From Promethearchaeota archaeon (GTDB lineage Archaea; Asgardarchaeota; Lokiarchaeia; Sigyniarchaeales; SOKP01): DNA of 64,000 nucleotides. Made by a program: the position numbers and the translations under genes. The stretch lies in assembly GCA_048940645.1 (NCBI GenBank), contig JBHLOI010000011.1, forward strand, positions 1 through 64,000, given 5' to 3'. Positions 1 to 64,000 of this stretch are shown in pieces. How positions within the stretch are numbered: the stretch's first letter is position 1; every line of letters starts with the position of its first letter. The notes below the pieces were generated by a model. It made no database searches and was not told the origin of the DNA. It was given only the letters and a program-made list of their open reading frames with translations.

Positions 1-1131
1 TTTTTTGAAACCGCAAAAGGAGGAAAAGTGATTGATGTTGATGGAAATGAATATATTGATATGCTTTGCGCATACGGCCCTATTATAATTGGTCATCAAG
101 AGGAAGAAATTGATAAAGTTGTTATAGAACAAATAAAAAATAAAGGTTTTTGCATGTCATTAACTCAACCAATACAAAATCAATTAGCTAAAGTACTTAA
201 AAAACTAATACCTTGTTGTGAAAAAATGGTATTAATGAAAATGGGAACTGATGCAACAACAGCAGCCATAAGAGTTGCACGAGCATATACGAAAAAGGAA
301 AAAGTTCTTAGCTGCGGATATCATGGTTGGTATGATGCCTTCAGTGAGGTTCATGGAATTGAAGCGGGAATCCCTAAGAAACTATTTGAGGATTTTTATG
401 AATTTGAATTTAATAATCTTGAAGAAATTGAAAATTTATTTAAAAAACATAAAGATGAAATTGCAGCAATTATTGTGAATCCAATCCATACACCAGGAGG
501 TCGAGAAGTTGAGCTTCCCAAATCTGGTTTCTTGGAGGGAATACGTGAATTAGCAACAGAAAATAATGCTCTATTAATTTATGATGAAATAAGAACAGGC
601 TTTAGGGTAGACATGGGAGGAGCACAAAAATTCTATGGAGTTCTTCCCGATCTTGCGGCATTTGGAAAAGCCATGGGTAACGGCTATCCAATAAGCACAC
701 TTGTAGGAAAAGCGGAATACATGGATGTTTTAGTAGAAAAAGTATTTTTAAGCTCAACCTTTTTCCCAAATAGTCTTGCTCAAATCGCATCCCTCAAAAC
801 AATTGAAATACTACAACGAGATAATGTGTTAAAAGACATTAGCGAGAAAGGTAACTATTTCGCGAAGCGAGTAAAAGATAGTATTCAAGATTACAAGATT
901 CCATGTATTTATTCAGGACAACCTTGGATGCCCTATATCACTTTCACTCCGGATCCTAATTTTTTATATAGAAAATTGCGAGAAGAATTTTATCGTCAAC
1001 TTATTAGACGGCAAGTTTTCTTACAACCTTTTCATCATGGATATATTTGTTATCGACATAGATATGAGGATTTAGACTATGCTATAGATATGATAGTAGA
1101 ATCACTAAAAGAGATAAAAAAAATGTTATAA
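1..1131 (+). CDS. Class III PLP aminotransferase (GSA-aminomutase-like); by context probably 3-aminobutyryl-CoA aminotransferase (Kat); 5'-truncated
   Basis: DVDGNEYID, YHGW, YDEIRTGFR and FGKAMGNGYP (PLP Lys) motifs; frame is open from base 1 (FFETAKGGKVIDVDG), so the true start lies upstream; directly precedes kce-kdd. Confidence 0.75.
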   Translation, partial: FFETAKGGKVIDVDGNEYIDMLCAYGPIIIGHQEEEIDKVVIEQIKNKGFCMSLTQPIQNQLAKVLKKLIPCCEKMVLMKMGTDATTAAIRVARAYTKKEKVLSCGYHGWYDAFSEVHGIEAGIPKKLFEDFYEFEFNNLEEIENLFKKHKDEIAAIIVNPIHTPGGREVELPKSGFLEGIRELATENNALLIYDEIRTGFRVDMGGAQKFYGVLPDLAAFGKAMGNGYPISTLVGKAEYMDVLVEKVFLSSTFFPNSLAQIASLKTIEILQRDNVLKDISEKGNYFAKRVKDSIQDYKIPCIYSGQPWMPYITFTPDPNFLYRKLREEFYRQLIRRQVFLQPFHHGYICYRHRYEDLDYAIDMIVESLKEIKKML

Positions 1132-1168
1132 AATCTATGAATTAAAATTTAAAATTTATGAAAAAATT

Positions 1169-1990
1169 ATGGAAAAACTTATTATTACAGCAGCAATTTG
1201 CGGAGCAGAAGTAACAAAAGAACAAAATCCGAGCGTTCCTTATACTGTTAAGGAAATCGGGATTGAGGCTGAGAGCGCCTTCCTTGCTGGTGCTAGTATT
1301 ATTCATTTGCATGTACGAGAGAATAAAGGGACTCCAACTCAAAATAAGGAAAGGTTTAAAGCATGTATCGATGAAATTAAGAGTAGATGCCCAGATGTAA
1401 TTATCATGCCTTCGACAGGCGGAGCAGTGGGGATGAGTAATGAAGAACGACTTCAACCAATTTATTTAGACCCTCCTCCAGAAATAGCCAGCTTAGATTG
1501 TGGGACTATGAATTTTGGGAGAGATGAAATATTTATTAATACTGAAGCTACAATAAAATTTTTTGCTGAGGAGATGTATAAAAGAGGAATTAAACCAGAA
1601 TTGGAGTGTTTTGATAAAGGAATGGTAGATATGGCATTAAGATTACATAAGAAAGGATTTATAAAGGATCCAATGCATTTTAACTTAGTATTGGGAGTAA
1701 ACGGAGGAATTGCGGCTTCAACAAGAGATTTAAATTTTTTAGTAGAAACTCTACCTCTAAATTCTACATATACAGTCACAGGTATAGGTCAACATGAATT
1801 TACTATGGCTACATTGGGAATCATTATGGGAGGCCATATTCGTGTGGGACTTGAAGATAACCTTTATATCTCTAAAGGAAAATTGGCTGAATCTAATGCA
1901 CAATTAGTAGAAAAAGTAGTAAGAATCGCTAGTGAGCTTGGTAGAGATATTGCTTCCCCTTATGATACAAGAAAAATTCTAGGATTATAA
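1169..1990 (+). CDS. kce: 3-keto-5-aminohexanoate cleavage enzyme
   Basis: KLIITAAICGAE, IIHLHVR, STGGAVGM, RVGLEDN motifs of the BKACE family; lysine fermentation context. Confidence 0.93.
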   Translation: MEKLIITAAICGAEVTKEQNPSVPYTVKEIGIEAESAFLAGASIIHLHVRENKGTPTQNKERFKACIDEIKSRCPDVIIMPSTGGAVGMSNEERLQPIYLDPPPEIASLDCGTMNFGRDEIFINTEATIKFFAEEMYKRGIKPELECFDKGMVDMALRLHKKGFIKDPMHFNLVLGVNGGIAASTRDLNFLVETLPLNSTYTVTGIGQHEFTMATLGIIMGGHIRVGLEDNLYISKGKLAESNAQLVEKVVRIASELGRDIASPYDTRKILGL

Positions 1991-2020
1991 GAATTAGGAT
2001 TAGTAGTTGGTGATAAAAAT

Positions 2021-3058
2021 TTGAAAAAGGGAAATAAATATGGGACTCATAGAGTAACTGATCCAATTGGCGCTTTACCACAATCGGCAAATAAATTATT
2101 AAATGATATGGAAATATACGATAATGAAATCCTAATCGATGTTGATTATCTAAATATAGATTCTGCTAGTTTTACACAGTTAAAACAAGTCTCTAAGGGC
2201 GACATTGAGCAAATTAAAGAGTTGATAATTGCAATCGTGGATGAAAAAGGAAAAATGCAAAATCCAGTTACTGGTTCAGGAGGGATGCTAATCGGCAAAA
2301 TTGAAGCAATTGGAGATGCTTTGAGAGATGAAGTTGATTTGAAAGTCGGAGACAAAATTGCGACCTTAGTATCTCTTTCTCTAACACCTCTCAGGATAGA
2401 TGAAATCACTAAAATCTATCCAGAGATTGACCGTGTTGAAATTAAAGGTAAAGCAATATTATTTGAAAGTGGAATTTATGCTAAACTTCCTATAGATATG
2501 GAAGATACGTTAGCATTAGCAGTCCTTGATGTTGCAGGTGCTCCAGCTCAAGTAAAGAACCTTGTAAAAGAGGGTGATACTGTATTAATCCTTGGTGCTA
2601 CCGGAAAATCAGGTTTAATGTGTTCCTGTATGGCAAAAAAGATGGTTGGAAAAACAGGAAAAGTAATTGGTCAAGCTAGGAATGAAAAAAGAGCTAAATT
2701 CCTTGAAATTACAGAATTTTGTCATGAAATAATTATAGCTGATGTTTTAAAGCCAGTAAATGTACTAGAAGAAACACTAAAAGTTAATAATGGAAAAGAG
2801 GTCGACATTTCAATAAATTGTTTGAGTATTCCAAATACCGAAATGTCGAGTATATTACCTGTGAGAGATGGAGGAACTGTTTATTTCTTTTCTATGGCTA
2901 CTAGCTTTACAAAAGCAGCATTAGGTGCTGAAGGAGTAGGTAAAGATGTGACAATGATTATTGGAAATGGGTATACAGTAAATCATGCTAAAATTGCTCT
3001 AGATCTTTTAAATGAATCTGATATACTTAAAAAGATATTTCAAGAGAAATATAGCTAA
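2021..3058 (+). CDS. kdd: L-erythro-3,5-diaminohexanoate dehydrogenase
   Basis: KYGTHRV, LNIDSASF, NPVTGSGGML, LDVAGAPAQ, FTKAALGAEG motifs. Confidence 0.93.
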   Translation: MKKGNKYGTHRVTDPIGALPQSANKLLNDMEIYDNEILIDVDYLNIDSASFTQLKQVSKGDIEQIKELIIAIVDEKGKMQNPVTGSGGMLIGKIEAIGDALRDEVDLKVGDKIATLVSLSLTPLRIDEITKIYPEIDRVEIKGKAILFESGIYAKLPIDMEDTLALAVLDVAGAPAQVKNLVKEGDTVLILGATGKSGLMCSCMAKKMVGKTGKVIGQARNEKRAKFLEITEFCHEIIIADVLKPVNVLEETLKVNNGKEVDISINCLSIPNTEMSSILPVRDGGTVYFFSMATSFTKAALGAEGVGKDVTMIIGNGYTVNHAKIALDLLNESDILKKIFQEKYS

Positions 3059-3080
3059 TTTTAATCAAATTCTAATTTAA

Positions 3081-3159
3081 GTTTCGAAAAATATTTGAAT
3101 AAAAGTAGGTTTAATTAATTGTCAAGCTGAAATATAAAAATATTAAGAAAAATTATGAA
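3081..3159 (+). repeat. Copy 1 of a 79-bp direct repeat (duplicate of kamA promoter/5' region and start codon)
   Basis: Ungapped match to 4998-5076 with 8 mismatches by manual count. Confidence 0.9.
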
Positions 3160-3182
3160 TTTAATTCTAATCTAATTCTATA

Positions 3183-4889
3183 TTAACTTTCAATTACCCA
3201 ATTTTCAGTATTATTATAGAATGTGTTAGCTAAATAATCACACTCAGAATTAATCATAAGAATTCCTATAGTATTATTATAGAAGATATTATTAACAAAA
3301 ATTGTTGAATTTGAATTTGATAAATAAGCTCCCTCCGAATTAAAGTTAAATTGGCAATTTGACACATTAAAATCATTAGAATTTATTATGCGAATTCCAA
3401 TGACAAGGTTATAACTGAAATTGGAGAAAGTACAATTACAGAATTTGCAATCAATGAAAGTAATGGCATAATTTGTATTTTCGATATTTTGGTTCTTGAT
3501 TATTATATTGGAGCAGTTAATAAAAAATAATTGCCCATAAATTTCTGGATTATCAATAACTAGTCCACTTTGATCAATTATAAATCCCAAATCCTTACCA
3601 TTTACTAGATTATTTTCACAGATTAATGAATAGCCAAGATAATCCGAAAAATAAAGTCCATTACCTCTCAGAATATTGTTTTTTATGCTACAATTATAGG
3701 AAGATCCTATATGTATACAATCTTCAGACCAATAGTTATCTTCCTTATAAGTAAAAGTATTGTTTAAAATTCTGGTAGAATTTGAATAAGAAATATACAG
3801 ATTTAAATTATTATTTATTAATTTATTATTTTCCAAAGTACTTGTTGGAGAATGACCTAAACTTATACCCCGTTGATAATTAAGTACTTTATTATTGCTA
3901 ATATTAAAATTACCATCAGTGGAGTAGATATCAATTCCATAACCACGGGTATTATATAATGTCCCTACACACGTATTATTAATTATTTTTATATACCCTA
4001 CATTAATATGGTCAATTCTAATAGCACCACCTGCGAATAAGAAATTATTTTGAATTATAAAATAGACTGAGACATAAGAAATATCAATCGCAAGATTCCG
4101 TCCATTACAAATAGTACGATTTTCAATTCTATAAGGGTCTTCCAATGTTCCAGAACCGGGAATATTATACCTTTCAAAATCATCAGTAGAATCAATATAA
4201 AGTGGAGAGGATGAAGAAATAGGGTATCTAGGGTATTGTTCAATAAATAAGTAGAGTAGTGGATATCCATAAGCTAAATAAAAAAAAGATAGAAATAGAA
4301 GAATAAAATATATAGCAGAACTCCAAAGAGGAAATTTTTTCCTTCTCTTTTTTATGATAAAATATGAAACTATATAAAATGAAGTTACAACAGCAAATAA
4401 AATGATAGGAATGATAATGAACAGTACTGGATTATATGTTACATCCCAATCAATATCTATTTCTGTTGATTCTTGATCAGGATCATCATTAAGAAAAATA
4501 ATAAACCAAGTGTTTTCATACGGAATTGCAAAGCAGCCTTGATCATGACTCTTTTCGCCGTTAGATAACAAATGATACTTAATTTTTGATTTATTTAACA
4601 TAAATTTTTGATAATTAAGATTGTCCATGGCTAGTGCTTTAATTCCTACTTGTGCATTATGACTAGTGAAAGACCATTCAATTCCGTAAAGGTTAGAAGC
4701 AGTATACTTAATTTCCGTGAAATCTCGATAATTCAAAGTCTGCCCATAACCACCAGAAGCTTTAATTCCTTCTTTTTTCCTTTCTGAATTTAGGGAATCA
4801 AATGTTATATTTAAGGCAAGTATTGTAATATTAAGGGTTAAGATTATTAAAATTACGATATCTAATATAATCTTCTGCTTATATTTCAT
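3183..4889 (-). CDS. Membrane protein with C-terminal right-handed parallel beta-helix (NosD/CASH-like) domain
   Basis: N-terminal hydrophobic segment, two internal TM helices, GSGTLEDPYRIEN motif, Asn-rich I-x-N-N repeats. Confidence 0.8.
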   Translation of the reverse strand: MKYKQKIILDIVILIILTLNITILALNITFDSLNSERKKEGIKASGGYGQTLNYRDFTEIKYTASNLYGIEWSFTSHNAQVGIKALAMDNLNYQKFMLNKSKIKYHLLSNGEKSHDQGCFAIPYENTWFIIFLNDDPDQESTEIDIDWDVTYNPVLFIIIPIILFAVVTSFYIVSYFIIKKRRKKFPLWSSAIYFILLFLSFFYLAYGYPLLYLFIEQYPRYPISSSSPLYIDSTDDFERYNIPGSGTLEDPYRIENRTICNGRNLAIDISYVSVYFIIQNNFLFAGGAIRIDHINVGYIKIINNTCVGTLYNTRGYGIDIYSTDGNFNISNNKVLNYQRGISLGHSPTSTLENNKLINNNLNLYISYSNSTRILNNTFTYKEDNYWSEDCIHIGSSYNCSIKNNILRGNGLYFSDYLGYSLICENNLVNGKDLGFIIDQSGLVIDNPEIYGQLFFINCSNIIIKNQNIENTNYAITFIDCKFCNCTFSNFSYNLVIGIRIINSNDFNVSNCQFNFNSEGAYLSNSNSTIFVNNIFYNNTIGILMINSECDYLANTFYNNTENWVIES

Positions 4890-4997
4890 GCGAATTGGCT
4901 TTCCTGAAACTAACTAAGATAAATAGTTCTTTCAAAAATATAAATCTAATCTTAAAAATCAGCGTATTATTTAATAATTGTATTAATTGAGGAGAAT

Positions 4998-5076
4998 GTT
5001 TCGAAAAATATTTGAACAAAAATATGTTTCATTAATTGTTAAGCTGAAGTAAAAAAATATTATGAAAAATTATGAA
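4998..5076 (+). repeat. Copy 2 of the 79-bp direct repeat; probable kamA promoter (CGAAAAATATTTGAA) and start
   Basis: Matches 3081-3159; ends just after the kamA ATG at 5072. Confidence 0.9.
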
Positions 5077-6310
5077 AGTAAATAGACGTAAAGAATTATT
5101 TGGTCATATAAATGATGATAATTGGAATGACTGGCGTTGGCAAGTTAAAAATAGGATAACAACATTAGAAGAACTTAAAAAGTACATTACATTAACCAAG
5201 GAAGAAGATGATCCTAGAATCCTCCAAGAGTATAGGATGGCAATTACACCTTATTATCTATCATTAATCGATCCTAATGATCCTTATGATCCAATAAGAC
5301 AACAAGCAATTCCCACAATTCAGGAATTGGAACGATATAGCGGCGAACTTGAAGATCCACTCAGTGAGGATGTGGATTCTCCCATTGAGGGATTAACTCA
5401 TCGTTATCCCGATAGAGTACTATTTTTAGTTACAGAAAATTGTTCAATGTATTGTAGGCATTGTACAAGAAGAAGATTTGCGGGTCATCATGATATGGCT
5501 CCACCACAATCACAAATAGACGCTTGTATAGAGTATATTAAAAATACTCCTGCTGTTAGGGATGTACTTTTATCTGGGGGAGATGCTTTATTAAGATCTG
5601 ATAAAAATATAGAAGAGATTTTAAAGAAATTAAGAGAAATTCCTCATGTTGAAATAATACGTATAGGATCTAGAGCACCAGTTACAAATCCTTTCCGTAT
5701 TACTCCAGAGTTATGTGAAATGTTAAAAAAATATCATCCTATTTGGTTTAATACACATTTTAATCATCCTAACGAAATTACAGAAGATTCTACAAGAGCA
5801 TGTGAAATGCTAGCAGATGCGGGTATGCCTCTTGGAAATCAATCCGTTTTATTGAGAGGAGTAAATGATTGTATTCATGTTATGAAAAGATTAGTCCAAG
5901 AATTAGTAAAAATAAGAGTTAGACCATATTATATTTACCAATGTGATCTTTCTAGAGGATTAGGGCACTTTAGAACTACCGTCGCCCAAGGTATTGAAAT
6001 AATTGAAGGTCTAAGGGGACATACATCTGGATTATGTGTTCCTACGTTTGTAGTAGATGCTCCTGGAGGGGGTGGAAAAATTCCAGTAATGCCAGATTAT
6101 ACAATTTCTCAAGGCAATAAACGTGTTGTGTTAAGAAATTTTGAAGGTGTAATTACAACGTACGAAGAACCTGAAAATTACATCCCTAATTGTCATTGCG
6201 AAGACTGTGAAAAACAAATAGGAGTTAGTGCTTTACTAAGTGGTGAAAAAGTCACTATTGAACCTGTAGATTTAAAAAGAAAATTAAGAAGGAAAAAACT
6301 CTCTAAGTAA
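5072..6310 (+). CDS. kamA: Lysine 2,3-aminomutase (radical SAM/PLP)
   Basis: WNDWRWQ, LTHRYPDRVL, CSMYCRHCTRRR (CxxxCxxC), DAPGGGGKIP. Confidence 0.97.
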   Translation: MKVNRRKELFGHINDDNWNDWRWQVKNRITTLEELKKYITLTKEEDDPRILQEYRMAITPYYLSLIDPNDPYDPIRQQAIPTIQELERYSGELEDPLSEDVDSPIEGLTHRYPDRVLFLVTENCSMYCRHCTRRRFAGHHDMAPPQSQIDACIEYIKNTPAVRDVLLSGGDALLRSDKNIEEILKKLREIPHVEIIRIGSRAPVTNPFRITPELCEMLKKYHPIWFNTHFNHPNEITEDSTRACEMLADAGMPLGNQSVLLRGVNDCIHVMKRLVQELVKIRVRPYYIYQCDLSRGLGHFRTTVAQGIEIIEGLRGHTSGLCVPTFVVDAPGGGGKIPVMPDYTISQGNKRVVLRNFEGVITTYEEPENYIPNCHCEDCEKQIGVSALLSGEKVTIEPVDLKRKLRRKKLSK

Positions 6311-6408
6311 AAATTAGTTATATTAAATATACTTATATTACTTCTAATCTTTAATATTATTTGTATTATCCATTTTTGTCTAATATCATATTAAGATAGG
6401 ATCAGGAC

Positions 6409-8187
6409 TTGTCTAATACAGAGCCTCAAGAATTAATTATTGCTAAAAAACTCATTGAACAGAATAAATATGGTGAGGCTTTCCAAGTTCTTTCAGATTT
6501 CGATCAAAATGGGGAAAATAATCTTAGTGATAAGATTTCATGCCTACTTCTTCAATGTCAAATTCTTTTTTGGCAAGGGGATTATAAAGATGTAATATTA
6601 CTTGCTAAAAAGATTTATAAAAAAAGTCTAGAACTGGGAAAAACTCTCCAATCTGTTGATGCCTTAATTTTTATTATTATGGCGTTAGTTGGAGAAGGTA
6701 AGCTTAATCTAGTTTTTGGAGCCATTAAAAAAGCTGATGATTTATTGAAAACACTTAAGAAAAAGTCACCGGATTATATACGAAGAGAAGCTACAATATC
6801 ATGGTATTTAGGTGCTTCATATGCTGAAAATAAGGGTATGGTTGATGAGGGCTTAAAGTATGTAGAGCAAAGTTTGAAATTAAGAGAAGAAATAGGCCAT
6901 AAACAAGAAATTTCTGAATCGATTTTGGAAATTGGTTATCTTCTAGGAGTTCATAAAGGTGAATTAGATAAAGCTATAGGTTTATTGAAGCAAGCGCTTG
7001 TACTTGCTGAGGAAAGTAATGATAAATATACGATTGTTAAAGTTTTTTATGTTTTCCATTTAATTTATTACTTAAAGGGTGAATTAGATGATAGCCTCTC
7101 ATATATTAAAAGATGTTTAGTATTATATAAAGAGTTTAATAATAAAGCATTCATTGCTTGGAGCTTTTATCATCTAGCGGAAATTTATAGAATGAAAGGT
7201 GATTTAAAAAGTGCTTTAAAATACATAAAAAAAAGTATAGCTTTATCTGAAGAATTAGAAAATAAACGCTTATTTGTAATAACTATTAGTACAATAATTA
7301 AATTGAATCTTGATAACAGTGATGCAGAAGGAGCATGGAAATACTTACAACGCTTAGAGCAATTTAAGGATCATGTAGGATTGTATGCTAATTTATTATA
7401 CCGTTTATCAAAAGTAAAATTGTTAAAAACAAGTCTTTCGGTCAAAAATCGAGTTAAGGCTGAAAAAATATTAAAAATGATTATTAAAGAAAGTACAAGC
7501 CATGCTATGATTAGAATAGAAGCTCAATTAGAACTTTGTAATGTTTTACTAAATGAGTTACGATTCACTAATAATATTAAAGTGCTAGATAAGATAAACT
7601 ACAATGTAGATCAATTGATAAAGTTTTCTGAAAGTTCAAATTCTTTTAATATTTTAGCTGAAACTTATCTATTACAAGCTAAGATATCGTTAATAAGTAT
7701 AAATATAGGAGAAGCTCAGCGACATTTTATTCAAGCCTTGCAAATAGCCGAAAGACATGGACTCAATAGATTATCTAAAAAAATTTCGACTGAATATAAA
7801 AAATTGTTAAATCAGTTAACATTATGGGAACAATTAAAAGAGCTAAATGTATCGATAAATAAACGTATGGATTTAGCCAAAATTAGTGAACAGATGAATT
7901 TAATGCTTCGCAATCGCCAGATAATTTATATCCAAACAAGTGAAGATAAAATTACAATTCAAAAGGAACGGAAAATTTGTTTAGTCTGTAAAGGAGAGAT
8001 CGTAGGGTTTACATATGTATGCGAATGTGATACAATCTATTGTGAAAATTGCGCTAAGGCATTAACTAATTTCGAAAATGTTTGTTGGGTGTGTAATGCT
8101 CCAATAGATAAATCGAGACCTACGAAACCTTATATGAAAGATGAAATGGAAAAAGAAATGAAAATCTCGGAAAAGAGTCAAAAATAA
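6409..8187 (+). CDS. TPR-repeat protein with C-terminal Cys-rich (RING-like) domain, paralogue 1
   Basis: Helical TPR repeats; CLVCKG..YVCECDTIYCENC..CWVC tail. Confidence 0.85.
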   Translation: MSNTEPQELIIAKKLIEQNKYGEAFQVLSDFDQNGENNLSDKISCLLLQCQILFWQGDYKDVILLAKKIYKKSLELGKTLQSVDALIFIIMALVGEGKLNLVFGAIKKADDLLKTLKKKSPDYIRREATISWYLGASYAENKGMVDEGLKYVEQSLKLREEIGHKQEISESILEIGYLLGVHKGELDKAIGLLKQALVLAEESNDKYTIVKVFYVFHLIYYLKGELDDSLSYIKRCLVLYKEFNNKAFIAWSFYHLAEIYRMKGDLKSALKYIKKSIALSEELENKRLFVITISTIIKLNLDNSDAEGAWKYLQRLEQFKDHVGLYANLLYRLSKVKLLKTSLSVKNRVKAEKILKMIIKESTSHAMIRIEAQLELCNVLLNELRFTNNIKVLDKINYNVDQLIKFSESSNSFNILAETYLLQAKISLISINIGEAQRHFIQALQIAERHGLNRLSKKISTEYKKLLNQLTLWEQLKELNVSINKRMDLAKISEQMNLMLRNRQIIYIQTSEDKITIQKERKICLVCKGEIVGFTYVCECDTIYCENCAKALTNFENVCWVCNAPIDKSRPTKPYMKDEMEKEMKISEKSQK

Positions 8188-8382
8188 ATAAACAAATAAA
8201 AATCGTTTTAAATTTAAAGTAAAAATTAAGTTTAATTTAAAGCATAATTTAAAAAGAAAGTTAAGAAGGAAAAAACTTTCTAAGTAAAAACTAATCGTAA
8301 ATATACTTAAATTGTCTCTAATCTTTAATATTATTTATATAAACCAGTTTTATCTAAAATCATATTAAGATAAGATTATAAC

Positions 8383-10167
8383 TTGTCTAATTCAGAACCC
8401 AAGGAATTAACTTACGCAAGACAGTTTATAAATAAGGGAAATTTTGATAAAGCAATTCAAATTATTTCAGATTTCGAAAAAAAAGGGGGGATTACTGCTC
8501 ATGCTATTACATCATGTCATCTCCTCAAGTGTGACCTTTTAATTCAGCGGGGGTGTTATGAAAATGCATTAAATCTAGCTGAACAAACATATAAAGAAAG
8601 TATGGAACTTGGAAAAAATCTTCTTTCCGTTGATGCTTTAATTTACAGCGCTAAATCTCTAGTTTGGCTTAATAAGCATGATAAAGCTTTAAATATAACT
8701 AACCAAGCCGAAAAATTATTAAAGAGTTTTACTTTAGATTCATCAACAGAGTATAAGCAACGAGAAGCTTATATTTTTTTCATTAAAAGTTTATTTAATT
8801 TCTTTGATCTTGATGAGAGACTAAACTATGCAGAGCAGAGCTTGTTATTAAGAGAAGAACTCGGCATTAAAAATGAGATTGCTGAATCTATGAGGACAAT
8901 CGCCCATCTACATGCCGCATATAAAGGTGAATTTGATTATGCTTTAGATTATCTAAAGCGAGGATTGTCATTTGCCGAGGAAAGTAAGAATAAGTATTGT
9001 ATTGCAATGGTATTAAGAACTCTGATGTTAACTTATGGCATGAGAGGCGATTTTGATCAAGCTATCATATACGGATTGCAAGGCCTAGCAATATTCGAGG
9101 AAATTAATAACAAACCAAGAATCTCATTAATGCTTAACACCATTGGTACTAATTATAGAATGAAAGGAGAACTTGATCGAGCTTTAGAATATTTACAGCG
9201 AAGTATTGCTATATGTGAGGAACTTGGACTCCCTTCGGATTTAGCTCTTGTTTTTGGTACATTAATTGAAATAACAGTAGATATGGATAATCTTGAGTTA
9301 GCCCAAAAGTACCTTGAAAGAATAAAACAGATTAGAGATCAAGAGGAAAATGAATGGATTAATCTATTATATCGCTTTGGTATGGTTGATATATTAAAAA
9401 CAAGTAAAAGGGCTAAGAATCGAGTAAAAGCAGAAAAATTGTTGAAAGAGATAATTGAGGAAAGTTTTCAGACCTATTTTACAATTTTAGCAATATTATC
9501 ACTTTCTGACCTTCTACTTGTTGAATTACGCATTACTAGCGATACAAAGGTTCTAGTTGAGTTAAAGACATATATTAATCGCCTCCTAGAATATGCTGAA
9601 ACTTCAAACTCATATTGGCTTTTAGCTGAAACTTATTTATTGCAAGCAAAAATCTCATTAATAAATATAAATATTGGAGAAGCTCGACGATATCTTATTC
9701 AAGCTCAGCAAATAGCCGAAAGAAATGGGCTCAGTGGCTTATATAAAAAAATTGAGAACGAACATGAGAAATTATTAAGTCAGTTAACATTATGGGAACA
9801 ATTAAAGGAGTTAAATGCAACTATAACTGAACGTATGGAATTAGCCAATATTAGTGAACATATGAACCTAATGCTTCGAAATCGTCGGATGATAACTATT
9901 CAAACTAGTAAAGATAAAGTTGCAATTCAAGAGGAGCGGATAATCTGCCTAGTCTGTAAAGGAGATATAGTAGGTTTTTCATATGTATGTGAATGTGAAG
10001 CGATGTATTGCGAAAATTGCGCTAAAACATTAGCCAATTTAGAAAATGTTTGTTGGGTGTGTAATGTTCCAATAGATAAATCGAGACCAACGAAACCCTA
10101 TATGAAAGATGAAAGAAAAAAAGAAATGAAAATCTCGGAAAAAAACCAAAAAGAAATAAACGAATAA
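8383..10167 (+). CDS. TPR-repeat protein with C-terminal Cys-rich (RING-like) domain, paralogue 2
   Basis: Same architecture as 6409-8187 with a near-identical C-terminus. Confidence 0.85.
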   Translation: MSNSEPKELTYARQFINKGNFDKAIQIISDFEKKGGITAHAITSCHLLKCDLLIQRGCYENALNLAEQTYKESMELGKNLLSVDALIYSAKSLVWLNKHDKALNITNQAEKLLKSFTLDSSTEYKQREAYIFFIKSLFNFFDLDERLNYAEQSLLLREELGIKNEIAESMRTIAHLHAAYKGEFDYALDYLKRGLSFAEESKNKYCIAMVLRTLMLTYGMRGDFDQAIIYGLQGLAIFEEINNKPRISLMLNTIGTNYRMKGELDRALEYLQRSIAICEELGLPSDLALVFGTLIEITVDMDNLELAQKYLERIKQIRDQEENEWINLLYRFGMVDILKTSKRAKNRVKAEKLLKEIIEESFQTYFTILAILSLSDLLLVELRITSDTKVLVELKTYINRLLEYAETSNSYWLLAETYLLQAKISLININIGEARRYLIQAQQIAERNGLSGLYKKIENEHEKLLSQLTLWEQLKELNATITERMELANISEHMNLMLRNRRMITIQTSKDKVAIQEERIICLVCKGDIVGFSYVCECEAMYCENCAKTLANLENVCWVCNVPIDKSRPTKPYMKDERKKEMKISEKNQKEINE

Positions 10168-10281
10168 AAATCGTTTTAAATTTGAAGTAAAAATTAAGTT
10201 TAATTTAAAACATAATTTAAGATTCATATAAATAAGATTTATTTCTCTTATTATCAGATACTCATTAAGTCTAGTGAGAAA

Positions 10282-11313
10282 ATGGATTTTATAACTAATT
10301 TTCTTAACAATATTACTGATTACTCGATTATATCAATAATAGGTCTTGCAAAAAATGTTAGTAAAACTACTACATTAAATTATATTATCAAGAATCTAAA
10401 AGATTATAAACTTGGTTTAACTTCTATAGGAAGAGATGGAGAAAAGTATGATGTGATAACCCAATTACCGAAGCCAAGGATTTTTATAGAGGAAGGAACA
10501 TATATTGCAACTGCTCGGCAGAGTTTAGAAAATAGTGAGATAAAAGTAAATCTTGTTAAAAAAACAGGAATAGAAACACCAATGGGAGAGGTACTAATTT
10601 CAAAAGCAATTACTCCAGGTCTAATCGAACTTGCGGGTCCATCAATAAATTATCAATTATCTATAATATGTAAAGAATTGAAAGATCTCGGATGTAAAGT
10701 TATTTTAGTGGATGGTGCATTTGACAGAAGAGCATATGCAACGCCTTTAATATCTGATGCAACTATATTATCTACTGGTGCCTCGGTTTCGGAAGATATG
10801 AACTATGTAGTCGATTTAACTGTCCATACAGTGGAATTATTAACTCTTGAAAGTGAAACTGACAAGCTAATTTTAAGATTAGCAAAAAAAATTTTAGAGA
10901 ATAATAAAGTTGGAATTATCAATAAAGATAATTCTATTAAAGGATTAGGATTATTGACAGCGCTAGATGCATCAAAAGAAATTATAGAAAATCTAGATGA
11001 TAAATCGCAATTTGTTGTAATTAAAGGAGCTTTAACAGATAAATTATTAGAGGATTTAATGCAGTTAACTAATAAATATAAGGGTTTGATATTTTTAGTC
11101 GAAGATGGAACTAAATTGTTTTTAAGTAAAAATACGTTTAAAAAGTTTCAAAAAAAAGGAGGATTTCTAAAAGTCATAAATCCGATAAAGATTATAGCCT
11201 TAACCATTAATCCAACATCTCCGGAAGGATATAAGTTTAACAAAATTGAATTTTTAAAGTTATTAAGGCAGAATATTAAGATCCCTATTTATGATCTTGG
11301 ACCATGTGGATGA
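10282..11313 (+). CDS. kamB: Lysine 5,6-aminomutase reactivase subunit KamB-like
   Basis: SIIGLAKNVSKTTTLN, TSIGRDGE, LVDGAFDR motifs; directly upstream of kamDE. Confidence 0.75.
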   Translation: MDFITNFLNNITDYSIISIIGLAKNVSKTTTLNYIIKNLKDYKLGLTSIGRDGEKYDVITQLPKPRIFIEEGTYIATARQSLENSEIKVNLVKKTGIETPMGEVLISKAITPGLIELAGPSINYQLSIICKELKDLGCKVILVDGAFDRRAYATPLISDATILSTGASVSEDMNYVVDLTVHTVELLTLESETDKLILRLAKKILENNKVGIINKDNSIKGLGLLTALDASKEIIENLDDKSQFVVIKGALTDKLLEDLMQLTNKYKGLIFLVEDGTKLFLSKNTFKKFQKKGGFLKVINPIKIIALTINPTSPEGYKFNKIEFLKLLRQNIKIPIYDLGPCG

Positions 11314-11368
11314 AAGATGCTTTTAGCATATTTAACATAAATTATAATTTATAAAAAAAGTGTGAGAT

Positions 11369-12958
11369 ATGGGAATAAATATTAAAGAAAAAGAAAGTAA
11401 AGTAAATATTGATTTTATGCTCGTAGAAAAAGCAAGATCAGTAGCCAGAAAAATTGCAATTGATACTCAAAACTTTATTGACAAACATACGACGACGACT
11501 ATTGAGAGAACAGTATGCAGATTATTAGGAATTGATGGTGTTGATGAATTTGGGGTTCCACTGCCTAATAATGTAGTGGAAAATATAAATAAAGGGAATA
11601 ATCTTGGAAAAGGAGTTACTACTTTCCTTGGAAATGCAATGATTCATACAGGTTTAACTCTGCAACAAATAGCTGAAAAAGTTTCAAATGAAGTAATAGA
11701 TTTGAATGAATTCCAATTAAATGAGGATATTGAAATTAAGGAAGTAATCAATCCTATAGTTAAAGAAACCCTTAAAAAAATTAAACAAAACAAAGAAAAA
11801 AGGATATACTTCATCAATAAATTTGGTGATAAAGAAGGACCATATATTTATGTGATTGTAGCTACTGGAAACATTTATGAAGATATTGTCCAGGCTAAGG
11901 CGGCTGCAAGACAAGGGGCAGACATTATCGCTGTTATAAGATCTACTGGTCAGAGCCTTCTTGATTATGTTCCGTATGGACCAACCACAGAAGGATATGG
12001 GGGTACTTATGCCACGCAAGAAAATTTTAGACTTATGAGAAAAGCATTAGATGAAGTTAGTAAAGAATTAGGAAGATATATTAGATTAACTAACTATTGT
12101 TCTGGATTATGTATGCCAGAAATTGCAGCAATGGGAGCTTTTGAAAGATTAGATGTGATGTTAAATGATGCTCTATATGGTATTTTATTTAGAGATATTA
12201 ACATGCAAAGAACTATTATTGACCAATATTTTTCAAGAATGATTAATGCATATGCGGGAGTTATCATTAACACCGGGGAAGATAATTATCTCACTACTGC
12301 GGATGCATATGAAGCAGCTCATACTGTTTTAGCGTCTCAATTTATTAATGAACAATTCGCGTTACTTGCTGGATTAAAAGAAGAACAAATGGGATTAGGT
12401 CATGCTTTTGAAATGAATCCTGAATTAGAAAATGGTTTTTTGTTTGAATTAGCTCAAGCTCAGATGACAAGAGAGATTTTCCCTAAAGCTCCACTAAAAT
12501 ATATGCCTCCAACAAAATATATGACTGGAAATATCTTTAAAGGGCATATTCAAGATACTTTGTTCAATATGATTACAATCCTGACTAACCAGCGTATACA
12601 TCTCTTAGGTATGCTAACAGAGGCAATACATACCCCATTTATCTCAGATAGAGCATTATCTATTGAAAATGCAAAATATATATTCAACAATATGAAATCA
12701 ATTAGTGAAGAGATTACTTTTAAAAAAGGGGGTATTATGGAAGAAAGAGTTAGAGAAATTTTACATAAGTCTATTGAATTACTACAAGAGATTGAAAAAC
12801 AAGGATTATTTAATACAATTGAAAAAGGAATTTTTGCAAATATTAAGAGATCTATTAATGGTGGAAAAGGATTGAAGGGAGTAATTAAAAGAGAAAAAAA
12901 TTATTATAATCCTTTTATGGAAATTATGGCAAAACAGTTAAAAGGAGGAAGAGATTAA
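11369..12958 (+). CDS. kamD: Beta-lysine/D-lysine 5,6-aminomutase alpha subunit
   Basis: YVIVATGNIYEDIVQA, RSTGQSLLDYVPYG, NYCSGLCMPEIA, KYMPPTKYMTG. Confidence 0.96.
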   Translation: MGINIKEKESKVNIDFMLVEKARSVARKIAIDTQNFIDKHTTTTIERTVCRLLGIDGVDEFGVPLPNNVVENINKGNNLGKGVTTFLGNAMIHTGLTLQQIAEKVSNEVIDLNEFQLNEDIEIKEVINPIVKETLKKIKQNKEKRIYFINKFGDKEGPYIYVIVATGNIYEDIVQAKAAARQGADIIAVIRSTGQSLLDYVPYGPTTEGYGGTYATQENFRLMRKALDEVSKELGRYIRLTNYCSGLCMPEIAAMGAFERLDVMLNDALYGILFRDINMQRTIIDQYFSRMINAYAGVIINTGEDNYLTTADAYEAAHTVLASQFINEQFALLAGLKEEQMGLGHAFEMNPELENGFLFELAQAQMTREIFPKAPLKYMPPTKYMTGNIFKGHIQDTLFNMITILTNQRIHLLGMLTEAIHTPFISDRALSIENAKYIFNNMKSISEEITFKKGGIMEERVREILHKSIELLQEIEKQGLFNTIEKGIFANIKRSINGGKGLKGVIKREKNYYNPFMEIMAKQLKGGRD

Positions 12959-12959
12959 A

Positions 12960-13718
12960 TTGGAAAAAAGTAAATCTATTGATTTGACTAGACTTAAGCC
13001 TTATGGTGATACTATGAATGATGGTAAAGTCCAAATTAGTTTTACACTTCCTGTAGATAATAGCGAAAAAGCAATTTTAGCTGCTAAAAAAGTTGCTGAA
13101 AAAATGGGGTTAGAAGACCCTGATGTTGTGTATCATAAAAAACTCGATATAGGTTTTACTTTCTTTATCATATATGGACGGCTGGATTTTTCAATAGATT
13201 ATTCAAAAATTAAAGCTGAGTCTATAGAAGTAGATATAATGTCAATAAAAGAAATCGATGAATATATTAAGGAGAAGATACACCGCAAAGTAATAGTCAT
13301 AGGTGCTACTACAGGTACAGACGCTCATACTGTTGGAATTGATGCAATTATATCTATGAAAGGTTATGCGGGACATAAAGGACTTGAAAGTTATAAAATG
13401 ATTGAAACTTATAATATGGGAAGCCAAGTGACAAATGAAGAATTTATAAAGAAAGCAATAGAAATGAAAGCAGATGTTCTTCTTGTTTCCCAGACAGTTA
13501 CTCAAAAAAATATTCATTTAAAAAATTTAACTAATCTAGTAGAACTTTTAGAAGCAGAAGCTATAAGAGATAAAGTAATCTTAATCTGTGGAGGCCCTAG
13601 AATAAATAATGAATTAGCCAAAGAATTAGGGTATGATGCAGGATTTGGACCAAATACGTATGCAGAGACCGTTGCCTCCTATTTCATAAAAGAAATAGTT
13701 AATAGAAAAATAAAATAA
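12960..13718 (+). CDS. kamE: Lysine 5,6-aminomutase beta subunit (cobalamin-binding)
   Basis: KPYGDTMNDGKVQ; DAHTVG B12 motif; MKGYAGHKGLE PLP-lysine region. Confidence 0.96.
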   Translation: MEKSKSIDLTRLKPYGDTMNDGKVQISFTLPVDNSEKAILAAKKVAEKMGLEDPDVVYHKKLDIGFTFFIIYGRLDFSIDYSKIKAESIEVDIMSIKEIDEYIKEKIHRKVIVIGATTGTDAHTVGIDAIISMKGYAGHKGLESYKMIETYNMGSQVTNEEFIKKAIEMKADVLLVSQTVTQKNIHLKNLTNLVELLEAEAIRDKVILICGGPRINNELAKELGYDAGFGPNTYAETVASYFIKEIVNRKIK

Positions 13719-13728
13719 AAAAAATTTT

Positions 13729-14544
13729 TTAAACTGGAATATCTCTTTTATTAAAAATTAAAATAGATACTACCACTAACAAAACAGAATAGCCAGTTAA
13801 TATTAGGATATCTCGAAGTACATTATCCCAAACTTGATTTACAAGGAGATTTGAGGTTTCAAAATAATAGAAAATACTTGTATATTTGATTCCTTGTAAG
13901 CTTTCATCAAAATTCTCCCAGAAGGCTCCAATAATATAGAAAAAGATTATTATTCCCAAACCAAATGCAAGTGCTTTACGTGGTTTTAAAAATGTTGAAA
14001 GAATTAAGCTTGTACTGATTAAAGCAACTAGAAACACAAAAAGCCATATAAATGCAACAATCAATTCAGTAATATACACTTCTGAAGGATTTACATTTGG
14101 AAAAATAAAAATTCCAAGAAAAAAACATAAAGCTACACAAGTTATAACGAAAAATGTTAAGAAAACATAATGAAAGTATTTTCCAATAACAAATTTCCAT
14201 CTTTTAACTGGTTTTGATAAGATTAAATCAATTGTCTTATTCTCGATTTCTTTTGGTATGTCTTGGGTTGTTTTCATTATAAAGTATAGTCCAAAATAAA
14301 ACCAAGCTAAAGCAAACAGATAAACATTTATATAACCACTAAATATTGTTAATGAAAGGAAATCACCAACAAGTTGTTTTATCGCATCTGGATAACTATC
14401 AAGAATATCTTCCATTCCAGCAAACAATTCGGGGTCGTAAAATGATACAAACCACATGAAAAATAATGAGAGCAATATTGTGAAGATTAGTATACCCTTA
14501 TAATTATACTTTATCTCTTTTAGAATAATCTGGAAAACTTTCAT
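13729..14544 (-). CDS. ABC-2 type transporter permease
   Basis: About six TM helices; EIENKTIDLILSKPV motif; overlaps the ATPase gene. Confidence 0.88.
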   Translation of the reverse strand: MKVFQIILKEIKYNYKGILIFTILLSLFFMWFVSFYDPELFAGMEDILDSYPDAIKQLVGDFLSLTIFSGYINVYLFALAWFYFGLYFIMKTTQDIPKEIENKTIDLILSKPVKRWKFVIGKYFHYVFLTFFVITCVALCFFLGIFIFPNVNPSEVYITELIVAFIWLFVFLVALISTSLILSTFLKPRKALAFGLGIIIFFYIIGAFWENFDESLQGIKYTSIFYYFETSNLLVNQVWDNVLRDILILTGYSVLLVVVSILIFNKRDIPV

Positions 14545-15497
14545 GCGATCTCACCTTTTTTGGTATTCGTATCTTTATAGTATTGTAAAAAAATACTTTC
14601 TAAACTAGAATGCTGTATTGTAAAATCCTTTATTTCTTCGCCATTCCACTTTTTTTCACTAAGATCTTTTAAGATATCTCGCGTTTCTTTAGGTGGTAAT
14701 AGAAAAGAAATATGATCATCAAAACTATAGTTTATAACTACTTCTGGAAATGTAGAAGTTAAATATGAATGGAAAGTTTTCATCCCTGATTTTGTCGCAA
14801 AATCTAGCTCTATTTTTTTTAAGCTTTTCTCTTTAAGATCTTGAACATTAGAGATTTCTACAATTTTCCCTTCTTTTATAATAGCAACTCGATCACAAAA
14901 TTTTTCTACTTCTGGAAGAACATGACTAGATATAAATACAGTGCAATTAGATTCCTTTTGGCGTTCAGATATGATGCGATAAAACTCAGATTGCATTAAG
15001 GGATCTAATCCAGATGTTGGTTCATCCATAATTAAAAGATCAAACTTTCCCATAATTGCTGCTAAAACTCCTACTTTTTGTTTGTTTCCTTTGCTTAATT
15101 CGCCTATTTTCCTTTCCATATCTAGTTTTAAACGGTTTGCTACATCTTTAATGAAGTCCCAATCAATTTCCACATCATATAATTTTGCGAAGTAATTGAT
15201 TAATTGATAACCATTTAAATCTTTGTAAAGTCCTAATTCTCCTGGTAAATATCCAATACGGTTTCGAATTTCCACATCTACACTTGGATTTATTTTTTCT
15301 CCTAGAATAGTGATTTCTCCAGCATCAATTTGTAATAGACCAAGTAAGCAGCGTATCGTAGTAGTTTTTCCCGCTCCATTAGGACCTAAAAAACCAAAAC
15401 GGGATCCTTGTGGAACATTAAAAGAAATATTTTCAACTCCTTTTACTTTACCACGATTATAGTATTTTTTAAGATTTTTTACTTCAATTACATTCAT
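14541..15497 (-). CDS. ABC transporter ATP-binding protein
   Basis: GPNGAGKTT, LSKGNKQK, MDEPTSGLD, SSH. Confidence 0.95.
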   Translation of the reverse strand: MNVIEVKNLKKYYNRGKVKGVENISFNVPQGSRFGFLGPNGAGKTTTIRCLLGLLQIDAGEITILGEKINPSVDVEIRNRIGYLPGELGLYKDLNGYQLINYFAKLYDVEIDWDFIKDVANRLKLDMERKIGELSKGNKQKVGVLAAIMGKFDLLIMDEPTSGLDPLMQSEFYRIISERQKESNCTVFISSHVLPEVEKFCDRVAIIKEGKIVEISNVQDLKEKSLKKIELDFATKSGMKTFHSYLTSTFPEVVINYSFDDHISFLLPPKETRDILKDLSEKKWNGEEIKDFTIQHSSLESIFLQYYKDTNTKKGEIA

Positions 15498-15582
15498 TTT
15501 TTATTTCATATCCTCTAATGACTAGTTTAAAATTTTTATAGAAATTAATTCCTATTAATTGAATAGATAGAATAATATTTAA

Positions 15583-15623
15583 ATATTTTCACATTTTTCG
15601 AAATTCATGAAATATGAAAATAT
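15583..15623. promoter_or_regulatory. Inverted repeat, probable operator between the ABC operon and the regulator pair
   Basis: ATATTTTCACATTT-N13-AAATATGAAAATAT (14-bp arms, 1 mismatch), adjacent to TATA-like sequences on both sides. Confidence 0.55.
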
Positions 15624-15657
15624 ATAAATGTCAAAGATAATATGATTTAATTAGGAA

Positions 15658-16188
15658 ATGTTAAGTGAATCATTATCAAATCATATATTTAAAGGAAAAT
15701 TAAAGGATTTTGAACAAGAATTAGTTAAATTTTTTTCAGACTTAACAGAAGAGGATCCAAAAGGAAATGCATATATCGATATTGCAGCATATTTATTTAT
15801 CCATAGAAATTTAACCCAAAAACAGTTAAAAGAATTAACAGGATTTTCAGTGGGGTCAATTTCTAATATTTTATCAATTTTGGAGAACACTGGAGTTATT
15901 GAGAAGAAACCAGTATTACTTATTCGCAAAAAGAAGAAAGTAAGAGTAAATACATATTCTTTAGGTAATAATAGGGATCTATTTTTAAAGTCGCAGAGGA
16001 GTAGACTAGCAAATGCATCCCAAACATATCAATTTATTTTATCAAAAAAGAAAGAGTTAGAAATATTTAAAAATCAAGATAAGAAAGGATATCAATTATT
16101 ATCAAGTAGAATAGAAGATATATTGAAATTTTTAGACAATATTAGCACACTTGTTAAATATTTTACAGAACCTTATCTTAATAAGTAA
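15658..16188 (+). CDS. GbsR/MarR-like winged-helix regulator
   Basis: LTQKQLKELTGFSVGSISNILSILE HTH followed by a coiled-coil. Confidence 0.75.
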   Translation: MLSESLSNHIFKGKLKDFEQELVKFFSDLTEEDPKGNAYIDIAAYLFIHRNLTQKQLKELTGFSVGSISNILSILENTGVIEKKPVLLIRKKKKVRVNTYSLGNNRDLFLKSQRSRLANASQTYQFILSKKKELEIFKNQDKKGYQLLSSRIEDILKFLDNISTLVKYFTEPYLNK

Positions 16189-16725
16189 ATGGGAATTAAA
16201 TTGTCAAGTAAAGAAACGTCAAATAAATTAGAAGTTTTAGATCCAGAAATAAAAGAAATTGAAGATCAAATTATTCAATTTCTAGTAACTAATTTATTTT
16301 ATAGATATAGCCATTATTCTGCAACGATACTGGCATACTTTCTTACAAGAGAAGGTCTCACCCAAAAACATCTTCAAAAGCTTACAGGTTTTTCAGCTGG
16401 AAAGATTTCTGAAGAATTAAATAGATTTATTAAAATAGGCTATATTGAGAGAAAGAAATTCATTAAAGGGCAATATATTTACAAAATGCCTGAAATTGGG
16501 CAATTTTTTAGAAATATTTTTTTTGGAGTAAAGGAAAAAATGGTTAAATGGGAAAAACGTATTAAAGGAATTCAGAATGAACTAAAAAGGCAAAAAGATT
16601 TGCAAAATCTTAATGGTTATGATAAAATAAATGAAGCTATAAACCTATTCGTTCCTATTTTTGATATTTATCATACTTTTATGGAGCAATTAGATGATAT
16701 TGAGAAAGATTTAATAGATAGTTAA
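16189..16725 (+). CDS. GbsR/MarR-like winged-helix regulator (paralogue)
   Basis: LTQKHLQKLTGFSAGKISEELNRF HTH; abuts the previous gene. Confidence 0.75.
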   Translation: MGIKLSSKETSNKLEVLDPEIKEIEDQIIQFLVTNLFYRYSHYSATILAYFLTREGLTQKHLQKLTGFSAGKISEELNRFIKIGYIERKKFIKGQYIYKMPEIGQFFRNIFFGVKEKMVKWEKRIKGIQNELKRQKDLQNLNGYDKINEAINLFVPIFDIYHTFMEQLDDIEKDLIDS

Positions 16726-16838
16726 GTTATAAGATATTAACTTTTCTATAGAATCTTTCTTTAATAGCTTATTGATTTAGAAACTTTATTAAATAATAAG
16801 ATTGAAAATAGTTTATATAAATCAAAAGAATTTTAAGA

Positions 16839-18647
16839 GTGTTTATAATGAGTAAAATACTTAGAATTGATTTAACCTCAAAACAATTGAAGATTGAGCA
16901 GGTTCCATCTTCCCTGGAAGAGGAATTTATAGGTGGAGCTGGAGTTGCAGCAGCAATTTTTGCACGAGAAGTACCAGCTGATATCGATCCGCTCAGTTCT
17001 GAAAATCTACTAATAGTTTCAGTTGGTCCAATATGTGGCACTACAGTTCCATATTGTGGACGTCATTTTGTTACGGCAAAATCTCCCTTAACGAATATTT
17101 TAGGTGAATCATCTGCTGGAGGTTTTTTTGGAAATGAACTAAAAAGAACTGGTTTTGATCATGTTATTATAAAAGGAAAGAGTGATAAACCAGTGTATAT
17201 ATGGATTGAAAATGAAAAGGCAGAAATTAGAGATGCCGCTGGATTATGGGGGAAAAAAATACGAGAGACAGAAGATGCAATAAAAGAAGAACTCGGAGAT
17301 AATAAAGTCAAAATTGCTTCAATAGGACCGGCAGGTGAAAACCTTGTCAAGTTTGCTTCAATTATGAATGAAAAAGGCCATGCAGCTGGTCGTTGTGGTA
17401 TGGGTGCTGTAATGGGAAGTAAAAAATTAAAGTCTATTGCTGTGCGTGGTACTAAAGGCGTACCGATTGAAGATGAAAATAAATTGTCTGAAGCTGTAAA
17501 AGAATTAAGAAAAATAGCAAAAGAATCACCTATGTCTCAAGTAATGCATGACTTTGGTACACTTATTCATATAGATAATTATGTTAGTGCTGGAGACGTT
17601 CCAATTAAAAATTTTTCTTTAAGCCGATGGAGTGGAACAAAAAAAATTGGAGTATATGCCTTATTTGAGGATCGTGAAGTACAACATTATGCTTGTTTTA
17701 ACTGTGCAACCGCATGCAGAGGAAGAATTAAATATAAAGAAGAATGGGTGGCATGGCCTGAATATGAATTTCTGGCTATGATGGGTTCCAATTTATATAT
17801 TGATGATTTAGAAGCCATAATTAAATGGAATGTGATGGTAAATGATTTAGGGATTGATTGTATTTCTCTGGGTGGAATTCTTGGAGTTTTTCTTGAAGCC
17901 TTAGAGAGAAATCTACTTGATATTGATTATAATAAACTTGGGTTTGAAAAAGACGCCGAAACAGAGCAGTATAAAATTTGGGGGGCTACTAAAGCGATTG
18001 AGAAATTGATTGAAATGATTGCCTATCGGGAGGATATTGGAAATGACATAGCTGAAGGTACAAAGAGCTTCTGTCAAAATAAAAAATTACCAGAAGATCT
18101 TCATCTCCATGGTAAGGGGCTCGAAATACCTGCCCATGAACCTCGTGCGAATAATATGACAGCATTAGATCTTGCTACATCTTCCCGTGGAGCATATCAT
18201 TGCTTTGAACCTTTACATTTATCATTTGCAGCACACTTTAAAAAAGAACTAGAACTTACAGAAAGGATTGATCCTTTCTGTGTAGATGAGGCTGTAAATG
18301 CTGTTAAAAGAATTCAAGATGCATGTGAAGCATATGTGGCAACTGGTGGTTGTATATTTGGTTTTTGGTATGCGACTGAGATTTCTCCCTGGGTGAATGC
18401 GCTAAATGCAATAACAGGACGATTATATACAGTTGAAGATTGGGTACAAATTGGTGAGAATCTATTCAATATGAAACGAGAATACAATTTACAATGTGGT
18501 ATCACAAGTAAAGATGACTCTATAGGTTCAAGATTCTCTATTCCTATTCCAAAAGGGGGGACTAAGAAGAATGTACCTCCTTTAGAGGATATGGTGAAAA
18601 AATATTATAAGATGCGGAACTGGGATTCCGAAGGAAAACCATTTTAA
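16839..18647 (+). CDS. aor: Tungsten aldehyde:ferredoxin oxidoreductase family protein (start probably ATG 16848)
   Basis: AKSPLT..ESSAGG, SIGPAGENLV, AGRCGMGAVMGSKKLK, CFNCATAC, PEYE. Confidence 0.9.
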   Translation: MFIMSKILRIDLTSKQLKIEQVPSSLEEEFIGGAGVAAAIFAREVPADIDPLSSENLLIVSVGPICGTTVPYCGRHFVTAKSPLTNILGESSAGGFFGNELKRTGFDHVIIKGKSDKPVYIWIENEKAEIRDAAGLWGKKIRETEDAIKEELGDNKVKIASIGPAGENLVKFASIMNEKGHAAGRCGMGAVMGSKKLKSIAVRGTKGVPIEDENKLSEAVKELRKIAKESPMSQVMHDFGTLIHIDNYVSAGDVPIKNFSLSRWSGTKKIGVYALFEDREVQHYACFNCATACRGRIKYKEEWVAWPEYEFLAMMGSNLYIDDLEAIIKWNVMVNDLGIDCISLGGILGVFLEALERNLLDIDYNKLGFEKDAETEQYKIWGATKAIEKLIEMIAYREDIGNDIAEGTKSFCQNKKLPEDLHLHGKGLEIPAHEPRANNMTALDLATSSRGAYHCFEPLHLSFAAHFKKELELTERIDPFCVDEAVNAVKRIQDACEAYVATGGCIFGFWYATEISPWVNALNAITGRLYTVEDWVQIGENLFNMKREYNLQCGITSKDDSIGSRFSIPIPKGGTKKNVPPLEDMVKKYYKMRNWDSEGKPF

Positions 18648-18681
18648 ATTTTTCTTTTTTTTAAAAAATTGAGAATGCGCT

Positions 18682-20664
18682 TTATATTTTAACAAAAAGG
18701 TGTAGAGCGGCCCCTACTCCAAGTGCATTTGATATTACCGCTGAAAAGAATAATTGAATAATATTAAATGAACTAAAAATCACAGCACCAAATGATTTGG
18801 TATACTGAAATATAAGTGTATTTTGAATAACTACTATCAGTAATATTATGTAAGTAAAAAGCACAGAAGGGAAGAAAATCCAAGACCATGTTAAAGACAT
18901 TAAATTTACTAGCACGTATATCGCTATGATGATAGTAACTTTAGATTTTAATCCTTCATTTTTAAGAAAATTTAATTGAGGGTAAACGACTTTTCTAAAT
19001 AAAATTTCTATTGAAAAATAAATTGGAAACACTGTGACTGAACCTATAAGGAAGTTAATGTAATTAGAAGGCCACATAAAAGCAAATGGATAAGAATAAG
19101 AGAAGATTAAATATAATATTATAAAATATAAGGAACATACTAAAGAATATAAAAAATATTTATATTTTACCTTGAACTTGAAAAGATTTTTGAAATCAGT
19201 CTTAATATCTTTTCTCTCTGTGCTTTTCAAATAAACTCTAAAACCTATAATCGTGAAGGTAATTGTTATTGCTGTTAAAATAATAAATACAATACTTATC
19301 GGTAAAATATAGGTGTGTATTGGATGAGTTGGAGAAAAAGAAAAGATAAAATAAATTGAAATAAAATAAATTGAGTATATTACCAATAAGATAAGAGTCC
19401 TTAAACTTACTTGAGTTGTAAGAAGTTCTTTAAGGTTGATTTTTCCCACATCTTTTTTATATTTTTTCAAATAAATAGCCGATTCAACTATCCCAAATAG
19501 CAAGATGATATTTAAGGAGGCGAGAAAAATACCTGGTAAACCAAATATCCTTTCAAATATCTCCCAATTTAATATGAATGCTGCCAAGAAGAAAATGATT
19601 TTTATTACTCTGAAAACAATTTTAAGTTTGGATAACTTTTCTTCTACGCTAGGTTTGAATAGTCTACTTGCCATTTCTTTAGTTTCTGATTCGTGATTGG
19701 TTTGTTGATTTTTAGAGAAAAATTTTGCAGAATAGGAAATTAATAACAAGCATATTAAGAATAAAAGCCCTAGGGTGAAGATTATAACTATATAATTAAC
19801 CATAAAAGTAATTATAATAGGACCATTAATTGTTTCTGATCCAAAGAAATTTTCTTCAAACCAATTAATAGATTCAATGATTACAATATCATCAAGTAAT
19901 TGATGTCCTCCTCCTATTAGTGGATGCGTAATTTTAATTACTTCACATCCAGTTAAATTTTGAGCAACACCTGCCTGATTTTCGAAATTCAATAACTCAT
20001 CATGTTCATGCATAATTATGAGTAAATTATGAGTGTTTGTAGTATTCATAAGCTGAGCTGGTACATATTTGTTATAATCGCTTGTCTCAAATATCCCTAC
20101 TTCTTGAGGATCAAAATTTACAAGTGGAGCCCATGCTACGGTAACATTGAAACGAAGATCTAAAGCTTGATTCATAAGTACAACCATGCCCCCTAAAGAA
20201 TGTCCTATTAAACCAATCTGAGAAGAGTTGACATTAGCATAAAATGGTAAAGTCTCTAATTTGTTTAATAGGTTGGAGCAAGCTAGAGCTAAAGCAGGAA
20301 TTCCACTCGGATCAATATCTGAAATACTTCCTCCACTTTCACCATGTCCATGGTAATCAAGTGCGGCGACATAAAAACCCCTTTTAGTGAACTCTATGGG
20401 AACCCTTAAATCAAAATCTCTCTGACTCCCAAGTCCATGACAATAAATAAGTAATGGTCTATTATTTTGGAAGTCTAAAGTCTTTGAAGGGTAAAATAAA
20501 TTGGCATATAATGTTGAACCACTGGATTGGAATTCTATTCTTTCATACTTAGAATAGCTCAGATTTTTATTAAAATGTAAATATATTAATAATCCTGTTA
20601 ATAATCCTATTAAAATTAAAATTCTCTTAAAAAATTTGATATCTTGTTTACTTATCTTATCCAT
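18682..20664 (-). CDS. Membrane-anchored alpha/beta hydrolase with multi-TM C-terminal domain
   Basis: HGLG, DYHGHGES, GHSLGG nucleophile elbow; many C-terminal TM helices. Confidence 0.85.
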   Translation of the reverse strand: MDKISKQDIKFFKRILILIGLLTGLLIYLHFNKNLSYSKYERIEFQSSGSTLYANLFYPSKTLDFQNNRPLLIYCHGLGSQRDFDLRVPIEFTKRGFYVAALDYHGHGESGGSISDIDPSGIPALALACSNLLNKLETLPFYANVNSSQIGLIGHSLGGMVVLMNQALDLRFNVTVAWAPLVNFDPQEVGIFETSDYNKYVPAQLMNTTNTHNLLIIMHEHDELLNFENQAGVAQNLTGCEVIKITHPLIGGGHQLLDDIVIIESINWFEENFFGSETINGPIIITFMVNYIVIIFTLGLLFLICLLLISYSAKFFSKNQQTNHESETKEMASRLFKPSVEEKLSKLKIVFRVIKIIFFLAAFILNWEIFERIFGLPGIFLASLNIILLFGIVESAIYLKKYKKDVGKINLKELLTTQVSLRTLILLVIYSIYFISIYFIFSFSPTHPIHTYILPISIVFIILTAITITFTIIGFRVYLKSTERKDIKTDFKNLFKFKVKYKYFLYSLVCSLYFIILYLIFSYSYPFAFMWPSNYINFLIGSVTVFPIYFSIEILFRKVVYPQLNFLKNEGLKSKVTIIIAIYVLVNLMSLTWSWIFFPSVLFTYIILLIVVIQNTLIFQYTKSFGAVIFSSFNIIQLFFSAVISNALGVGAALHLFVKI

Positions 20665-20824
20665 CTTTATTTAATTTTAGATTTCAAAATATTTAATATT
20701 TTTAATTTCGTATGATAGAAATATGACGATTAGGGTAAAATTATTTAAACTCCTCATTTTACTAACAATTTAAGAAAAAAAATAATTACTTTTCGATAAA
20801 GGTAGATTAAGCGTATCTTTTAAC

Positions 20825-21361
20825 ATGTCTGACGAAACAAAAAGACAATTAGTTTTTAAACTCGTTGTTCTAGGAGATAGTGCAGTAGGTAAAACCTCTC
20901 TAATAAATCGATATGTAGAGCATACTTTTGAAAAAGACTACAAACCTTCATTAGGAGTTGACATAATAATTAAAGAATTAGATATAGAAGACTTGAACGC
21001 GAAGATTAGATTAATTCTTTGGGATATTGCAGGTCAAACTAAATATGATCTCTCGCGTAAATTGTTTTTCCAAGGATCTCAAGGTGCCTTATTAGTATAT
21101 GATATAACTAGACCAAAAACATTTGAAAATATTGACAAAAAGTGGCTAAATGACCTTAAAAAATTTGGAAAAAAAGAACTTGTATATCTATTAATAGGCA
21201 ATAAAAATGATTTAGAAGATTTAAGAAAAATACCCACAGATACAGGGATAGAATTAGCGAACAAATTAAAAGCTAGTGAATTCATTGAAACGAGTGCTAA
21301 GTCAGGTGAGAATGTTGAAAAAGCATTTGAGAATTTAGTTTATGCGCTCATGAAAAAATAA
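20825..21361 (+). CDS. Rab/Ras-like small GTPase (eukaryotic signature protein)
   Basis: GDSAVGKTS, WDIAGQ, GNKND, ETSAK; no C-terminal Cys prenylation motif. Confidence 0.95.
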   Translation: MSDETKRQLVFKLVVLGDSAVGKTSLINRYVEHTFEKDYKPSLGVDIIIKELDIEDLNAKIRLILWDIAGQTKYDLSRKLFFQGSQGALLVYDITRPKTFENIDKKWLNDLKKFGKKELVYLLIGNKNDLEDLRKIPTDTGIELANKLKASEFIETSAKSGENVEKAFENLVYALMKK

Positions 21362-21363
21362 AT

Positions 21364-21609
21364 CTATTTGATAAATTCCTTCATGACCATATGAGTGTTA
21401 GATTCCTCAATTCCTTGAATCATATCAATTTTATCTGCAAAAATTTGATATAATTCCTCAGGTGTTTCTACAACTATTTCGGCTAAAACATCATAATCTC
21501 CCGTTAAAGACATAATTTTAGTGATCTGGGGAACTTTTTTTAATTCTTCAATTACCGGTTTTATTACACTTATCCCTAATTTACATAAAATAATTGCCTT
21601 GATTGTCAT
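21364..21609 (-). CDS. Stand-alone Lrp/AsnC ligand-binding (RAM) domain protein
   Basis: 81 aa; SLTGDYDVLAEI motif. Confidence 0.85.
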   Translation of the reverse strand: MTIKAIILCKLGISVIKPVIEELKKVPQITKIMSLTGDYDVLAEIVVETPEELYQIFADKIDMIQGIEESNTHMVMKEFIK

Positions 21610-21627
21610 AATTTTACTCCTCCTTTT

Positions 21628-22950
21628 TTATTCAATTGATATTTTTTGAATTTTATTGATAAATAAAATATCAATATTTTCAATTTCTTTTAATGGTTTT
21701 AATCGTCTATTTACAAGATTATAGAAATCTTTAATAGAAGTTATTTTTACATCTAAAAATAAATCATGTTTTCCAATTAAAGCGGAAATCGATGTCACCC
21801 CATAATACTTAAACACTCTTATCGCAACCTTTTTAATTGAACCTTTTTTTATTTTTAGTAGTAAGACGGCATGAACCAAATTTTTTACCTCATGAGAGTA
21901 TCTAAGAATAAAAGTAAATGCTAGTAGAAAAATTACTATTATCAATAATTCATAAGGAAAATATTCATTTACAAAGATGACAGCAAAAATAATAGAGCCC
22001 ATAGGATCAATTAAATTTAAAATACTGCTCCATTGACTATAAGTTAAATTTTGAGATTTCCAATTAACATTAGCAATAAAGACGAAGAGGTATGGGATAA
22101 TTGTTGAAAAGATTATTAAAAAAATAATCTCCCATCTACCTAGAATGAGTAAAAGAATCCTAAATTGGCAAAAGAAAGTAGATACTTCATAAGTCAGATC
22201 AGTTTCTACAGGTAAGAAATATATGATGAATGCAAGTGGTATCATACAAACTACTCCTAATAAAAATGAAATTGCCATTTTAATGAGAAATCGAGGTATT
22301 TTATAATCCTTATTTTTATTAATAATGCTAATTTCTTCCGTTGAATACGCATCTCTGTTAATAACTATATAAAGAAAAGAAATGGAAATACTAAAAATTA
22401 GTAAATAAATTATCCCATTTAACATGATAGGTTTCCCTTTTAATGTAGCTCCGGTATTTCCCACAAATATTAATATTATGATTGAAAATACTAAAATTAA
22501 TATATACAATACCTTGAATATGTCAAATTTCTCAAAATTTACCCCCTTTTCATAGAATGCAATGAAAATTACACTTAAAAGAAACCCAATCATCGTAAAT
22601 GTAATTGAAGTAGTTTTTAACGTTAAAAAGAAAAATATAATGTTTAGAATTACTCCAAAAAATCCTAAATAAAGGTAATATGATATGTTTTTTATGTCAA
22701 AAAATCTTCTGTTCTTATGAAATAGATTTTCAAATAGAAATCTAACTGAAATTGATCTCCTTTGTGTAAATCTATTGTTAATTAATACTAGAATTAGAGC
22801 TAGAATTAATAATACAAATCCGGAAATCAGAAATCTCAAAAATATAACCATAATAATTGAAACTTCTATGAATAAATCAGATACTATTATTGGAATAAAG
22901 CTCCATAATAGATTTGCCAAAATTATATTGATAATTAGCTTGTTTTGCAT
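21628..22950 (-). CDS. EamA/DMT-like transporter fused to a C-terminal RAM domain
   Basis: About ten TM helices with DMT-like LLWS..FLRF start; C-terminal ALIGKHDLFLDV. Confidence 0.7.
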   Translation of the reverse strand: MQNKLIINIILANLLWSFIPIIVSDLFIEVSIIMVIFLRFLISGFVLLILALILVLINNRFTQRRSISVRFLFENLFHKNRRFFDIKNISYYLYLGFFGVILNIIFFFLTLKTTSITFTMIGFLLSVIFIAFYEKGVNFEKFDIFKVLYILILVFSIIILIFVGNTGATLKGKPIMLNGIIYLLIFSISISFLYIVINRDAYSTEEISIINKNKDYKIPRFLIKMAISFLLGVVCMIPLAFIIYFLPVETDLTYEVSTFFCQFRILLLILGRWEIIFLIIFSTIIPYLFVFIANVNWKSQNLTYSQWSSILNLIDPMGSIIFAVIFVNEYFPYELLIIVIFLLAFTFILRYSHEVKNLVHAVLLLKIKKGSIKKVAIRVFKYYGVTSISALIGKHDLFLDVKITSIKDFYNLVNRRLKPLKEIENIDILFINKIQKISIE

Positions 22951-23170
22951 TATTTCAAATAAATTTTTAGAGTCAACATTTTAGATGTAATAAATAAAGA
23001 TCATAGAATTTCCTATAATTTGAATATTTTTGTTAAACATAAATCTACTAAAACTAGTGTCATTCCCATCTATTTCCCAACTCTCTTTAGAGTAAAAAAT
23101 CGAAAACTTTAATCTTAAATAAGATTTTTAATTTAATGAATTTCTAATAAAAATAGATGTGTGAAATTTT

Positions 23171-24430
23171 ATGCCAAGTTCGAAAGAATTTATCGAAATG
23201 GACCACGAATATTGTGCTCACAATTATCATCCAATTCCTGTTGTAATAACGAAAGCAGAGGGGGTTTGGGTATACGATCCGGAGGGTAATAAATATTTGG
23301 ATTGTTTATCTGCCTATTCAAGCCAAAATACTGGACATTGTCATCCTGAAGTCATAAAAGCCTTAAAAGAACAAGCTGATAAAGTTACGCTTACTTCTCG
23401 TGCATTTCATAATGATATGATGGGACCATTTTTAAAGAAACTATGTGAGATTGTAGGGCCTCATATTAATGACCCAAATATATCTGGAATTATGGCATTA
23501 CCAATGAATACTGGCACTGAAGCAGTAGAAACAGGTCTAAAAGTTGCCAGAGCATGGGGATATATCAAGAAAAAAATCCCAAAAGATCAAGCCCAGATTA
23601 TAATCTGTAGAGATAATTTTCATGGGAGAACGATTACAATTGTTGGTTTTAGTACTGATATTTCTGCTGTAAAATATTATGGAAACTTCGGACCTTATAC
23701 ACCAGGATTCACGATCATTCCCTATGGAGATGCTGATGAATTGGAAAATATTATATTAGAAATAGGTCCAGAACGAGTGGCTGGTTTTCTCTTTGAACCT
23801 GTACAAGGAGAAGCTGGTGTTAAAGTTCCTCCAGAGGGATATATTAAAAAAGTAAGAGAAATCTGCAGTAAACATAATGTTTTAATGATCGCGGATGAAA
23901 TTCAAACTGGTTTTGGCAGAACTGGAGAGCTATTTGCATGTGATCATGAGAATGTAAAACCAGATATGCTTTTATTAGGAAAAGCTCTTGGAGGTGGTGT
24001 ATATCCTGTATCTGGAATAGTAACAACTAAAGAGATTGTTGGACCTGACGTAATTAAACCAGGAACCCATGGAAGTACGTTTGGAGGTAATCCTTTAGCA
24101 TCTGCTGTTGCTATGAAATCTTTAGATATTCACATAGAAGATCACTTAGCAGAACGCGCTAAACAACTTGGTGCTTATTTTATAGATGGACTTAAAAAAA
24201 TCGCAGAAAAAGAAACAATTGTACCTATAAAAGAAATAAGAGGTAAAGGATTACTAATGGCAATAGAATTTTCAACAGAAGCGAGACATATTGTAGAAAT
24301 GCTAAAAGATAATGGAATTTTAGCTAAAGATACGCACTCTACTACCATACGCTTTGCTCCACCTTTAATTATTACGAAAGAACAAGTAGATTGGGCTTTA
24401 AAAGTCGTAGAAAAAGTACTTGTAAGATAA
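23171..24430 (+). CDS. rocD: Ornithine--oxo-acid aminotransferase
   Basis: AHNYHPIPVV, LDCLSAYS, FEPVQGEAGV, DEIQTGFGRTG, GKALGGG, HGSTFGGNP. Confidence 0.93.
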   Translation: MPSSKEFIEMDHEYCAHNYHPIPVVITKAEGVWVYDPEGNKYLDCLSAYSSQNTGHCHPEVIKALKEQADKVTLTSRAFHNDMMGPFLKKLCEIVGPHINDPNISGIMALPMNTGTEAVETGLKVARAWGYIKKKIPKDQAQIIICRDNFHGRTITIVGFSTDISAVKYYGNFGPYTPGFTIIPYGDADELENIILEIGPERVAGFLFEPVQGEAGVKVPPEGYIKKVREICSKHNVLMIADEIQTGFGRTGELFACDHENVKPDMLLLGKALGGGVYPVSGIVTTKEIVGPDVIKPGTHGSTFGGNPLASAVAMKSLDIHIEDHLAERAKQLGAYFIDGLKKIAEKETIVPIKEIRGKGLLMAIEFSTEARHIVEMLKDNGILAKDTHSTTIRFAPPLIITKEQVDWALKVVEKVLVR

Positions 24431-24504
24431 AAAATCCGCTTACACACTATTTAAAATTTCCAAAAAAAAAAGATTTAAATAATTATAATGTTCTAAAATT
24501 TAAA

Positions 24505-26970
24505 TTAAAGATAATATATAAGATATTTCATAGACTCTGCTATACTCCTAATTTCCCAGTAATCATATCGCATTGGCTTGTATGTCCAAGTTTCATACAA
24601 CATTAATTGATCATAAGCATGAGGGCTCAGCTCCATGTATCCATTTATGAATCCACTTTGACCTGGTGGAATAACATTCATTGCATTAACCGTATCATCA
24701 TAAACTGACCAACCTCTTGTTTTTATCATTTCTACAACTTGGTTGTATGTTCCACGATTCATAGAATGCATTACAGGGGACGGTAATGCTCCCTGCGCTC
24801 CAAACCATGTTTTCATAACTGGTGTAAGCCATGTATCCATATCAGGTCCACGTTCACCTATTAAATATGTGAGTGCATCCTTTAATACTTGATTAATGAC
24901 GTCATTTTTATCTTCGCCATTGAGATAATCATAATATAAAGGTAATTTTGAAGCAGGGCCATCAAATACGTGGATCAATTCACTAGTTCCTCTCCCCACT
25001 CCTGCGGGAAGGTCATCATCAAACACAGCGTTATCAATTCTTCTATACCACTCATCAAAGATTGTTAAGCCAGGATCGTCATAAGTAGCGGCAGGATCGG
25101 GATAGCGTGGTAATTCAATATCATTATAATGATGATTCCATGCTTCTAAATAGGGTAATGCTGCTTGAATATCTGGATCAACAGAACTACTGGCAGCTGC
25201 TATTAAATCATCTAATAAACTCATCGCTGGAATATGGTTATAGCCAGCATCCATATTAATGCCATTCATATCCTCGTATGTATGTTTATCCTTCATACTT
25301 AAGAGATCCTGTATTCGTTTAACACGATGTCCTTCACCCCAATCAACTTCTGCATAAGGCCAATTAGCTATTGGTTTATTATTCCAATTAGCAAGAAAAC
25401 CTTCTTCAGGGTTAAGGCATTTTGGCATATCAGCGAACCCCCCTATACGTACCCATTCTTCTTCTCCAGTACCCCATAATGGAAATCTATCATCGATAAT
25501 TCTTCCATCTTTACCTGTTACAGGCTTTATAGGGAAGTATCCAGAATGGCAATATGCTATATTTCCATATCTATCTGCCCAATAGAAGTTATGATTTGGT
25601 TGGACCGTAGCACAAGCATCAAAAAAGTCCCAATGTGTTCGTGCTTGTTGAAAAAGAAGCCATCCCTCTTCAGCCTCAAGATCGTTTAAGTAATAAGGAG
25701 TTTTCATGGTGAAAGCTAAATGGTTATCTTCATCCTCCCCAATAATAGGCCCATGAATGGTACGTCTAATATCAAAATCTACGTAAGTCGCTTTTCCAGG
25801 GCCATAAATTCTTTCGGTTCTTACATCCATATCCTCCCATACACCGTTATACAAATATTGGTTATGATTGTTAGGATTTAGAACTTCAATGTAAGTATCC
25901 ATTACATCTGAATTGCCAGTCGTAGAAGTCCAAGCTCCATGAGTGCTTACTCCAATCAGTATACAAGGAACCATAGGCATCATCATGCCAACAGCATTAA
26001 TTCCAGCTCCGTGTAACCCTACTTCCATAACAATTTGAGGAATTGAGTGTCCCATTTGAGGCCCTCCTACTTGAAGCGCATTTCCCGATTCAGACTTAAT
26101 TGGACTAACTATCCACGCATTGCTTCCAAATGTAGTAGGTAATCCTAAAGATTCGAAGAGTTCAGTTTGTCCCATTTGAGCTTCCTCATAATTACTCCAT
26201 ACTTCATTTATATTGCTTGAAGCCTCAAGAATGCTACTAACATCATTTAAATCACCAGCAAACCAATTTACCTCTCCCATACACTCGCCTCTGATTGATG
26301 TTTCCGACCCAGGATCGTTTTGTGGGTATAGATCATTAAAGATACCCCATGCATCCTCTGGTCCATATCGGTTCATCAATGACTCTAACGCTGCAGCATA
26401 CCCAAGCTCACCACCTCCACAACCTCCAAATCTCCATGCCATCATAGACATGATAGCTACACTATCTTCAATTGTCCAAGGTTCAGGAAGGAATCCAAAT
26501 GCTAAATATTCAAGAGGTATCTTTGAAAGATCTCCCATCATAAGAGCCTGCAAAGCTTCATTGATATATGCATTCATCCCATCAACAAATGCTAATAACA
26601 TCTCTTTAAGTTTTGCTTGTGGTTTAGTTGGAACCCATTTATTAAAAATTTCTAATAATTCTGCTCTACTATATCCTAGTTTTCTGGTCTGTAAATCCTG
26701 TTCTATTGTAGCTAAACCGAGTTCTGCAAGGCTTCCAAAAGCATTATGTCTATAAAGTTCTGCCTGCCACAGTCTATCTTGTGCCGTTATGTATCCGCAT
26801 CCAAAACCCAATCCTTCTTTTGTTCTTGCGAAGACATGAGGGACGCCATAATTATCTCTTATAATTGTGATTCTATCATAACTATAAGGATATGGTTTAA
26901 CAGGAGTTATTGATAAAATTGTGGTTAGAATCAATATTGATAATAAATATGCTAATTTCTTTTTATCCAT
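24505..26970 (-). CDS. Secreted penicillin acylase family (S45) Ntn-hydrolase
   Basis: Signal peptide, RDNYGVPHV, AQDRLWQ, GSNAW autoproteolysis site, ANWNNKP. Confidence 0.92.
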   Translation of the reverse strand: MDKKKLAYLLSILILTTILSITPVKPYPYSYDRITIIRDNYGVPHVFARTKEGLGFGCGYITAQDRLWQAELYRHNAFGSLAELGLATIEQDLQTRKLGYSRAELLEIFNKWVPTKPQAKLKEMLLAFVDGMNAYINEALQALMMGDLSKIPLEYLAFGFLPEPWTIEDSVAIMSMMAWRFGGCGGGELGYAAALESLMNRYGPEDAWGIFNDLYPQNDPGSETSIRGECMGEVNWFAGDLNDVSSILEASSNINEVWSNYEEAQMGQTELFESLGLPTTFGSNAWIVSPIKSESGNALQVGGPQMGHSIPQIVMEVGLHGAGINAVGMMMPMVPCILIGVSTHGAWTSTTGNSDVMDTYIEVLNPNNHNQYLYNGVWEDMDVRTERIYGPGKATYVDFDIRRTIHGPIIGEDEDNHLAFTMKTPYYLNDLEAEEGWLLFQQARTHWDFFDACATVQPNHNFYWADRYGNIAYCHSGYFPIKPVTGKDGRIIDDRFPLWGTGEEEWVRIGGFADMPKCLNPEEGFLANWNNKPIANWPYAEVDWGEGHRVKRIQDLLSMKDKHTYEDMNGINMDAGYNHIPAMSLLDDLIAAASSSVDPDIQAALPYLEAWNHHYNDIELPRYPDPAATYDDPGLTIFDEWYRRIDNAVFDDDLPAGVGRGTSELIHVFDGPASKLPLYYDYLNGEDKNDVINQVLKDALTYLIGERGPDMDTWLTPVMKTWFGAQGALPSPVMHSMNRGTYNQVVEMIKTRGWSVYDDTVNAMNVIPPGQSGFINGYMELSPHAYDQLMLYETWTYKPMRYDYWEIRSIAESMKYLIYYL

Positions 26971-27167
26971 TTAAAAATTTCACTTTTTTATTTTTTGTTT
27001 TTTCTTTTTATTAAATTCAGATTTCACGAACAAGTTTGTCGATTAAATATTTAAACTTTACTCTTAGAAGCTTTGCGTCAAAAAAATGAAAAAATTTAGT
27101 GTTTTTATCACACTAAATTACTTTTTTGGTAATATAATAGAAATTTTTATCCCAAAAAGTAAAAAGA

Positions 27168-28073
27168 TTAAATATAGAAATGCGTGCCAGCCTCTCCTTC
27201 TAATGCTGCTTTAATTTTTTCAATGGACGTTATAATTGCTTGTTCACCTCCACTTTCTAAGAAATTAATTAACGCCTGAACTTTCGGACCCATACTACCT
27301 GGAGGAAAATGTCCTTCTTTCATATATTTTTTAGCTTCCATGATTGATAGTTTATCGAGATATTGAAAATCTATTGTCCCATAGTTTAACGCAACTTTTT
27401 CCACATCCGTGGCGATTAATAAGATATCTGCACCAATTTGTTCAGCTAATTTGGAACTTGCTAAATCTTTATCAATCACAGCCTCTACACCATTAAAACG
27501 ATTACCTTCTTTGACAACTGGTATTCCCCCGCCTCCACAAGCAATAACAATAAAATTTTCTTCCATTAATTTTTTGATTTCTCTTCGTTGTACAATCCTT
27601 ATTGGTTTTGGGGAGGGTACTACACGTCTCCAACCTTTTGAAGTTTTTACAAAACCAGGTTTTTTACGTTTGTATATTGGGCCAATTGGTTTAGTTGGAC
27701 GTTTAAATGCGCGATCATTTGGATCAACTTCTACATATGTCAAAACTGTTAAAAAATATTTTTCAACATCCATTCCTAAATGCATAAGTTCTTCATCTAA
27801 TGTAGATTCGATAAGAAATCCAATTTGTCCTTGGGTTTCTGCGACTAAAATCTCTAAAGGCATTTTAGATACTTCAGATGTAGCTTCTTGTTGAAGCAGA
27901 AGTGCGCCAACTTGTGGGCCATTCCCATGCGTTATTATTATATTATATTCCTTTGACAATTCAGCAATTTGTTTAATAGGAGCTTTTAGATTATTTAGCA
28001 TCTGTTCTGCAGTTCCTATCTCCCCCGGCTTAATAAGAGCATTTCCTCCAAGGGCAACTATTAAAGTTTTCAT
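27168..28073 (-). CDS. arcC: Carbamate kinase
   Basis: ALGGNAL, THGNGPQVG, GGGGIPV, AVIDKD, GSMGPK. Confidence 0.95.
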   Translation of the reverse strand: MKTLIVALGGNALIKPGEIGTAEQMLNNLKAPIKQIAELSKEYNIIITHGNGPQVGALLLQQEATSEVSKMPLEILVAETQGQIGFLIESTLDEELMHLGMDVEKYFLTVLTYVEVDPNDRAFKRPTKPIGPIYKRKKPGFVKTSKGWRRVVPSPKPIRIVQRREIKKLMEENFIVIACGGGGIPVVKEGNRFNGVEAVIDKDLASSKLAEQIGADILLIATDVEKVALNYGTIDFQYLDKLSIMEAKKYMKEGHFPPGSMGPKVQALINFLESGGEQAIITSIEKIKAALEGEAGTHFYI

Positions 28074-28237
28074 CGCATATGGGTACTGAAGAATTTAAAA
28101 TTTAATTACAGATATTATATTTTACTGTCCAAAAAAATAATTTAGTCTTTAAGTTTTTAAAAATTTTATGATTCTGAAGAGTATAAAATTCCCTCATTCC
28201 TTTTATAAATCCTTCTCCTCATTCTCATCATCCCAAT

Positions 28238-28251
28238 TTTTTCTTTAAATA
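28238..28251 (+). promoter_or_regulatory. Regulon promoter TTTTTC-TTTAAATA
   Basis: Upstream of 28297; first copy of the recurrent motif in the window. Confidence 0.8.
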
Positions 28252-28296
28252 TCCTCATAACTTCACATTATTTATCATAAAAAGTACAAATTTGAG

Positions 28297-29382
28297 TTGA
28301 AAATTATGCAACTAGTAGAAGTTATAAGGGATATACAAACACGAATTCTAGAAAATCCAGATGAAATTATGAAATACATTCAAATTGGCATAAGTATCCC
28401 TATATTGCCAGAATTTTGGAAATATATGCGAAGTGATTTCGAAGAATACAATGCCAAATCGATCATTCTCGAAGAGGAAGTAGGTACAGAAACATTTGGA
28501 AAGATGACCGATAAAGTAATTGGTCATACATTAGTCTATAATGACGGTGGGGATGTCTTATTTTTTGGATTTTTTAGGGTAATCGATCATGATCCGCGAA
28601 ATATCGAGGTTTTAGTAAATAGAATAATTGAGTATGCTCGTGAAAACGATTTCACTTCGATTCGAGGCCCCATTAATGTACCCACGGTCATTTTTGGATG
28701 GGGTTTTATGGTTGAAGGGAGTAGAAAAGATTTATTTATCGGCTCACCAGTAAATCCCCCAATTTATCAGAAAATGTTCATGGAAAAGGGGTTTACGATA
28801 AAATTTCAAGAGGATAGATATTGGATGCCTGCTATGAAAATGGATCCATACCGTAATCCTGCTTTAAAAAAGAAAGGGGTAAATTTTGCAGAATATGAAT
28901 TTTCCAATCCAGGGTTAGAAGGGATGATGCAAATCAAGGATGAGTATATCGAAATCCATGCAGACTATATGCCTCCTTCGGCAAAAATTACTCCCAAAGC
29001 ATCAAAAAACTTTGATAATATTGTGGATTTCGTACATAGATATGGGACTAATTGGATGATGTGGATTGTGCGTCATAAAGCAACTGGGCAGCTTGCAGCC
29101 TGTGGTTACGTAATTCCAGATGTATTCCATAAAGACAGAAAAGGAGAACTTGACTCGATTAGCTTTCATGACTGGGTAGTCCATCCTAACCATCGTCGTA
29201 AATATCTCTCCATGCTAATGTACGGAGAAACTTCATTACGAGCAAAAGACCGAAAAACACCTCACTATATAAAACGGGGTTCATGGCCAGTGGGAGCTGA
29301 CAATATTGCCAATGCCAATGCTGCTAAAAAGATGGGCGGAAAAAAAGATAGAAGCCATGTAATATTACAATTGGAGTTATAA
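28297..29382 (+). CDS. GNAT-fold N-acyltransferase-like protein
   Basis: LFFGFF, IRGPIN, NPPIY and VHPNHRRKYL (acetyl-CoA motif A-like). Confidence 0.65.
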   Translation: MKIMQLVEVIRDIQTRILENPDEIMKYIQIGISIPILPEFWKYMRSDFEEYNAKSIILEEEVGTETFGKMTDKVIGHTLVYNDGGDVLFFGFFRVIDHDPRNIEVLVNRIIEYARENDFTSIRGPINVPTVIFGWGFMVEGSRKDLFIGSPVNPPIYQKMFMEKGFTIKFQEDRYWMPAMKMDPYRNPALKKKGVNFAEYEFSNPGLEGMMQIKDEYIEIHADYMPPSAKITPKASKNFDNIVDFVHRYGTNWMMWIVRHKATGQLAACGYVIPDVFHKDRKGELDSISFHDWVVHPNHRRKYLSMLMYGETSLRAKDRKTPHYIKRGSWPVGADNIANANAAKKMGGKKDRSHVILQLEL

Positions 29383-29430
29383 ATTAATTAGATTTTTTTT
29401 TATTTTTATTTTATTTAAATTGTTATATAT

Positions 29431-29766
29431 TCATTCTTGATCAATTTTCTCTTTTAAACCATGATAAATAGTATTAATCCTTCCTCCTATTTGTTCTAAA
29501 AATTCATTTCTTTCTTTTAGTTCTTTTAGCAACCTATCTGACGTTAAATTATGATGGGTATCATTTTCTAGCCTAACATACGAGGGGAAAAACTTTAATA
29601 GATCCTCTTTCATTTTGATACGAGATTTTAGAATATATTCTCGAAGCTGCTTCTCGCTAATCTTTCCCGAAACTGCTTGATTAATAATGAGCTTTAATTT
29701 ATAAAACTCCTCTTTTTTTAATAATACATCATCTAAAGCATCTTCTAATATGGTACTTATTTTCAT
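29431..29766 (-). CDS. Hypothetical protein, last gene of the four-gene membrane/ATPase-fold operon
   Basis: Starts 7 nt after the stop of the 1234-aa gene. Confidence 0.6.
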   Translation of the reverse strand: MKISTILEDALDDVLLKKEEFYKLKLIINQAVSGKISEKQLREYILKSRIKMKEDLLKFFPSYVRLENDTHHNLTSDRLLKELKERNEFLEQIGGRINTIYHGLKEKIDQE

Positions 29767-29773
29767 AGTATTA

Positions 29774-32700
29774 TCACCTATTTAAAAATTTTTTTAAGCT
29801 GATATACCAATCATACACCAAATTATACACTTCATTAGCTAAATGTTCCTGATTACCTGTTCTTAGCTCAATTTGCTCACACCTTTCGAATAAGCTTAAT
29901 AAATCATCAGCATAGAAAGGAAATCCTTGAATATCAGAAATTAGCTTGATAAACTCAACAACATTTTTTTTAGTAATTTCATTCTCAGGATGATAATAGT
30001 GAAGATAACACCTCTTAAAATAATCTGATAAAAACACTTTTAACATTTTAAGACTAGCAATAAATTGTTTATTTTCGATAAAATAGTTAATATTAAATAG
30101 ATTTCGTAACATTTTTCCGTCAAAATTAAGCGTAAGTACGTTCTTAAGTCTTATTTGAGTTTCATGTGATAATTTAGGTGTTAAAAATCGGGGAACTCCA
30201 GATGATTCCTTTTTAATTACATTAAATACAATATGACCCGGATTATTTGATTTCGCTTCATAATATTCCTGTATTGCTTTCTCATAAGCAGGACCAATAA
30301 TTAGACAAGTCCTTGTAGATTGGCCACCTCCCGCAGCTCTGGGATGGTCTTCTACTAAATAATCATATCTTCGTAAAATTTCATAAATAGTATCTCGGAT
30401 TATCATAATTTGTTTTTTATTTTGAGAATAATTTTGAGAAATTTTGGGATGTAAATATTCCAAGAGCAATTTCTTTATTTTTTTTTCGTACAAGCCAGCA
30501 ACATTTTGTACAGCTTTTATTTGTTTAAAAAATCTAATTAATTCATTTCGATATTCGATGTATTCCCCTAAATCTCGTTCAAGCTTAGTTTTTTGAGCCA
30601 AGCTTAAAATCTTTTTTTCACTAAATTTCAAATCATAACCTAGGGTATCCATATGATCTACAATTTTATTATATTCCAATGGTTTCGCATTATTCACATC
30701 ATCAATCAGGAGTATTACTGGAAATGACTGTTCCACGTCCGAACGTTTCATAAGTATTTGATTATGCTTTAAGTTTCGTAAGAAATGGATTTGATAATTC
30801 TCATTCCTTGTGGAACTATAATATCCCGTCCCATGTAACTCATTTAAGTTTAACAGATTTGATAATGTGGCAATATCGCGTGAATCTGTGGTCCGAAAGG
30901 TCACTAAATTGCTCAAAAATTTATATATATTAGGATGTAAATAGCGAATCTCATTTGCAGAGCAAATAATACCAAAGTTCTTTTCTTTTAAGGGATCAAA
31001 AAACTTATCTATTAAACCATAATTTGCCACTTTATCTAAGTAGGCATTCTCAAAAACGATATCAACATGAGGGAGAAAAATAAATTTAGAGAAATATCGG
31101 GGTGAATTCTCACAGTAGCGGATTAATTTTGAAAGGACCAAAAACATAAGGTAACAGAGCGTTTTATAATCCTTTGAAATAGAAATATCTACAATAACCG
31201 TATGATGAGTAGTGATGAATTCATGTACTTTCACTATATTCTCATCTGTAGTATGCAAAAACGTTAAATCTTCTTGAGAAATATCACTTAGAGTAGAGAG
31301 CAATCCCTCAACAGTTGCATTTTTCTCATATTCTGGTTTGTGCTGAAGATCAATCTTTGCCAAATTTAAGTTTCCCCCATATTGACGAATACTATTTTTA
31401 AAGCTGTGCATAAAACGCTCATCTTTTCTAAAACTCATCGCATATGCCTCAAACATATACTCTAAATACTTGATATTATCATTTTCATAGGGAATTTCAG
31501 AATCAAACGGATCTAGCGTAAAAGCCTTTCCTAATTTAAAATATAAGATATTCTGTTGAAACTTTGTATTTTCAAAGTAAGTTAGCAATCTTGACCATCT
31601 CCCGGTAAAATCAAAAATAAGGCAGGGGATTTCCTTTTTAATAAGTTCAGCAGCCATTTTCATATTAAGTAGTTCTCTATTAAAGTTTGTACCATTTGTA
31701 ATCAATAAAGAATGAAGTTGTTCAAACAAAAATCCTGCTGGAACCTCTTCTCTCAATGTTTCTGTGTTTAAAGCGCGTCCAATTTCAATAAAATTGTCTA
31801 AATGTAAGGGAGTATTAAACTCAGTTGCAATCTGGACATCTATTCCTTTCTTTAGTTCATTTGGGATGGTAATAATGCTTATAAGTGCAGTTCCTTGATA
31901 CACCACATGCCACAGGTGGGAGCCATTAGAATAAATATTATTGTTTTTTACCAGCTCGCATTGGAAACCAGATTCTAATAATTGTTTTTGAAGTTTGATC
32001 AATTGAAATCTTTTAAAATTAGTTCGGAAGGTTTCCAGGAGTACAGTTCCCGCTTTATATAGCTGTTTATTAATGATGGATATAGATTTCGTGGAAACAT
32101 GTTGGGTAGGTACACGAAATGAAGTTGAAAGTGAAAAAATTGATTCCCAAATACCACCACGTCTATCTAACCAATTATATCTATCCTCATCATTAAGTAA
32201 CCGTCTTACGATGAAATTCCTTACTTTTTCACGAGTCTCCTTCGCATATTTCTTATCCACCTCAGCAAATGAAAGTGGACGGGAAATTGCTGTATAGGTA
32301 AAAGGTAGTTGATATCGGTTTACTCCTGAGAAAAATTTACTGAATGAACCAAATGGAGGCTTTAAAACCTTATTTACGGTGTACATTTTTATTCCGATTA
32401 ATTCTTTGTTATCCATATGGGCAAAGAGAATATCAGGGATACGATTGGATAGAAAAAATCTTACATTTTGAAAGGGATCCACAACACTAATCTCTTGATA
32501 GTTAAAAAATTTTAAAGAGAATAGTTGAAAAAAGATGTTTTTCCACCAAATAATCAAGAGCACGGGGATGAAAATTATATTAAACATTATAATAAAAAGC
32601 ATGGGAAAAGAAAGAAGTACGAAGTATGTATTGAAGATTACTAATAGTAGTGAGCTGAATATTGTTCTGAGTAGTGTAATTCTTTTACTAAAAGTGTTTA

Positions 32701-33478
32701 GAGTAGTTTTTTCAATAGAAACATCATTAAAGTCTTCTTGAAAAAGAGAAGATCTGATCGCGCCAATTATAGCATTACTTTTAAGAGATGTGACATGAAA
32801 ATGATGGTAATCGGAAGCAAATAAAGATTTAAGTTTTGCTCCGTAATGAAATAATTTTTCATTTAGTTGTCCAATTTTACGGGAATTTAGCGTCCCTTGT
32901 GTAGAGCTAAATACAACGATATAGATATAGGTCTTGAATGCTCCAGATCTTTTTTTGGTATGTACTACTTGATAGGTGAAGGGGACATACTCATTAATAT
33001 CTGAAAATGCTTTTAAGAAATGCATTAGAGAGGGATGTACATTTTCAGCCATCACCCTAATAGAAAAGATTTTCATTCCAACTGTAAGAAGATCTTTATA
33101 ATTTGTATAATACAATGTGCTTTGATCTTCCTTTATCTGCCAAAAAATGATATCCTTAAATGGATGGAACGTGGATTTCCCTCTCCATATAAAAAATGCT
33201 TCATAAAAAACTAAGGAAAACCCTAACTCCAAGATAATTGTTAGACCTATTGTTAAATATAGGTTATTGCTCAAAAAATATGTCCCTATCATGAATAAAA
33301 AGCCAAAAATTAAGAGAAATATAGTCTTGCTTAAGGAATACTTTATGGAGATATCTCTCCGAGAAGGTTGTTTTTCCCAGATATATTGATATTGGAGTGA
33401 TGATTGAGAAGAATTCTTTTCTTTTTTCTTAGCAACTAATTTCTTTTCATGCAAATATTTTGTATAAAATTGGACCAT
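29774..33478 (-). CDS. Membrane-anchored VirB4/HerA-FtsK-fold protein with degenerate Walker motifs
   Basis: Two TM-hairpin + soluble modules, then EIGR..HSLLITNGTNFNRE (Walker A position), LIFDFTGRW, FIFLPHVD (Walker B position), NFGIICSANEIRYLHPNIYKFLSNLVTFR. Confidence 0.65.
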   Translation of the reverse strand: MVQFYTKYLHEKKLVAKKKEKNSSQSSLQYQYIWEKQPSRRDISIKYSLSKTIFLLIFGFLFMIGTYFLSNNLYLTIGLTIILELGFSLVFYEAFFIWRGKSTFHPFKDIIFWQIKEDQSTLYYTNYKDLLTVGMKIFSIRVMAENVHPSLMHFLKAFSDINEYVPFTYQVVHTKKRSGAFKTYIYIVVFSSTQGTLNSRKIGQLNEKLFHYGAKLKSLFASDYHHFHVTSLKSNAIIGAIRSSLFQEDFNDVSIEKTTLNTFSKRITLLRTIFSSLLLVIFNTYFVLLSFPMLFIIMFNIIFIPVLLIIWWKNIFFQLFSLKFFNYQEISVVDPFQNVRFFLSNRIPDILFAHMDNKELIGIKMYTVNKVLKPPFGSFSKFFSGVNRYQLPFTYTAISRPLSFAEVDKKYAKETREKVRNFIVRRLLNDEDRYNWLDRRGGIWESIFSLSTSFRVPTQHVSTKSISIINKQLYKAGTVLLETFRTNFKRFQLIKLQKQLLESGFQCELVKNNNIYSNGSHLWHVVYQGTALISIITIPNELKKGIDVQIATEFNTPLHLDNFIEIGRALNTETLREEVPAGFLFEQLHSLLITNGTNFNRELLNMKMAAELIKKEIPCLIFDFTGRWSRLLTYFENTKFQQNILYFKLGKAFTLDPFDSEIPYENDNIKYLEYMFEAYAMSFRKDERFMHSFKNSIRQYGGNLNLAKIDLQHKPEYEKNATVEGLLSTLSDISQEDLTFLHTTDENIVKVHEFITTHHTVIVDISISKDYKTLCYLMFLVLSKLIRYCENSPRYFSKFIFLPHVDIVFENAYLDKVANYGLIDKFFDPLKEKNFGIICSANEIRYLHPNIYKFLSNLVTFRTTDSRDIATLSNLLNLNELHGTGYYSSTRNENYQIHFLRNLKHNQILMKRSDVEQSFPVILLIDDVNNAKPLEYNKIVDHMDTLGYDLKFSEKKILSLAQKTKLERDLGEYIEYRNELIRFFKQIKAVQNVAGLYEKKIKKLLLEYLHPKISQNYSQNKKQIMIIRDTIYEILRRYDYLVEDHPRAAGGGQSTRTCLIIGPAYEKAIQEYYEAKSNNPGHIVFNVIKKESSGVPRFLTPKLSHETQIRLKNVLTLNFDGKMLRNLFNINYFIENKQFIASLKMLKVFLSDYFKRCYLHYYHPENEITKKNVVEFIKLISDIQGFPFYADDLLSLFERCEQIELRTGNQEHLANEVYNLVYDWYISLKKFLNR

Positions 33479-33484
33479 AACTTA

Positions 33485-34351
33485 CTATTCCCCTCGCTTA
33501 AATAATTTGCGATAGATAATAAAGAGAAGTAATGCTACCCCCAGAAAGGTAATTAGATACATGCTTAATACAGATACTAAATGCTGAAAGACTAACGACT
33601 CATATATGATAACAGCGTCTAAGAGAATGAAGACTATCACCCCCCCTAGAAGTAAATATTTAAGGCTTACCTGCTGAGAGATTTGATAATAGATATTATA
33701 AGTCAATTTTCCCGTAGCAGAAATACGTCCTTTAGATTTGTTTTTTAGAGAAGATTTTAATCTATTTAACTGTAAAGTTTGTTCAAAAGAATCTTTATTA
33801 AAGGAATCCTCCATTGACTTTCGTAATACTTTTTGTTTTTGTGCGATTTGTTGAAAAAGAAGAGATTTAACACGATCCCGATGATTAATTTTTTTCTTTC
33901 CTTTATTTGTTAAATATGAAAAGAGGTTTAAATCTGAATACTCATGCATATCTTTTGCTTCAAATGATTTGTATACGTTTGGAACATCAATCTTTCGTAT
34001 TTCATAATAAATTTCATAAAGTTCTTTGATATGATTATAGGGTAGGTCCCCTCTGAGCTTCATAAATAAAAGTTCTATGGTTTTTAGTGATTCGACAATT
34101 TCTTCAGGAACAATAATAACTTGTACAGATTTATAAAAAATTTGATTGATAAACTCGATATATTCAAATAAATGTTCATATTCAGTTTTTTTTCGGGCAC
34201 GTATTCCTAACTTAGCACTTATTTCATCTACTTTATTACTAATTAAGATTAGGCCTACTACTGCCAATTTTTTATAATTACCGGTAGCTTTGCATAACCG
34301 TATTAAATTTTTTAGTTTTGAATCAGATAATTGAATATTCATTTTTATCAT
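33485..34351 (-). CDS. Hypothetical protein with two C-terminal TM helices
   Basis: 288-aa ORF tightly packed in the operon. Confidence 0.7.
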   Translation of the reverse strand: MIKMNIQLSDSKLKNLIRLCKATGNYKKLAVVGLILISNKVDEISAKLGIRARKKTEYEHLFEYIEFINQIFYKSVQVIIVPEEIVESLKTIELLFMKLRGDLPYNHIKELYEIYYEIRKIDVPNVYKSFEAKDMHEYSDLNLFSYLTNKGKKKINHRDRVKSLLFQQIAQKQKVLRKSMEDSFNKDSFEQTLQLNRLKSSLKNKSKGRISATGKLTYNIYYQISQQVSLKYLLLGGVIVFILLDAVIIYESLVFQHLVSVLSMYLITFLGVALLLFIIYRKLFKRGE

Positions 34352-34352
34352 T

Positions 34353-35039
34353 TCACCTTTTATAATCCTTTTTATGTTTATCTAGCTTTAGCTCCTCTTC
34401 TCTGATATATTTATCAAAATCCAGAGGTTCTTGAATTTTTTCAAGATAACGGTTAATTAAGTTTTCAGGAGAGTATGATTCCTTCTCGAATGAGTTTAAC
34501 GTATGGTAATAAAATATGGTATAAGGAAATAAAAGAATAAATCCAATTATTTGTATTAAATACCCAATATGAATTGTGTATAGAAATTGCACTTCTAGAT
34601 TAGGATCATTCTGTTCTATAAATGGGAAATACAAATTATTTGGAAATAAATACCAAATAGGGTATATAAAGATATAGAAAGCGGTAAATAACACAGTGAA
34701 AATGTGAATATATGCATAAAACCGTAATTTTTGAAATGGATGATCCTTCTCAATATCTTTAAATAAAACGCCAAATATAGAGAGGATTACCGATATAATA
34801 AACAAAATTGTCATTGCAAGAGGTATAGAACTATTTTTTGGTTTATACAGTTCATTAAATATTGAACCAGAGGCAAATACAGGACTGTACCAATCAAAAA
34901 GTGGAGTATAACTCCAATAAATAACTTGTTCTCCTTCTATATTAAACCCTTGGAGAACATACCAATCTAAAAACAATGAAATTACAGCTAACACTAACCC
35001 AATTACAAATAATTTCCTAAATATACTTTTTATTTCCAT
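34353..35039 (-). CDS. Hypothetical four-TM membrane protein
   Basis: Four hydrophobic segments; first gene of the operon. Confidence 0.7.
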   Translation of the reverse strand: MEIKSIFRKLFVIGLVLAVISLFLDWYVLQGFNIEGEQVIYWSYTPLFDWYSPVFASGSIFNELYKPKNSSIPLAMTILFIISVILSIFGVLFKDIEKDHPFQKLRFYAYIHIFTVLFTAFYIFIYPIWYLFPNNLYFPFIEQNDPNLEVQFLYTIHIGYLIQIIGFILLFPYTIFYYHTLNSFEKESYSPENLINRYLEKIQEPLDFDKYIREEELKLDKHKKDYKR

Positions 35040-35072
35040 ATTGATTATCCCTTAGTAAGGCTAGGTTGTAAG

Positions 35073-35086
35073 TATATAAAGAAAAA
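35073..35086 (-). promoter_or_regulatory. Regulon promoter TTTTTC-TTTATATA
   Basis: TATA starts 41 nt before ATG 35039. Confidence 0.8.
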
Positions 35087-35094
35087 ATCACTAC

Positions 35095-36801
35095 TTAATC
35101 ATCTAAAAAATCCCCAAATCGAGCTATATATTCTGATTCTATTTCAGATTTTCCTTCTTTCTCATGTTCAAATAGCTCATTGTAATCATGTTCCGTTTTT
35201 TCAACCAAATAATTCTCTGCCTGTTTTTGTTCAATCTTGGTCAATACCTTGTGAGTAGTTATTTTACCAAAGCATTCATACCCAAATTGCAGCATGAGTT
35301 CATCGGTAAGCTCCTGGGAAATAATCTCTAAACTGGTATCATCCAAGGATAATGCCCTCTGATGATGTGGTACCAAGAAACCATTTTTAATTTCGCGCTG
35401 TTTCACCCTAAAAGTATAATAGAGATATCCAATCATTCCTGCATAGACTCCCAATATTCCATAACTTAAACCAATAAATGTCTGTAATAAAAATCCTAAC
35501 TGTGATAATGCAAGAGTTATCATTAATGCCCCAAATCCCACAAAGGGTATCGAATATTGGCGTATCTTTTTTTGAAAGCTTTCTTCAACCTTGTATAATC
35601 TCTTTTCAGGGGGTTCCTCATGGTTATATTCTTCAATATTATAATATTTCTTTTCTAGAAAGCGTATTAATCTAGTCAATTGGTTAGTCTCTATGAAATG
35701 AATATTTGAGACCCTCTGAAAGGCAAAAGGAAGAGATTTTTCGATAAACTGTATAGCAGAATTGGAGATAAGGATTGGATCAATATATGGTTTAAATTGA
35801 GTTTGTCTAGAATATAGTGAGACGTCTATTGAGGTACTTTCACTTATGTCCATTTCTACCATGAGATACTTTTGAAGATAATGGAATATCTGTTTACGCT
35901 GAGTTATATTTTCTATTAAAACTTGCTGAATTTGTCTTAATTCCTCGATCCAAGTATCTAATTGCATATTTTTCTCCGATAATGAGTGAAATTTTACCTT
36001 TTGTTCTGAGACAATCAAATTATCCTCTATTAAATTAACTATTATAGGGCAAATTAATAAAATGTTCTTAGAGTTTTGCGTTTCAATAGTTTTGATAATA
36101 GTGAGATCAATATTAGAAAAGATATTTTCTAACTCCTTGCCAATTTGAGGGAAGATGTGAAACCCTTCACCTATTACTTTTTTACTGATTTTTTGGATGA
36201 GAATATCTTCTTCTTTCAACTCACCCTCAATGGAAATCTTACTAAAAATATTCTCTTTTTCTATATCAATTTTGGCTGCTAGTATTTCTTCCTTCCTTTC
36301 CAATCCCATTTCTGTTTTTGTATATTTTGAAAGTAAACTTTGATGTGGGTAAAAATATTCATTAACATCCAAATCAGTTTCATGAACATATCCCAAATAC
36401 TCTTTAGCTGCTTTAACAAATTTTTTAGCAGTTGCTAGGCCAATCCCTTCTACGGTTGCCAATATTTTAGGAGAAGCTTTGGCAAGTTGGTCGATAGAAT
36501 TATACCCAGCTTCCTTTAAGTTTATGGCATGGATAGAGTCAATGCCATTTACTTCTGTCAAATCATTTTTATCTTCTTTGATAACTGCTATTTTAGGTTT
36601 ACGAGAAGTTAGGTTTGCCTTTATATGATTTGTAAATATTTCGAATTTAGGCTTCCATTCAGCATCAAGTTGCAATTCTGCTTCCTTTAATCCTCTTTCG
36701 GAAAACTTTATAGCTTGTTCTATATCTCCAGCTTCCATAGCTTGCTGTGCCATATTATAGATATATTTTAAATCCCATTTTTCATCAATCATATTTTGCA
36801 T
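35095..36801 (-). CDS. Membrane-anchored protein with helix-hairpin-helix DNA-binding domain
   Basis: DLTEVNGIDS..LKEAGYNSIDQLAKAS..VEGIGLATAKK HhH pair; two TM helices near the C-terminus. Confidence 0.72.
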   Translation of the reverse strand: MQNMIDEKWDLKYIYNMAQQAMEAGDIEQAIKFSERGLKEAELQLDAEWKPKFEIFTNHIKANLTSRKPKIAVIKEDKNDLTEVNGIDSIHAINLKEAGYNSIDQLAKASPKILATVEGIGLATAKKFVKAAKEYLGYVHETDLDVNEYFYPHQSLLSKYTKTEMGLERKEEILAAKIDIEKENIFSKISIEGELKEEDILIQKISKKVIGEGFHIFPQIGKELENIFSNIDLTIIKTIETQNSKNILLICPIIVNLIEDNLIVSEQKVKFHSLSEKNMQLDTWIEELRQIQQVLIENITQRKQIFHYLQKYLMVEMDISESTSIDVSLYSRQTQFKPYIDPILISNSAIQFIEKSLPFAFQRVSNIHFIETNQLTRLIRFLEKKYYNIEEYNHEEPPEKRLYKVEESFQKKIRQYSIPFVGFGALMITLALSQLGFLLQTFIGLSYGILGVYAGMIGYLYYTFRVKQREIKNGFLVPHHQRALSLDDTSLEIISQELTDELMLQFGYECFGKITTHKVLTKIEQKQAENYLVEKTEHDYNELFEHEKEGKSEIESEYIARFGDFLDD

Positions 36802-36824
36802 ACATAGAATAAGTTTTATGTTTA

Positions 36825-36838
36825 TATTTAAAGAAAAA
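36825..36838 (-). promoter_or_regulatory. Regulon promoter TTTTTC-TTTAAATA
   Basis: TATA starts 31 nt before ATG 36801. Confidence 0.85.
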
Positions 36839-36852
36839 ATTTTTTCTATTTC

Positions 36853-38334
36853 CTAAGAGACTATCTTAATTTTCTTTTTTCCTTGTATAGTTTTAGTTTT
36901 TGTCAGATAGTGGTTGATCAATTCATTCTTTAACTTTTCTGCTGCTTTTTCAATTTCACTTGCTGTCATTTCTTCAGTCTCATGTCCTGCATACTTATCC
37001 CAAGGAGAATCTGTCATAGAAATTTCTTCTTTTTGAAAAATTTTAAGCCCCCAACGGTTAGGATTTTTCCAATAGGGAGTTCCTGGAAATATTTGCAAGA
37101 TTCGAATATCAGCAATATCCATCCCTGCACCATCTAATTCGAAAATTAAATCTTTTGTTTCTTGTACTGACTGCCAATTTTCTCCTGGTAATCCTATAAC
37201 CCACGAGCTACCACATAATAAGTCATACTTTTTTGCTGTCCCCACAGCATTGAATAAGTTTTTCACATGTTGATAACCATTACCATGATCCTTACCATTA
37301 AGTTTTTTCAAGACTTGAGGAGAACCAGATTCAGCCCCAAACCAAACAAAAAACGGATCAATTTGCTTTGTAAGTTTGGCAATATTATCAGTAAATAAGT
37401 CAGCTCGCGTTTCAAACATCAGTTTTATGTCTATTTCTGCGTTTTTATACATTTCTACAAACTTACTTAATCTTTGCTTGTTAAGAGTAAACGTTGAGTC
37501 TACTAGGTATCCCCCTTTACATCCATATTCATCTAATATTTTAAGTTCTTGTCTTAAATTGCTTAGCGGTCTAAATTTTGCTTCTAATCCCCAAAAGTTT
37601 GCATGTGCACAGAATGGACAATTAAAGGGACACCCTCTTGATGCTTGGATGTTGCAAAAGTGATTATCTTTCATGTAATCTGTAATACATAATCCCTCAA
37701 AATCATAGGGCGGTATTTTGCTTAAGTCTGGTTCTACAGCATAATAAGGAGAAACATTTATCTTTCCTTTGCGAGTTCTAAAGCAAAAACCTTGGATATT
37801 TTTTCTTTCATTTAACAAAGGATGTTGGATGTATTGCTGAATAGCGACTTCTGCTGGACCTCGTATTAATTGATCAATTGATGAGTGTTTTAAGAAAAAG
37901 TCAGGATACATCGATGGTAATATTCCACCAATCATCACTGTTGTAGCCTGATTTACTTTTTTAACAATATTAGCATACCTAAAAGATTCATGAGCAGCTT
38001 CAGGGGAACCAATCGTCATCCATACTTCATTATAATCAATAGCTCTAATTTTTTGTTCAATTTCATCATCATTAACATATCGTTTTGTTGCATCCAAAAT
38101 GAAAGGAATATGATGAGTTTCGACATTACTTTGCTTAGCGATTGAAGATAGCTGAGCTAAACCTAACGGTATTGAATGCAAGCTAGTAAGACGTAATCGA
38201 TATTTCCGATAGATTAAACCTATAGCGTAAATCAATAAATTATTTTTGCTTTTATTTTTTATATTTTGATCTTTGGTTAAAATTTCAAGTGGAGTATTGA
38301 TAGGTTCTAAAAGTAACACATTCTTAAGTTTCAT
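36853..38334 (-). CDS. Cobalamin-binding-type (class B) radical SAM protein
   Basis: PLGLAQL and MIGG N-domain; SRGCPFNCPFC; GAESGS; IGLPGE. Confidence 0.88.
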   Translation of the reverse strand: MKLKNVLLLEPINTPLEILTKDQNIKNKSKNNLLIYAIGLIYRKYRLRLTSLHSIPLGLAQLSSIAKQSNVETHHIPFILDATKRYVNDDEIEQKIRAIDYNEVWMTIGSPEAAHESFRYANIVKKVNQATTVMIGGILPSMYPDFFLKHSSIDQLIRGPAEVAIQQYIQHPLLNERKNIQGFCFRTRKGKINVSPYYAVEPDLSKIPPYDFEGLCITDYMKDNHFCNIQASRGCPFNCPFCAHANFWGLEAKFRPLSNLRQELKILDEYGCKGGYLVDSTFTLNKQRLSKFVEMYKNAEIDIKLMFETRADLFTDNIAKLTKQIDPFFVWFGAESGSPQVLKKLNGKDHGNGYQHVKNLFNAVGTAKKYDLLCGSSWVIGLPGENWQSVQETKDLIFELDGAGMDIADIRILQIFPGTPYWKNPNRWGLKIFQKEEISMTDSPWDKYAGHETEEMTASEIEKAAEKLKNELINHYLTKTKTIQGKKKIKIVS

Positions 38335-38368
38335 TTTGATACTTCTCAGAAAGTTATAGTAATAGATT

Positions 38369-38393
38369 TTTTTCTTTATATTTAAAAGAAAAA
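38369..38393. promoter_or_regulatory. Overlapping back-to-back regulon promoters (+ TTTTTCTTTATATT; - TTTTTCTTTTAAATA)
   Basis: TTTTTCTTTATATTTAAAAGAAAAA; the minus copy precedes ATG 38334. Confidence 0.7.
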
Positions 38394-38424
38394 TTAAGTT
38401 CTCTCTTCTTTTTCATTAAGATGT

Positions 38425-38438
38425 TTTTTCTTTATATA
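38425..38438 (+). promoter_or_regulatory. Regulon promoter TTTTTC-TTTATATA
   Basis: TATA starts 43 nt before ATG 38474. Confidence 0.8.
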
Positions 38439-38473
38439 TCTTAAATCTAGTAAATTTACTGAGGTTTGTATAA

Positions 38474-38779
38474 ATGGGTGTAGAACCGTTAAAAGAAAAT
38501 GGCAACATGAAACCTATTCCAAGAAAGATTTTTAAGTGCCCATTTTGTGGATTTTTAATTGAACTTGAAGTGGATCGTACATTATTCACACGGTATGTGA
38601 GCGAAAGCCACTTTTTGTATCCCCACTTGCATATTCATGGCAATCCACTTCATGGAACCCTCTGTTATTTGGATCCTAACATGGCAATACGAAATATTGA
38701 AATTATCAGAAGTATCGAGATATTCAGGAGTTCCGATACATTCCAACAACTACTAAATAAATGCTTAAATCAGTTATAA
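38474..38779 (+). CDS. Small Zn-binding protein (CPFC + His-rich motif)
   Basis: FKCPFCG, HLHIHGNPLH. Confidence 0.65.
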   Translation: MGVEPLKENGNMKPIPRKIFKCPFCGFLIELEVDRTLFTRYVSESHFLYPHLHIHGNPLHGTLCYLDPNMAIRNIEIIRSIEIFRSSDTFQQLLNKCLNQL

Positions 38780-41319
38780 TAAAGATAGGTGAGCTTATTA
38801 CTCTTTTAAATTTTACTAAAAAAGGTGAAAATGATGTTGAGCACCATAAAGAGGAAATTTTCAATTATATCCATGACGAGCGAATTCTACGAGTATTATT
38901 TGAACAAAAAATTTTTCAGCTAAGAAATATCCAGAAAAAAGCGATTGAAAAGGGATTGTTTTTTAGAAAATCATTTCTAGTATGTGCTCCCTCAGGATCT
39001 GGCAAAACTATGATCGGAGAAATTTGCGCATTCCAAAACATTTTTAATAATTATGGAAAGTCTGTATATTTAGTCCCCTTTAAAGCCCTGGCTACAGAGA
39101 AGTATTACTATTTTAAAAAATATTATAGCAGGTTCAATGTAAATATTGAGTTATCCATAGGAGATTATGATATAGATGATTCCGTATTGGCTAAAGCAGA
39201 TATTATTATCACTACATATGAGAAAATGGATTCAATTCTTCGCAATTTTTATGATAAAGAGTGGATCCATGATATATCTACAGTGATAGTAGATGAAATT
39301 CATATCATTGGTGAGTCAGATCGAGGTCCACGACTTGAATCACTAATTGTGCGGTTAAATGAATTCTTAAATTACCCCCAAATTATCGGACTTTCAGCTA
39401 CCATAGCCAACTCTCAATTTTTTAATAGCTGGTTATCTTCATTAGGGAACAATACTACACTTATTCTATCTAATGAGCGACCTGTACCTCTACATTATCA
39501 ACTGAAAGTTACTCAAAATAAAGATTCTACCATTAAAAAAATTATTAAAAGCACGTTAGATCAAAAAGGTCAAGTGCTTGTCTTCCTAAATAAGCGAAAG
39601 TCTACCCAACAGACCTCATTTCTACTAAAAAATGTAGTAATAAATCATATTGACATAAATAATCTTGATAATTGTAAAAAATTAGAGAAATCCTTAGAGG
39701 GGATCAAGGGAGGACATAAGGAACTCAAAAAAATTGTAAAGTATGGATTGGCATTTCATCATGCTGGATTATTACCAAAAGAAAGAAAGTTAGTCGAGGA
39801 TAACTTCCGGAAGGGAATATTGAAAGTAATTTGTAGCACTACTACGTTAAGTGCTGGGATTAACACCCCTGCAAGAGTCGTGATTCTTAGGGATTTTAAA
39901 AAATACGTCATTTCTGGGCATAACATCAAAAATTTTTCAGGGTATTATGAAAATGGAGATGGTTTTTCCTATTTTAAACCCTTCTCAGCAAATCAAGTAT
40001 TTCAAATGTTAGGGAGGGCAGGTAGACCTGGACTGGATGCTGTTGGCTATGGGATTATTTTGGTAAATAATGTGGAGGAACGGAACTGGATTGAGGATAA
40101 ATATTTCCAAACTCTTTTAACTAAAGAAAGGCTTATCCCAAAGTATAATAACCTTGATTCTGGTTTGAATAAATTAAATACACTTAAAGAACAAGTGCTT
40201 TTAAGAATTTATGAGGAGGGAAATATCACAATAGATCAACTTAAATTATTTTTCGAACGTACATATTTTTGGTTTAATGTTAAACACAGAATGAATGATC
40301 AGCAAATCCCTATTGAACAATTTCTCATGATTAAGGAAATCACCCCCGAAAATATTCTCAAGCTCCATTCGGATAAGGAAAGGGTTAAAAAATTAGAATC
40401 CAAAAAAGATCAAATAAAGCTTTCGGAGATAACTAACTCTACAATCATGGGATTTATTAAAACTGCTTTTGGTGTGTTCACATGCCGATTTGATATTGAT
40501 TCTGGGATTCAATGTTCCTGTGGCTTCAAGAATGGGATTTCTGATAATTTTGCCAATGATGAGTTTGCATTTGAATTTTGCGACCATATTACCTCTTTTT
40601 TGAAATACCTCATTGATGTCCCTGATCCAAGTTTCCAGAAGTACATTTCAGACATCATACCCAAATCAATTAAAAATCAATATATTCTTAATTATTTATT
40701 CGAAAAAGGGTTAATTATAAAGAATAATAATGGGCTGATTAAATGCTCTCAATTTGGTAAATTGATTATTAGATTATATCTGTATCCCGTATCTGGAGTT
40801 CTCATTCGTCATAAATTAGAAAATTGTGCGTTAAATACTTTTCAAGAAATTATTAAAGAGGCATATGACGTTTTACGAGCAGAATATAAGGTAAGAGATT
40901 ATAAAATGCTCCAACCGATTTTAGAATGGACAGATGAGGTTCCAATTGAGGAGATTTTAGAGAGATATAATATTATGGCCGGTGATTTGCATATGATCAG
41001 AGATAATTTAGAGAGGATCATAACATTTATTGGGATTATTGCCATTCATTTAAGCGAAAATGGGTTTGATATTCAAGATGCTATGATTCGAGTATCAGAA
41101 ATGGCAGAAACTCTCAAAATTCGTATTCATTATGGGATAAAAGAAGAATTATTTGACTTAGTATTACGATTAGATAACGTGGCACGAGTGAGGGCACGTA
41201 TCTTATTTGATGCGGGATATCATACTGCTACTAAGGTGAAAAAAGAAGTTCCCTATATTTTGCATCGTAAAACAGGATTAGGTGTAAATTTATGTAAAAA
41301 AATTATCAAAGGAAAATAA
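38761..41319 (+). CDS. Ski2-like/Hel308-family helicase with SWIM zinc-finger insertion (start uncertain)
   Basis: APSGSGKT, DEIH, LSAT, AFHHAGL, QMLGRAGRPG; CSC-x19-CDH insertion; C-terminal HhH VARVRARILFDAGY. Confidence 0.9.
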   Translation: MLKSVIIKIGELITLLNFTKKGENDVEHHKEEIFNYIHDERILRVLFEQKIFQLRNIQKKAIEKGLFFRKSFLVCAPSGSGKTMIGEICAFQNIFNNYGKSVYLVPFKALATEKYYYFKKYYSRFNVNIELSIGDYDIDDSVLAKADIIITTYEKMDSILRNFYDKEWIHDISTVIVDEIHIIGESDRGPRLESLIVRLNEFLNYPQIIGLSATIANSQFFNSWLSSLGNNTTLILSNERPVPLHYQLKVTQNKDSTIKKIIKSTLDQKGQVLVFLNKRKSTQQTSFLLKNVVINHIDINNLDNCKKLEKSLEGIKGGHKELKKIVKYGLAFHHAGLLPKERKLVEDNFRKGILKVICSTTTLSAGINTPARVVILRDFKKYVISGHNIKNFSGYYENGDGFSYFKPFSANQVFQMLGRAGRPGLDAVGYGIILVNNVEERNWIEDKYFQTLLTKERLIPKYNNLDSGLNKLNTLKEQVLLRIYEEGNITIDQLKLFFERTYFWFNVKHRMNDQQIPIEQFLMIKEITPENILKLHSDKERVKKLESKKDQIKLSEITNSTIMGFIKTAFGVFTCRFDIDSGIQCSCGFKNGISDNFANDEFAFEFCDHITSFLKYLIDVPDPSFQKYISDIIPKSIKNQYILNYLFEKGLIIKNNNGLIKCSQFGKLIIRLYLYPVSGVLIRHKLENCALNTFQEIIKEAYDVLRAEYKVRDYKMLQPILEWTDEVPIEEILERYNIMAGDLHMIRDNLERIITFIGIIAIHLSENGFDIQDAMIRVSEMAETLKIRIHYGIKEELFDLVLRLDNVARVRARILFDAGYHTATKVKKEVPYILHRKTGLGVNLCKKIIKGK

Positions 41320-41339
41320 TCTAACTATTGAAAGGAATT

Positions 41340-42317
41340 TTAAGAAAATTTTAATTTCCTTTTTCGTGTTACTAAAATTACTAAGCAAAAAATTGATAAA
41401 ATCCCAAATGTAGTTATTAATGGAAAACTCCTAATATTTAAAGGCTTTTTAATTGAAAAAGTATCACTAATACTATAGAACTGTGGATGATCATAATCAA
41501 TTATTTTTATTATAAAGTTATGCCCCTCATATTCTCCAATATTCCAATTAAAATTTCCATCATTTTCGGTAAAATTATTTGTAAGTTGTTCCAAGAAACC
41601 ATATAAATTATCATGGAGTTCTATTTTAACCTTTTGTATGGGACCACTTGAATTCCAACTGATCCTAAAAATTGTTTTACTGTATAATATGTCTAAACTA
41701 GTAGGTCTTAGTATTGTTAGTTTGATTTCAATTGCTCTTAGCTTTATAAAAACATGGTCATTTTCATCCAATATAGTCTCGGCCTTTAATACTCCATTTG
41801 TATCATATTCCCTCTGATGAATATATGTTTTATTAATCTCACTTTTCATTTGTTGAAATATAGATGAACCAACGCAATAATAGTCTAATGGGTATAGATC
41901 CTCGACTTCTTCAAGATAATCTTCTATAGGTATTGGTAAAAAAATACAAGCTTCAAATTGAATTGGATTTTTATATATTTGAACATTTTGTATGCTACCA
42001 TTGTCATTAAAGTCCGTTCCATAATCCCAAAACTCAACATTTACACGCCAATAATTACCATAATCAGAAATATCCAGAATAAGTACCTTAAGTAAATCTC
42101 TTACCCCAAAACTAGGTTCAGAACCTAAAACTTCAGTAAAAAGAGTAGAATTAAGTTCTTCAACCTCATAAATAAATTCATCACCTTCTTCTATTCCCAA
42201 AAAATATTCTTGAGCCACTACTTCAACATTATAATAACAAAGAACTAATAATATGTTAAAAAAAGCAACTAAACAATATTTTTTTGAAAAACTTTTCATA
42301 AACTTCGCTTTACTCAT
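41340..42317 (-). CDS. Secreted/surface protein with C-terminal membrane anchor (Loki-CTERM-like)
   Basis: Signal peptide; Ig-like ISWNSSG..NDGNFNW segment; IRSFPL-TM-RKRK tail. Confidence 0.7.
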   Translation of the reverse strand: MSKAKFMKSFSKKYCLVAFFNILLVLCYYNVEVVAQEYFLGIEEGDEFIYEVEELNSTLFTEVLGSEPSFGVRDLLKVLILDISDYGNYWRVNVEFWDYGTDFNDNGSIQNVQIYKNPIQFEACIFLPIPIEDYLEEVEDLYPLDYYCVGSSIFQQMKSEINKTYIHQREYDTNGVLKAETILDENDHVFIKLRAIEIKLTILRPTSLDILYSKTIFRISWNSSGPIQKVKIELHDNLYGFLEQLTNNFTENDGNFNWNIGEYEGHNFIIKIIDYDHPQFYSISDTFSIKKPLNIRSFPLITTFGILSIFCLVILVTRKRKLKFS

Positions 42318-42483
42318 AAATCAATTATAAACTTCTGTCTCATAAAATAAACCATCACAAACTAATATAATATTTATGTTTTTGGTCCTCAAAGAATCTA
42401 TATTATTTTACTTTTTAAATGTATTTGTTTCCTCCTCTTTTTTTCCTTTTTATTGTTTCAAACTAGATATTTTAAGAAGGATT

Positions 42484-42792
42484 ATGAATGAATCAAAGGA
42501 ATCTGAGGAATTCGATTGGGAAGATTATATTACAAAAAAGAAATCTCCTCAAGAATTCATGATCCGAGAATTTATTGTCTATAAGAAGTTAGGACAAAAT
42601 TCGAATGAATATGTGATAAAAAAATTTGATAAGACTAAGGAACAAAATCTTGAAATGTTAAACCTTATTAAAGATATTTTGAACAATGTAGCCAATCTTA
42701 CTCCTAAACAAATAATTGATTATTGTAACAGTCAAAGATACTTTATGAAACTTTATTTTAAACTAATACAGGAAGAATCTAAAAATGAATAA
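42484..42792 (+). CDS. Hypothetical protein (start revised to ATG 42484)
   Basis: The upstream part of the ORF-track call is poly-T intergenic-like; degenerate motif TTTTCCTTTTTATT at 42441-42454. Confidence 0.5.
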   Translation: MNESKESEEFDWEDYITKKKSPQEFMIREFIVYKKLGQNSNEYVIKKFDKTKEQNLEMLNLIKDILNNVANLTPKQIIDYCNSQRYFMKLYFKLIQEESKNE

Positions 42793-42852
42793 ATTATTAA
42801 ATTTTTAGTCCAATCGCCTTTTTTTATTCCTTCTTTGATAATCAATTTAGAA

Positions 42853-42866
42853 TTTTTCTTTAAATA
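42853..42866 (+). promoter_or_regulatory. Regulon promoter TTTTTC-TTTAAATA
   Basis: TATA starts 51 nt before ATG 42910. Confidence 0.75.
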
Positions 42867-42909
42867 AATTTAAAAATATTTAAATTTAAAAATAGTTAGT
42901 CGATGAAAA

Positions 42910-43170
42910 ATGAGTTCTGGAATAGTAGAAAAAGATAAGGACGTTAATGTTAAGATAGATATACAAAGTGATCTTGAGTTAGAATATATATTATCTAAAA
43001 TGATTGTTCCTTTTACATATTTTTTGGAGGTAGAGCATGAACCTGATATTTATAATGGTAAAGAGTTGATTTCTTTTTCCCAAAGACATTCGACTTATAA
43101 AGCTCTTATGCTTACAGAATTTGAAGAAGCAATAAAAAACTTTTCAAAAGTTATAAAAACAAAGAAGTAG
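42910..43170 (+). CDS. Hypothetical protein
   Basis: 86-aa ORF preceded by the regulon promoter. Confidence 0.6.
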   Translation: MSSGIVEKDKDVNVKIDIQSDLELEYILSKMIVPFTYFLEVEHEPDIYNGKELISFSQRHSTYKALMLTEFEEAIKNFSKVIKTKK

Positions 43171-43182
43171 ATAAAGAAAAAC

Positions 43183-43332
43183 CTAACTTTTCCTAAAGAT
43201 TTTCACGGTATAATCCCAAATAGCAGGATTAGAAAACCCGTCTTCTCGAATCTCTTTTAGTACAGCCTCTTTATCCCTATCTTTTGGAGTTAATATAATG
43301 TGTTCTGTAATTCTTAATTCCTCTTTTATCAT
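43183..43332 (-). CDS. Unannotated 49-aa protein MIKEELRITEHIILTPKDRDKEAVLKEIREDGFSNPAIWDYTVKIFRKS
   Basis: GAGGTG SD 5 nt before ATG; variant motif TTTTTATTTATATA at 43377-43390 (-). Confidence 0.6.
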   Translation of the reverse strand: MIKEELRITEHIILTPKDRDKEAVLKEIREDGFSNPAIWDYTVKIFRKS

Positions 43333-43428
43333 ATTACACCTCATTTAGCAATTTTACTATCAAATAATTGCAGAAATATATAAATAAAAAAAATCTCTTT
43401 TTTGTAAGCAAATCCAGATGGTTCACAC

Positions 43429-43442
43429 TTTTTCTTTAAATA
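43429..43442 (+). promoter_or_regulatory. Regulon promoter TTTTTC-TTTAAATA
   Basis: TATA starts 57 nt before ATG 43492. Confidence 0.78.
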
Positions 43443-43491
43443 TACCTGTTATTTTTAAACAGTACCAAAATCATCTGATATAAATATAATT

Positions 43492-44715
43492 ATGATTACC
43501 AAAAAAGTAGTTCCTTATATTGTACAACGGGAGGAGTTATTTCCTAACACGATAGATGAATATCTGAGAAGGCTAATCCCTCTGGTAAATGTAAACATTA
43601 ATAGTGGAGCATGTTATCCATTTGAGCTGGAACATCGGTTAGGAAATACTAAGATCAATCCCTTTCTAAGAATTGCCCACCCAGATGATGCTCCAATCAT
43701 AGCTGATATTTGTAAGGAAGTCTATGAGAATTCCTATCCCTATAAAGAAATGGAAGATGAGACATATGTGCGCAGCATGATCAAAAGCCCAACCAATCAC
43801 TTTATCTTATTTGAAACAGAATCAGGAGAGAATGCCGGTTGCTTCCGCTGTGCTTTGGATTTCGAGCATAAAAAAGGCTATATGGGAGGATTCATGGTGC
43901 GTCACAAGTTCCAGAATAAGCTGGATGTGATTCGAGCAATTATGGGATCCTATATCTGGATGTGGAACTCATTTAAGGAAGATATTTTGGTATGGTATTG
44001 TGAAAATCGAACTGCCCATGCTTCTTCTCAGTATATTACCGCGGTATGCGGAATTAACACCATTGCTATCTTTCCCAATAAGGACATTTTTTTTGGACAA
44101 ATCGAGTCTGATGTAATGGGAATCATTTATACCGAAAAGGTTTTACGAGAGATGAGAAGTGCTTTAGTTCCAACTCTCATTCCTTCAGCATTAAATTCAT
44201 TTTTTTATTCAGATAAATTATATAGTCTCGGAAATATTAGAGTTGCCCAGCCATCTCTCAACCTGGATTTTAACTATATAAAAGGAATCTATGAGAATGT
44301 AAGGTGTGAATTTGAGGACGATAAGTATGGGTATAAACATTTTAAGTTCACAATTGCAGGAACAGATTCTTACTTTACATTCTTGCATAATACTCACATC
44401 CAGAATTTTGAGAAAGCTGATTATTCAGTCCAATCATTAGAGGAACTTTTTGTATTTATTGAATTTTTAAAAAAATTTATGAAGGAAAACACTATTCGCT
44501 ATTGCGAGATGTTTATCTCAGCATATCGGCCTAAACATCAACAATTATTTTACGATGCCGGATTTCGGGCTCGAGGATATATTCCATGCTGGAACTACAT
44601 ACCAGAACAAAACAAATTTGAAGATTATATAGTGTTTAACTATTTTGAAGGCAATATTGAAAATATAGATTTATTACCTCTAGGATATGACCTGCTAAAT
44701 TGTATAGAAGTTTAG
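43492..44715 (+). CDS. GNAT-fold acyltransferase-like protein
   Basis: LRIAHPDDAPII..VYENSYPY, GFMVRHKFQN, ENRTAHASSQ, C-terminal GFRARGYIP. Confidence 0.7.
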   Translation: MITKKVVPYIVQREELFPNTIDEYLRRLIPLVNVNINSGACYPFELEHRLGNTKINPFLRIAHPDDAPIIADICKEVYENSYPYKEMEDETYVRSMIKSPTNHFILFETESGENAGCFRCALDFEHKKGYMGGFMVRHKFQNKLDVIRAIMGSYIWMWNSFKEDILVWYCENRTAHASSQYITAVCGINTIAIFPNKDIFFGQIESDVMGIIYTEKVLREMRSALVPTLIPSALNSFFYSDKLYSLGNIRVAQPSLNLDFNYIKGIYENVRCEFEDDKYGYKHFKFTIAGTDSYFTFLHNTHIQNFEKADYSVQSLEELFVFIEFLKKFMKENTIRYCEMFISAYRPKHQQLFYDAGFRARGYIPCWNYIPEQNKFEDYIVFNYFEGNIENIDLLPLGYDLLNCIEV

Positions 44716-44749
44716 TATTATAATTCTGCTGATTTATGAATTAAAAAAC

Positions 44750-45253
44750 TTACACTTTTAATAAAGTAAAATAGGCTTTTTCTGTATACTTTAAAACTCC
44801 ATTTTTTATGGATCTTCTAATTAGCAATTTTAGTTCTAAGGGAGGGATATCATAATCTTTTGCTAGTATTTCAATCATATAGGCTGGAAATTTTTTATAC
44901 CTTGAAGCTAATGTGTTTAGCAAGGCCTGAAATGTTAAAGTATAATCTTCCTTTTCTTTTGAAGTAAGTTTATCACTGAGTGCTTTTGGTGCAGAAAATA
45001 GAATAAATTCATTTTCAATTGAAAATTGAGCCTCGCCCAAAGAATTTTGCTGTTGTTTCACTTTGTTTACCGCTTCAGTCATTCCATAGACGATTTCTCC
45101 CTTATCTAAAATGTTCCTGACTTGATGAATTCTACCACAACGCAAACATTTTTTAGTTTTTTGGGTAGTTTTCACATAAGAATACTGTTGACATTTAGTA
45201 CAAATAAAAACCACATAAGGAGTTTGATCTTTTTCCCATTTTCTCTGCTCCAT
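44750..45253 (-). CDS. Zinc-ribbon (DUF1922-like) protein with possible C-terminal winged helix
   Basis: FICTKC..KKCLRCG; coupled to the hef stop codon. Confidence 0.65.
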   Translation of the reverse strand: MEQRKWEKDQTPYVVFICTKCQQYSYVKTTQKTKKCLRCGRIHQVRNILDKGEIVYGMTEAVNKVKQQQNSLGEAQFSIENEFILFSAPKALSDKLTSKEKEDYTLTFQALLNTLASRYKKFPAYMIEILAKDYDIPPLELKLLIRRSIKNGVLKYTEKAYFTLLKV

Positions 45254-47406
45254 TATAGGGTCTCCATTTTATGAACGTTTTCAATGATATTTTTTATTAT
45301 AAAATAGAGTTCTTCCACATCTTCTATGATAACTATTTGAATTTGGGTTTTTTCTGCAAATTCCTTAACTTTTTGTTTTATCACTCTTAATTCTCCATTT
45401 ATTCGCTCGGTAAAGTCTATAAAATCCAATATGATGATGATAAGCTCATATTTGTGGTGAAATGCTTTCGCAAAATTGCACAGCTCATTTTGTAATGGTT
45501 TGTCAATACTTTCTGAAGAGTATATTTGGACAAGCACTTTCTCGTAGATTATAATATGTTCATCCATGTTGATAATGGAAAATTGAAATCCTTCCTTTTG
45601 AAATTTCTTCCGCAATCCAAATTTAACAGGTAAAGATTTACTTACTTTTACTTTTTCCAGAAATTTTCTCTCTGTGGAAGTTTTATGGTCATGTATAAAT
45701 TTCAATAATCCCGCTTGATGCTCTCGTTTTACTGGCATTGTATTAAGTGCTACTTTAGGAACTGTTTTCTCTTGAGCTTTCTGAATTACTGAAGCTCTAG
45801 GTAAAAAAGTCTTTTGTTTCCCTTGACTTTTAAGATTCACATTCATCCGTTTTAACTTATTCATTGCAATTTTCAGATAAATCTCATCATGAGTATTTTT
45901 ACAATAAAGAATTATAACTCTACCTTCTCGATGGCGAGCTGTCCTTCCTTTCCTCTGGATAAAACGTATTTCGGATGCTACCACATCATAAAATATTACC
46001 AAGTCGCACTCTGCAATATCAAGTCCCTCTTCTCCAACATTAGTACTTACTAAAACGTTATAAAATCCTTGCTTAAATTTTTCAAGAATTTCCAGTTGAT
46101 TTTTTTGAGATAACCCTTTGTCATCCGTAGATTTCGTTGCCTGTCCCACAAATCGAGTGGTTTTAATACTTTCTACGGTATTCAGTTTATTCGTGATATT
46201 TCTTACTGAGTCTCGTAATTTGACAAAAACTAAAATTCGTGATCCTGGAGTGTTTTCTAATTGTTCTAAGATAATTTGTTTCAATATCTTATACTTTGGA
46301 TGGATTAAAGTTTCAGGAGTAAAATCATGATGTTTTAGTAGTTCTACATATAATTGGTATAATCTATATTCTGAAGCAAGAACCTTCACTGCTTTAGAGC
46401 TTGACTTCTTTTTTGCATCCCCTCTCATTTTTTCTAAGTATCTAAGTAATACATCTAATCCTTGCTGTTCAATTAAGTCAATCATATGATATAAAATAAG
46501 GGCTTGAGCATTCACAGAGAGAGCAGTATACACTCCAGTCTTATCTCCATTATCATTTAATAATTTAACTAATTCTATATTTAATTTTAATAAATCCTTA
46601 CGAAAAATTTTTTCTACTAATTTTTCCGCAGCGCCATCTAAGAAACCTAATTGATAAAGATATTGTAGTCGTTCTTTTAATAAATTTTTTATGACCACAT
46701 ATACGTCTTCCATTAAATCTGTTAATTTTACGCCTATTTTATATATATCCATAGGCTTTAGATATGTTTTCACGTCCTGATCTGTCCTTGTTCGCGTATG
46801 AATGTTCTCTTTGCGAATATGGAGGTTTTTACATAATTCACTAATTTTTCTTTGAGATGCTCCTGGAGATGCAGTTAATGCTAAAATATTTCCATCTGGA
46901 TTTTGATCGAGATACTCATCTGCAATCAATGGATAGGGATAATCTCCAGAAGCATGATGTGCCTCATCAAATATGATTAAACACGTATTATTAAGCGAAT
47001 ATCTCCTTTTTACGAGATCATTTCTTAGGGTTTGCGGAGTATAAAAAACAATTTGGTGTTTAGTAAAGAGTTCTGTACGTTTTTCAGGGTTCACCTTTCC
47101 TGTAAGTACAACAAATTGTTTTTCAGGAATGGTCAATAACTTTTTAAAAGTCTCATAATGTTGATTGATTAGTGGTCTAGTAGGGGCAAGGATTATTATT
47201 TTACTCTTTCTGGGAAAATTTTCTAAGGTATATGCTGTAACAAATACCGCAATAATGGTTTTTCCAAGGCCAGTGGGTAAAACCACGAGCGAGTTCTTAT
47301 TTACGCACTTTTTTGCAATCTCAAACTGGTATTTTCGATACTCAATATTTAATTCCTTAATAAATTCATTTTCAGCAATTTTATTATTTGAATTTGACAA
47401 GATCAT
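45253..47406 (-). CDS. hef: Hef/FANCM-family DEAH helicase with degenerate ERCC4-like C-terminal domain
   Basis: LPTGLGKT, DEAHHASGDYPY, LTASPG, RFVGQA, GEEGLDI, QRKGRTAR. Confidence 0.9.
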   Translation of the reverse strand: MILSNSNNKIAENEFIKELNIEYRKYQFEIAKKCVNKNSLVVLPTGLGKTIIAVFVTAYTLENFPRKSKIIILAPTRPLINQHYETFKKLLTIPEKQFVVLTGKVNPEKRTELFTKHQIVFYTPQTLRNDLVKRRYSLNNTCLIIFDEAHHASGDYPYPLIADEYLDQNPDGNILALTASPGASQRKISELCKNLHIRKENIHTRTRTDQDVKTYLKPMDIYKIGVKLTDLMEDVYVVIKNLLKERLQYLYQLGFLDGAAEKLVEKIFRKDLLKLNIELVKLLNDNGDKTGVYTALSVNAQALILYHMIDLIEQQGLDVLLRYLEKMRGDAKKKSSSKAVKVLASEYRLYQLYVELLKHHDFTPETLIHPKYKILKQIILEQLENTPGSRILVFVKLRDSVRNITNKLNTVESIKTTRFVGQATKSTDDKGLSQKNQLEILEKFKQGFYNVLVSTNVGEEGLDIAECDLVIFYDVVASEIRFIQRKGRTARHREGRVIILYCKNTHDEIYLKIAMNKLKRMNVNLKSQGKQKTFLPRASVIQKAQEKTVPKVALNTMPVKREHQAGLLKFIHDHKTSTERKFLEKVKVSKSLPVKFGLRKKFQKEGFQFSIINMDEHIIIYEKVLVQIYSSESIDKPLQNELCNFAKAFHHKYELIIIILDFIDFTERINGELRVIKQKVKEFAEKTQIQIVIIEDVEELYFIIKNIIENVHKMETL

Positions 47407-47411
47407 TATTT

Positions 47412-47996
47412 TTACTCTCCAGAATTAATTAATATTTTATTATCGTTAAGAATTAGTTCTTTAATTGGCTTATTCCCGCGTTGGTAAGAAAGAATCTGAA
47501 CTCCAAGATCTACAGCTAATTTAGTAGGATATATTAAGCCATTCCCTCGATGTTCGAAAAAATAGGGATGGGTTCCTTTTAGTCTCTTAACTTTTTGAAT
47601 GAGTTCTGAATTATTATATAAGACGTCAAATCCTCTACCAATCTTTATATGTTGGAAGTAAAAAATAATATCGCTTAATAAATTTGATTCTGCTTTAGTA
47701 AGATTAATCTCATTAACCTCCAAATTATCTCCATCTTTTATTAGTGACTTTTTCTTCAGTGCTAAGTAAAGATTTGTGTTTTTCCTTTTTTTATACAGTA
47801 TATATCCATCTAACTTAAAATGAAATAGTTCTTGAAACTGAAATATGAGATTTAACAACTCTTCACCCTCTTTTGGAAGCAACCCAAGAACGTCTTCTAA
47901 TTTGCTAAAGTTAAAATTGGAATTTTGATGTTCATTGAATCGTTTTAAAATGTCTAATATTTCATGTAATTTTTGAATTTTCCAACTTGAGGGCAT
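47412..47996 (-). CDS. Hypothetical protein, possibly winged-helix; first gene of the hef operon
   Basis: FNFSKLEDVLGL HTH-like segment; 5 nt from the hef start. Confidence 0.6.
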   Translation of the reverse strand: MPSSWKIQKLHEILDILKRFNEHQNSNFNFSKLEDVLGLLPKEGEELLNLIFQFQELFHFKLDGYILYKKRKNTNLYLALKKKSLIKDGDNLEVNEINLTKAESNLLSDIIFYFQHIKIGRGFDVLYNNSELIQKVKRLKGTHPYFFEHRGNGLIYPTKLAVDLGVQILSYQRGNKPIKELILNDNKILINSGE

Positions 47997-48017
47997 CTAA
48001 TCCTATAAGTCGTAGTG

Positions 48018-48032
48018 ATATAAAAAGAAAAA
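48018..48032 (-). promoter_or_regulatory. Regulon promoter TTTTTC-TTTTTATAT
   Basis: T-run after the C starts 30 nt before ATG 47996. Confidence 0.8.
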
Positions 48033-48131
48033 ATTATGGGTAGTTACAAAAATCAGTGATAAAAAAATAGATCATAATATTCATAGTAATGTAAAAAATT
48101 AATCATCACTGAGTTTTGTATCAACCCAAAA

Positions 48132-50471
48132 TTATGAGTTTTTAATTTTTTTAAACTGTAAATGCTTTTTTGTGTTTATTGAATCCATTTTTTTGGAGGA
48201 GAAATAAACCAAACAAATTGGACATGCGATTAAAATAACGCCTATTATTGTTGCATGAGTAAATTCACCATTGAAATCTTTAAAAAAGTTTGTATCCGCA
48301 TAATCAGGATTCGAAAAATTCTTTTCCATAAAGCATACCCAGTATAAGGCTTCATGGCAAATTTTTTTTCTCTCAATAGATAAATAAAATTCATAAAAAG
48401 TAGAATCGAATATTCCTGCTATGAGTTCTTGAATAGAACTTATCTCAAAATAGATATTTAAATCTAATAATTCTGAAATTAGATAACTGTAATATACATT
48501 CTTTATGTTTGTATAATCAAGATGCTTTATGATAAAATTCTTAATTTTAGAATCGTCTAAATCATAGAGATTAAGTAATCTTAACATATAAATGCCGAAA
48601 TATGTATTTTCAAGGGTAAAATCAAATTCATTATCTTTGCATGGACCAAAATAAAGTTCACTAGCAGTTTCTTCTACCTGATTGAGAATATACGTACTCA
48701 AAGCACTCACATCAAATCCAATATATAAAAAGTTACCTAAATTTAAATAATCTGCAAGGAGCTCCAAGGCACGGAGTGCATAATAAGTTGTTTCGAATTC
48801 GATACTAAAATTTTGGTATTCAACTGTAGAATGAATAAAGGAATAAGTTGGTAAAAAACCTCCATTATTTATATAATTATCATTTAAAAATTGACTTTGA
48901 ATAATTCTATTTACTATATCTAGTAAATCATGATTTAACTCGAACACTTCAAGTCTTGAAATCTTATTGAGTGTATCTAGTGCCAAAAAAGTACTTTTAT
49001 GAGATTGCATTCTTCCTATTTCATATATCCCATATGAATAATATTCAACTGGAAAGGAACGGAATATTATGGAATCAAAATTCATATTTGTACAGGATAT
49101 AAACATATCACCATCTTCTGCATAATCATAATAACAGGCACTTTCTATTAATTGGTATAGTTGAGAAATGGGAAATTCATTTATTTTATCGTCATATGCA
49201 TTAATCAATGAGTAAAGGAGTTGCAAGGAGGTATAGTCTTCTGAAAGAAGAGCGAATCCATCTAGGTAGAAATACTTTTCTAAAGAAGCAACAATCATAT
49301 CTGTTTCAATGCTATTTAATCGTGAAAGTTCACCAACTTGTTCTAAAGAGCGAAGAATCTGAAAAGTATCAATTAACTCATGATATTGAATGTTTGTGGA
49401 TTGCTCCCAGATGCCCCATGAATTTCTATTATTGAAGATGAATTGTGAAACATTTACTTTGGAATAATTAGAATAACCAGTTAAATAAGCCAATTCTAAG
49501 GCTAGAGCGCTTCCAATTACATCTAATTCGTTATGCTGTTTACAGAATGCTGAAAAATAGAAGTGATAATCGGATGGATTATATAGACGATTAAGATAGA
49601 GATAAAAGTTATTAATATTAATAGAATCAATTTGATTGAATAATTCTAAACTTTTAAGGCAATAATATGCTGAAAGTAAATTAGGATCATTAAATTTAAG
49701 TGAGGAGATAATAAAATCGTCATCATTGAAGAAACCGCCAAAAAAATCGGGATGACTTCCAGTTGCTTGCAGTCCAACTATATAATCAATGATATTGTTC
49801 TTTACTTGAGTATATAGATCCCAATTGTCTAATATATCGATTACTTTTATTGCGTAGAATGTATTATCCATAGTAGTTAATTTCAAATAGGGGGGAAGGG
49901 AAATATCAAATTGTTTTCCAATAAAGCCGTGTCCCACAGGATTATAGCAATCCCAAATAAAGTCTATTATGCTTTGACTATCAATGAGATCCAATTTTCC
50001 AAGAATTTTCAAAGACAATACTGCATAACAATTAATCTCAAGCAAAGAGGATAAGGGATAGATAATTTCCTTGTGGGGATCACTTTCAAGCCACCGTTTT
50101 GCGTAGTTATCAATAAAAAGATTCTCATCTGATTGATAAAAAGCCATGATAAATTCAGTAATCTGAGTGGTATTAATCTCATCCAATCTGTCCAATTTAT
50201 CTAAAATTTCGAGTGTATAATAAGTTGCTTGAATGGAGGGCTCATAAATCTGAGAAAAATACCCTTTTTCACCAAATTGTCCCAATTTTTTATTAAAGAT
50301 GTTGTTTATCAACCCATGATATCCTAATGAAGAAGACGAGAGCCCTTCCTTCTCTGTATATGCTGCTATAGGAGGGTTATTGGAAAATCCAATAAAGAAC
50401 ATAATATTCACTGTTAAAGAAACCATTAAAAGTATAGATAGTAAGTTTTTACCTTTCATTTTTATTTGCAT
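48132..50471 (-). CDS. Exported, membrane-anchored prenyltransferase/squalene-cyclase-repeat (alpha/alpha barrel) protein
   Basis: Repeated TYYTL/TFYAI/AYYCL/TYYAL helices with GGF turns; N-terminal signal, C-terminal TM. Confidence 0.72.
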   Translation of the reverse strand: MQIKMKGKNLLSILLMVSLTVNIMFFIGFSNNPPIAAYTEKEGLSSSSLGYHGLINNIFNKKLGQFGEKGYFSQIYEPSIQATYYTLEILDKLDRLDEINTTQITEFIMAFYQSDENLFIDNYAKRWLESDPHKEIIYPLSSLLEINCYAVLSLKILGKLDLIDSQSIIDFIWDCYNPVGHGFIGKQFDISLPPYLKLTTMDNTFYAIKVIDILDNWDLYTQVKNNIIDYIVGLQATGSHPDFFGGFFNDDDFIISSLKFNDPNLLSAYYCLKSLELFNQIDSININNFYLYLNRLYNPSDYHFYFSAFCKQHNELDVIGSALALELAYLTGYSNYSKVNVSQFIFNNRNSWGIWEQSTNIQYHELIDTFQILRSLEQVGELSRLNSIETDMIVASLEKYFYLDGFALLSEDYTSLQLLYSLINAYDDKINEFPISQLYQLIESACYYDYAEDGDMFISCTNMNFDSIIFRSFPVEYYSYGIYEIGRMQSHKSTFLALDTLNKISRLEVFELNHDLLDIVNRIIQSQFLNDNYINNGGFLPTYSFIHSTVEYQNFSIEFETTYYALRALELLADYLNLGNFLYIGFDVSALSTYILNQVEETASELYFGPCKDNEFDFTLENTYFGIYMLRLLNLYDLDDSKIKNFIIKHLDYTNIKNVYYSYLISELLDLNIYFEISSIQELIAGIFDSTFYEFYLSIERKKICHEALYWVCFMEKNFSNPDYADTNFFKDFNGEFTHATIIGVILIACPICLVYFSSKKMDSINTKKHLQFKKIKNS

Positions 50472-50516
50472 AATTTTAATACAATAGATTATATTGTGAT
50501 CAGAATAAGTTAGGAA

Positions 50517-50530
50517 TATTTAAAGAAAAA
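50517..50530 (-). promoter_or_regulatory. Regulon promoter TTTTTC-TTTAAATA
   Basis: TATA starts 53 nt before ATG 50471. Confidence 0.78.
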
Positions 50531-50564
50531 AAATAGAATAAATAAAAGAAAAAAAATATTGGTG

Positions 50565-51830
50565 CTAGATTATAAGATCTCCATTAAATTGCGGAGGCCC
50601 TTTCACTTTCCAAATGCCTAAATCAAACAACTGATTATTAATAATAACAGGTTTCTCATTCTCTTTTGATGTTGAGAAATTTTCTTCAAATAGATTTTTA
50701 ACTGCGTTTTTATTTACCTCACAAGAGATAAACATTGTATTATTTTCCAAGTCTCTTAACGCATAAAAATAATATTCATTATTATCATGCGGATTGAATA
50801 TTTGCATCGCATTGCCTAATTCAATCTCGATTATTTCAGGAGCTATTTTTTCATTTTCTTTGAATTGATCTAATAATACACCAAGGTGTTCCATCACTTT
50901 TTTTAACAAATCAGCAGATCGTACCAAGCTTTTAAATCCAGGAATACGGAGGCGATTAAATATCTTTCTCTCTACTTGTTTATGAATAGTACTCATTCGA
51001 ATATTTAACCTATTACAAATATCACTTACTGTAATTGGATTTTCTGGCAAACAGAGAACAGAAATAGAGGTAGCCACTCCTACTACTACATCATCTTTAG
51101 TATTTTTAATTGAATCCCATAATCTATATAGGATTTTTTTTGATTGATAATAAAAATACATTCCCAATCCAAAATGTTCGGTTAATTCCATAATTCTCTG
51201 AAGAATATACTCTTTTCGATTTCTCTCTTTATATTCTGGCATGAATTCATTAATCTGGAGCTTAAATGCTTGAAAATCTTTTTTAGAAATTTTTGCTACA
51301 TCTAATAAAGCTCGCTCATCCACCGGTTTACATTCATATTTGTATGTGAAGTATATTACTATTGGAACCAATTTTTCAGGGCTTCTATATTTTGTACCAT
51401 GACCTAACTTTGTATGAATTTGTTTAAAGTTCTTTAAGATTTTACTCTTATCTGTAGCTGGGAGAGAAAGAGCTTCAAATATTCTGCCAATTTCAATAAT
51501 AGCTTTTATTTCTACATTTTCATCATTACTTTTAATTGAATCAATCCTATTTAACCGTTCTAATCGATATGATTGAGGATTTCGTAATCTTTCTCGTTTG
51601 AATCCAATTTTTGTTTTCCCAGGTGTGGCATATTGTAAAATATCTTCATTATAGGGCCGATGATATTGCATAATCTGGATGGGAAGCATTACTCCACAAT
51701 CTTTACAAACAAATCCAAACTCATTTTGGATTATATCTGTTGAATTACATATATCACATCTTAACGAAGTACGCATCTCAACTTTATTTAATTGAGATTT
51801 ATTATGGGTTGCCAACTTAATCACAATCAC
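50565..51830 (-). CDS. Divergent transcription initiation factor B (TFB/TFIIB) paralogue
   Basis: CDIC..FVCKDCGV Zn ribbon; RLERL linker; cyclin repeats YRSPEKLVPIVIY..VDERALLDVAKISKKDF and ITVSDICNRLNIRMSTIHKQV; C-terminal extension. Confidence 0.8.
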   Translation of the reverse strand: MIVIKLATHNKSQLNKVEMRTSLRCDICNSTDIIQNEFGFVCKDCGVMLPIQIMQYHRPYNEDILQYATPGKTKIGFKRERLRNPQSYRLERLNRIDSIKSNDENVEIKAIIEIGRIFEALSLPATDKSKILKNFKQIHTKLGHGTKYRSPEKLVPIVIYFTYKYECKPVDERALLDVAKISKKDFQAFKLQINEFMPEYKERNRKEYILQRIMELTEHFGLGMYFYYQSKKILYRLWDSIKNTKDDVVVGVATSISVLCLPENPITVSDICNRLNIRMSTIHKQVERKIFNRLRIPGFKSLVRSADLLKKVMEHLGVLLDQFKENEKIAPEIIEIELGNAMQIFNPHDNNEYYFYALRDLENNTMFISCEVNKNAVKNLFEENFSTSKENEKPVIINNQLFDLGIWKVKGPPQFNGDLII

Positions 51831-52240
51831 AAATTTTCTTAATTACTAAGTTAAAGAAGATGGGGAGTGGCCTTTTTAAATCTTATCCTCTTGATCAGAA
51901 ATGACTGATAGAATCTTTCTAATCACAAATTAGATTTTTCCACTTATGTAAAAATGGGTAAAATTTCCATTTTATCGATCACCTCCTCATGATCTGAATT
52001 GAGGAAAAGTTGATATTATCATTAAAACGTTAAAATAAAGCTAAGTTTAAATCGCAAAATTGTATTAAACCCAAGATTTAGCTAATTTGGATTAACTAGA
52101 AGATTTTAGATTTTTTACTTTTAGTAAAAGTTATTACTTTTCTTTGTGTTTAGTTTTTAGAAAGTGAAAAAAAATCCACTCCCAGTTAGCAGGAAACACA
52201 ATTAAAACAATTTTTTTGACAAAAAAAATGCACCTAGAAG

Positions 52241-52271
52241 TTTAGCAGTAGGTATACCTGCTACTGTTAAA
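52241..52271. promoter_or_regulatory. Inverted repeat/palindrome in the TFB-peptidase intergenic region
   Basis: TTTAGCAGTAG-gtatacctg-CTACTGTTAAA; contains the perfect palindrome AGGTATACCT (52250-52259). Confidence 0.5.
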
Positions 52272-52414
52272 AAAAAATTACTGGGATCAAGAAAATTAAT
52301 TGGAGAAAAACTTTCTGGAATGTAAGTTGCAAATGGAAAATCTTTTAAAGAATTTTTTAAAAACAACCCGGAAGGAATAAACTTTTAACTTTCTTCTTCT
52401 TTTTTTTTTAAAAT

Positions 52415-52428
52415 TTTTCCTTTATATA
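52415..52428 (+). promoter_or_regulatory. Regulon promoter TTTTCC-TTTATATA
   Basis: TATA starts 29 nt before ATG 52450. Confidence 0.82.
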
Positions 52429-52449
52429 ATTACACTTTATAATAGGATC

Positions 52450-53229
52450 ATGATATTCATTGATATGCTCATTTGGTTTTGTATTATTTTGACTATCTCA
52501 CTTGTTAGTCAATTGATATATCGTTATTCTAAGGGACCTATTAGAGCATTTCTGAATGTGGTTGGCTTCATTGGAGTCTTCATTCACGAATTAAGTCATG
52601 CTTTGATGTGTATAATTTTTCGAGTGCCTCTTAGGGGCTTTTCAGTGAAATTTCGCTCACATTACACCAATGAAGTTGCCCCCCATGGAAGAGTGAAAAT
52701 AGGAGAAGTGGAGCGTATATCATTTTTACAAAAGGTAATGGTATCAGTTGGTCCACTGATCATCTCTACATGGATCTTTTTATTCTGCCTTGATATAATA
52801 ACAATACAGGAAGCTGAACTTATGACCAAGATTGTCCTAGGGCTTATTATGGCGTCTCTATTAATAGGAGCAAGCCCTTCAGGGCATGATATTTACTACA
52901 TGTTTTACTCATATGGCATAGATCCACTGTATTCCACCTACCAATTGTTTCTAACAGCATTAGCTATAATTATTGTTTATTTTGGAATTGATTTTTCATC
53001 AATTGTCCTTCCCATGGAATTGTTTTACTACATTTTAGCTTTCTTTACGGTTATCGCATTCTATTTTACACTTAAATATTTTCTAAAATTTTTCTATTAT
53101 CTATACCGCCGGATATTCCACGCTTCACAGTTTACCTCTCGACAACTAACTCGTAAAAGGCATAAGCCTTATAAACCAAAAGAAGAATATTATGAGGAAA
53201 ATTATATTAAACGAGGGTATAATGAATGA
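52450..53229 (+). CDS. M50-like intramembrane zinc metallopeptidase
   Basis: GVFIHELSHAL (HExxH), SVGPL, PSGHD; multiple TMs. Confidence 0.8.
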   Translation: MIFIDMLIWFCIILTISLVSQLIYRYSKGPIRAFLNVVGFIGVFIHELSHALMCIIFRVPLRGFSVKFRSHYTNEVAPHGRVKIGEVERISFLQKVMVSVGPLIISTWIFLFCLDIITIQEAELMTKIVLGLIMASLLIGASPSGHDIYYMFYSYGIDPLYSTYQLFLTALAIIIVYFGIDFSSIVLPMELFYYILAFFTVIAFYFTLKYFLKFFYYLYRRIFHASQFTSRQLTRKRHKPYKPKEEYYEENYIKRGYNE

Positions 53230-53564
53230 AGATCTTATGTTATTTTGTCATAATTATAGCCTTCATGATGTATTTTCAGAAGGAACCGATCTATACTGTC
53301 GTAATTATAGGAATAGGGATTGGACTTTACATCTATTTTAAATCACGAAAAGGAAAGTCAGGTGTATTCGGAAAATTTCTAGGTGGTAACTCAGAAGATT
53401 CAGATGACCGTATGAATGATTTAATTTTATTTTTCATGCTCCAGCAGATGGCTACTAATTCTTCCCAGCAACATGAATCCACAAAACAACGAGAGAAAGA
53501 CAAGAAACAAGATCAAATTGATAAGATAAAGCACGAAGTTCTTGATCTTTTAGAGAGTGATTAA
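53226..53564 (+). CDS. Small membrane protein with acidic/charged C-terminal region
   Basis: Two N-terminal hydrophobic segments; overlaps the upstream stop. Confidence 0.65.
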   Translation: MKILCYFVIIIAFMMYFQKEPIYTVVIIGIGIGLYIYFKSRKGKSGVFGKFLGGNSEDSDDRMNDLILFFMLQQMATNSSQQHESTKQREKDKKQDQIDKIKHEVLDLLESD

Positions 53565-54272
53565 ATGCAAGACTTTTTATTAGAAATTAAGACCTTACTT
53601 CAATCTAGAATGCTGATATCCATTTATGGAAAATCAGGTACAGGAAAAACTTTTTTAGGCCTATATTTATTAGGTAATTTATTGACTGAAAAGGAACCAT
53701 ATCATTATCAATGTATTTGGATACAAGCCTGTGAATTTTTTCCATCAAAACGACTCTCTCAGTTATTTCAAAAAGACCTTAACAAATTACAATTTCTAAG
53801 AAATAATATTTTTATTACACCTTTGAAAAAACCATTTCTTTCTTATCAAGAACAAGCAGTTTTAATTTCCCAAATTCAACATAAAACTTTACCTCCTGAA
53901 CTGAAGGTAATAATAATTGATAATATTTCACATCATTTACGATATGAAATTTCAAAATATGAAAGTATTTCAGAAAAAGTGTTTATTCTAAATGATTTTT
54001 ATGAAAACCAACTATTTCCTTTAATTATGTATTGCCAACAAGAGAATATGATTCTCATATTAATTCATGAAGTGTCTTATAACCCAAACTTAAAAAAGAT
54101 CGTGCCATTTTTGCATAAATTATATAACCGGATTGATAGTATTAATGTTTACCTGGAAAAAAACCTATTATCTGAAAATAAGATATTACATCTTATTTAT
54201 TCTGATTATAATAATCAATTTAATTATCGTATTGAAAATCACGGCTTCCAATGGATTGAATCTCTCTTATAA
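53565..54272 (+). CDS. RadB-like RecA-family ATPase
   Basis: IYGKSGTGKT Walker A, FPSKRL, VIIIDNIS Walker B; no N-terminal HhH. Confidence 0.8.
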   Translation: MQDFLLEIKTLLQSRMLISIYGKSGTGKTFLGLYLLGNLLTEKEPYHYQCIWIQACEFFPSKRLSQLFQKDLNKLQFLRNNIFITPLKKPFLSYQEQAVLISQIQHKTLPPELKVIIIDNISHHLRYEISKYESISEKVFILNDFYENQLFPLIMYCQQENMILILIHEVSYNPNLKKIVPFLHKLYNRIDSINVYLEKNLLSENKILHLIYSDYNNQFNYRIENHGFQWIESLL

Positions 54273-54310
54273 TATTTAAAGCAAAACTGTGTTGTTTATT
54301 GATATATTAA

Positions 54311-54775
54311 TTATTTTAGTGAATGATTCTCAGCTCCACAATTTAAGCATTGAAAGATCCCATGGTCCTCGTCAATATTTTTTAGGTTATTTTTTACCCC
54401 ACAATACCCACAGATATAGTTAACCCTTTCCGCTCCTAAATCTCCTATCTCTTTCTCAATTCGGAGCATGTATGTTATATTAGGTGCTGCTTCCATTTTT
54501 GTCTCAATAATTTCTTTTTTTTCTTCAATCCTTTTTCTCCTTTTTTCAATCCGTTTTCTCCTTTCTCCTTTTGTAGGAATAAATAACAACCAACCAAAAA
54601 TACTGATTAAAGTACCAACCAAAAAGAATTGAAGACCAGAATCAAATAAAATGAACTGAATTAATCCCACCAATTGAATTGGTATAGCAACAAGTAATAA
54701 AATTACTGATATCCATAGGAATATCTTCTTAACCAAACCCAAAATACTCACCACGTTTGTGAGAATTAGATTCAA
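54311..54775 (-). CDS. Membrane protein with C-terminal zinc ribbon
   Basis: Two TMs; CGYCG..CLNCG. Confidence 0.6.
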   Translation of the reverse strand: MNLILTNVVSILGLVKKIFLWISVILLLVAIPIQLVGLIQFILFDSGLQFFLVGTLISIFGWLLFIPTKGERRKRIEKRRKRIEEKKEIIETKMEAAPNITYMLRIEKEIGDLGAERVNYICGYCGVKNNLKNIDEDHGIFQCLNCGAENHSLK

Positions 54776-54900
54776 TATAAGTTTTTACAAATTTATCAAA
54801 AATTTTAATCAGAGACTTTTTTGTTAATAATAATAATTGCGAAATAAAAATATCTGATTCAAATCTATTTAAAGCAAAAATCTCCTACTTGTTACCATTA

Positions 54901-54914
54901 TTTTTCTTTAAAAA
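54901..54914 (+). promoter_or_regulatory. Regulon promoter TTTTTC-TTTAAAAA
   Basis: TATA starts 29 nt before ATG 54936. Confidence 0.8.
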
Positions 54915-54935
54915 AGTCTACTTTTTATAGTTATT

Positions 54936-55316
54936 ATGGGACTCAATTCTAGTGATTCATTGAGAAAGGAAATTTGTTGTGTAATTTGTAATAAAAATAT
55001 AAAAAAAATTGACGAAGTTTTCCAACTCTCTCACAAATTAGGAATAATATGTCAAAACTGTGTGAAAGTTTTTTCTCCTGAAGATATTGAAATAATGACC
55101 TACTTATTTTTCATTTATGGGGGTTATTTTGGAAAATTCGATCAAAGAACTTTTTCCTTACCAGAGGCAATCAAATGTTTGACAAAGCAAGAATTTAATC
55201 CTAAAAACCGGATAATGATTGAAGATCTTAATGAAAGATTAGTCCATAAGGCATTATTACATGGAATTTCTCCAGTTAATCTAGTAAAAACGTTAGAAAA
55301 CTTTTTGAATAGATGA
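54936..55316 (+). CDS. Zinc-finger protein
   Basis: CVIC..CQNC. Confidence 0.65.
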   Translation: MGLNSSDSLRKEICCVICNKNIKKIDEVFQLSHKLGIICQNCVKVFSPEDIEIMTYLFFIYGGYFGKFDQRTFSLPEAIKCLTKQEFNPKNRIMIEDLNERLVHKALLHGISPVNLVKTLENFLNR

Positions 55317-55347
55317 TATTGTGGAATTTCTTCTTTTTGTATTCAAT

Positions 55348-55361
55348 TTTTTCTTTATAAA
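55348..55361 (+). promoter_or_regulatory. Regulon promoter TTTTTC-TTTATAAA
   Basis: TATA starts 56 nt before ATG 55410. Confidence 0.8.
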
Positions 55362-55409
55362 TAAGGATTGTATCTAACTAGGTAATTAAAATTATAAATT
55401 GGAGTTGAT

Positions 55410-56664
55410 ATGAAAAATAGCTGATCTTAATCTTGTGAAAGGAATTAATGCTCGTCAAATAAAGTTGCTCCAAGAAAATGGCATCAGTACAGCTGAAGCT
55501 TTGGCTATGTCTCCTCATTCTATCGTATCAGATGTTGATGGTTTGGGTGAAAAAACTGCTAAAAAGCTTATTTGGAACGCTCGAAACGCATTAGGTATGA
55601 CCGAATTTACCATAGCTGAAGAAATTGATGAAAATACTGAGTATATCACCACAGGCTCTTCAGAGTTAAATCGTATTCTTGGTGGAGGAATTGCCACTGG
55701 AAAATTAACGGAGGTATTTGGACCATTTAAATCAGGAAAAACAAACCTCGCTCACACAATTGCAGTTACAATACAATTACCAGAAAAAAAAGGGGGATTA
55801 AATGCTACAGTTGCATATATAGATTCGGAAAATACGTTTGCGAAAGAAAAGATTAAACGTATCGCCAAACGATTTGGACTTGATCCTAAGAAAGTGCTTT
55901 CCAAAATCCATCATGGAAGGATTTACAGTTCTGATCATCAACAACAGATGATTGTTAAAGCAGAAGCTTTATGTAAGACTCGTGGAGTGCGATTAATTGT
56001 AGTAGATAGTTTGATGGCCCTTCTACGAAATGAATATGTGGGCATCGGGATGTTAGCTAGACGCCAAAATGTACTCAATAACATGATCCATGCCCTATCA
56101 AGAACGGCAGAGACCTATAATTGTGCAGTCTTGCTCACAAATCAAGTAGCTACAAAAATGGTAGGAATGTTTTCAGCTGATGATGCAATTGGAGGAAATA
56201 TTGTCGCTCATGGTTGTCATTTTCGAGTGATGTTCAAAACCAAAGGATTTTCTTCTAACAATTCTTTGAAACGTAGAGCTATTATTGTGGATGCCCCAGA
56301 TTTACCTCCTGAAGAATGTGAATTTTTCATAACCAGTGCTGGTATTGCTGATTCTGATCAAGTTGAAATGCCAAAATCTAAAGAAATGGATTTTCAAATT
56401 GAGGCCTTATACGAAGAATCAAATGTTAACCAAGAAGAGGCAGTTGAGTCCAATATTGAGACAGAGGAATCAGATGAAAGTGATCTTACCAGTGTAAAGG
56501 GTATTGGAAAAGGCACTGCTGAAAATTTAATGAACTACGGAATATCTAGTATCTCTCAATTAATTGAGTCTGATCCAGAGGACGTGGCATCAAAAATAAG
56601 CGGTATATCTTTAAAAAAGGTACAAGAATGGCAGGAAAATGCACGAGCAATTTTACAAACCTAA
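55410..56664 (+). CDS. radA: RadA/Rad51-family recombinase paralogue with extra C-terminal HhH domain; apparent +1 A near the start (intact ORF from GTG 55435)
   Basis: N-terminal HhH, FTIA polymerisation motif, GPFKSGKT, YIDSENTF, LIVVDS, LTNQV; acidic linker and second HhH. Confidence 0.88.
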
Positions 56665-56762
56665 TTCTTAGTTTTTTTCTTCTTATTTTAAAAAGGAATA
56701 AATCGAACATTTCTTTAACAAAAAGGTTAAATAATGAGATATAATCTTTTTAAAATAGAAAA

Positions 56763-57356
56763 ATGAACATAACAAACTATGAAAAACGTAAAAAAATTGG
56801 ACTCTCTTTAATAGGAATTGGAACTGGTGTTTACTTATTGGGTCTTTTTGTCTTTCGTGTCTTATTGACATATCTCTCTAATTTATATTATGACCCTCCC
56901 ATCGTCCCAACATTATATTTTAATATACAATTATTACAAAATTGGAGCTTCATGGTGGGTGTTATTATTTTTTTTATTGGAGTGCCTTTTTTGGATCAGT
57001 CTTTAAGGAACAGAGGAAAAGAAAGAAGTGAATATAAAATTATAAAAAATTACCACAAAATTGGTATCTCATTGATAATAACTGGATTCATAATCCTGGT
57101 ATTAGGAATTATAGGAGGTTGGATAATATCAGGTTACTACAGGGGATTGATGTCACTGACATCAAGGGTGGGTTTTGGTTTACTTTCAGCACTATTATGG
57201 TTTTTCTTACTTTGTGTTGGAATAGGTATTATACGCACATCAAAGAACATACAAAAATGGAATAAATCAAAAGTAAGTATTATTAGCAGTAGAATTATTA
57301 TAACCATTGTTATTGTTTATTTTATTCTTTTTATTCCTCTTTTTCCTCTAGGATAA
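56763..57356 (+). CDS. Hypothetical multi-TM membrane protein
   Basis: Five hydrophobic segments; KIGLSLI/KIGISLI internal repeat. Confidence 0.6.
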   Translation: MNITNYEKRKKIGLSLIGIGTGVYLLGLFVFRVLLTYLSNLYYDPPIVPTLYFNIQLLQNWSFMVGVIIFFIGVPFLDQSLRNRGKERSEYKIIKNYHKIGISLIITGFIILVLGIIGGWIISGYYRGLMSLTSRVGFGLLSALLWFFLLCVGIGIIRTSKNIQKWNKSKVSIISSRIIITIVIVYFILFIPLFPLG

Positions 57357-57399
57357 CTCCTAGACCTCTATTCTAATATAGCATATGAAAAAAGAAAAA

Positions 57400-58416
57400 T
57401 TATTTTTCTTTAAATTTAAAGCTGATATCACCTTTCCTGCGATAATGAAAGACAATTAACACTAAAACTCCAGTAATTAATCCCGCACCTAGGATTGTGT
57501 ATAGCCCTAAATCAAGCGGTATAGAAAAATTATTTGCTATGGAGGATTGATTATCATCAGGTGACGGAGGATTACAAATCGGCCCGTTGTCCACAATAGC
57601 GTAGGCAACATTCATCCAGTCTACTTCACAATAAACCCTAATACCAATGGTGTAGGGTCCTCCTATTGCGGTACCAAATGAAAATATGTTTACACTTGCT
57701 ATAGATGCTAGGGTGTCATTTTCATAAATTGCGAATGGAATAGCATTAGGATCAATAATGTTATATATTACGCCCCCTTTGCTACTTAGATTCATAGATA
57801 TTGAGGATACTCTCCCAATATAAAATTTATAACTTCTATCTGTTCCAAAAAATACCTCGTGTGATATAAAAAAACCATCTGAAAAACAAGTTACCTCATA
57901 GAAAATAATATTTCCGAATTCTTGCTGAGTAATTTTATCAAACAGACAATTTACATCTTCTCTTAATATTTTTATTTTAATATTAAGATTTTCCTCAAGC
58001 GTTGCTCTAAACATGAATGTATAGTTTCCGGCAACGGCAGTCCCAAATGGAATTGAAAATTCGCCATCTATTTGGGAAATATAGGTATAAAATATTTGAA
58101 ATTCCCGATTAAAGCTATCCCATAGTGTAATATTCATATAGCAACTATGGGGAGTTACCACACTTACAATAATAGTATGCATGTAGGTTCTTAATAGGTC
58201 GAAGCTTAAGGTGTATGTATCTTGTGTTTGGGTAAAGGTGAATACTTTGCAAATATATTCGTGATTGCTGGTGTGAATCCTATTGTGTGTTAAATTCCCC
58301 AATGATTGGGAGGAATTAGCAAGCGATCCATTATCTCGATATATATTGGGTGAGGAAAGTATTAAAAATCCGCCAAGAATTAAAATATATATAATTTTTC
58401 GTTTTTTAATATCCAT
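57400..58416 (-). CDS. Exported protein with two tandem beta-rich domains and a C-terminal TM anchor
   Basis: Signal peptide; repeats PFGTAVAGNYTF / SFGTAIGGPYTI; TM + RRK tail. Confidence 0.7.
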   Translation of the reverse strand: MDIKKRKIIYILILGGFLILSSPNIYRDNGSLANSSQSLGNLTHNRIHTSNHEYICKVFTFTQTQDTYTLSFDLLRTYMHTIIVSVVTPHSCYMNITLWDSFNREFQIFYTYISQIDGEFSIPFGTAVAGNYTFMFRATLEENLNIKIKILREDVNCLFDKITQQEFGNIIFYEVTCFSDGFFISHEVFFGTDRSYKFYIGRVSSISMNLSSKGGVIYNIIDPNAIPFAIYENDTLASIASVNIFSFGTAIGGPYTIGIRVYCEVDWMNVAYAIVDNGPICNPPSPDDNQSSIANNFSIPLDLGLYTILGAGLITGVLVLIVFHYRRKGDISFKFKEK

Positions 58417-58723
58417 ACACCTCTAACTCTTTAAATTCTGATTTTAATCCATGGATAATAACGCATCTATCATAATCAATACAACTAAAGCACGGTTTAT
58501 CTGTCCAAAAATAGGCTGATTGGTGTGGACGTTCTATAATAAGTATTGGAAAGTTATTTCGAGGACAATTCAAGGCAGAATTGCTGATTTTACCTTTTTT
58601 GGGTAAAGGGTAAGAAATCTTGCAGATTTCACATTTTACAAACCGCTTGTAATTACTAGTTTTATACATTGTAAGAGAGCACTTACACTTAGGGCAAATC
58701 CCTATCTCTTCTAATTTTTTCAT
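58406..58723 (-). CDS. Stand-alone topoisomerase-IA-type zinc-ribbon protein
   Basis: GICPKCKC..RFVKCEICKISYPLP..CPRN..CFSC. Confidence 0.7.
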   Translation of the reverse strand: MKKLEEIGICPKCKCSLTMYKTSNYKRFVKCEICKISYPLPKKGKISNSALNCPRNNFPILIIERPHQSAYFWTDKPCFSCIDYDRCVIIHGLKSEFKELEVYGY

Positions 58724-58769
58724 TCAAAGGTCACATTACAATAAATTTAGAATACAGTATTTTTTGCCC

Positions 58770-58783
58770 TATATAAAGAAAAA
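58770..58783 (-). promoter_or_regulatory. Regulon promoter TTTTTC-TTTATATA
   Basis: TATA starts 54 nt before ATG 58723. Confidence 0.8.
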
Positions 58784-58857
58784 ATTAGAAATCATGGAGA
58801 GACCCTCCCTTTATATAAAATACTATTTGTATTACTCTACGATTTTTCTAACCTCAT

Positions 58858-58871
58858 TTTTTCTTTAAATA
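58858..58871 (+). promoter_or_regulatory. Regulon promoter TTTTTC-TTTAAATA
   Basis: TATA starts 29 nt before ATG 58893. Confidence 0.85.
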
Positions 58872-58892
58872 TCCATAATCAAATATCTCATT

Positions 58893-59117
58893 ATGGTCTT
58901 TTTTGATTATTTTGATGGGTTCCAGACAGGAATTGAATTTTTAATCGCATTAGGATCAATTATTGGGTTATTAGGTCTAATCATGGGAATTATTTTTTTA
59001 ATTTGGGGGGGATCTAGATTGCGATACAAAATGCTTGGAGTTGTACTTGTTTCAATTGTTCTTTTAGTAATCTGTGGATTCGATACAGGATTAAAATACT
59101 TCACCATTTACCGATAA
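58893..59117 (+). CDS. 74-aa two-TM hairpin protein, VirB2/CedA1 pilin-like topology
   Basis: Gly-rich TM1, WGGSRLRYK basic loop, TM2; own regulon promoter. Confidence 0.65.
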   Translation: MVFFDYFDGFQTGIEFLIALGSIIGLLGLIMGIIFLIWGGSRLRYKMLGVVLVSIVLLVICGFDTGLKYFTIYR

Positions 59118-59138
59118 GAATTTAAAAATAAAGGAGAT

Positions 59139-59504
59139 TTAATGATATCCTTGGGACGATTGTTCTCCTATCTGAAATCCCAATAACTCAAATGCTTGTC
59201 CCGTAAGAAATGCTCCTATCCACAGTAAAAGAATCCCAAAAGCCATATATTTAAGATAGATTTTTCTGTTAAAAATAGTTCCCAGAATTGAAAATCCAAA
59301 TATAATCCATCCTGCCCATATACAAAGGTCACCAAGTTTACTAAAAATGAAATGAAAAAAGGTTCCTACTTGATACTGTAAGTTTATCCCGAAGAAGGGT
59401 ACATAAATTGCGATAATCGCAAATATACCAATGAATACCCATGTAAATGCTTTCGATTTGTGTTTTCTTTCTCGAATAATATAAATTCCATCCTTTCTGG
59501 ACAT
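59139..59504 (-). CDS. Three-TM membrane protein (start revised to ATG 59504)
   Basis: AGGAAGG SD-like sequence before ATG; hydrophobic segments. Confidence 0.68.
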   Translation of the reverse strand: MSRKDGIYIIRERKHKSKAFTWVFIGIFAIIAIYVPFFGINLQYQVGTFFHFIFSKLGDLCIWAGWIIFGFSILGTIFNRKIYLKYMAFGILLLWIGAFLTGQAFELLGFQIGEQSSQGYH

Positions 59505-59558
59505 AATTTCCTTCCTTTTTATGATTATTGAAAGTTTGACGAACAATAACAATGAGAA

Positions 59559-59573
59559 TATTTAAAAGAAAAA
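59559..59573 (-). promoter_or_regulatory. Regulon promoter TTTTTC-TTTTAAATA
   Basis: T-run after the C starts 63 nt before ATG 59504. Confidence 0.72.
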
Positions 59574-59652
59574 CAGCATCTCTCTTTTTTTGTTTAAATA
59601 TATAGAACAATGAAAAATATCAAAACAAAGTTTATTGATAAATTGAGGTTTT

Positions 59653-59802
59653 ATGCCAGGTCTCCACGAATTTGATGAATATGTTTTATATAGTTGGCGT
59701 AATGAACAAATTAAAGAGCAAATTAAAAAAAATAAACATGTTAAGCGTATTCGTAATAAAAAAAAAAAAACGAATAAAAAATTAGAGATCGGATATTCCT
59801 AG
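59653..59802 (+). CDS. Unannotated 49-aa basic protein MPGLHEFDEYVLYSWRNEQIKEQIKKNKHVKRIRNKKKKTNKKLEIGYS
   Basis: GAGGT SD; variant motif TTTTTGTTTAAATA at 59587-59600; the C-terminus depends on a 13-A run. Confidence 0.5.
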   Translation: MPGLHEFDEYVLYSWRNEQIKEQIKKNKHVKRIRNKKKKTNKKLEIGYS

Positions 59803-59918
59803 TTTTTTTAGAAAAAGAGTGCTATTTGCTTTACCAAAAATTTTTTTACGATATTCTTTTCATATTATAATATTTTTTAAGAAGAATTAGAATGGATGTT
59901 CTTAAAGAAAAAGAATAA

Positions 59919-59932
59919 TTTTTCTTTAAATA
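59919..59932 (+). promoter_or_regulatory. Regulon promoter TTTTTC-TTTAAATA
   Basis: TATA starts 29 nt before ATG 59954. Confidence 0.82.
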
Positions 59933-59953
59933 TTTTTAGTAACATTTTTTCTC

Positions 59954-60049
59954 ATGAAAGAAGATCTAATGGATATTATTGGATTAATCGCAGCATTTGG
60001 TGTATTGTTAGGATTAGGAATATGGTTTAGTCTTCTGGTATTTCTTTAG
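59954..60049 (+). CDS. Unannotated 31-aa single-TM peptide MKEDLMDIIGLIAAFGVLLGLGIWFSLLVFL
   Basis: ATG at the 29-nt spacing from the regulon promoter; one clean TM helix. Confidence 0.6.
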   Translation: MKEDLMDIIGLIAAFGVLLGLGIWFSLLVFL

Positions 60050-60161
60050 GATGATATAAAATATGGGTATTTTAATAAATTTCCCAATACTTTTCACGTA
60101 AACCCTTTCTTTTATAAATCCTAATTTTCTGTAAAGAATTTTATTTCGTTAAACCAGATAT

Positions 60162-60175
60162 TTTTTCTTTTAATA
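60162..60175 (+). promoter_or_regulatory. Regulon promoter TTTTTC-TTTTAATA
   Basis: Starts 29 nt before ATG 60197. Confidence 0.82.
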
Positions 60176-60196
60176 TATAGTATTTCTATTTACATT

Positions 60197-61297
60197 ATGG
60201 GAGTAAAATTACATAATCTTATTATCCGCAAAAAATTGGATTTTTCTGATTTAGCAGGAACCATTATTGCAATCGATGCTCCCAACATTATAATGAGTTT
60301 ATTTAATTTTGTCCGTAAAAATTCAGATGGTAGTCCTGCTGGTTTAATTTTAGATCGAACCCAACGTCCAATTTCTCATTTATATGGTCTTTTATATCGA
60401 ATTAACTTCTATTATAGTAAGAAGATTTTTCCTCTATTCTGCTTCGATGGAAAAGTATCTGAATTAAAGAAACTCATAACTAAAGACCAGTTAAACGATT
60501 ATCTATTTACTCAGAAATGGTACCAATCTGCCTTGAGGTCTGGCAATAATGAATTAGCAAGAAAAATCGCATTAAGTAAAGAGTATTTATGGCAAAACAT
60601 TATTCAAGAATCAAAACAACTCCTTAATAATCTTGGAGTACCGTATTTCGATTCTCCGGCCTCAGCAGAGTCACAATGTGCCCAGTTAGTAAGAGATAAG
60701 ATTGCTCATTATTCCAATTCCCAGGATTTTGATTCTTTAGTATTTGGGTGTCCCCACTTAGTTCAGAACATTTCAAAGTCATTACGAAGAAAAGTCCACG
60801 GAAAATGGACGTATCAGAAAATTATTCCCTATAAAATTAATTTAAAAGAGAATTTACACTCCTTAGGAATTGATCAGTTTCAGTTAGTTGATATGGTCAT
60901 CTTGATGGGATGTGATTATTTTCCTGGTGTCAGAGGAATCGGTCCAAAAAAAGCCCTTAATTTGATAAAAAAATTCCATTCTTTAGAAAAGGTAATATTT
61001 CAAGAAAAAAAAAGATATAATTTCAAAGCGCTTACTTCAGATTTAATTATTAAAATTCGAAAACTATTTTTACTTCCAGATGTGTTATCTTCATATTCTG
61101 AGATCACTTGGAACATACCAAATGTACCCCTGGTTAAATCCTTTTTATGTGAGCAGCATTTCTTAAATAAAGAGCGAGTGCAAAACAATCTCAAGAAATT
61201 CTTACGGAATTTTGAGAAGTGTAGAGAATTTTTTGTCACTCAAAAAGATAAGCCTCGTATTATTCAAAAAACATTAAATCAATACTCCTTAATTTAA
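60197..61297 (+). CDS. fen: Flap endonuclease FEN1/XPG-family paralogue
   Basis: MGVKL, IAIDA, SHLYGLLYR, FDG, SQDFDSL, GCDYFPGVRGIGPKKA, C-terminal PIP-like QKTLNQY. Confidence 0.88.
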   Translation: MGVKLHNLIIRKKLDFSDLAGTIIAIDAPNIIMSLFNFVRKNSDGSPAGLILDRTQRPISHLYGLLYRINFYYSKKIFPLFCFDGKVSELKKLITKDQLNDYLFTQKWYQSALRSGNNELARKIALSKEYLWQNIIQESKQLLNNLGVPYFDSPASAESQCAQLVRDKIAHYSNSQDFDSLVFGCPHLVQNISKSLRRKVHGKWTYQKIIPYKINLKENLHSLGIDQFQLVDMVILMGCDYFPGVRGIGPKKALNLIKKFHSLEKVIFQEKKRYNFKALTSDLIIKIRKLFLLPDVLSSYSEITWNIPNVPLVKSFLCEQHFLNKERVQNNLKKFLRNFEKCREFFVTQKDKPRIIQKTLNQYSLI

Positions 61298-61301
61298 CCA
61301 A

Positions 61302-61315
61302 TTTTCCTTTATAAA
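61302..61315 (+). promoter_or_regulatory. Regulon promoter TTTTCC-TTTATAAA
   Basis: TATA starts 62 nt before ATG 61370. Confidence 0.72.
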
Positions 61316-61369
61316 TAACCATTTTATGGAATTGGTAAACAATTCTTTTCCATTCCATATTGATGAGTT

Positions 61370-61966
61370 ATGGCAGATACTATCGCAAAAAAGTTAATGC
61401 CCACTAGTGTTTTAGTAAAAATTCTTCTTGATTTTTCCTCAAAATCTACGGTATTGAATTACCTATTCCGGAAAAAAAGTTTCGTTGATTCCCATGAAAA
61501 TATCTTAGTTCTTTCCGATTTCACTATTAATAAAATTTCCCAAGAAGTAAATGTTCCTTTTGATACAACCGAAGGAATTATTATCCAATGTTTACTTAAT
61601 ATGTTTTACTTTAAACGTGCCTTAAATTGTGTTAGATTCATATGGAACAATGATATGGAAAAACTCAGGCGGAGATTAAGGGTATATTTATATAAAGCAC
61701 ATCGAATTGCTCCTGTGTTTGATTATAAACGAGCCAGGACAAATAGTGAAACTCTCATTACATTAATGAAGAGGAGTTGCTATTTCCCGCGATTCACTAC
61801 TCAGCTTGCTTTAGTAATATATGTAACTGATGCGAATAACCAGCATAAAATCTTTGATACGCCCATTCTCCAGCGGAATCTACGAGCTTTTTGCGATTGT
61901 TCTGCATTTGCCTTTCATCGAGCAAGAAATAAGTTGAGAATAAATAATCAAGGTAAAACTTATTAG
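61370..61966 (+). CDS. Hypothetical protein with TFB C-terminal cyclin/HTH-like end
   Basis: TTQLALVIYV..ILQRNLRAFCDCSAFAFHRARNKL resembles TFB repeat 2 by eye. Confidence 0.5.
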   Translation: MADTIAKKLMPTSVLVKILLDFSSKSTVLNYLFRKKSFVDSHENILVLSDFTINKISQEVNVPFDTTEGIIIQCLLNMFYFKRALNCVRFIWNNDMEKLRRRLRVYLYKAHRIAPVFDYKRARTNSETLITLMKRSCYFPRFTTQLALVIYVTDANNQHKIFDTPILQRNLRAFCDCSAFAFHRARNKLRINNQGKTY

Positions 61967-62091
61967 ATTTTTTCTGTGCTAATGGACAACTGCTTTAAAA
62001 ACATAAAAAACATATTTATTACCAAAATTGTTATATTTTGAATTTCCTTATTTTTTTATTGATAAAATAAGACAAAAAAGAGGAATCTGAG

Positions 62092-62496
62092 TTGAAGGAT
62101 AAAATTAAGCTTACATTGCCATTAGTTACTTTAAAAATATTAAATAGTCTTTGTATTCTGTTCAGTGCATTTATATTGATAAGTACTTTAAGAGCTTTGT
62201 ATTTTCTCACTGCTGATCCTCCAGATTTACCCTGCCTTATGTGTGAGGGATGCCCCTGTCCACCTAGTGATTTTGTTATAGCCAGAAATTATTATCTTAA
62301 TTTCTTGTTCCCAACGTTGATTTTCTCAAATATAATATTGATTGCTCTTTGTATCATTTTAATTTCAATTTTGAAATTTAAATATAGCTTCCTCAAATTA
62401 ACTCTTTTTATAAAAAAGTATGGAAAAAGTGAGGATTTATTCAAAGCATATAAATCTACAATCCAATCTAATGATTTTAACCTTAAATATAGATGA
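62092..62496 (+). CDS. Two-TM membrane protein with Cys/Pro-rich loop
   Basis: PPDLPCLMCEGCPCPPS between two TMs. Confidence 0.55.
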   Translation: MKDKIKLTLPLVTLKILNSLCILFSAFILISTLRALYFLTADPPDLPCLMCEGCPCPPSDFVIARNYYLNFLFPTLIFSNIILIALCIILISILKFKYSFLKLTLFIKKYGKSEDLFKAYKSTIQSNDFNLKYR

Positions 62497-62535
62497 TTTA
62501 AGAATAATTATTCTTAGAAGTGTTTATTTAGAGTA

Positions 62536-63864
62536 TTACTTTTTCATATTTTTTAATTTTAATTTTCTCGATTTTAAAAAATTTTGAAATTCAAAATCAC
62601 TTATTTTATCTGCTTCGAGGGCTCCCGTACTTTCTAGATACTTTTTAAAATCTTTAATAAGAGAGATAACTTCTTCTTGTTTAAAATTTTCTTTAAAAAT
62701 GAAATTATTTCGCTCTAAAATAAATTCAGAATACCACCAATAAAATATGACAGTTATAAGTATAATTAGGAAATTGTTTACTAAACTAATCTGACTTTGA
62801 CTAGCATAAGTTCCTGAGATTGAACCAGCTCCAATAATCATAATGATTTGCCCTTCAAAATATAAAATTGTGAATGCAAAAAGGAAAAATGATAAATTAT
62901 TGGGAGTAAATATCTTAAATCTGAAAAGTTTACCTCCTAAACCCTTTAAGACCAAAATTGCTGTTAAAATCATTAAAAGAATGTCAATAACTACTCTGAA
63001 AAAATCGAATCCATGGATTTCTGTTACTCTTCTAAACGACCAAATGAAACTAAACGATCTATACCATAAGTAAAGCCATATAAATATGTAAAATAATGAA
63101 GAAAAAACGTTTGGCGTTTCATTTTTAATGCTTTTAATAAATAAGTTAATTACTTTATAAGAGGTTATGATTATGATAATATACATTGCTATATTCCATC
63201 CATTAAACCAATAAATTGGTTCTAATGAATCTCCTGGACTTTGAATTTCAAAATAATTTAATAATCCAAAATAAGTACTTAATTGGAACACAATTGGTAA
63301 TATTAATCCAATAGTTAAGAATACGTAACTGTATATTCTACTAATATTGGACTCTCTATTTCTAGTTATTAATATATCATTAGCTTTATTCGAAATGCTA
63401 ACCATAATTTTTCTAATAAAGAAAATCTGGATCAAATTCCACCCAAAATAAATAATAACACATGAATATGGTAGTATTATATCCCAACCTAAAAACTGAA
63501 CTGGTATTTGTGAAGAGGAGCCAAAGAAGAAATAGATTAATATTAAAATTAAGCAAATTCCAAAAGTAATCATTAGGATTGTAAGCTTTTTTATGGTATG
63601 TTTTCTTTCTTTTGAGAATATTTGAGCCTCCATTTGAGGGATCATACTAATAAACATTAAGATTAAATAAGTAAGAGTAAAGGAAATGGTTACAATCAAG
63701 ACAATATTACCGATATCCTCTTTTGGATAAAGGCTAAGAACAGTAATTACAATTATAATTAAAAAAAATAAAATCGTATAAATAATATGACTATGTTCAA
63801 ATAATCTGTGAAATCTTGTTTTAATAGTTTCTTTATCCTTTATAGTATTAATATTTTCATTCAT
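62536..63864 (-). CDS. Hypothetical multi-TM membrane protein
   Basis: About ten hydrophobic helices. Confidence 0.7.
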   Translation of the reverse strand: MNENINTIKDKETIKTRFHRLFEHSHIIYTILFFLIIIVITVLSLYPKEDIGNIVLIVTISFTLTYLILMFISMIPQMEAQIFSKERKHTIKKLTILMITFGICLILILIYFFFGSSSQIPVQFLGWDIILPYSCVIIYFGWNLIQIFFIRKIMVSISNKANDILITRNRESNISRIYSYVFLTIGLILPIVFQLSTYFGLLNYFEIQSPGDSLEPIYWFNGWNIAMYIIIIITSYKVINLFIKSIKNETPNVFSSLFYIFIWLYLWYRSFSFIWSFRRVTEIHGFDFFRVVIDILLMILTAILVLKGLGGKLFRFKIFTPNNLSFFLFAFTILYFEGQIIMIIGAGSISGTYASQSQISLVNNFLIILITVIFYWWYSEFILERNNFIFKENFKQEEVISLIKDFKKYLESTGALEADKISDFEFQNFLKSRKLKLKNMKK

Positions 63865-63909
63865 AGCTCTAATAGTTAAATTATTTCGATAATATTATTT
63901 CTAACTCAT

Positions 63910-63923
63910 TTTTTCTTTAAAAA
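63910..63923 (+). promoter_or_regulatory. Regulon promoter TTTTTC-TTTAAAAA
   Basis: TATA starts 61 nt before ATG 63977. Confidence 0.68.
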
Positions 63924-63976
63924 TATTTATTATAATTTTAACTTATCTGTCTATTTATTAATATAAAGAGTTGATT

Positions 63977-64000
63977 ATGAGTTCATACATGGAAGAGATA
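63977..64000 (+). CDS. 5' end of a gene running off the window (MSSYMEEI...)
   Basis: GAGTTGAT SD-like sequence before ATG; regulon promoter upstream. Confidence 0.5.

Follow-up and report, generated by a model that had tools for sequence, protein, structure and literature searches.

A stretch of DNA from a Promethearchaeota archaeon (GCA_048940645.1, JBHLOI010000011.1:1-64000; 64,000 nucleotides, hereafter the window) raises the question of what could read promoters in which the place usually taken by a purine-rich BRE is filled by pyrimidines. The upstream BRE is read in the major groove by the second cyclin/HTH domain of TFB (PMC4581349). The original prediction, made from the window alone, was that TTTTTC followed by a TATA box marks a non-canonical promoter class, and that this block is an alternative BRE defining a dedicated regulon, like the promoter of an alternative σ factor.

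A pyrimidine block at the BRE position

Matches to TTTTYCTTTWWA number 25 in the 64-kb window, compared with 2.06 expected (sd 1.3, maximum 5) from 100 dinucleotide-preserving shuffles. All 19 sites that had been proposed for this motif were recovered (Table 1), when it is taken into account that minus-strand coordinates had been given as the low end of the 14-mer, to within 1-3 nt. The four proposed variants (42441+, 43377-, 54866- and 59587+) are also present, and contain T4CC, T7-A, T5-GC and T5-G, respectively, while additional sites were found at 38369+ and 57403+ in the window and at 65388+, 67895+ and 67960- further along the same contig.

The full element consists of T5-C (sometimes T4-CC) fused to an 8-bp TATA box, TTTAWATA, which places the T5-C block at the BRE position, immediately 5' of the TATA box and at a distance fixed at zero. 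When boxes were picked by TTTAWATA alone, without T5-C as a criterion, the 14 that lie upstream of island genes had at least 93% T at -6 to -3 and 79% C at -1, whereas the 455 boxes elsewhere in the genome are A-rich and have C at -1 in only 9% of cases (mean purine count at -6 to -1 of 0.21 in the island versus 3.22 outside it). The island boxes are of the TATA type and face genes but lack a purine-rich BRE, and the composition of T5-C is opposite to that of the A-rich BRE zone that is usual in this genome.

The orientation and spacing of the element are those of a putative promoter. Of the 25 island copies, 19 are located upstream of a called gene of 80 aa or more and point toward it; when short ORFs are included, 21 exact copies face an ORF, and the orientation bias of the 8-mer is 17 to 4. 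For the genes starting at 36801, 47996, 52450, 54936, 58893, 59954 and 60197, the distance of 29-31 nt that had been stated from the TTT that follows the C to the ATG was borne out in every case, and an eighth unit with this spacing starts at contig position 67930, so that 8 of 22 sites fall in a 3-nt interval suited to leaderless transcripts (binomial p ~1e-7 versus a uniform spread).

The element had not been seen upstream of the metabolic genes in the first 28 kb of the window, and the only three matches there (15699-, 22635- and 26999+) do not resemble promoters: they comprise one inside coding sequence, one ~200 nt from the start of the gene it faces, and one directed toward the 3' end of a gene. 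The purine-rich elements that had been quoted from this region, at 5002, 15616 and 23101, are present as written. A scan for bacterial σ70 promoters and terminators gave no enrichment, as expected, and a host promoter consensus sought in 17 tRNA upstream regions and by plain k-mer enrichment yielded nothing usable in this AT-rich genome.

Restriction of the element to an accessory island

Gene-facing upstream copies number 40 genome-wide, and 19 of these lie within one 41-kb island that makes up 1.07% of the genome; at a PWM score of at least 18.5, the island holds 17 of the 22 non-coding matches. The proposed promoter class thus stands as a gene-facing element that marks a coherent gene set, but it is private to the island rather than organism-wide. 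Not every island unit has the motif (three or four are without it), and a few satellite sites occur outside the island.

The island extends from 28.2 kb in the window to about 69.2 kb of the contig, past the end of the window, and its insertion separates a carbamate-kinase-like gene from an ornithine carbamoyltransferase gene; the two are neighbours in a congener without the island. These flanking genes are 67 nt apart in congener G113, which does not contain the divergent TFB described below, and are close together in two others; the distance is 1.8 kb in G117 and ~43 kb here. At this chromosomal site three congeners lack both the island and the factor; in a fourth the factor lies ~21 kb from the same left flank. 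The island is therefore a presence/absence polymorphism at one chromosomal site, and it behaves as a unit.

Besides a membrane operon and small membrane proteins, the island encodes spare copies of RadA, FEN1, helicase and OB-fold genes. Among 34 island ORFs scanned, none matched Pfam families of integrases, recombinases, capsid or packaging proteins, and a PHROGs scan of ten island ORFs gave one weak match only, to a family of unknown function. There are no att-like terminal repeats at the island boundaries, where repeats do not exceed 12 nt, and no tRNA genes were found at the island.

Table 1. Predicted features of the island, in window coordinates; promoters listed are candidates.
Feature	Position	Strand	Gene or unit faced; remarks
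T5C-TATA promoter	28238..28251	+	ORF ending 29382; island left edge; PWM score 21.4
T5C-TATA promoter	35073..35086	-	four-gene membrane operon 35039-29431, including 1234-aa HerA/DUF87-like protein
T5C-TATA promoter, leaderless spacing	36825..36838	-	HhH membrane protein 36801-35095
Two opposed motifs, back to back	38369..38393	both	minus copy 38393-38380 faces radical-SAM/B12 gene 38334-36853
T5C-TATA promoter	38425..38438	+	38474-38779 and Hel308-like helicase 38761-41319
Variant T4CC-TTTTTA	42441..42454	+	site implies true gene start near 42491
T5C-TATA promoter	42853..42866	+	42910-43170
Variant T7-A-TTTATATA	43377..43390	-	
T5C-TATA promoter	43429..43442	+	43492-44715
T5C-TATA promoter, leaderless spacing	48019..48032	-	operon 47996-44750 (194-aa protein, DEAD/ResIII helicase, Zn-ribbon protein)
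T5C-TATA promoter	50517..50530	-	prenyltransferase-like toroid protein 50471-48132, directly behind TFB gene
Divergent TFB gene	50565..51815	-	likely start TTG at 51815 (M-A-T-H...)
Canonical promoter of TFB gene	51873..51890	-	purine-rich BRE GAGGATAAG and TATA ATTTAAAAA, then conserved ACTCC box
Palindrome TAGAAAGATTCTA	51909..51921		upstream of TFB promoter; candidate operator
T4CC-TATA promoter, leaderless spacing	52415..52428	+	operon 52450-54272 (membrane protein, 112-aa protein, RadB-like AAA ATPase)
Variant T5-GC-TTTAAATA	54866..54879	-	54775-54311
T5C-TATA promoter, leaderless spacing	54901..54914	+	54936-55316
T5C-TATA promoter	55348..55361	+	RadA paralogue 55435-56664
T5C-TATA promoter	58770..58783	-	58723-57400
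T5C-TATA promoter, leaderless spacing	58858..58871	+	74-aa ORF 58893-59117
T5C-TATA promoter	59560..59573	-	ORF ending 59139
Variant T5-G-TTTAAATA	59587..59600	+	49-aa ORF 59653-59802
T5C-TATA promoter, leaderless spacing	59919..59932	+	31-aa hydrophobic micro-ORF 59954-60049
T5C-TATA promoter, leaderless spacing	60162..60175	+	FEN1/XPG-like nuclease 60197-61297
T4CC-TATA promoter	61302..61315	+	61370-61966
T5C-TATA promoter	63910..63923	+	OB-fold (RPA/SSB-like) gene, contig 64085-64897

A divergent TFB encoded in the island

As judged by profile comparison and a modelled fold, the ORF at 50565-51815 is a member of the TFB family, with a predicted layout of a Zn ribbon, two cyclin folds, an altered HTH (NIRMSTIHKQVE) and a C-terminal extension of ~100 aa. 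Its profile aligned with that of the genome's own canonical TFBs over 242 columns (hhalign probability 98%, E = 1e-13). The AF2 model is of moderate confidence (mean pLDDT 66), and its helices span residues 87-315 and form two cyclin-like repeats; in a Foldseek search with this model all 30 chains at E of 0.001 or below were TFIIB, TFB or Brf, and the best structural likenesses were to 1ais_B (TM 0.75, rmsd 3.3) and 1d3u_B (TM 0.72).

The four cysteines of the zinc ribbon (C25, C28, C42 and C45) do not vary across 27 homologues, and this ribbon aligns with those of canonical TFBs; the match to Pfam Zn_Ribbon_TF (E = 0.0013) is below the cut-off. The protein also does not reach the gathering score of Pfam TFIIB (PF00382), for which the 18 repeat matches in the genome correspond to nine canonical TFB genes and do not include it, so it is a very divergent member that is recognizable by profile and fold only. 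A conserved EYHRPY...GKTQIG.K.ER segment aligns with canonical EWRAF, in the B-reader/B-linker region. No relative of the protein was found among IMG/VR contigs.

In the recognition helix, the island protein has NIRMSTIHKQVE in place of the canonical GVTEVT[I/L]R[N/S]RYKEL, so that neither arginine of the BRE-reading helix is retained; the HTH is present, but it reads RMSTIHKQV and lacks the canonical BRE-reading residues TEVT[I/L]R.RY. A complex prediction for the cores of the host TBP and the island TFB, run without controls, gave a score of 0.00 that counts neither way on binding.

The TFB gene itself is preceded by a canonical promoter that is kept in 30 orthologous loci. The palindrome upstream of this promoter takes the form GAGAAGA..TCTTCTC in most orthologous loci.

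Co-occurrence of the factor and the element

Comparative analysis found the factor and the motif together in more than 60 related loci that are confined to one family, in which the factor was found in 97 of 134 genomes, compared with 1 of 26 genomes from elsewhere. TTTTTC is the 6-mer that most often stands 5' of the TATA box in most of the 68 loci that bear an orthologue, and an 8-mer scan gave forward/reverse counts for TTTTTCTT of 29/1, 39/9 and 128/38 in three TFB subgroups, with no comparable bias in the flanks of the window. The ratio of exact 14-mer copies to reversed controls was 2.10 in genomes with the factor, 1.45 in those of the same family in which it was not found, and 0.80 in other families. 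The factor and the promoter type are thus present together and absent together, although the association is imperfect in whole-genome counts: some factor-bearing genomes have no excess of the 14-mer, one of them with 3 copies versus 8 controls.

The form of the element also varies with the factor. In the subgroup with the helix K-MSTIHRQVE, TTTTCC outnumbers TTTTTC by 15 to 9, whereas the corresponding counts in the other two subgroups are 5 to 19 and 7 to 71 (Fisher p = 8e-7, for related loci that are not independent). The recognition helix hardly varies within the family, so the evidence for covariation comes from one subgroup, with a weak hint in 3 sites of a sister family. In sister-family genome G021, the variant T6-G-Y-TTTTWWA shows no genome-wide excess (16 versus 17 controls). 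Three of the four 'ATA' copies of this variant cluster near the TFB gene in that genome, which is suggestive.

Several other candidates were rejected. A 'GTTCTT-TATA' variant in locus L059 proved to be a CRISPR array, most of the apparent T-run-CAT motifs in sister-family genomes G016 and G013 were ATG-AAA-AAA gene starts read on the opposite strand, and the G013 hit is a TFB of canonical type that carries an N-terminal extension and is not an orthologue.

A proposed two-step switch and its alternatives

The proposal of an alternative BRE that defines a dedicated regulon is partly supported, by the BRE position, the orientation, the opposite composition, the coherent gene set, the island-encoded TFB and the co-occurrence of the two, and it is to be narrowed to one accessory island. 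We consider it fairly probable that T5C-TATA is the core promoter of this 41-kb island, switched by way of the island TFB in two steps. In the first, the ordinary machinery of the host would transcribe the divergent TFB gene from its purine-rich BRE/TATA promoter, a step that is probably gated by a regulator on the conserved palindrome just upstream. In the second, the helix-rewritten TFB, which is probably the reader of T5-C, would join TBP at the T5C-TATA promoters and recruit RNA polymerase. The outcome would be the joint expression of ~25 island units (RadA, FEN1, helicase, OB-fold, the HerA-like membrane operon and small membrane proteins), eight of them leaderless, and satellite genes elsewhere, such as one for an ERCC4 nuclease, may join them. 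That the motif is a promoter, that this TFB reads T5-C and that the steps follow in this order is inferred.

It is rather unlikely that a real island promoter class is read at T5-C by something other than the island TFB, such as another island-encoded DNA-binding protein, activating or repressing, bound so as to overlap the BRE position, or one of the nine canonical TFBs, in which case the divergent TFB could be, for example, a co-activator like Sulfolobus TFB3, or a decoy. The island does contain many ORFs of unknown function and Zn-ribbon proteins, any of the canonical TFBs in the genome could take part, the motif is in mild excess (ratio 1.45) in same-family genomes where the island TFB was undetected, and the difference between EYHRPY and canonical EWRAF in the B-reader makes the initiation competence of the island TFB putative. 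However, the canonical TFBs share one conserved recognition helix that is suited to purine-rich BREs, and no island protein other than the TFB has a known promoter-reading domain that would be placed at this site. In addition, the preference for T4CC or T5C follows the helix type of the TFB, and a TBP-anchored reader would require the fixed zero spacing to the TATA box.

Oligo-T tracts are the signal for intrinsic termination in archaea, so the T-run could mainly be an oligo-T stop, or a rigid tract that aids TBP bending or excludes histones, and have no dedicated reader. About half of the sites come after a co-directional gene, and the equivalent sites in one sister-family genome are plain long T-runs, but ~10 of 21 sites are situated between divergent genes, so that the strand in question receives no incoming transcript, conservation of the C at -1 reaches 79% and the TATA box is at a fixed distance of zero, the tract is missing from ordinary promoters of the same genome, and the feature is limited to one island and one family, which together make this explanation improbable. 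An artefact of composition or repeats, whether chance AT-rich matches or a duplicated promoter cassette without shared function, might be expected in a genome of 30% G+C in which the majority of the 261 copies found outside the island run antisense to Lys/Glu-rich coding sequence, but it is effectively refuted by the shuffles (the observed count was reached in none of 100), the genome count, the 8-mer scan and the composition test, as well as by the strong orientation and spacing bias, the lack of relatedness between copies in flanks past ~16 nt, and the retention of the motif upstream of genes where the TFB of the locus is only 40-50% identical.

Relationship to known systems

The element and factor considered here retain the build of the Pyrococcus woesei BRE-TATA/TBP/TFB complex (PDB 1AIS/1D3U), in that an 8-bp TATA box adjoins a 6-bp upstream element, the element faces a gene at a spacing that fits a start ~25 nt downstream, and the predicted protein combines a Zn ribbon, two cyclin folds and a C-terminal HTH. 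They differ from it in that the upstream element is T5-C and not purine-rich, the helix arginines of the TFB are replaced, and the TFB falls below the Pfam TFIIB threshold and has an extra C-terminal extension.

Alternative TFB paralogues with their own regulons include the haloarchaeal TfbA-G, and the Sulfolobales TFB3 is one that functions in the DNA-damage response. Another is Sulfolobus acidocaldarius TFB2, which also has its own regulon, and whose BRE is similar to that of TFB1 and differs in spacing alone (bioRxiv 10.64898/2026.09.06.749720). Like these systems, the island appears to assign a defined gene set to a paralogous initiation factor, and its DNA-transaction theme recalls the TFB3, Ups and Ced response of the Sulfolobales. 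Unlike TFB2, it is the sequence at the BRE position itself that is replaced in the island, and, unlike other alternative TFB regulons, the factor and its putative targets are physically linked, and the island that carries them is either there as a whole or missing.

Asgard mobile elements and viruses (WyrdV1, 10H_0 and 7H_42-like) also encode TFB homologues, which have been proposed to bring the host RNA polymerase to the genes of the element (bioRxiv 10.1101/2021.07.29.453957). The likeness to the island is one of carriage on accessory DNA and of proposed role; no matching promoter is described in that work, and the island lacks an integrase, capsid or other viral hallmark among the proteins scanned. 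Our search of the literature on Asgard TFBs, BREs and promoters found no description of a T5C-TATA promoter or of this island.

The co-occurrence in more than 60 loci, the confinement to one family and the T4-CC preference of one subgroup make it plausible, by analogy, to view the island as a regulon like those of bacterial alternative σs. In bacterial and phage σ regulons, as proposed here, a dedicated factor made from an ordinary promoter redirects RNA polymerase to another upstream anchor, and the pairing of TFB HTH2 with the BRE corresponds structurally to that of σ region 4 with the -35 element (PMC4581349). The island case differs in protein family and polymerase, and TBP would still provide TATA recognition.

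Archaeal TFB paralogues are known, and clear differences in the DNA sequence that they read have so far been hard to demonstrate. If correct, a helix-rewritten TFB paired with a distinct element at the BRE position would offer a testable case of promoter selection by an initiation factor in a TBP/TFB/Pol II-like system, would show how accessory DNA insulates its own genes from host transcription, and would supply an orthogonal promoter-and-factor pair for future Asgard genetics. A broader reading, which we advance tentatively, is that the island is a self-contained, transferable expression module of Lokiarchaeia with its own initiation factor and an orthogonal BRE, whose ~25 units, serving DNA recombination and a membrane machine of HerA-like type, would be silent to the nine host TFBs until the island TFB is made; these units may function in DNA import or transfer. 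The RadA, FEN1, helicase, OB-fold and ERCC4 genes, along with the HerA-like operon, hint at an inducible programme of recombination or DNA transfer, and the palindrome upstream of the TFB gene is a possible trigger of such a programme.

A putative T5-C promoter element concentrated in one gene island

Searching the 64-kb window with the pattern TTTTYCTTTWWA returned 25 matches, compared with 2.06 expected and a maximum of 5 in dinucleotide-preserving shuffles, and 22 of the 25 lie between 28.2 and 64 kb. Alignment of these sites revealed a conserved stretch that is two bases longer than the pattern (wTTTTTC-TTTAWATA); the element is a T5-C block, sometimes T4-CC, that directly abuts an 8-bp archaeal TATA box of the classical type. 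This T5C-TATA element shares the architecture of the BRE-TATA promoter but lacks its purine-rich BRE. All 19 sites listed in the original prediction are present (minus-strand coordinates there mark the low end of the element), as are its four variant sites, and the proposed spacing holds, since the TTT of the TATA box begins 29-31 nt 5' of the ATG in eight units. The remaining sites are 41-63 nt from the start, many with a GGTGA-like ribosome-binding site.

Several sites have unusual settings (see table). Two opposite-strand elements make an inverted repeat (TTTTTCTTTATAT / TTAAAAGAAAAA), and the plus-strand copy is separated from the next gene by 105 nt and a second plus-strand copy (38425); the arrangement may act as a tandem or bidirectional promoter. 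Where two genes converge, a T4-GC-TTTAAATA element is directed antisense into the RadB-like operon; it may be a chance match or may give rise to an antisense RNA. There are also two short ORFs that ordinary gene callers would overlook: a hydrophobic micro-ORF of 31 codons that follows a perfect element at a distance of exactly 29 nt, and a basic one of 49 codons behind a T5-G variant.

The window makes up the opening 64 kb of an 82-kb contig, which belongs to a 3.83-Mb Loki-type Asgard MAG (30% G+C) that contains 286 copies of the 12-mer form of the element. Of the 261 copies that are not in the island, 181 fall in coding sequence, mainly antisense to Lys and Glu codons. Genome-wide, 40 copies are within 120 nt upstream of, and facing, a called gene, and 19 of them map to contig 28.2-68 kb, ~1% of the genome; likewise, 17 of the 22 non-coding hits with a weight-matrix score of at least 18.5 fall in the island. 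In a test that is independent of the T-run, all gene-upstream TTTAWATA boxes were taken (14 in the island, 455 elsewhere). In the island, positions -6 to -3 are T in 93-100% of the boxes and position -1 is C in 79%; elsewhere, the boxes are enriched in A (54% at -3) and 9% have the C, and leaderless-type TATA boxes of the host are also A-rich on the upstream side. Therefore, the element is private to one island and does not represent a second promoter class used across the genome.

A few strong copies are found outside the island: three to four on contig C12, and single ones 70 nt 5' of an ERCC4 nuclease gene (C19), ahead of a 745-aa gene (C117) and 318 nt 5' of a class II ribonucleotide reductase gene. 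On C12 (15.7 kb), four strong sites precede unannotated genes, including one for a 671-aa AAA-like protein, and this contig may represent either another small island or a part of the window's island that was not joined to it in the assembly. Three near-identical T5C-TATAAA copies on other contigs, each with a second element (T4CC-TTTTTA) ~25 nt further on, lie upstream of similar genes, an arrangement suggestive of a mobile element or multi-copy gene family that shares this promoter type.

Island boundaries and gene content

Metabolic genes lie on both sides of the island, a carbamate-kinase-like gene on the left and a carbamoyltransferase gene on the right; this pair is uninterrupted in the congener G113. 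In this 99% complete genome, which is without the island TFB, 67 nt separate the homologues of the two flanking genes; the distance is 1.8 kb in a second congener (G117), and in a third (G142) only TPR genes lie between them. In a fourth (G136), the same kinase gene and an island TFB are ~21 kb apart, as in the window. These arrangements indicate that the ~41 kb is inserted or deleted as one block.

The island encodes two Hel308/Ski2-type helicases, a radical-SAM/B12 protein, a RadA paralogue with an additional C-terminal HhH domain, a RadB-like ATPase, a FEN1/XPG-like nuclease, an OB-fold protein, an Arf-like GTPase, a prenyltransferase-like toroid protein and a four-gene membrane operon, plus many ORFs without family assignment. 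The RadA and FEN1 genes of the island are spares, since other loci of the genome carry higher-scoring versions. As a lead from language-model features only, the 1234-aa protein of the membrane operon may resemble HerA/DUF87/TrwB ATPases. Among the island ORFs scanned there was neither an integrase nor a viral hallmark, the island showed no tRNA gene or terminal repeats, and IMG/VR gave no relatives of its TFB.

Locations of the features discussed (window coordinates unless a contig, genome or locus is named)
Feature	Location	Strand
Kinase-family gene (amino-acid/carbamate), left flank	27168-28073	
Island	28.2 kb to contig ~69 kb	
Ornithine/aspartate carbamoyltransferase gene, right flank, beyond TPR-RING gene	contig 71053-71985 (L001 7053-7985)	
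Flank homologues in G113	G113:C62:2404-4304	
Island TFB	50565-51815	minus
TFB-gene promoter	51890-51873	minus
Gap to divergent operon	51816-52449	
Gap portion lacking a called ORF	about 51925-52400	
Inverted element pair	38369-38393 (plus-strand copy at 38369)	both
Antisense element	54271-54288	minus
49-codon ORF	59653-59802	
31-codon ORF	59954-60049	
Sites on C12	C12 (L078) 2762-11030	
T5C-TATAAA copies	C7:36651, C83:21016, C119:2196	
Canonical TFB genes	C43, C117, C116, C86, C87, C57, C88, C42, C36	
Single TBP repeat	C83:2329-2550	
Sister-family repeats	G021 1729001-1769000 (L094/L095)	
CRISPR array	L059 8913-9600	

The island TFB and its own promoter

By fold and profile, the island factor is a TFB. 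It has at least 374 homologues, most of them unnamed, and orthologues indicate a probable TTG start (protein M-A-T-H...). A profile of 27 homologues matched the canonical TFBs of the same genome from the zinc ribbon through the last helix (98% probability, E = 1e-13), with weak matches to TFIIB chains in the PDB. The AF2 model has a mean pLDDT of 66 (73-89 across most of the cyclin core), each of its 40 best matches in Foldseek is a chain of TFIIB, TFB or Brf, and Pyrococcus woesei TFB (1ais_B) superimposes with a TM of 0.75 and an rmsd of 3.3. The protein is below the Pfam TFIIB threshold and the canonical reading residues are absent: the nine canonical TFBs end in the helix GVTE(V/A)T(I/L)R(N/S/M)R(Y/V)K, to which NIRMSTIHKQVE aligns with both arginines replaced. 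Against these nine genes, the genome has just one TBP with two repeats (C22), and an open frame of 420 aa on C83 contains a single TBP repeat.

The T5-C element is absent from the promoter of the TFB gene itself, which is a textbook purine-rich BRE plus TATA box (GAGGATAAG-ATTTAAAAA) with an ACTCC box on its 3' side and a palindrome on its 5' side (TAGAAAGATTCTA in the window, GAGAAGA..TCTTCTC in most relatives), a layout kept in 30 orthologous loci. This promoter and palindrome account for only the proximal ~110 nt of the 630-nt gap to the divergent operon, leaving ~480 nt in which no ORF was called and to which no function is assigned.

Conservation across related genomes

Orthologues of the island TFB were found in 68 loci from Promethearchaeota MAGs (31-91% identity). 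TTTTTC is the commonest 6-mer 5' of TTTWWA in most of these loci, which contain up to 16 copies of the 12-mer in 21 kb compared with ~1.4 predicted from the own-genome background. In an 8-mer scan of gene-upstream regions, TTTTTCTT ranked first or second among all words, and the three TFB subgroups had forward/reverse counts of 29/1, 39/9 and 128/38 for it; nothing similar was seen in the metabolic flanks of the window.

In a survey of 161 genomes of the class (factor called at E 1e-20 or better, the window's own genome excluded from the family count), 97 of the 134 genomes of the window's family and 1 of 26 others had the factor. The exact 14-mer exceeded its reversed control 2.10-fold in factor-bearing genomes and 1.45-fold in members of the family in which no factor was detected (several are incomplete MAGs), with no excess in other families (0.80); all of these figures are descriptive because kin are not independent.

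A possible two-step switch

The reading that is somewhat favored is a two-step switch, in which host transcription machinery would produce the island TFB, probably gated through the palindrome upstream of its gene, and this TFB, together with TBP, would then read T5C-TATA and fire about 25 units. It is rather unlikely that T5-C is read by something else and that the TFB has a different role. Less probable still is a structural or terminator function for the T-tract, a proposal that is weakened because roughly half of the sites lie between divergent genes and because the C at -1 and the zero spacing to the TATA box are fixed. That the motif is an artefact is hardly credible.

Haloarchaeal Tfbs and Sulfolobales TFB3 are alternative TFBs and, with S. 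acidocaldarius TFB2, are among the closest precedents. The BRE of TFB2 looks like that of TFB1 (bioRxiv 10.64898/2026.09.06.749720). Other close precedents are TFB genes carried by Asgard mobile elements and viruses, for which no promoter was described (bioRxiv 10.1101/2021.07.29.453957), and alternative and phage sigma factors are a precedent by logic. No description of the T5C-TATA promoter or the island was found in the literature.

Recognition helix and motif variation

The recognition helix, (R/K)MSTI(H/Q)xQV, is almost invariant, so there is little to covary. The K-MSTIHRQVE subgroup favors TTTTCC over TTTTTC by 15 to 9; in the other two subgroups these counts are 5 to 19 and 7 to 71. 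In a sister family, two closed genomes encode 411-419-aa orthologues with the helices TASTVYSH and SASTVYTR. The island of one (G021) contains T8-10-G-C/T-TTTTATAA at leaderless spacing, and three of its four genome copies are within 15 kb of the TFB gene, with no overall genome excess; this pattern offers thin agreement with a co-evolution of helix and motif. The same island includes a 1234-aa ORF, which equals the window's HerA-like gene in length.

Within 40 kb of a sister-family TFB orthologue there are 9-10 copies of a ~19-nt word, GGCGATTATGAAAATGCAC, which are probably another repeat array. In a different MAG (Hel_238_bin13), a paralogue of the island TFB is adjoined by a CRISPR array with a repeat that starts GTTCTTTTTTAACTAGAAATAG and spacers of ~36 nt.

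Follow-up and report, generated by a model that had tools for sequence, protein, structure and literature searches.

The window analysed here is a stretch of 64,000 nucleotides, in which an open reading frame lies on the reverse strand at 50565..51830 and encodes 421 amino acids from a GTG at 51830; residue numbering based on this GTG is used throughout. In relatives, the start codon lies at the position of codon 6, where ATG GCA ACT stands in place of the TTG GCA ACC seen here, and this codon is preceded by GTGAT, a Shine-Dalgarno-like word. Therefore, the likely coding sequence is 50565..51815 (-), 416 amino acids long, with the TTG at 51815 as probably the true start; the first residue of the ESM Atlas record of the protein is also residue 6. 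The reading frame noted in the first-pass annotation of this DNA is a genuine gene of a Lokiarchaeial (Asgard) archaeon, and its product is a true, though strongly diverged, form of the basal transcription factor TFB. The gene is referred to as the divergent TFB gene below.

In HHalign, the N-terminal region aligns with the ribbons of canonical TFBs. The four cysteines of the Zn ribbon, C25-x2-C28 and C42-x2-C45 (51696..51758, (-)), are invariant in 60 homologues, while the match to the Pfam family Zn_Ribbon_TF (PF08271) is weak (E 1.3e-3) and does not pass the cut-off. Residues 50-100 (51531..51683, (-)) correspond to a shortened B-reader and a B-linker-like segment. As seen in the alignment, the canonical B-reader 'GPEWRAFS..E...R.G.P' is replaced in the divergent family by 'Y(H)RPYN.D..Q', which is shorter by about 10 residues; here the segment reads YHRPYN..Q and lacks PEWRAF. 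The pLDDT of the AF2 model is low over residues 52-70. The B-linker-like segment TKIG/TQIG..ER follows, and its conserved 'TQIG' was aligned by HHalign to the canonical 'GLSTxI', where the AF2 confidence is moderate.

The core consists of two cyclin repeats, at residues ~102-202 (51225..51527, (-)) and ~205-295 (50946..51218, (-)). Both are supported by AF2, Foldseek and HHalign, the first also by the PDB profile search, and in repeat 1 a conserved GTKYR loop takes the place of the canonical RGR loop. The pLDDT exceeds 90 over residues 100-320, and the top Foldseek matches to the model are TFIIB, TFB and Brf chains; the P. woesei TFB core 1d3u_B gives a TMt of 0.78 with an rmsd of 3.3 over 204 columns. 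The Pfam model of the cyclin repeats (PF00382) does not match the protein, although it does match nine canonical TFB genes of this genome. With these nine TFBs, HHalign gives a probability of 99.8% and an E value of 1.4e-26 over 287 columns, extending from the ribbon to the helix-turn-helix (HTH). A profile search of the PDB retrieves human TFIIB (E 2e-7), Brf2 (1e-5) and Brf1 (4e-4), with matches spanning the ribbon and cyclin 1 only, while a single-sequence phmmer search of the PDB finds no TFB. In the tree, the divergent family forms one group apart from all nine canonical paralogues with a support of 100/100 and is separated from them by a very long branch. The profile, fold and tree evidence supports a protein derived from TFB. 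A predicted complex of core residues 100-322 with the TBP of the genome (L013:1441-2106:-, residues 28-210) has a score of 0.01, which weighs neither way.

The protein continues beyond the core in a C-terminal extension at residues 300-421 (50568..50933, (-)), delimited by the family alignment and AF2, which has a length of 105-120 amino acids in the family. It consists of a conserved helix (SLVKSxxLLK), a variable charged linker and a small beta-beta-alpha-beta domain, with K(G/D)PP near the end. Modelled alone, the extension reaches a pLDDT of 72; against the PDB, Foldseek found nothing at E<=0.001, and the best Z value of a wide VIA-align comparison was 3.5. The parts that the first-pass annotation had listed, i.e., a Zn ribbon, a shortened B-reader without PEWRAF, two cyclin-like repeats and a C-terminal extension of roughly 100 amino acids, are all borne out by these results. 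With its short B-reader and additional C-terminal domain, the factor probably differs in its initiation properties or responds to a signal.

The most marked change lies in the C-terminal HTH (residues 266-294; 50949..51035, (-)), which was located by HHalign and the family alignment. The segment ITVSDICNRLNIRMSTIHKQV, corresponding to residues 266-286, is aligned in HHalign with the canonical RTQKEISLAAGVTEATIRNRY. The canonical helix GVTEVT(I/L)R(N/S)RY becomes (N/G)I(R/K)MSTI(Q/H)xQVK in the divergent family, where the recognition helix has the consensus MSTI(Q/H)xQVK and reads MSTIHKQVERK here. The residues at the canonical BRE-contact positions are changed accordingly (V to S280, R to H/Q283, and R to Q285). 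The replaced helix is conserved across the divergent family down to about 30% identity, and each of the genome's nine canonical paralogues retains the VTE(V/A)T(I/L)R helix. One subgroup of the family (P0197, P0201 and P0205) carries the helix 'MSTINYQ'.

The gene itself carries no TTTTTC motif, as had been proposed for it. Its own promoter (51864..51890, (-)) instead consists of a purine-rich BRE-like element GAGGATAAGA (51881-51890), a TATA element TTTAAAAA (51873-51880) and a conserved downstream CACTCC (51864-51869), and this arrangement is conserved across genera to about 30% protein identity.

The promoters of the surrounding block belong to another class, and nearly all of them have TTTTTC at the site that TFB normally reads. 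The motif TTTTTC(N0-1)TTTAWATA occurs in 31 copies in the 3.8-Mb genome, 15 of which lie within 40 kb round the divergent TFB gene, against an expectation of about 0.3; the window has no copy in its first 28 kb. An ORF start is targeted at a distance of 6-73 nt by 17 of 18 copies. For five copies, the distance to the start codon is 21-23 nt, which is the leaderless spacing, and TTTTTC is therefore located at about -35..-30, in the BRE slot. It places T at -3 and -6, whereas strong canonical BREs have A and A/G at these positions (PMC5817253). The gap between TTTTTC and TTTA differs by one base among the copies. The motif is absent from the upstream regions of tRNA genes (0/16; 17 tRNA genes were found, and the regions of 16 were used). 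In this 30%-GC genome, no consensus for a generic BRE emerged from all TATA-like 8-mers or from the tRNA upstream regions.

The island begins at its left edge with the copy at 28238..28251 (+). The following copies lie at 35073..35086 (-), before a VirB4-like membrane operon, and at 36825..36838 (-), 23 nt from the ATG of an HhH membrane protein gene, and three (38369+, 38379- and 38425+; 38369..38438) are found between a radical-SAM gene and a Hel308-like helicase operon. Two more are at 42853..42866 (+) and, before a 407-aa gene, at 43429..43442 (+). The promoter TTTTTCTTTAAATA (50517..50530, (-)) serves the co-conserved downstream gene of a prenyltransferase-like toroid membrane protein (48132-50471) and has the same position in L011 and L017-L027. 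The promoter TTTTTCCTTTATATA (52414..52428, (+)), kept in L009, L011 and L012, lies 21 nt from the ATG of the divergent operon 52450-54272, which encodes an M50-like membrane protein, a 112-aa protein and a RadB-like ATPase; the motif-TATA form of these two promoters is TTTTTC-TTTAAATA. Further copies are found at 54901..54914 (+), 21 nt before the ATG of a 126-aa gene, at 55348..55361 (+), before a RadA paralogue (Rad51 domain with an extra HhH), as a divergent pair (58770- and 58858+; 58770..58871), at 59559..59573 (-), at 59919..59932 (+), upstream of a FEN1/XPG-like gene region, and at 63910..63923 (+), before an SSB/RPA-like OB-fold gene. The island reaches ~67.9 kb of the contig, past the end of the window.

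Across the island, Pfam recognised no other DNA-binding regulator, and many of the island proteins have no known family. The island does not appear to be a recently integrated mobile element; a Pfam scan of border genes showed no integrase, and in relatives the island again has penicillin amidase / amino-acid kinase and OTCase genes at its sides. A pairing of the ECF-sigma/anti-sigma type between the factor and the membrane-anchored toroid neighbour was also considered and rejected, as the cytoplasmic tail of the latter is short and basic and its sequence is not conserved.

The divergent TFB family comprises ~350 clusters. Among 301 Asgard species genomes, strong matches to the family occur only in the GTDB family of the window, within Lokiarchaeia; therefore, the divergent TFB family is not Asgard-wide. 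NCBI labels on close matches naming Odin-, Thor-, Hod- and Heimdallarchaeota were not borne out by this search. The sequencing runs listed are sediment and mangrove DNA metagenomes, with no RNA run among them. In other genomes of the GTDB family, the factor is likewise accompanied by the motif and by a conserved gene order, even where identity has fallen to 30%. The loci L009, L011 and L012 match the island in gene order and carry its motif at orthologous promoters; in five genomes (G204, G083, G192, G147 and G207), the largest motif cluster surrounds the divergent TFB gene; and a motif copy is found within 1.5 kb of the gene in 11 of 12 loci. For the 30%-identical member in L045, the motif is kept at the genes on either side, and the gene itself has a purine BRE.

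The first-pass annotation had expected the clade and the motif to co-occur, and they co-localise in every examined genome with the gene; however, its counter-case, genomes that lack the gene and keep the motif, is in part seen in G159. This genome is 99% complete, has canonical TFBs only, and is also without the RadB-like and prenyltransferase-like neighbours, and six motif copies lie on a single 18-kb contig among TIR/LRR/PLD/helicase genes. The number of motif copies in G159 is about twice that of a reversed-pattern control. Small pairs of motif copies in G121 and G144 were likewise counted against direct reading, and the genome-wide motif counts are equal in genomes with and without the gene. 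Accordingly, the proposal that the substituted helix fits a changed BRE specificity is supported insofar as the contact residues are replaced and the new helix is conserved family-wide, but G159 speaks against it. The association is largely one of synteny, and so it cannot separate a factor that reads the motif from one that is simply part of the island.

Compared with canonical TFB/TFIIB (PDB 1d3u, 1ais and 1vol; PF08271 and PF00382), the protein keeps the same order of ribbon, linker, two cyclins and HTH. It differs in the short B-reader, the replaced BRE-contact residues and the additional domain of 105-120 amino acids with its K(G/D)PP tail. Brf1 and Brf2 of the Pol III system likewise extend a TFIIB-like core at its C-terminal end, Foldseek lists Brf chains among its matches, and JGI labels some family members 'TFIIIB Brf1 subunit/TFIIB'. 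However, no specific affinity to Brf is seen, with TFIIB scoring best and the extension matching no solved fold, and the restriction of the divergent TFBs to a single Lokiarchaeial family means that they are not a candidate ancestor of Brf.

A single-protein search of viral contigs gave no relative of the divergent TFB, and a plasmid collection gave no match. The 'TFIIB-like protein' of WyrdV1 (MZ666939.1, 13195-13917), a Lokiarchaeota virus (bioRxiv 10.1101/2021.07.29.453957), matches the divergent family profile with 84 bits (E 5e-28) and does not match the canonical TFB profile. It shares the family motifs PY..Q, GFK.E, GT.(Y/H)R..LIP and C..LGI..ST. With 240 amino acids, it has neither a Zn ribbon nor the C-terminal domain and ends inside the recognition helix, at STVFRR; the viral genome shows no excess of TTTTTC-TATA. 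Judged from these matches, WyrdV1 encodes a ribbon-less member of the divergent TFB family, which is a new assignment.

A close parallel in logic is TFB3 of Sulfolobales, a TFB paralogue tied to genes of DNA exchange and repair (ups pili and the Ced DNA importer) whose promoters share a short T-rich ...TTTC element (PMC6101594, PMC6101591). Like the divergent TFB, TFB3 co-evolves with its target system. TFB3 is a truncated TFB consisting of a ribbon and a coiled coil without the cyclin/HTH core (PMC6101594); it does not read DNA and acts through TFB1 (PMC6061795, PMC6101594, PMC5817253), and it is Orc1-2 that binds the ANTTTC element of the ups/ced/tfb3 promoters (PMC6061795). In Sulfolobus, the A(N)TTTC element precedes the BRE and is found at -44..-39 (PMC5817253). 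In contrast, the divergent TFB has a full two-cyclin core and its own conserved HTH, and its motif occupies the BRE slot; the likeness is one of TFB ancestry and logic.

In bacteria, competence or SOS-like regulons are served by alternative sigma factors such as ComX/SigX and SigH. By analogy, the divergent TFB would be a dedicated initiation factor that is encoded beside or within a DNA-uptake and recombination regulon and has its own housekeeping-type promoter; sigma factors are an unrelated protein family of a different polymerase system, and the likeness is in logic alone.

On this basis, the reading we prefer, although our confidence in it stays somewhat short of even, is that the gene encodes a specialised alternative TFB that reads the TTTTTC BRE slot to switch on the island. 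The factor appears to keep the parts needed for pre-initiation, i.e., an RNA polymerase-docking ribbon, a B-linker-like segment, two cyclins with a basic repeat-1 loop, and the HTH. A housekeeping TFB would transcribe the gene from its purine-rich BRE/TATA promoter, probably under a regulator that binds the conserved CACTCC / CTTTAGTAA elements. The divergent TFB would then join TBP in recognising promoters in which TTTTTC stands immediately before TTTAWATA. The data show that the protein belongs to the TFB family, that its helix is rewritten and conserved, where the motif of this promoter class lies, and that gene and motif are associated across genomes; activation, contact with TBP and direct reading of TTTTTC are what we infer for the factor. 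The conserved ~40-kb chromosomal block of DNA-transaction genes would thereby be switched on, including the RadA and RadB paralogues, two helicases, the FEN1-like and SSB/RPA-like proteins, the VirB4-like membrane cluster, the HhH membrane protein, pilin-like proteins and a large surface toroid protein. Such logic would resemble that of an alternative sigma factor for a competence/SOS-type regulon, or of Sulfolobales TFB3 driving ups/ced. The wider picture, a sigma-like division of labour in which a dedicated TFB reads a pyrimidine-rich BRE and drives a 40-kb DNA-uptake/recombination regulon, with the viral ribbon-less copy as a possible decoy, is doubtful when taken as a whole.

The one-base variation in spacing between TTTTTC and TTTA is awkward for a TBP-anchored reader. 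The divergent TFB could instead be an island-specific co-factor recruited through protein-protein contacts, as TFB3 is, with TTTTTC read by an Orc1/Cdc6 paralogue, by an unrecognised island protein, or through the shape of the T-tract on TBP. The Sulfolobus case, in which Orc1-2 reads ANTTTC and TFB3 reads no DNA (PMC6061795, PMC6101594, PMC5817253), lends this alternative some weight, as do the three Orc1/Cdc6 genes in the genome, the motif promoters of G159 in the absence of the factor, and the many island proteins without a known family. However, TTTTTC abuts TATA at -35..-30, unlike the Sulfolobus element, which lies upstream of the BRE at -44..-39 (PMC5817253); the complete conserved HTH with its family-specific helix has no counterpart in TFB3; and no Orc1/Cdc6 gene lies inside the island. 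We regard this alternative as unlikely. A further alternative, which is improbable, is a redundant TFB paralogue that evolves fast and is not specific to any promoter class, its link to the motif reflecting conserved gene order only. Such an origin would agree with the many TFB paralogues in Lokiarchaeial genomes (nine canonical ones here) and with the equal genome-wide motif counts, and association by synteny is not independent evidence. Against it, the rewritten helix is strongly conserved to 30% identity, the neighbourhood of gene and motif persists at that identity and round paralogous copies in other contexts, and the gene occurs where the island does and is missing where the island is missing.

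The truncated B-reader might impair initiation. The factor could then act as a negative regulator or decoy that occupies the TBP/promoter complexes of the island, initiates poorly, and silences the island until it is removed, with the extra C-terminal domain serving as a degradation or signal module; the shortened B-reader without PEWRAF and the virus-encoded ribbon-less member, which could hardly recruit RNA polymerase, would fit such a role. The invariant ribbon and the conserved TQIG..ER argue that RNA polymerase contact is under selection, and silencing of this kind seems very improbable. Finally, the protein might be a TFIIB fold that, like Orc6, now serves a DNA transaction other than transcription and works with the recombination/transfer machinery of the island. 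Orc6 chains do appear among the weak fold and profile matches, and the neighbours are recombination and repair proteins; however, the Orc6 matches are far weaker than those to TFIIB, and the full TFB domain order is kept, with an E value of 1.4e-26 to TFBs, which leaves this role scarcely credible.

Alternative TFBs are often likened to sigma factors, but few clear examples combine a separate BRE specificity with a defined regulon. In the present case, a recognition helix that is both rewritten and conserved adjoins a promoter class with sharp limits, which in its BRE slot carries the opposite of the purine-rich canonical element. The lineage is near the origin of eukaryotes, in which the diversification of TFIIB, Brf and Rrn7 went with promoter-class specialisation. 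If the factor does read TTTTTC, a DNA-repair/DNA-transfer regulon would be defined in Asgard archaea, and a virus-encoded TFB-like gene would gain a function.

The source MAG is Lokiarchaeial, with a size of 3.83 Mb, a GC content of 29.8%, 126 contigs and a completeness of 89.6%, and the window was taken from its contig C104. The divergent TFB-like gene at 50565-51830 on the minus strand was confirmed as a real open reading frame. When the DNA 5' of the gene is aligned across 16 relatives, the conserved start falls on TTG 51815, where the relatives have ATG GCA ACT; a Shine-Dalgarno-like GTGAT lies 4 nt 5' of this codon, and the first residue of the ESM Atlas record corresponds to the same start. 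Residue numbers follow the 421-residue version of the ORF. Besides one normal two-repeat TBP on contig C22, the same genome (G000) contains a single TBP repeat (PF00352, E 1e-20) in a 420-aa open frame on contig C83 (locus L015, G000:C83:2329-2550).

The TFB-like protein almost certainly belongs to the TFB/TFIIB superfamily, because three independent lines of comparison point to TFB descent. An AlphaFold2 model built from 60 homologues has a pLDDT above 90 over residues 100-320, and Foldseek ranks TFIIB, TFB, Brf1 and Brf2 chains highest against it; the superposition on the P. woesei TFB core in complex with TBP and BRE/TATA (1d3u_B) gives a TMt of 0.78 and an rmsd of 3.3 Å over 204 columns. 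The family profile search retrieves human TFIIB (E 2e-7), Brf2 (1e-5), P. woesei TFB (2e-5) and Brf1 (4e-4). HHalign aligns the family with the nine canonical TFBs of the genome all the way from the ribbon through the last helix (287 columns, probability 99.8%, E 1.4e-26). In Pfam, only Zn_Ribbon_TF was matched, below threshold, and the NCBIfam TFIIB model was matched over the ribbon part only; PF00382 detected the nine canonical TFB genes and missed this one, and phmmer with the single sequence found no TFB in the PDB. The tree places the family in a single group, which a very long branch sets apart from all nine canonical paralogues (support 100/100). Two superfamily signatures are lacking, namely the canonical forms of the B-reader and of the BRE helix.

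The first-pass annotation had described a Zn ribbon, a shortened B-reader without PEWRAF, two cyclin repeats and a C-terminal extension, all of which were found. The four ribbon cysteines are invariant in the family, and the canonical B-reader GPEWRAFS...R.G.P is replaced by a shorter YHRPYN..Q, with a B-linker-like TQIG..ER aligned to canonical GLSTxI. In cyclin repeat 1, a conserved GTKYR loop occupies the site of canonical RGR. Beyond repeat 2, the conserved helix SLVKSxxLLK leads into a variable charged linker and a small beta-beta-alpha-beta domain, and a K(G/D)PP motif lies near the C-terminus; this C-terminal part, modelled alone, matched no solved fold.

The last helix-turn-helix matches its canonical counterpart position by position in the alignment, and the proposed substitution is seen there: the helix reads GVTE(V/A)T(I/L)R(N/S/M)R in all nine canonical paralogues and (N/G)I(R/K)MSTI(Q/H)xQVK in the divergent family. 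V283 and R286, which make the BRE contacts in human TFIIB, correspond in this alignment to S280 and H/Q283, and the next arginine is replaced by Q285. The family helix is kept down to about 30% identity and is therefore under selection rather than decaying.

The motif, TTTTTC directly upstream of a TATA-like TTTAWATA, is concentrated in the island of about 40 kb around the gene. The pattern TTTTTC[CT]?TTTA[AT]A has 142 copies in the genome, 52 of them intergenic, and 18 of these 52 lie at 28.2-67.9 kb of C104; for the stricter TTTTTC.?TTTAWATA, 15 of 31 copies fall in the same 40 kb, against an expectation of about 0.3. The motif is absent from the window's first 28 kb. A second small cluster (L041, G000:C12:2760-11045) has four strict copies in 9 kb, before genes without assigned function and an AAA-type ATPase. 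Almost all of the island copies (17/18) aim at an ORF start 6-73 nt downstream. The distance to the start codon is 21-23 nt for five copies, as expected of leaderless mRNAs, which places the octamer at about −29 to −22 and TTTTTC at about −35 to −30, that is, in the BRE slot; the others mostly lie at 33-49 nt. In this slot, the motif has T at −3 and −6; strong Sulfolobus BREs have A at −3 and A/G at −6 (PMC5817253). Direct reading of TTTTTC by the rewritten helix would be the best single mechanism, which we put forward only tentatively.

The genes behind motif promoters encode a RadA paralogue with an extra HhH, a RadB/KaiC-like ATPase operon, a Hel308-like helicase, a DEAD helicase with a DUF1922 partner, FEN1/XPG-like and SSB/RPA-like proteins, a VirB4-like membrane cluster, an HhH membrane protein, a radical-SAM protein, a large prenyltransferase-like toroid surface protein and many unknowns. 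A Pfam scan of the block recognised no other DNA-binding regulators. The borders are metabolic, with an amino-acid kinase and a penicillin amidase on one side and an OTCase on the other, and relatives have similar flanks; with these shared flanks and no integrase among the border genes scanned, the block looks chromosomal and vertically inherited rather than freshly inserted. An Arf/Ras-like small GTPase gene also lies within the island (G000:C104:65965-66681; L043:1965-2681). The toroid protein (48132-50471, minus strand) is an alpha/alpha-toroid that begins with a signal/TM segment and has a TM at the C-terminal end, with a short basic tail. No other neighbour of the TFB-like gene is as constant, and it persists even where the factor itself is only about 30% identical.

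One database yields 374 homologues, and another 353 clusters at the 50% identity level. A survey of 301 Asgard species genomes gave strong matches in a single GTDB family, that of the window (about 50 of its 68 genomes), and outside it canonical TFBs alone respond (about E 1e-16); the divergent family is therefore a Lokiarchaeial innovation and not Asgard-wide. Full-length paralogues number two to four in several genomes. Six genomes of this GTDB family (G171, G210, G225, G273, G186 and G129) carry two to six copies or fragments in differing neighbourhoods, some near VirB4-like or RadA-paralogue genes and others without island genes.

Gene order is conserved at 46-62% identity in three relatives' loci (L009, L011 and L012), with the RadA paralogue, a small gene, the RadB-like gene, a small gene and a membrane protein on the divergent side, and the TFB-like gene, toroid protein, a 194-aa protein, the helicase and the DUF1922 protein on the other; the motif is found at the orthologous promoters. 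The largest strict-motif cluster surrounds the gene in five more genomes (5 copies in G204, 3 in G083, 8 in G192, 4 in G147 and 6 + 2 in G207), and a copy lies within 1.5 kb of the gene in 11 of 12 loci. Paralogous copies that lie in other contexts mostly have a motif copy next door as well; a 30%-identical member has it on both large flanking genes, and a 31%-identical member retains the toroid neighbour. The gene and its neighbours are present or absent together: in family genomes without it, the toroid protein is also absent in 9 of 11, and the RadB-like gene in all five checked. In G150, where the gene seems to be absent, the contig stops exactly where the gene would lie.

The link between gene and motif is an association, much of it synteny. 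The number of motif copies in a whole genome does not distinguish genomes that have the gene from those that lack it. G159, a 99% complete genome, has canonical TFBs only; no member of the TFB-like family was found in it, and the toroid and RadB-like neighbours are absent too. Even so, it carries six motif copies in an island-like arrangement on one 18-kb contig (L035, G159:C136:1-18120) with defence-like genes (TIR/LRR, TIR, PLD nuclease, helicase and radical-SAM); its motif count is about twice the reversed-pattern control. Either the gene is missing from this bin or something else can use motif promoters. The one-base variation in TTTTTC-TTTA spacing and the truncated B-reader also need explanation.

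No paper on this TFB family or on a TTTTTC-TATA promoter class was found in the literature. The closest experimental precedent, Sulfolobales TFB3, cuts both ways: it is likewise a TFB paralogue dedicated to DNA-exchange genes, but unlike the present protein it has no DNA-binding core, and the A(N)TTTC element that those genes share lies at −44 to −39, upstream of the BRE, and is bound by Orc1-2 (PMC6101594, PMC6061795, PMC5817253). The present genome has three Orc1/Cdc6 genes, none of them inside the island.

A tblastn search of phage and archaeal-virus records gave one match, the 240-aa ribbon-less 'TFIIB-like protein' of Lokiarchaeota virus WyrdV1 (L047, MZ666939.1, 13195-13917), originally described merely as a TFB homologue (bioRxiv 10.1101/2021.07.29.453957). 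It matches the family profile (84 bits, E 5e-28) and not the canonical TFB profile, and is therefore a member of the divergent family rather than an ordinary TFB. The Zn ribbon and C-terminal domain are absent, the recognition helix at its end differs (STVFRR), and the viral genome has no motif excess. Speculatively, such a copy could act as a competitor of the host factor.

The promoter of the TFB-like gene itself is GAGGATAAGA-TTTAAAAA, a purine-rich BRE and TATA unlike the island motif. Between TATA and the gene start (51841-51872, minus strand), CACTCC(C/T) and CTTTAGTAA-like words are conserved; they occur at the same place in the related loci L017-L027, L044 and L045 and are kept across genera, and the whole promoter architecture is retained even at about 30% protein identity (L045, L044). 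These words may serve as an operator through which the factor is controlled. The gene and the membrane-protein operon diverge from an unusually long intergenic region (51831-52449, 619 nt), in which Rfam found no family. The conserved promoter agrees with a factor that is produced by the housekeeping machinery and stands above the island in the regulatory order, in keeping with the earlier proposal of an upstream regulator. Taken as a whole, the TFB-like protein most likely serves as a dedicated initiation factor for the island around it.
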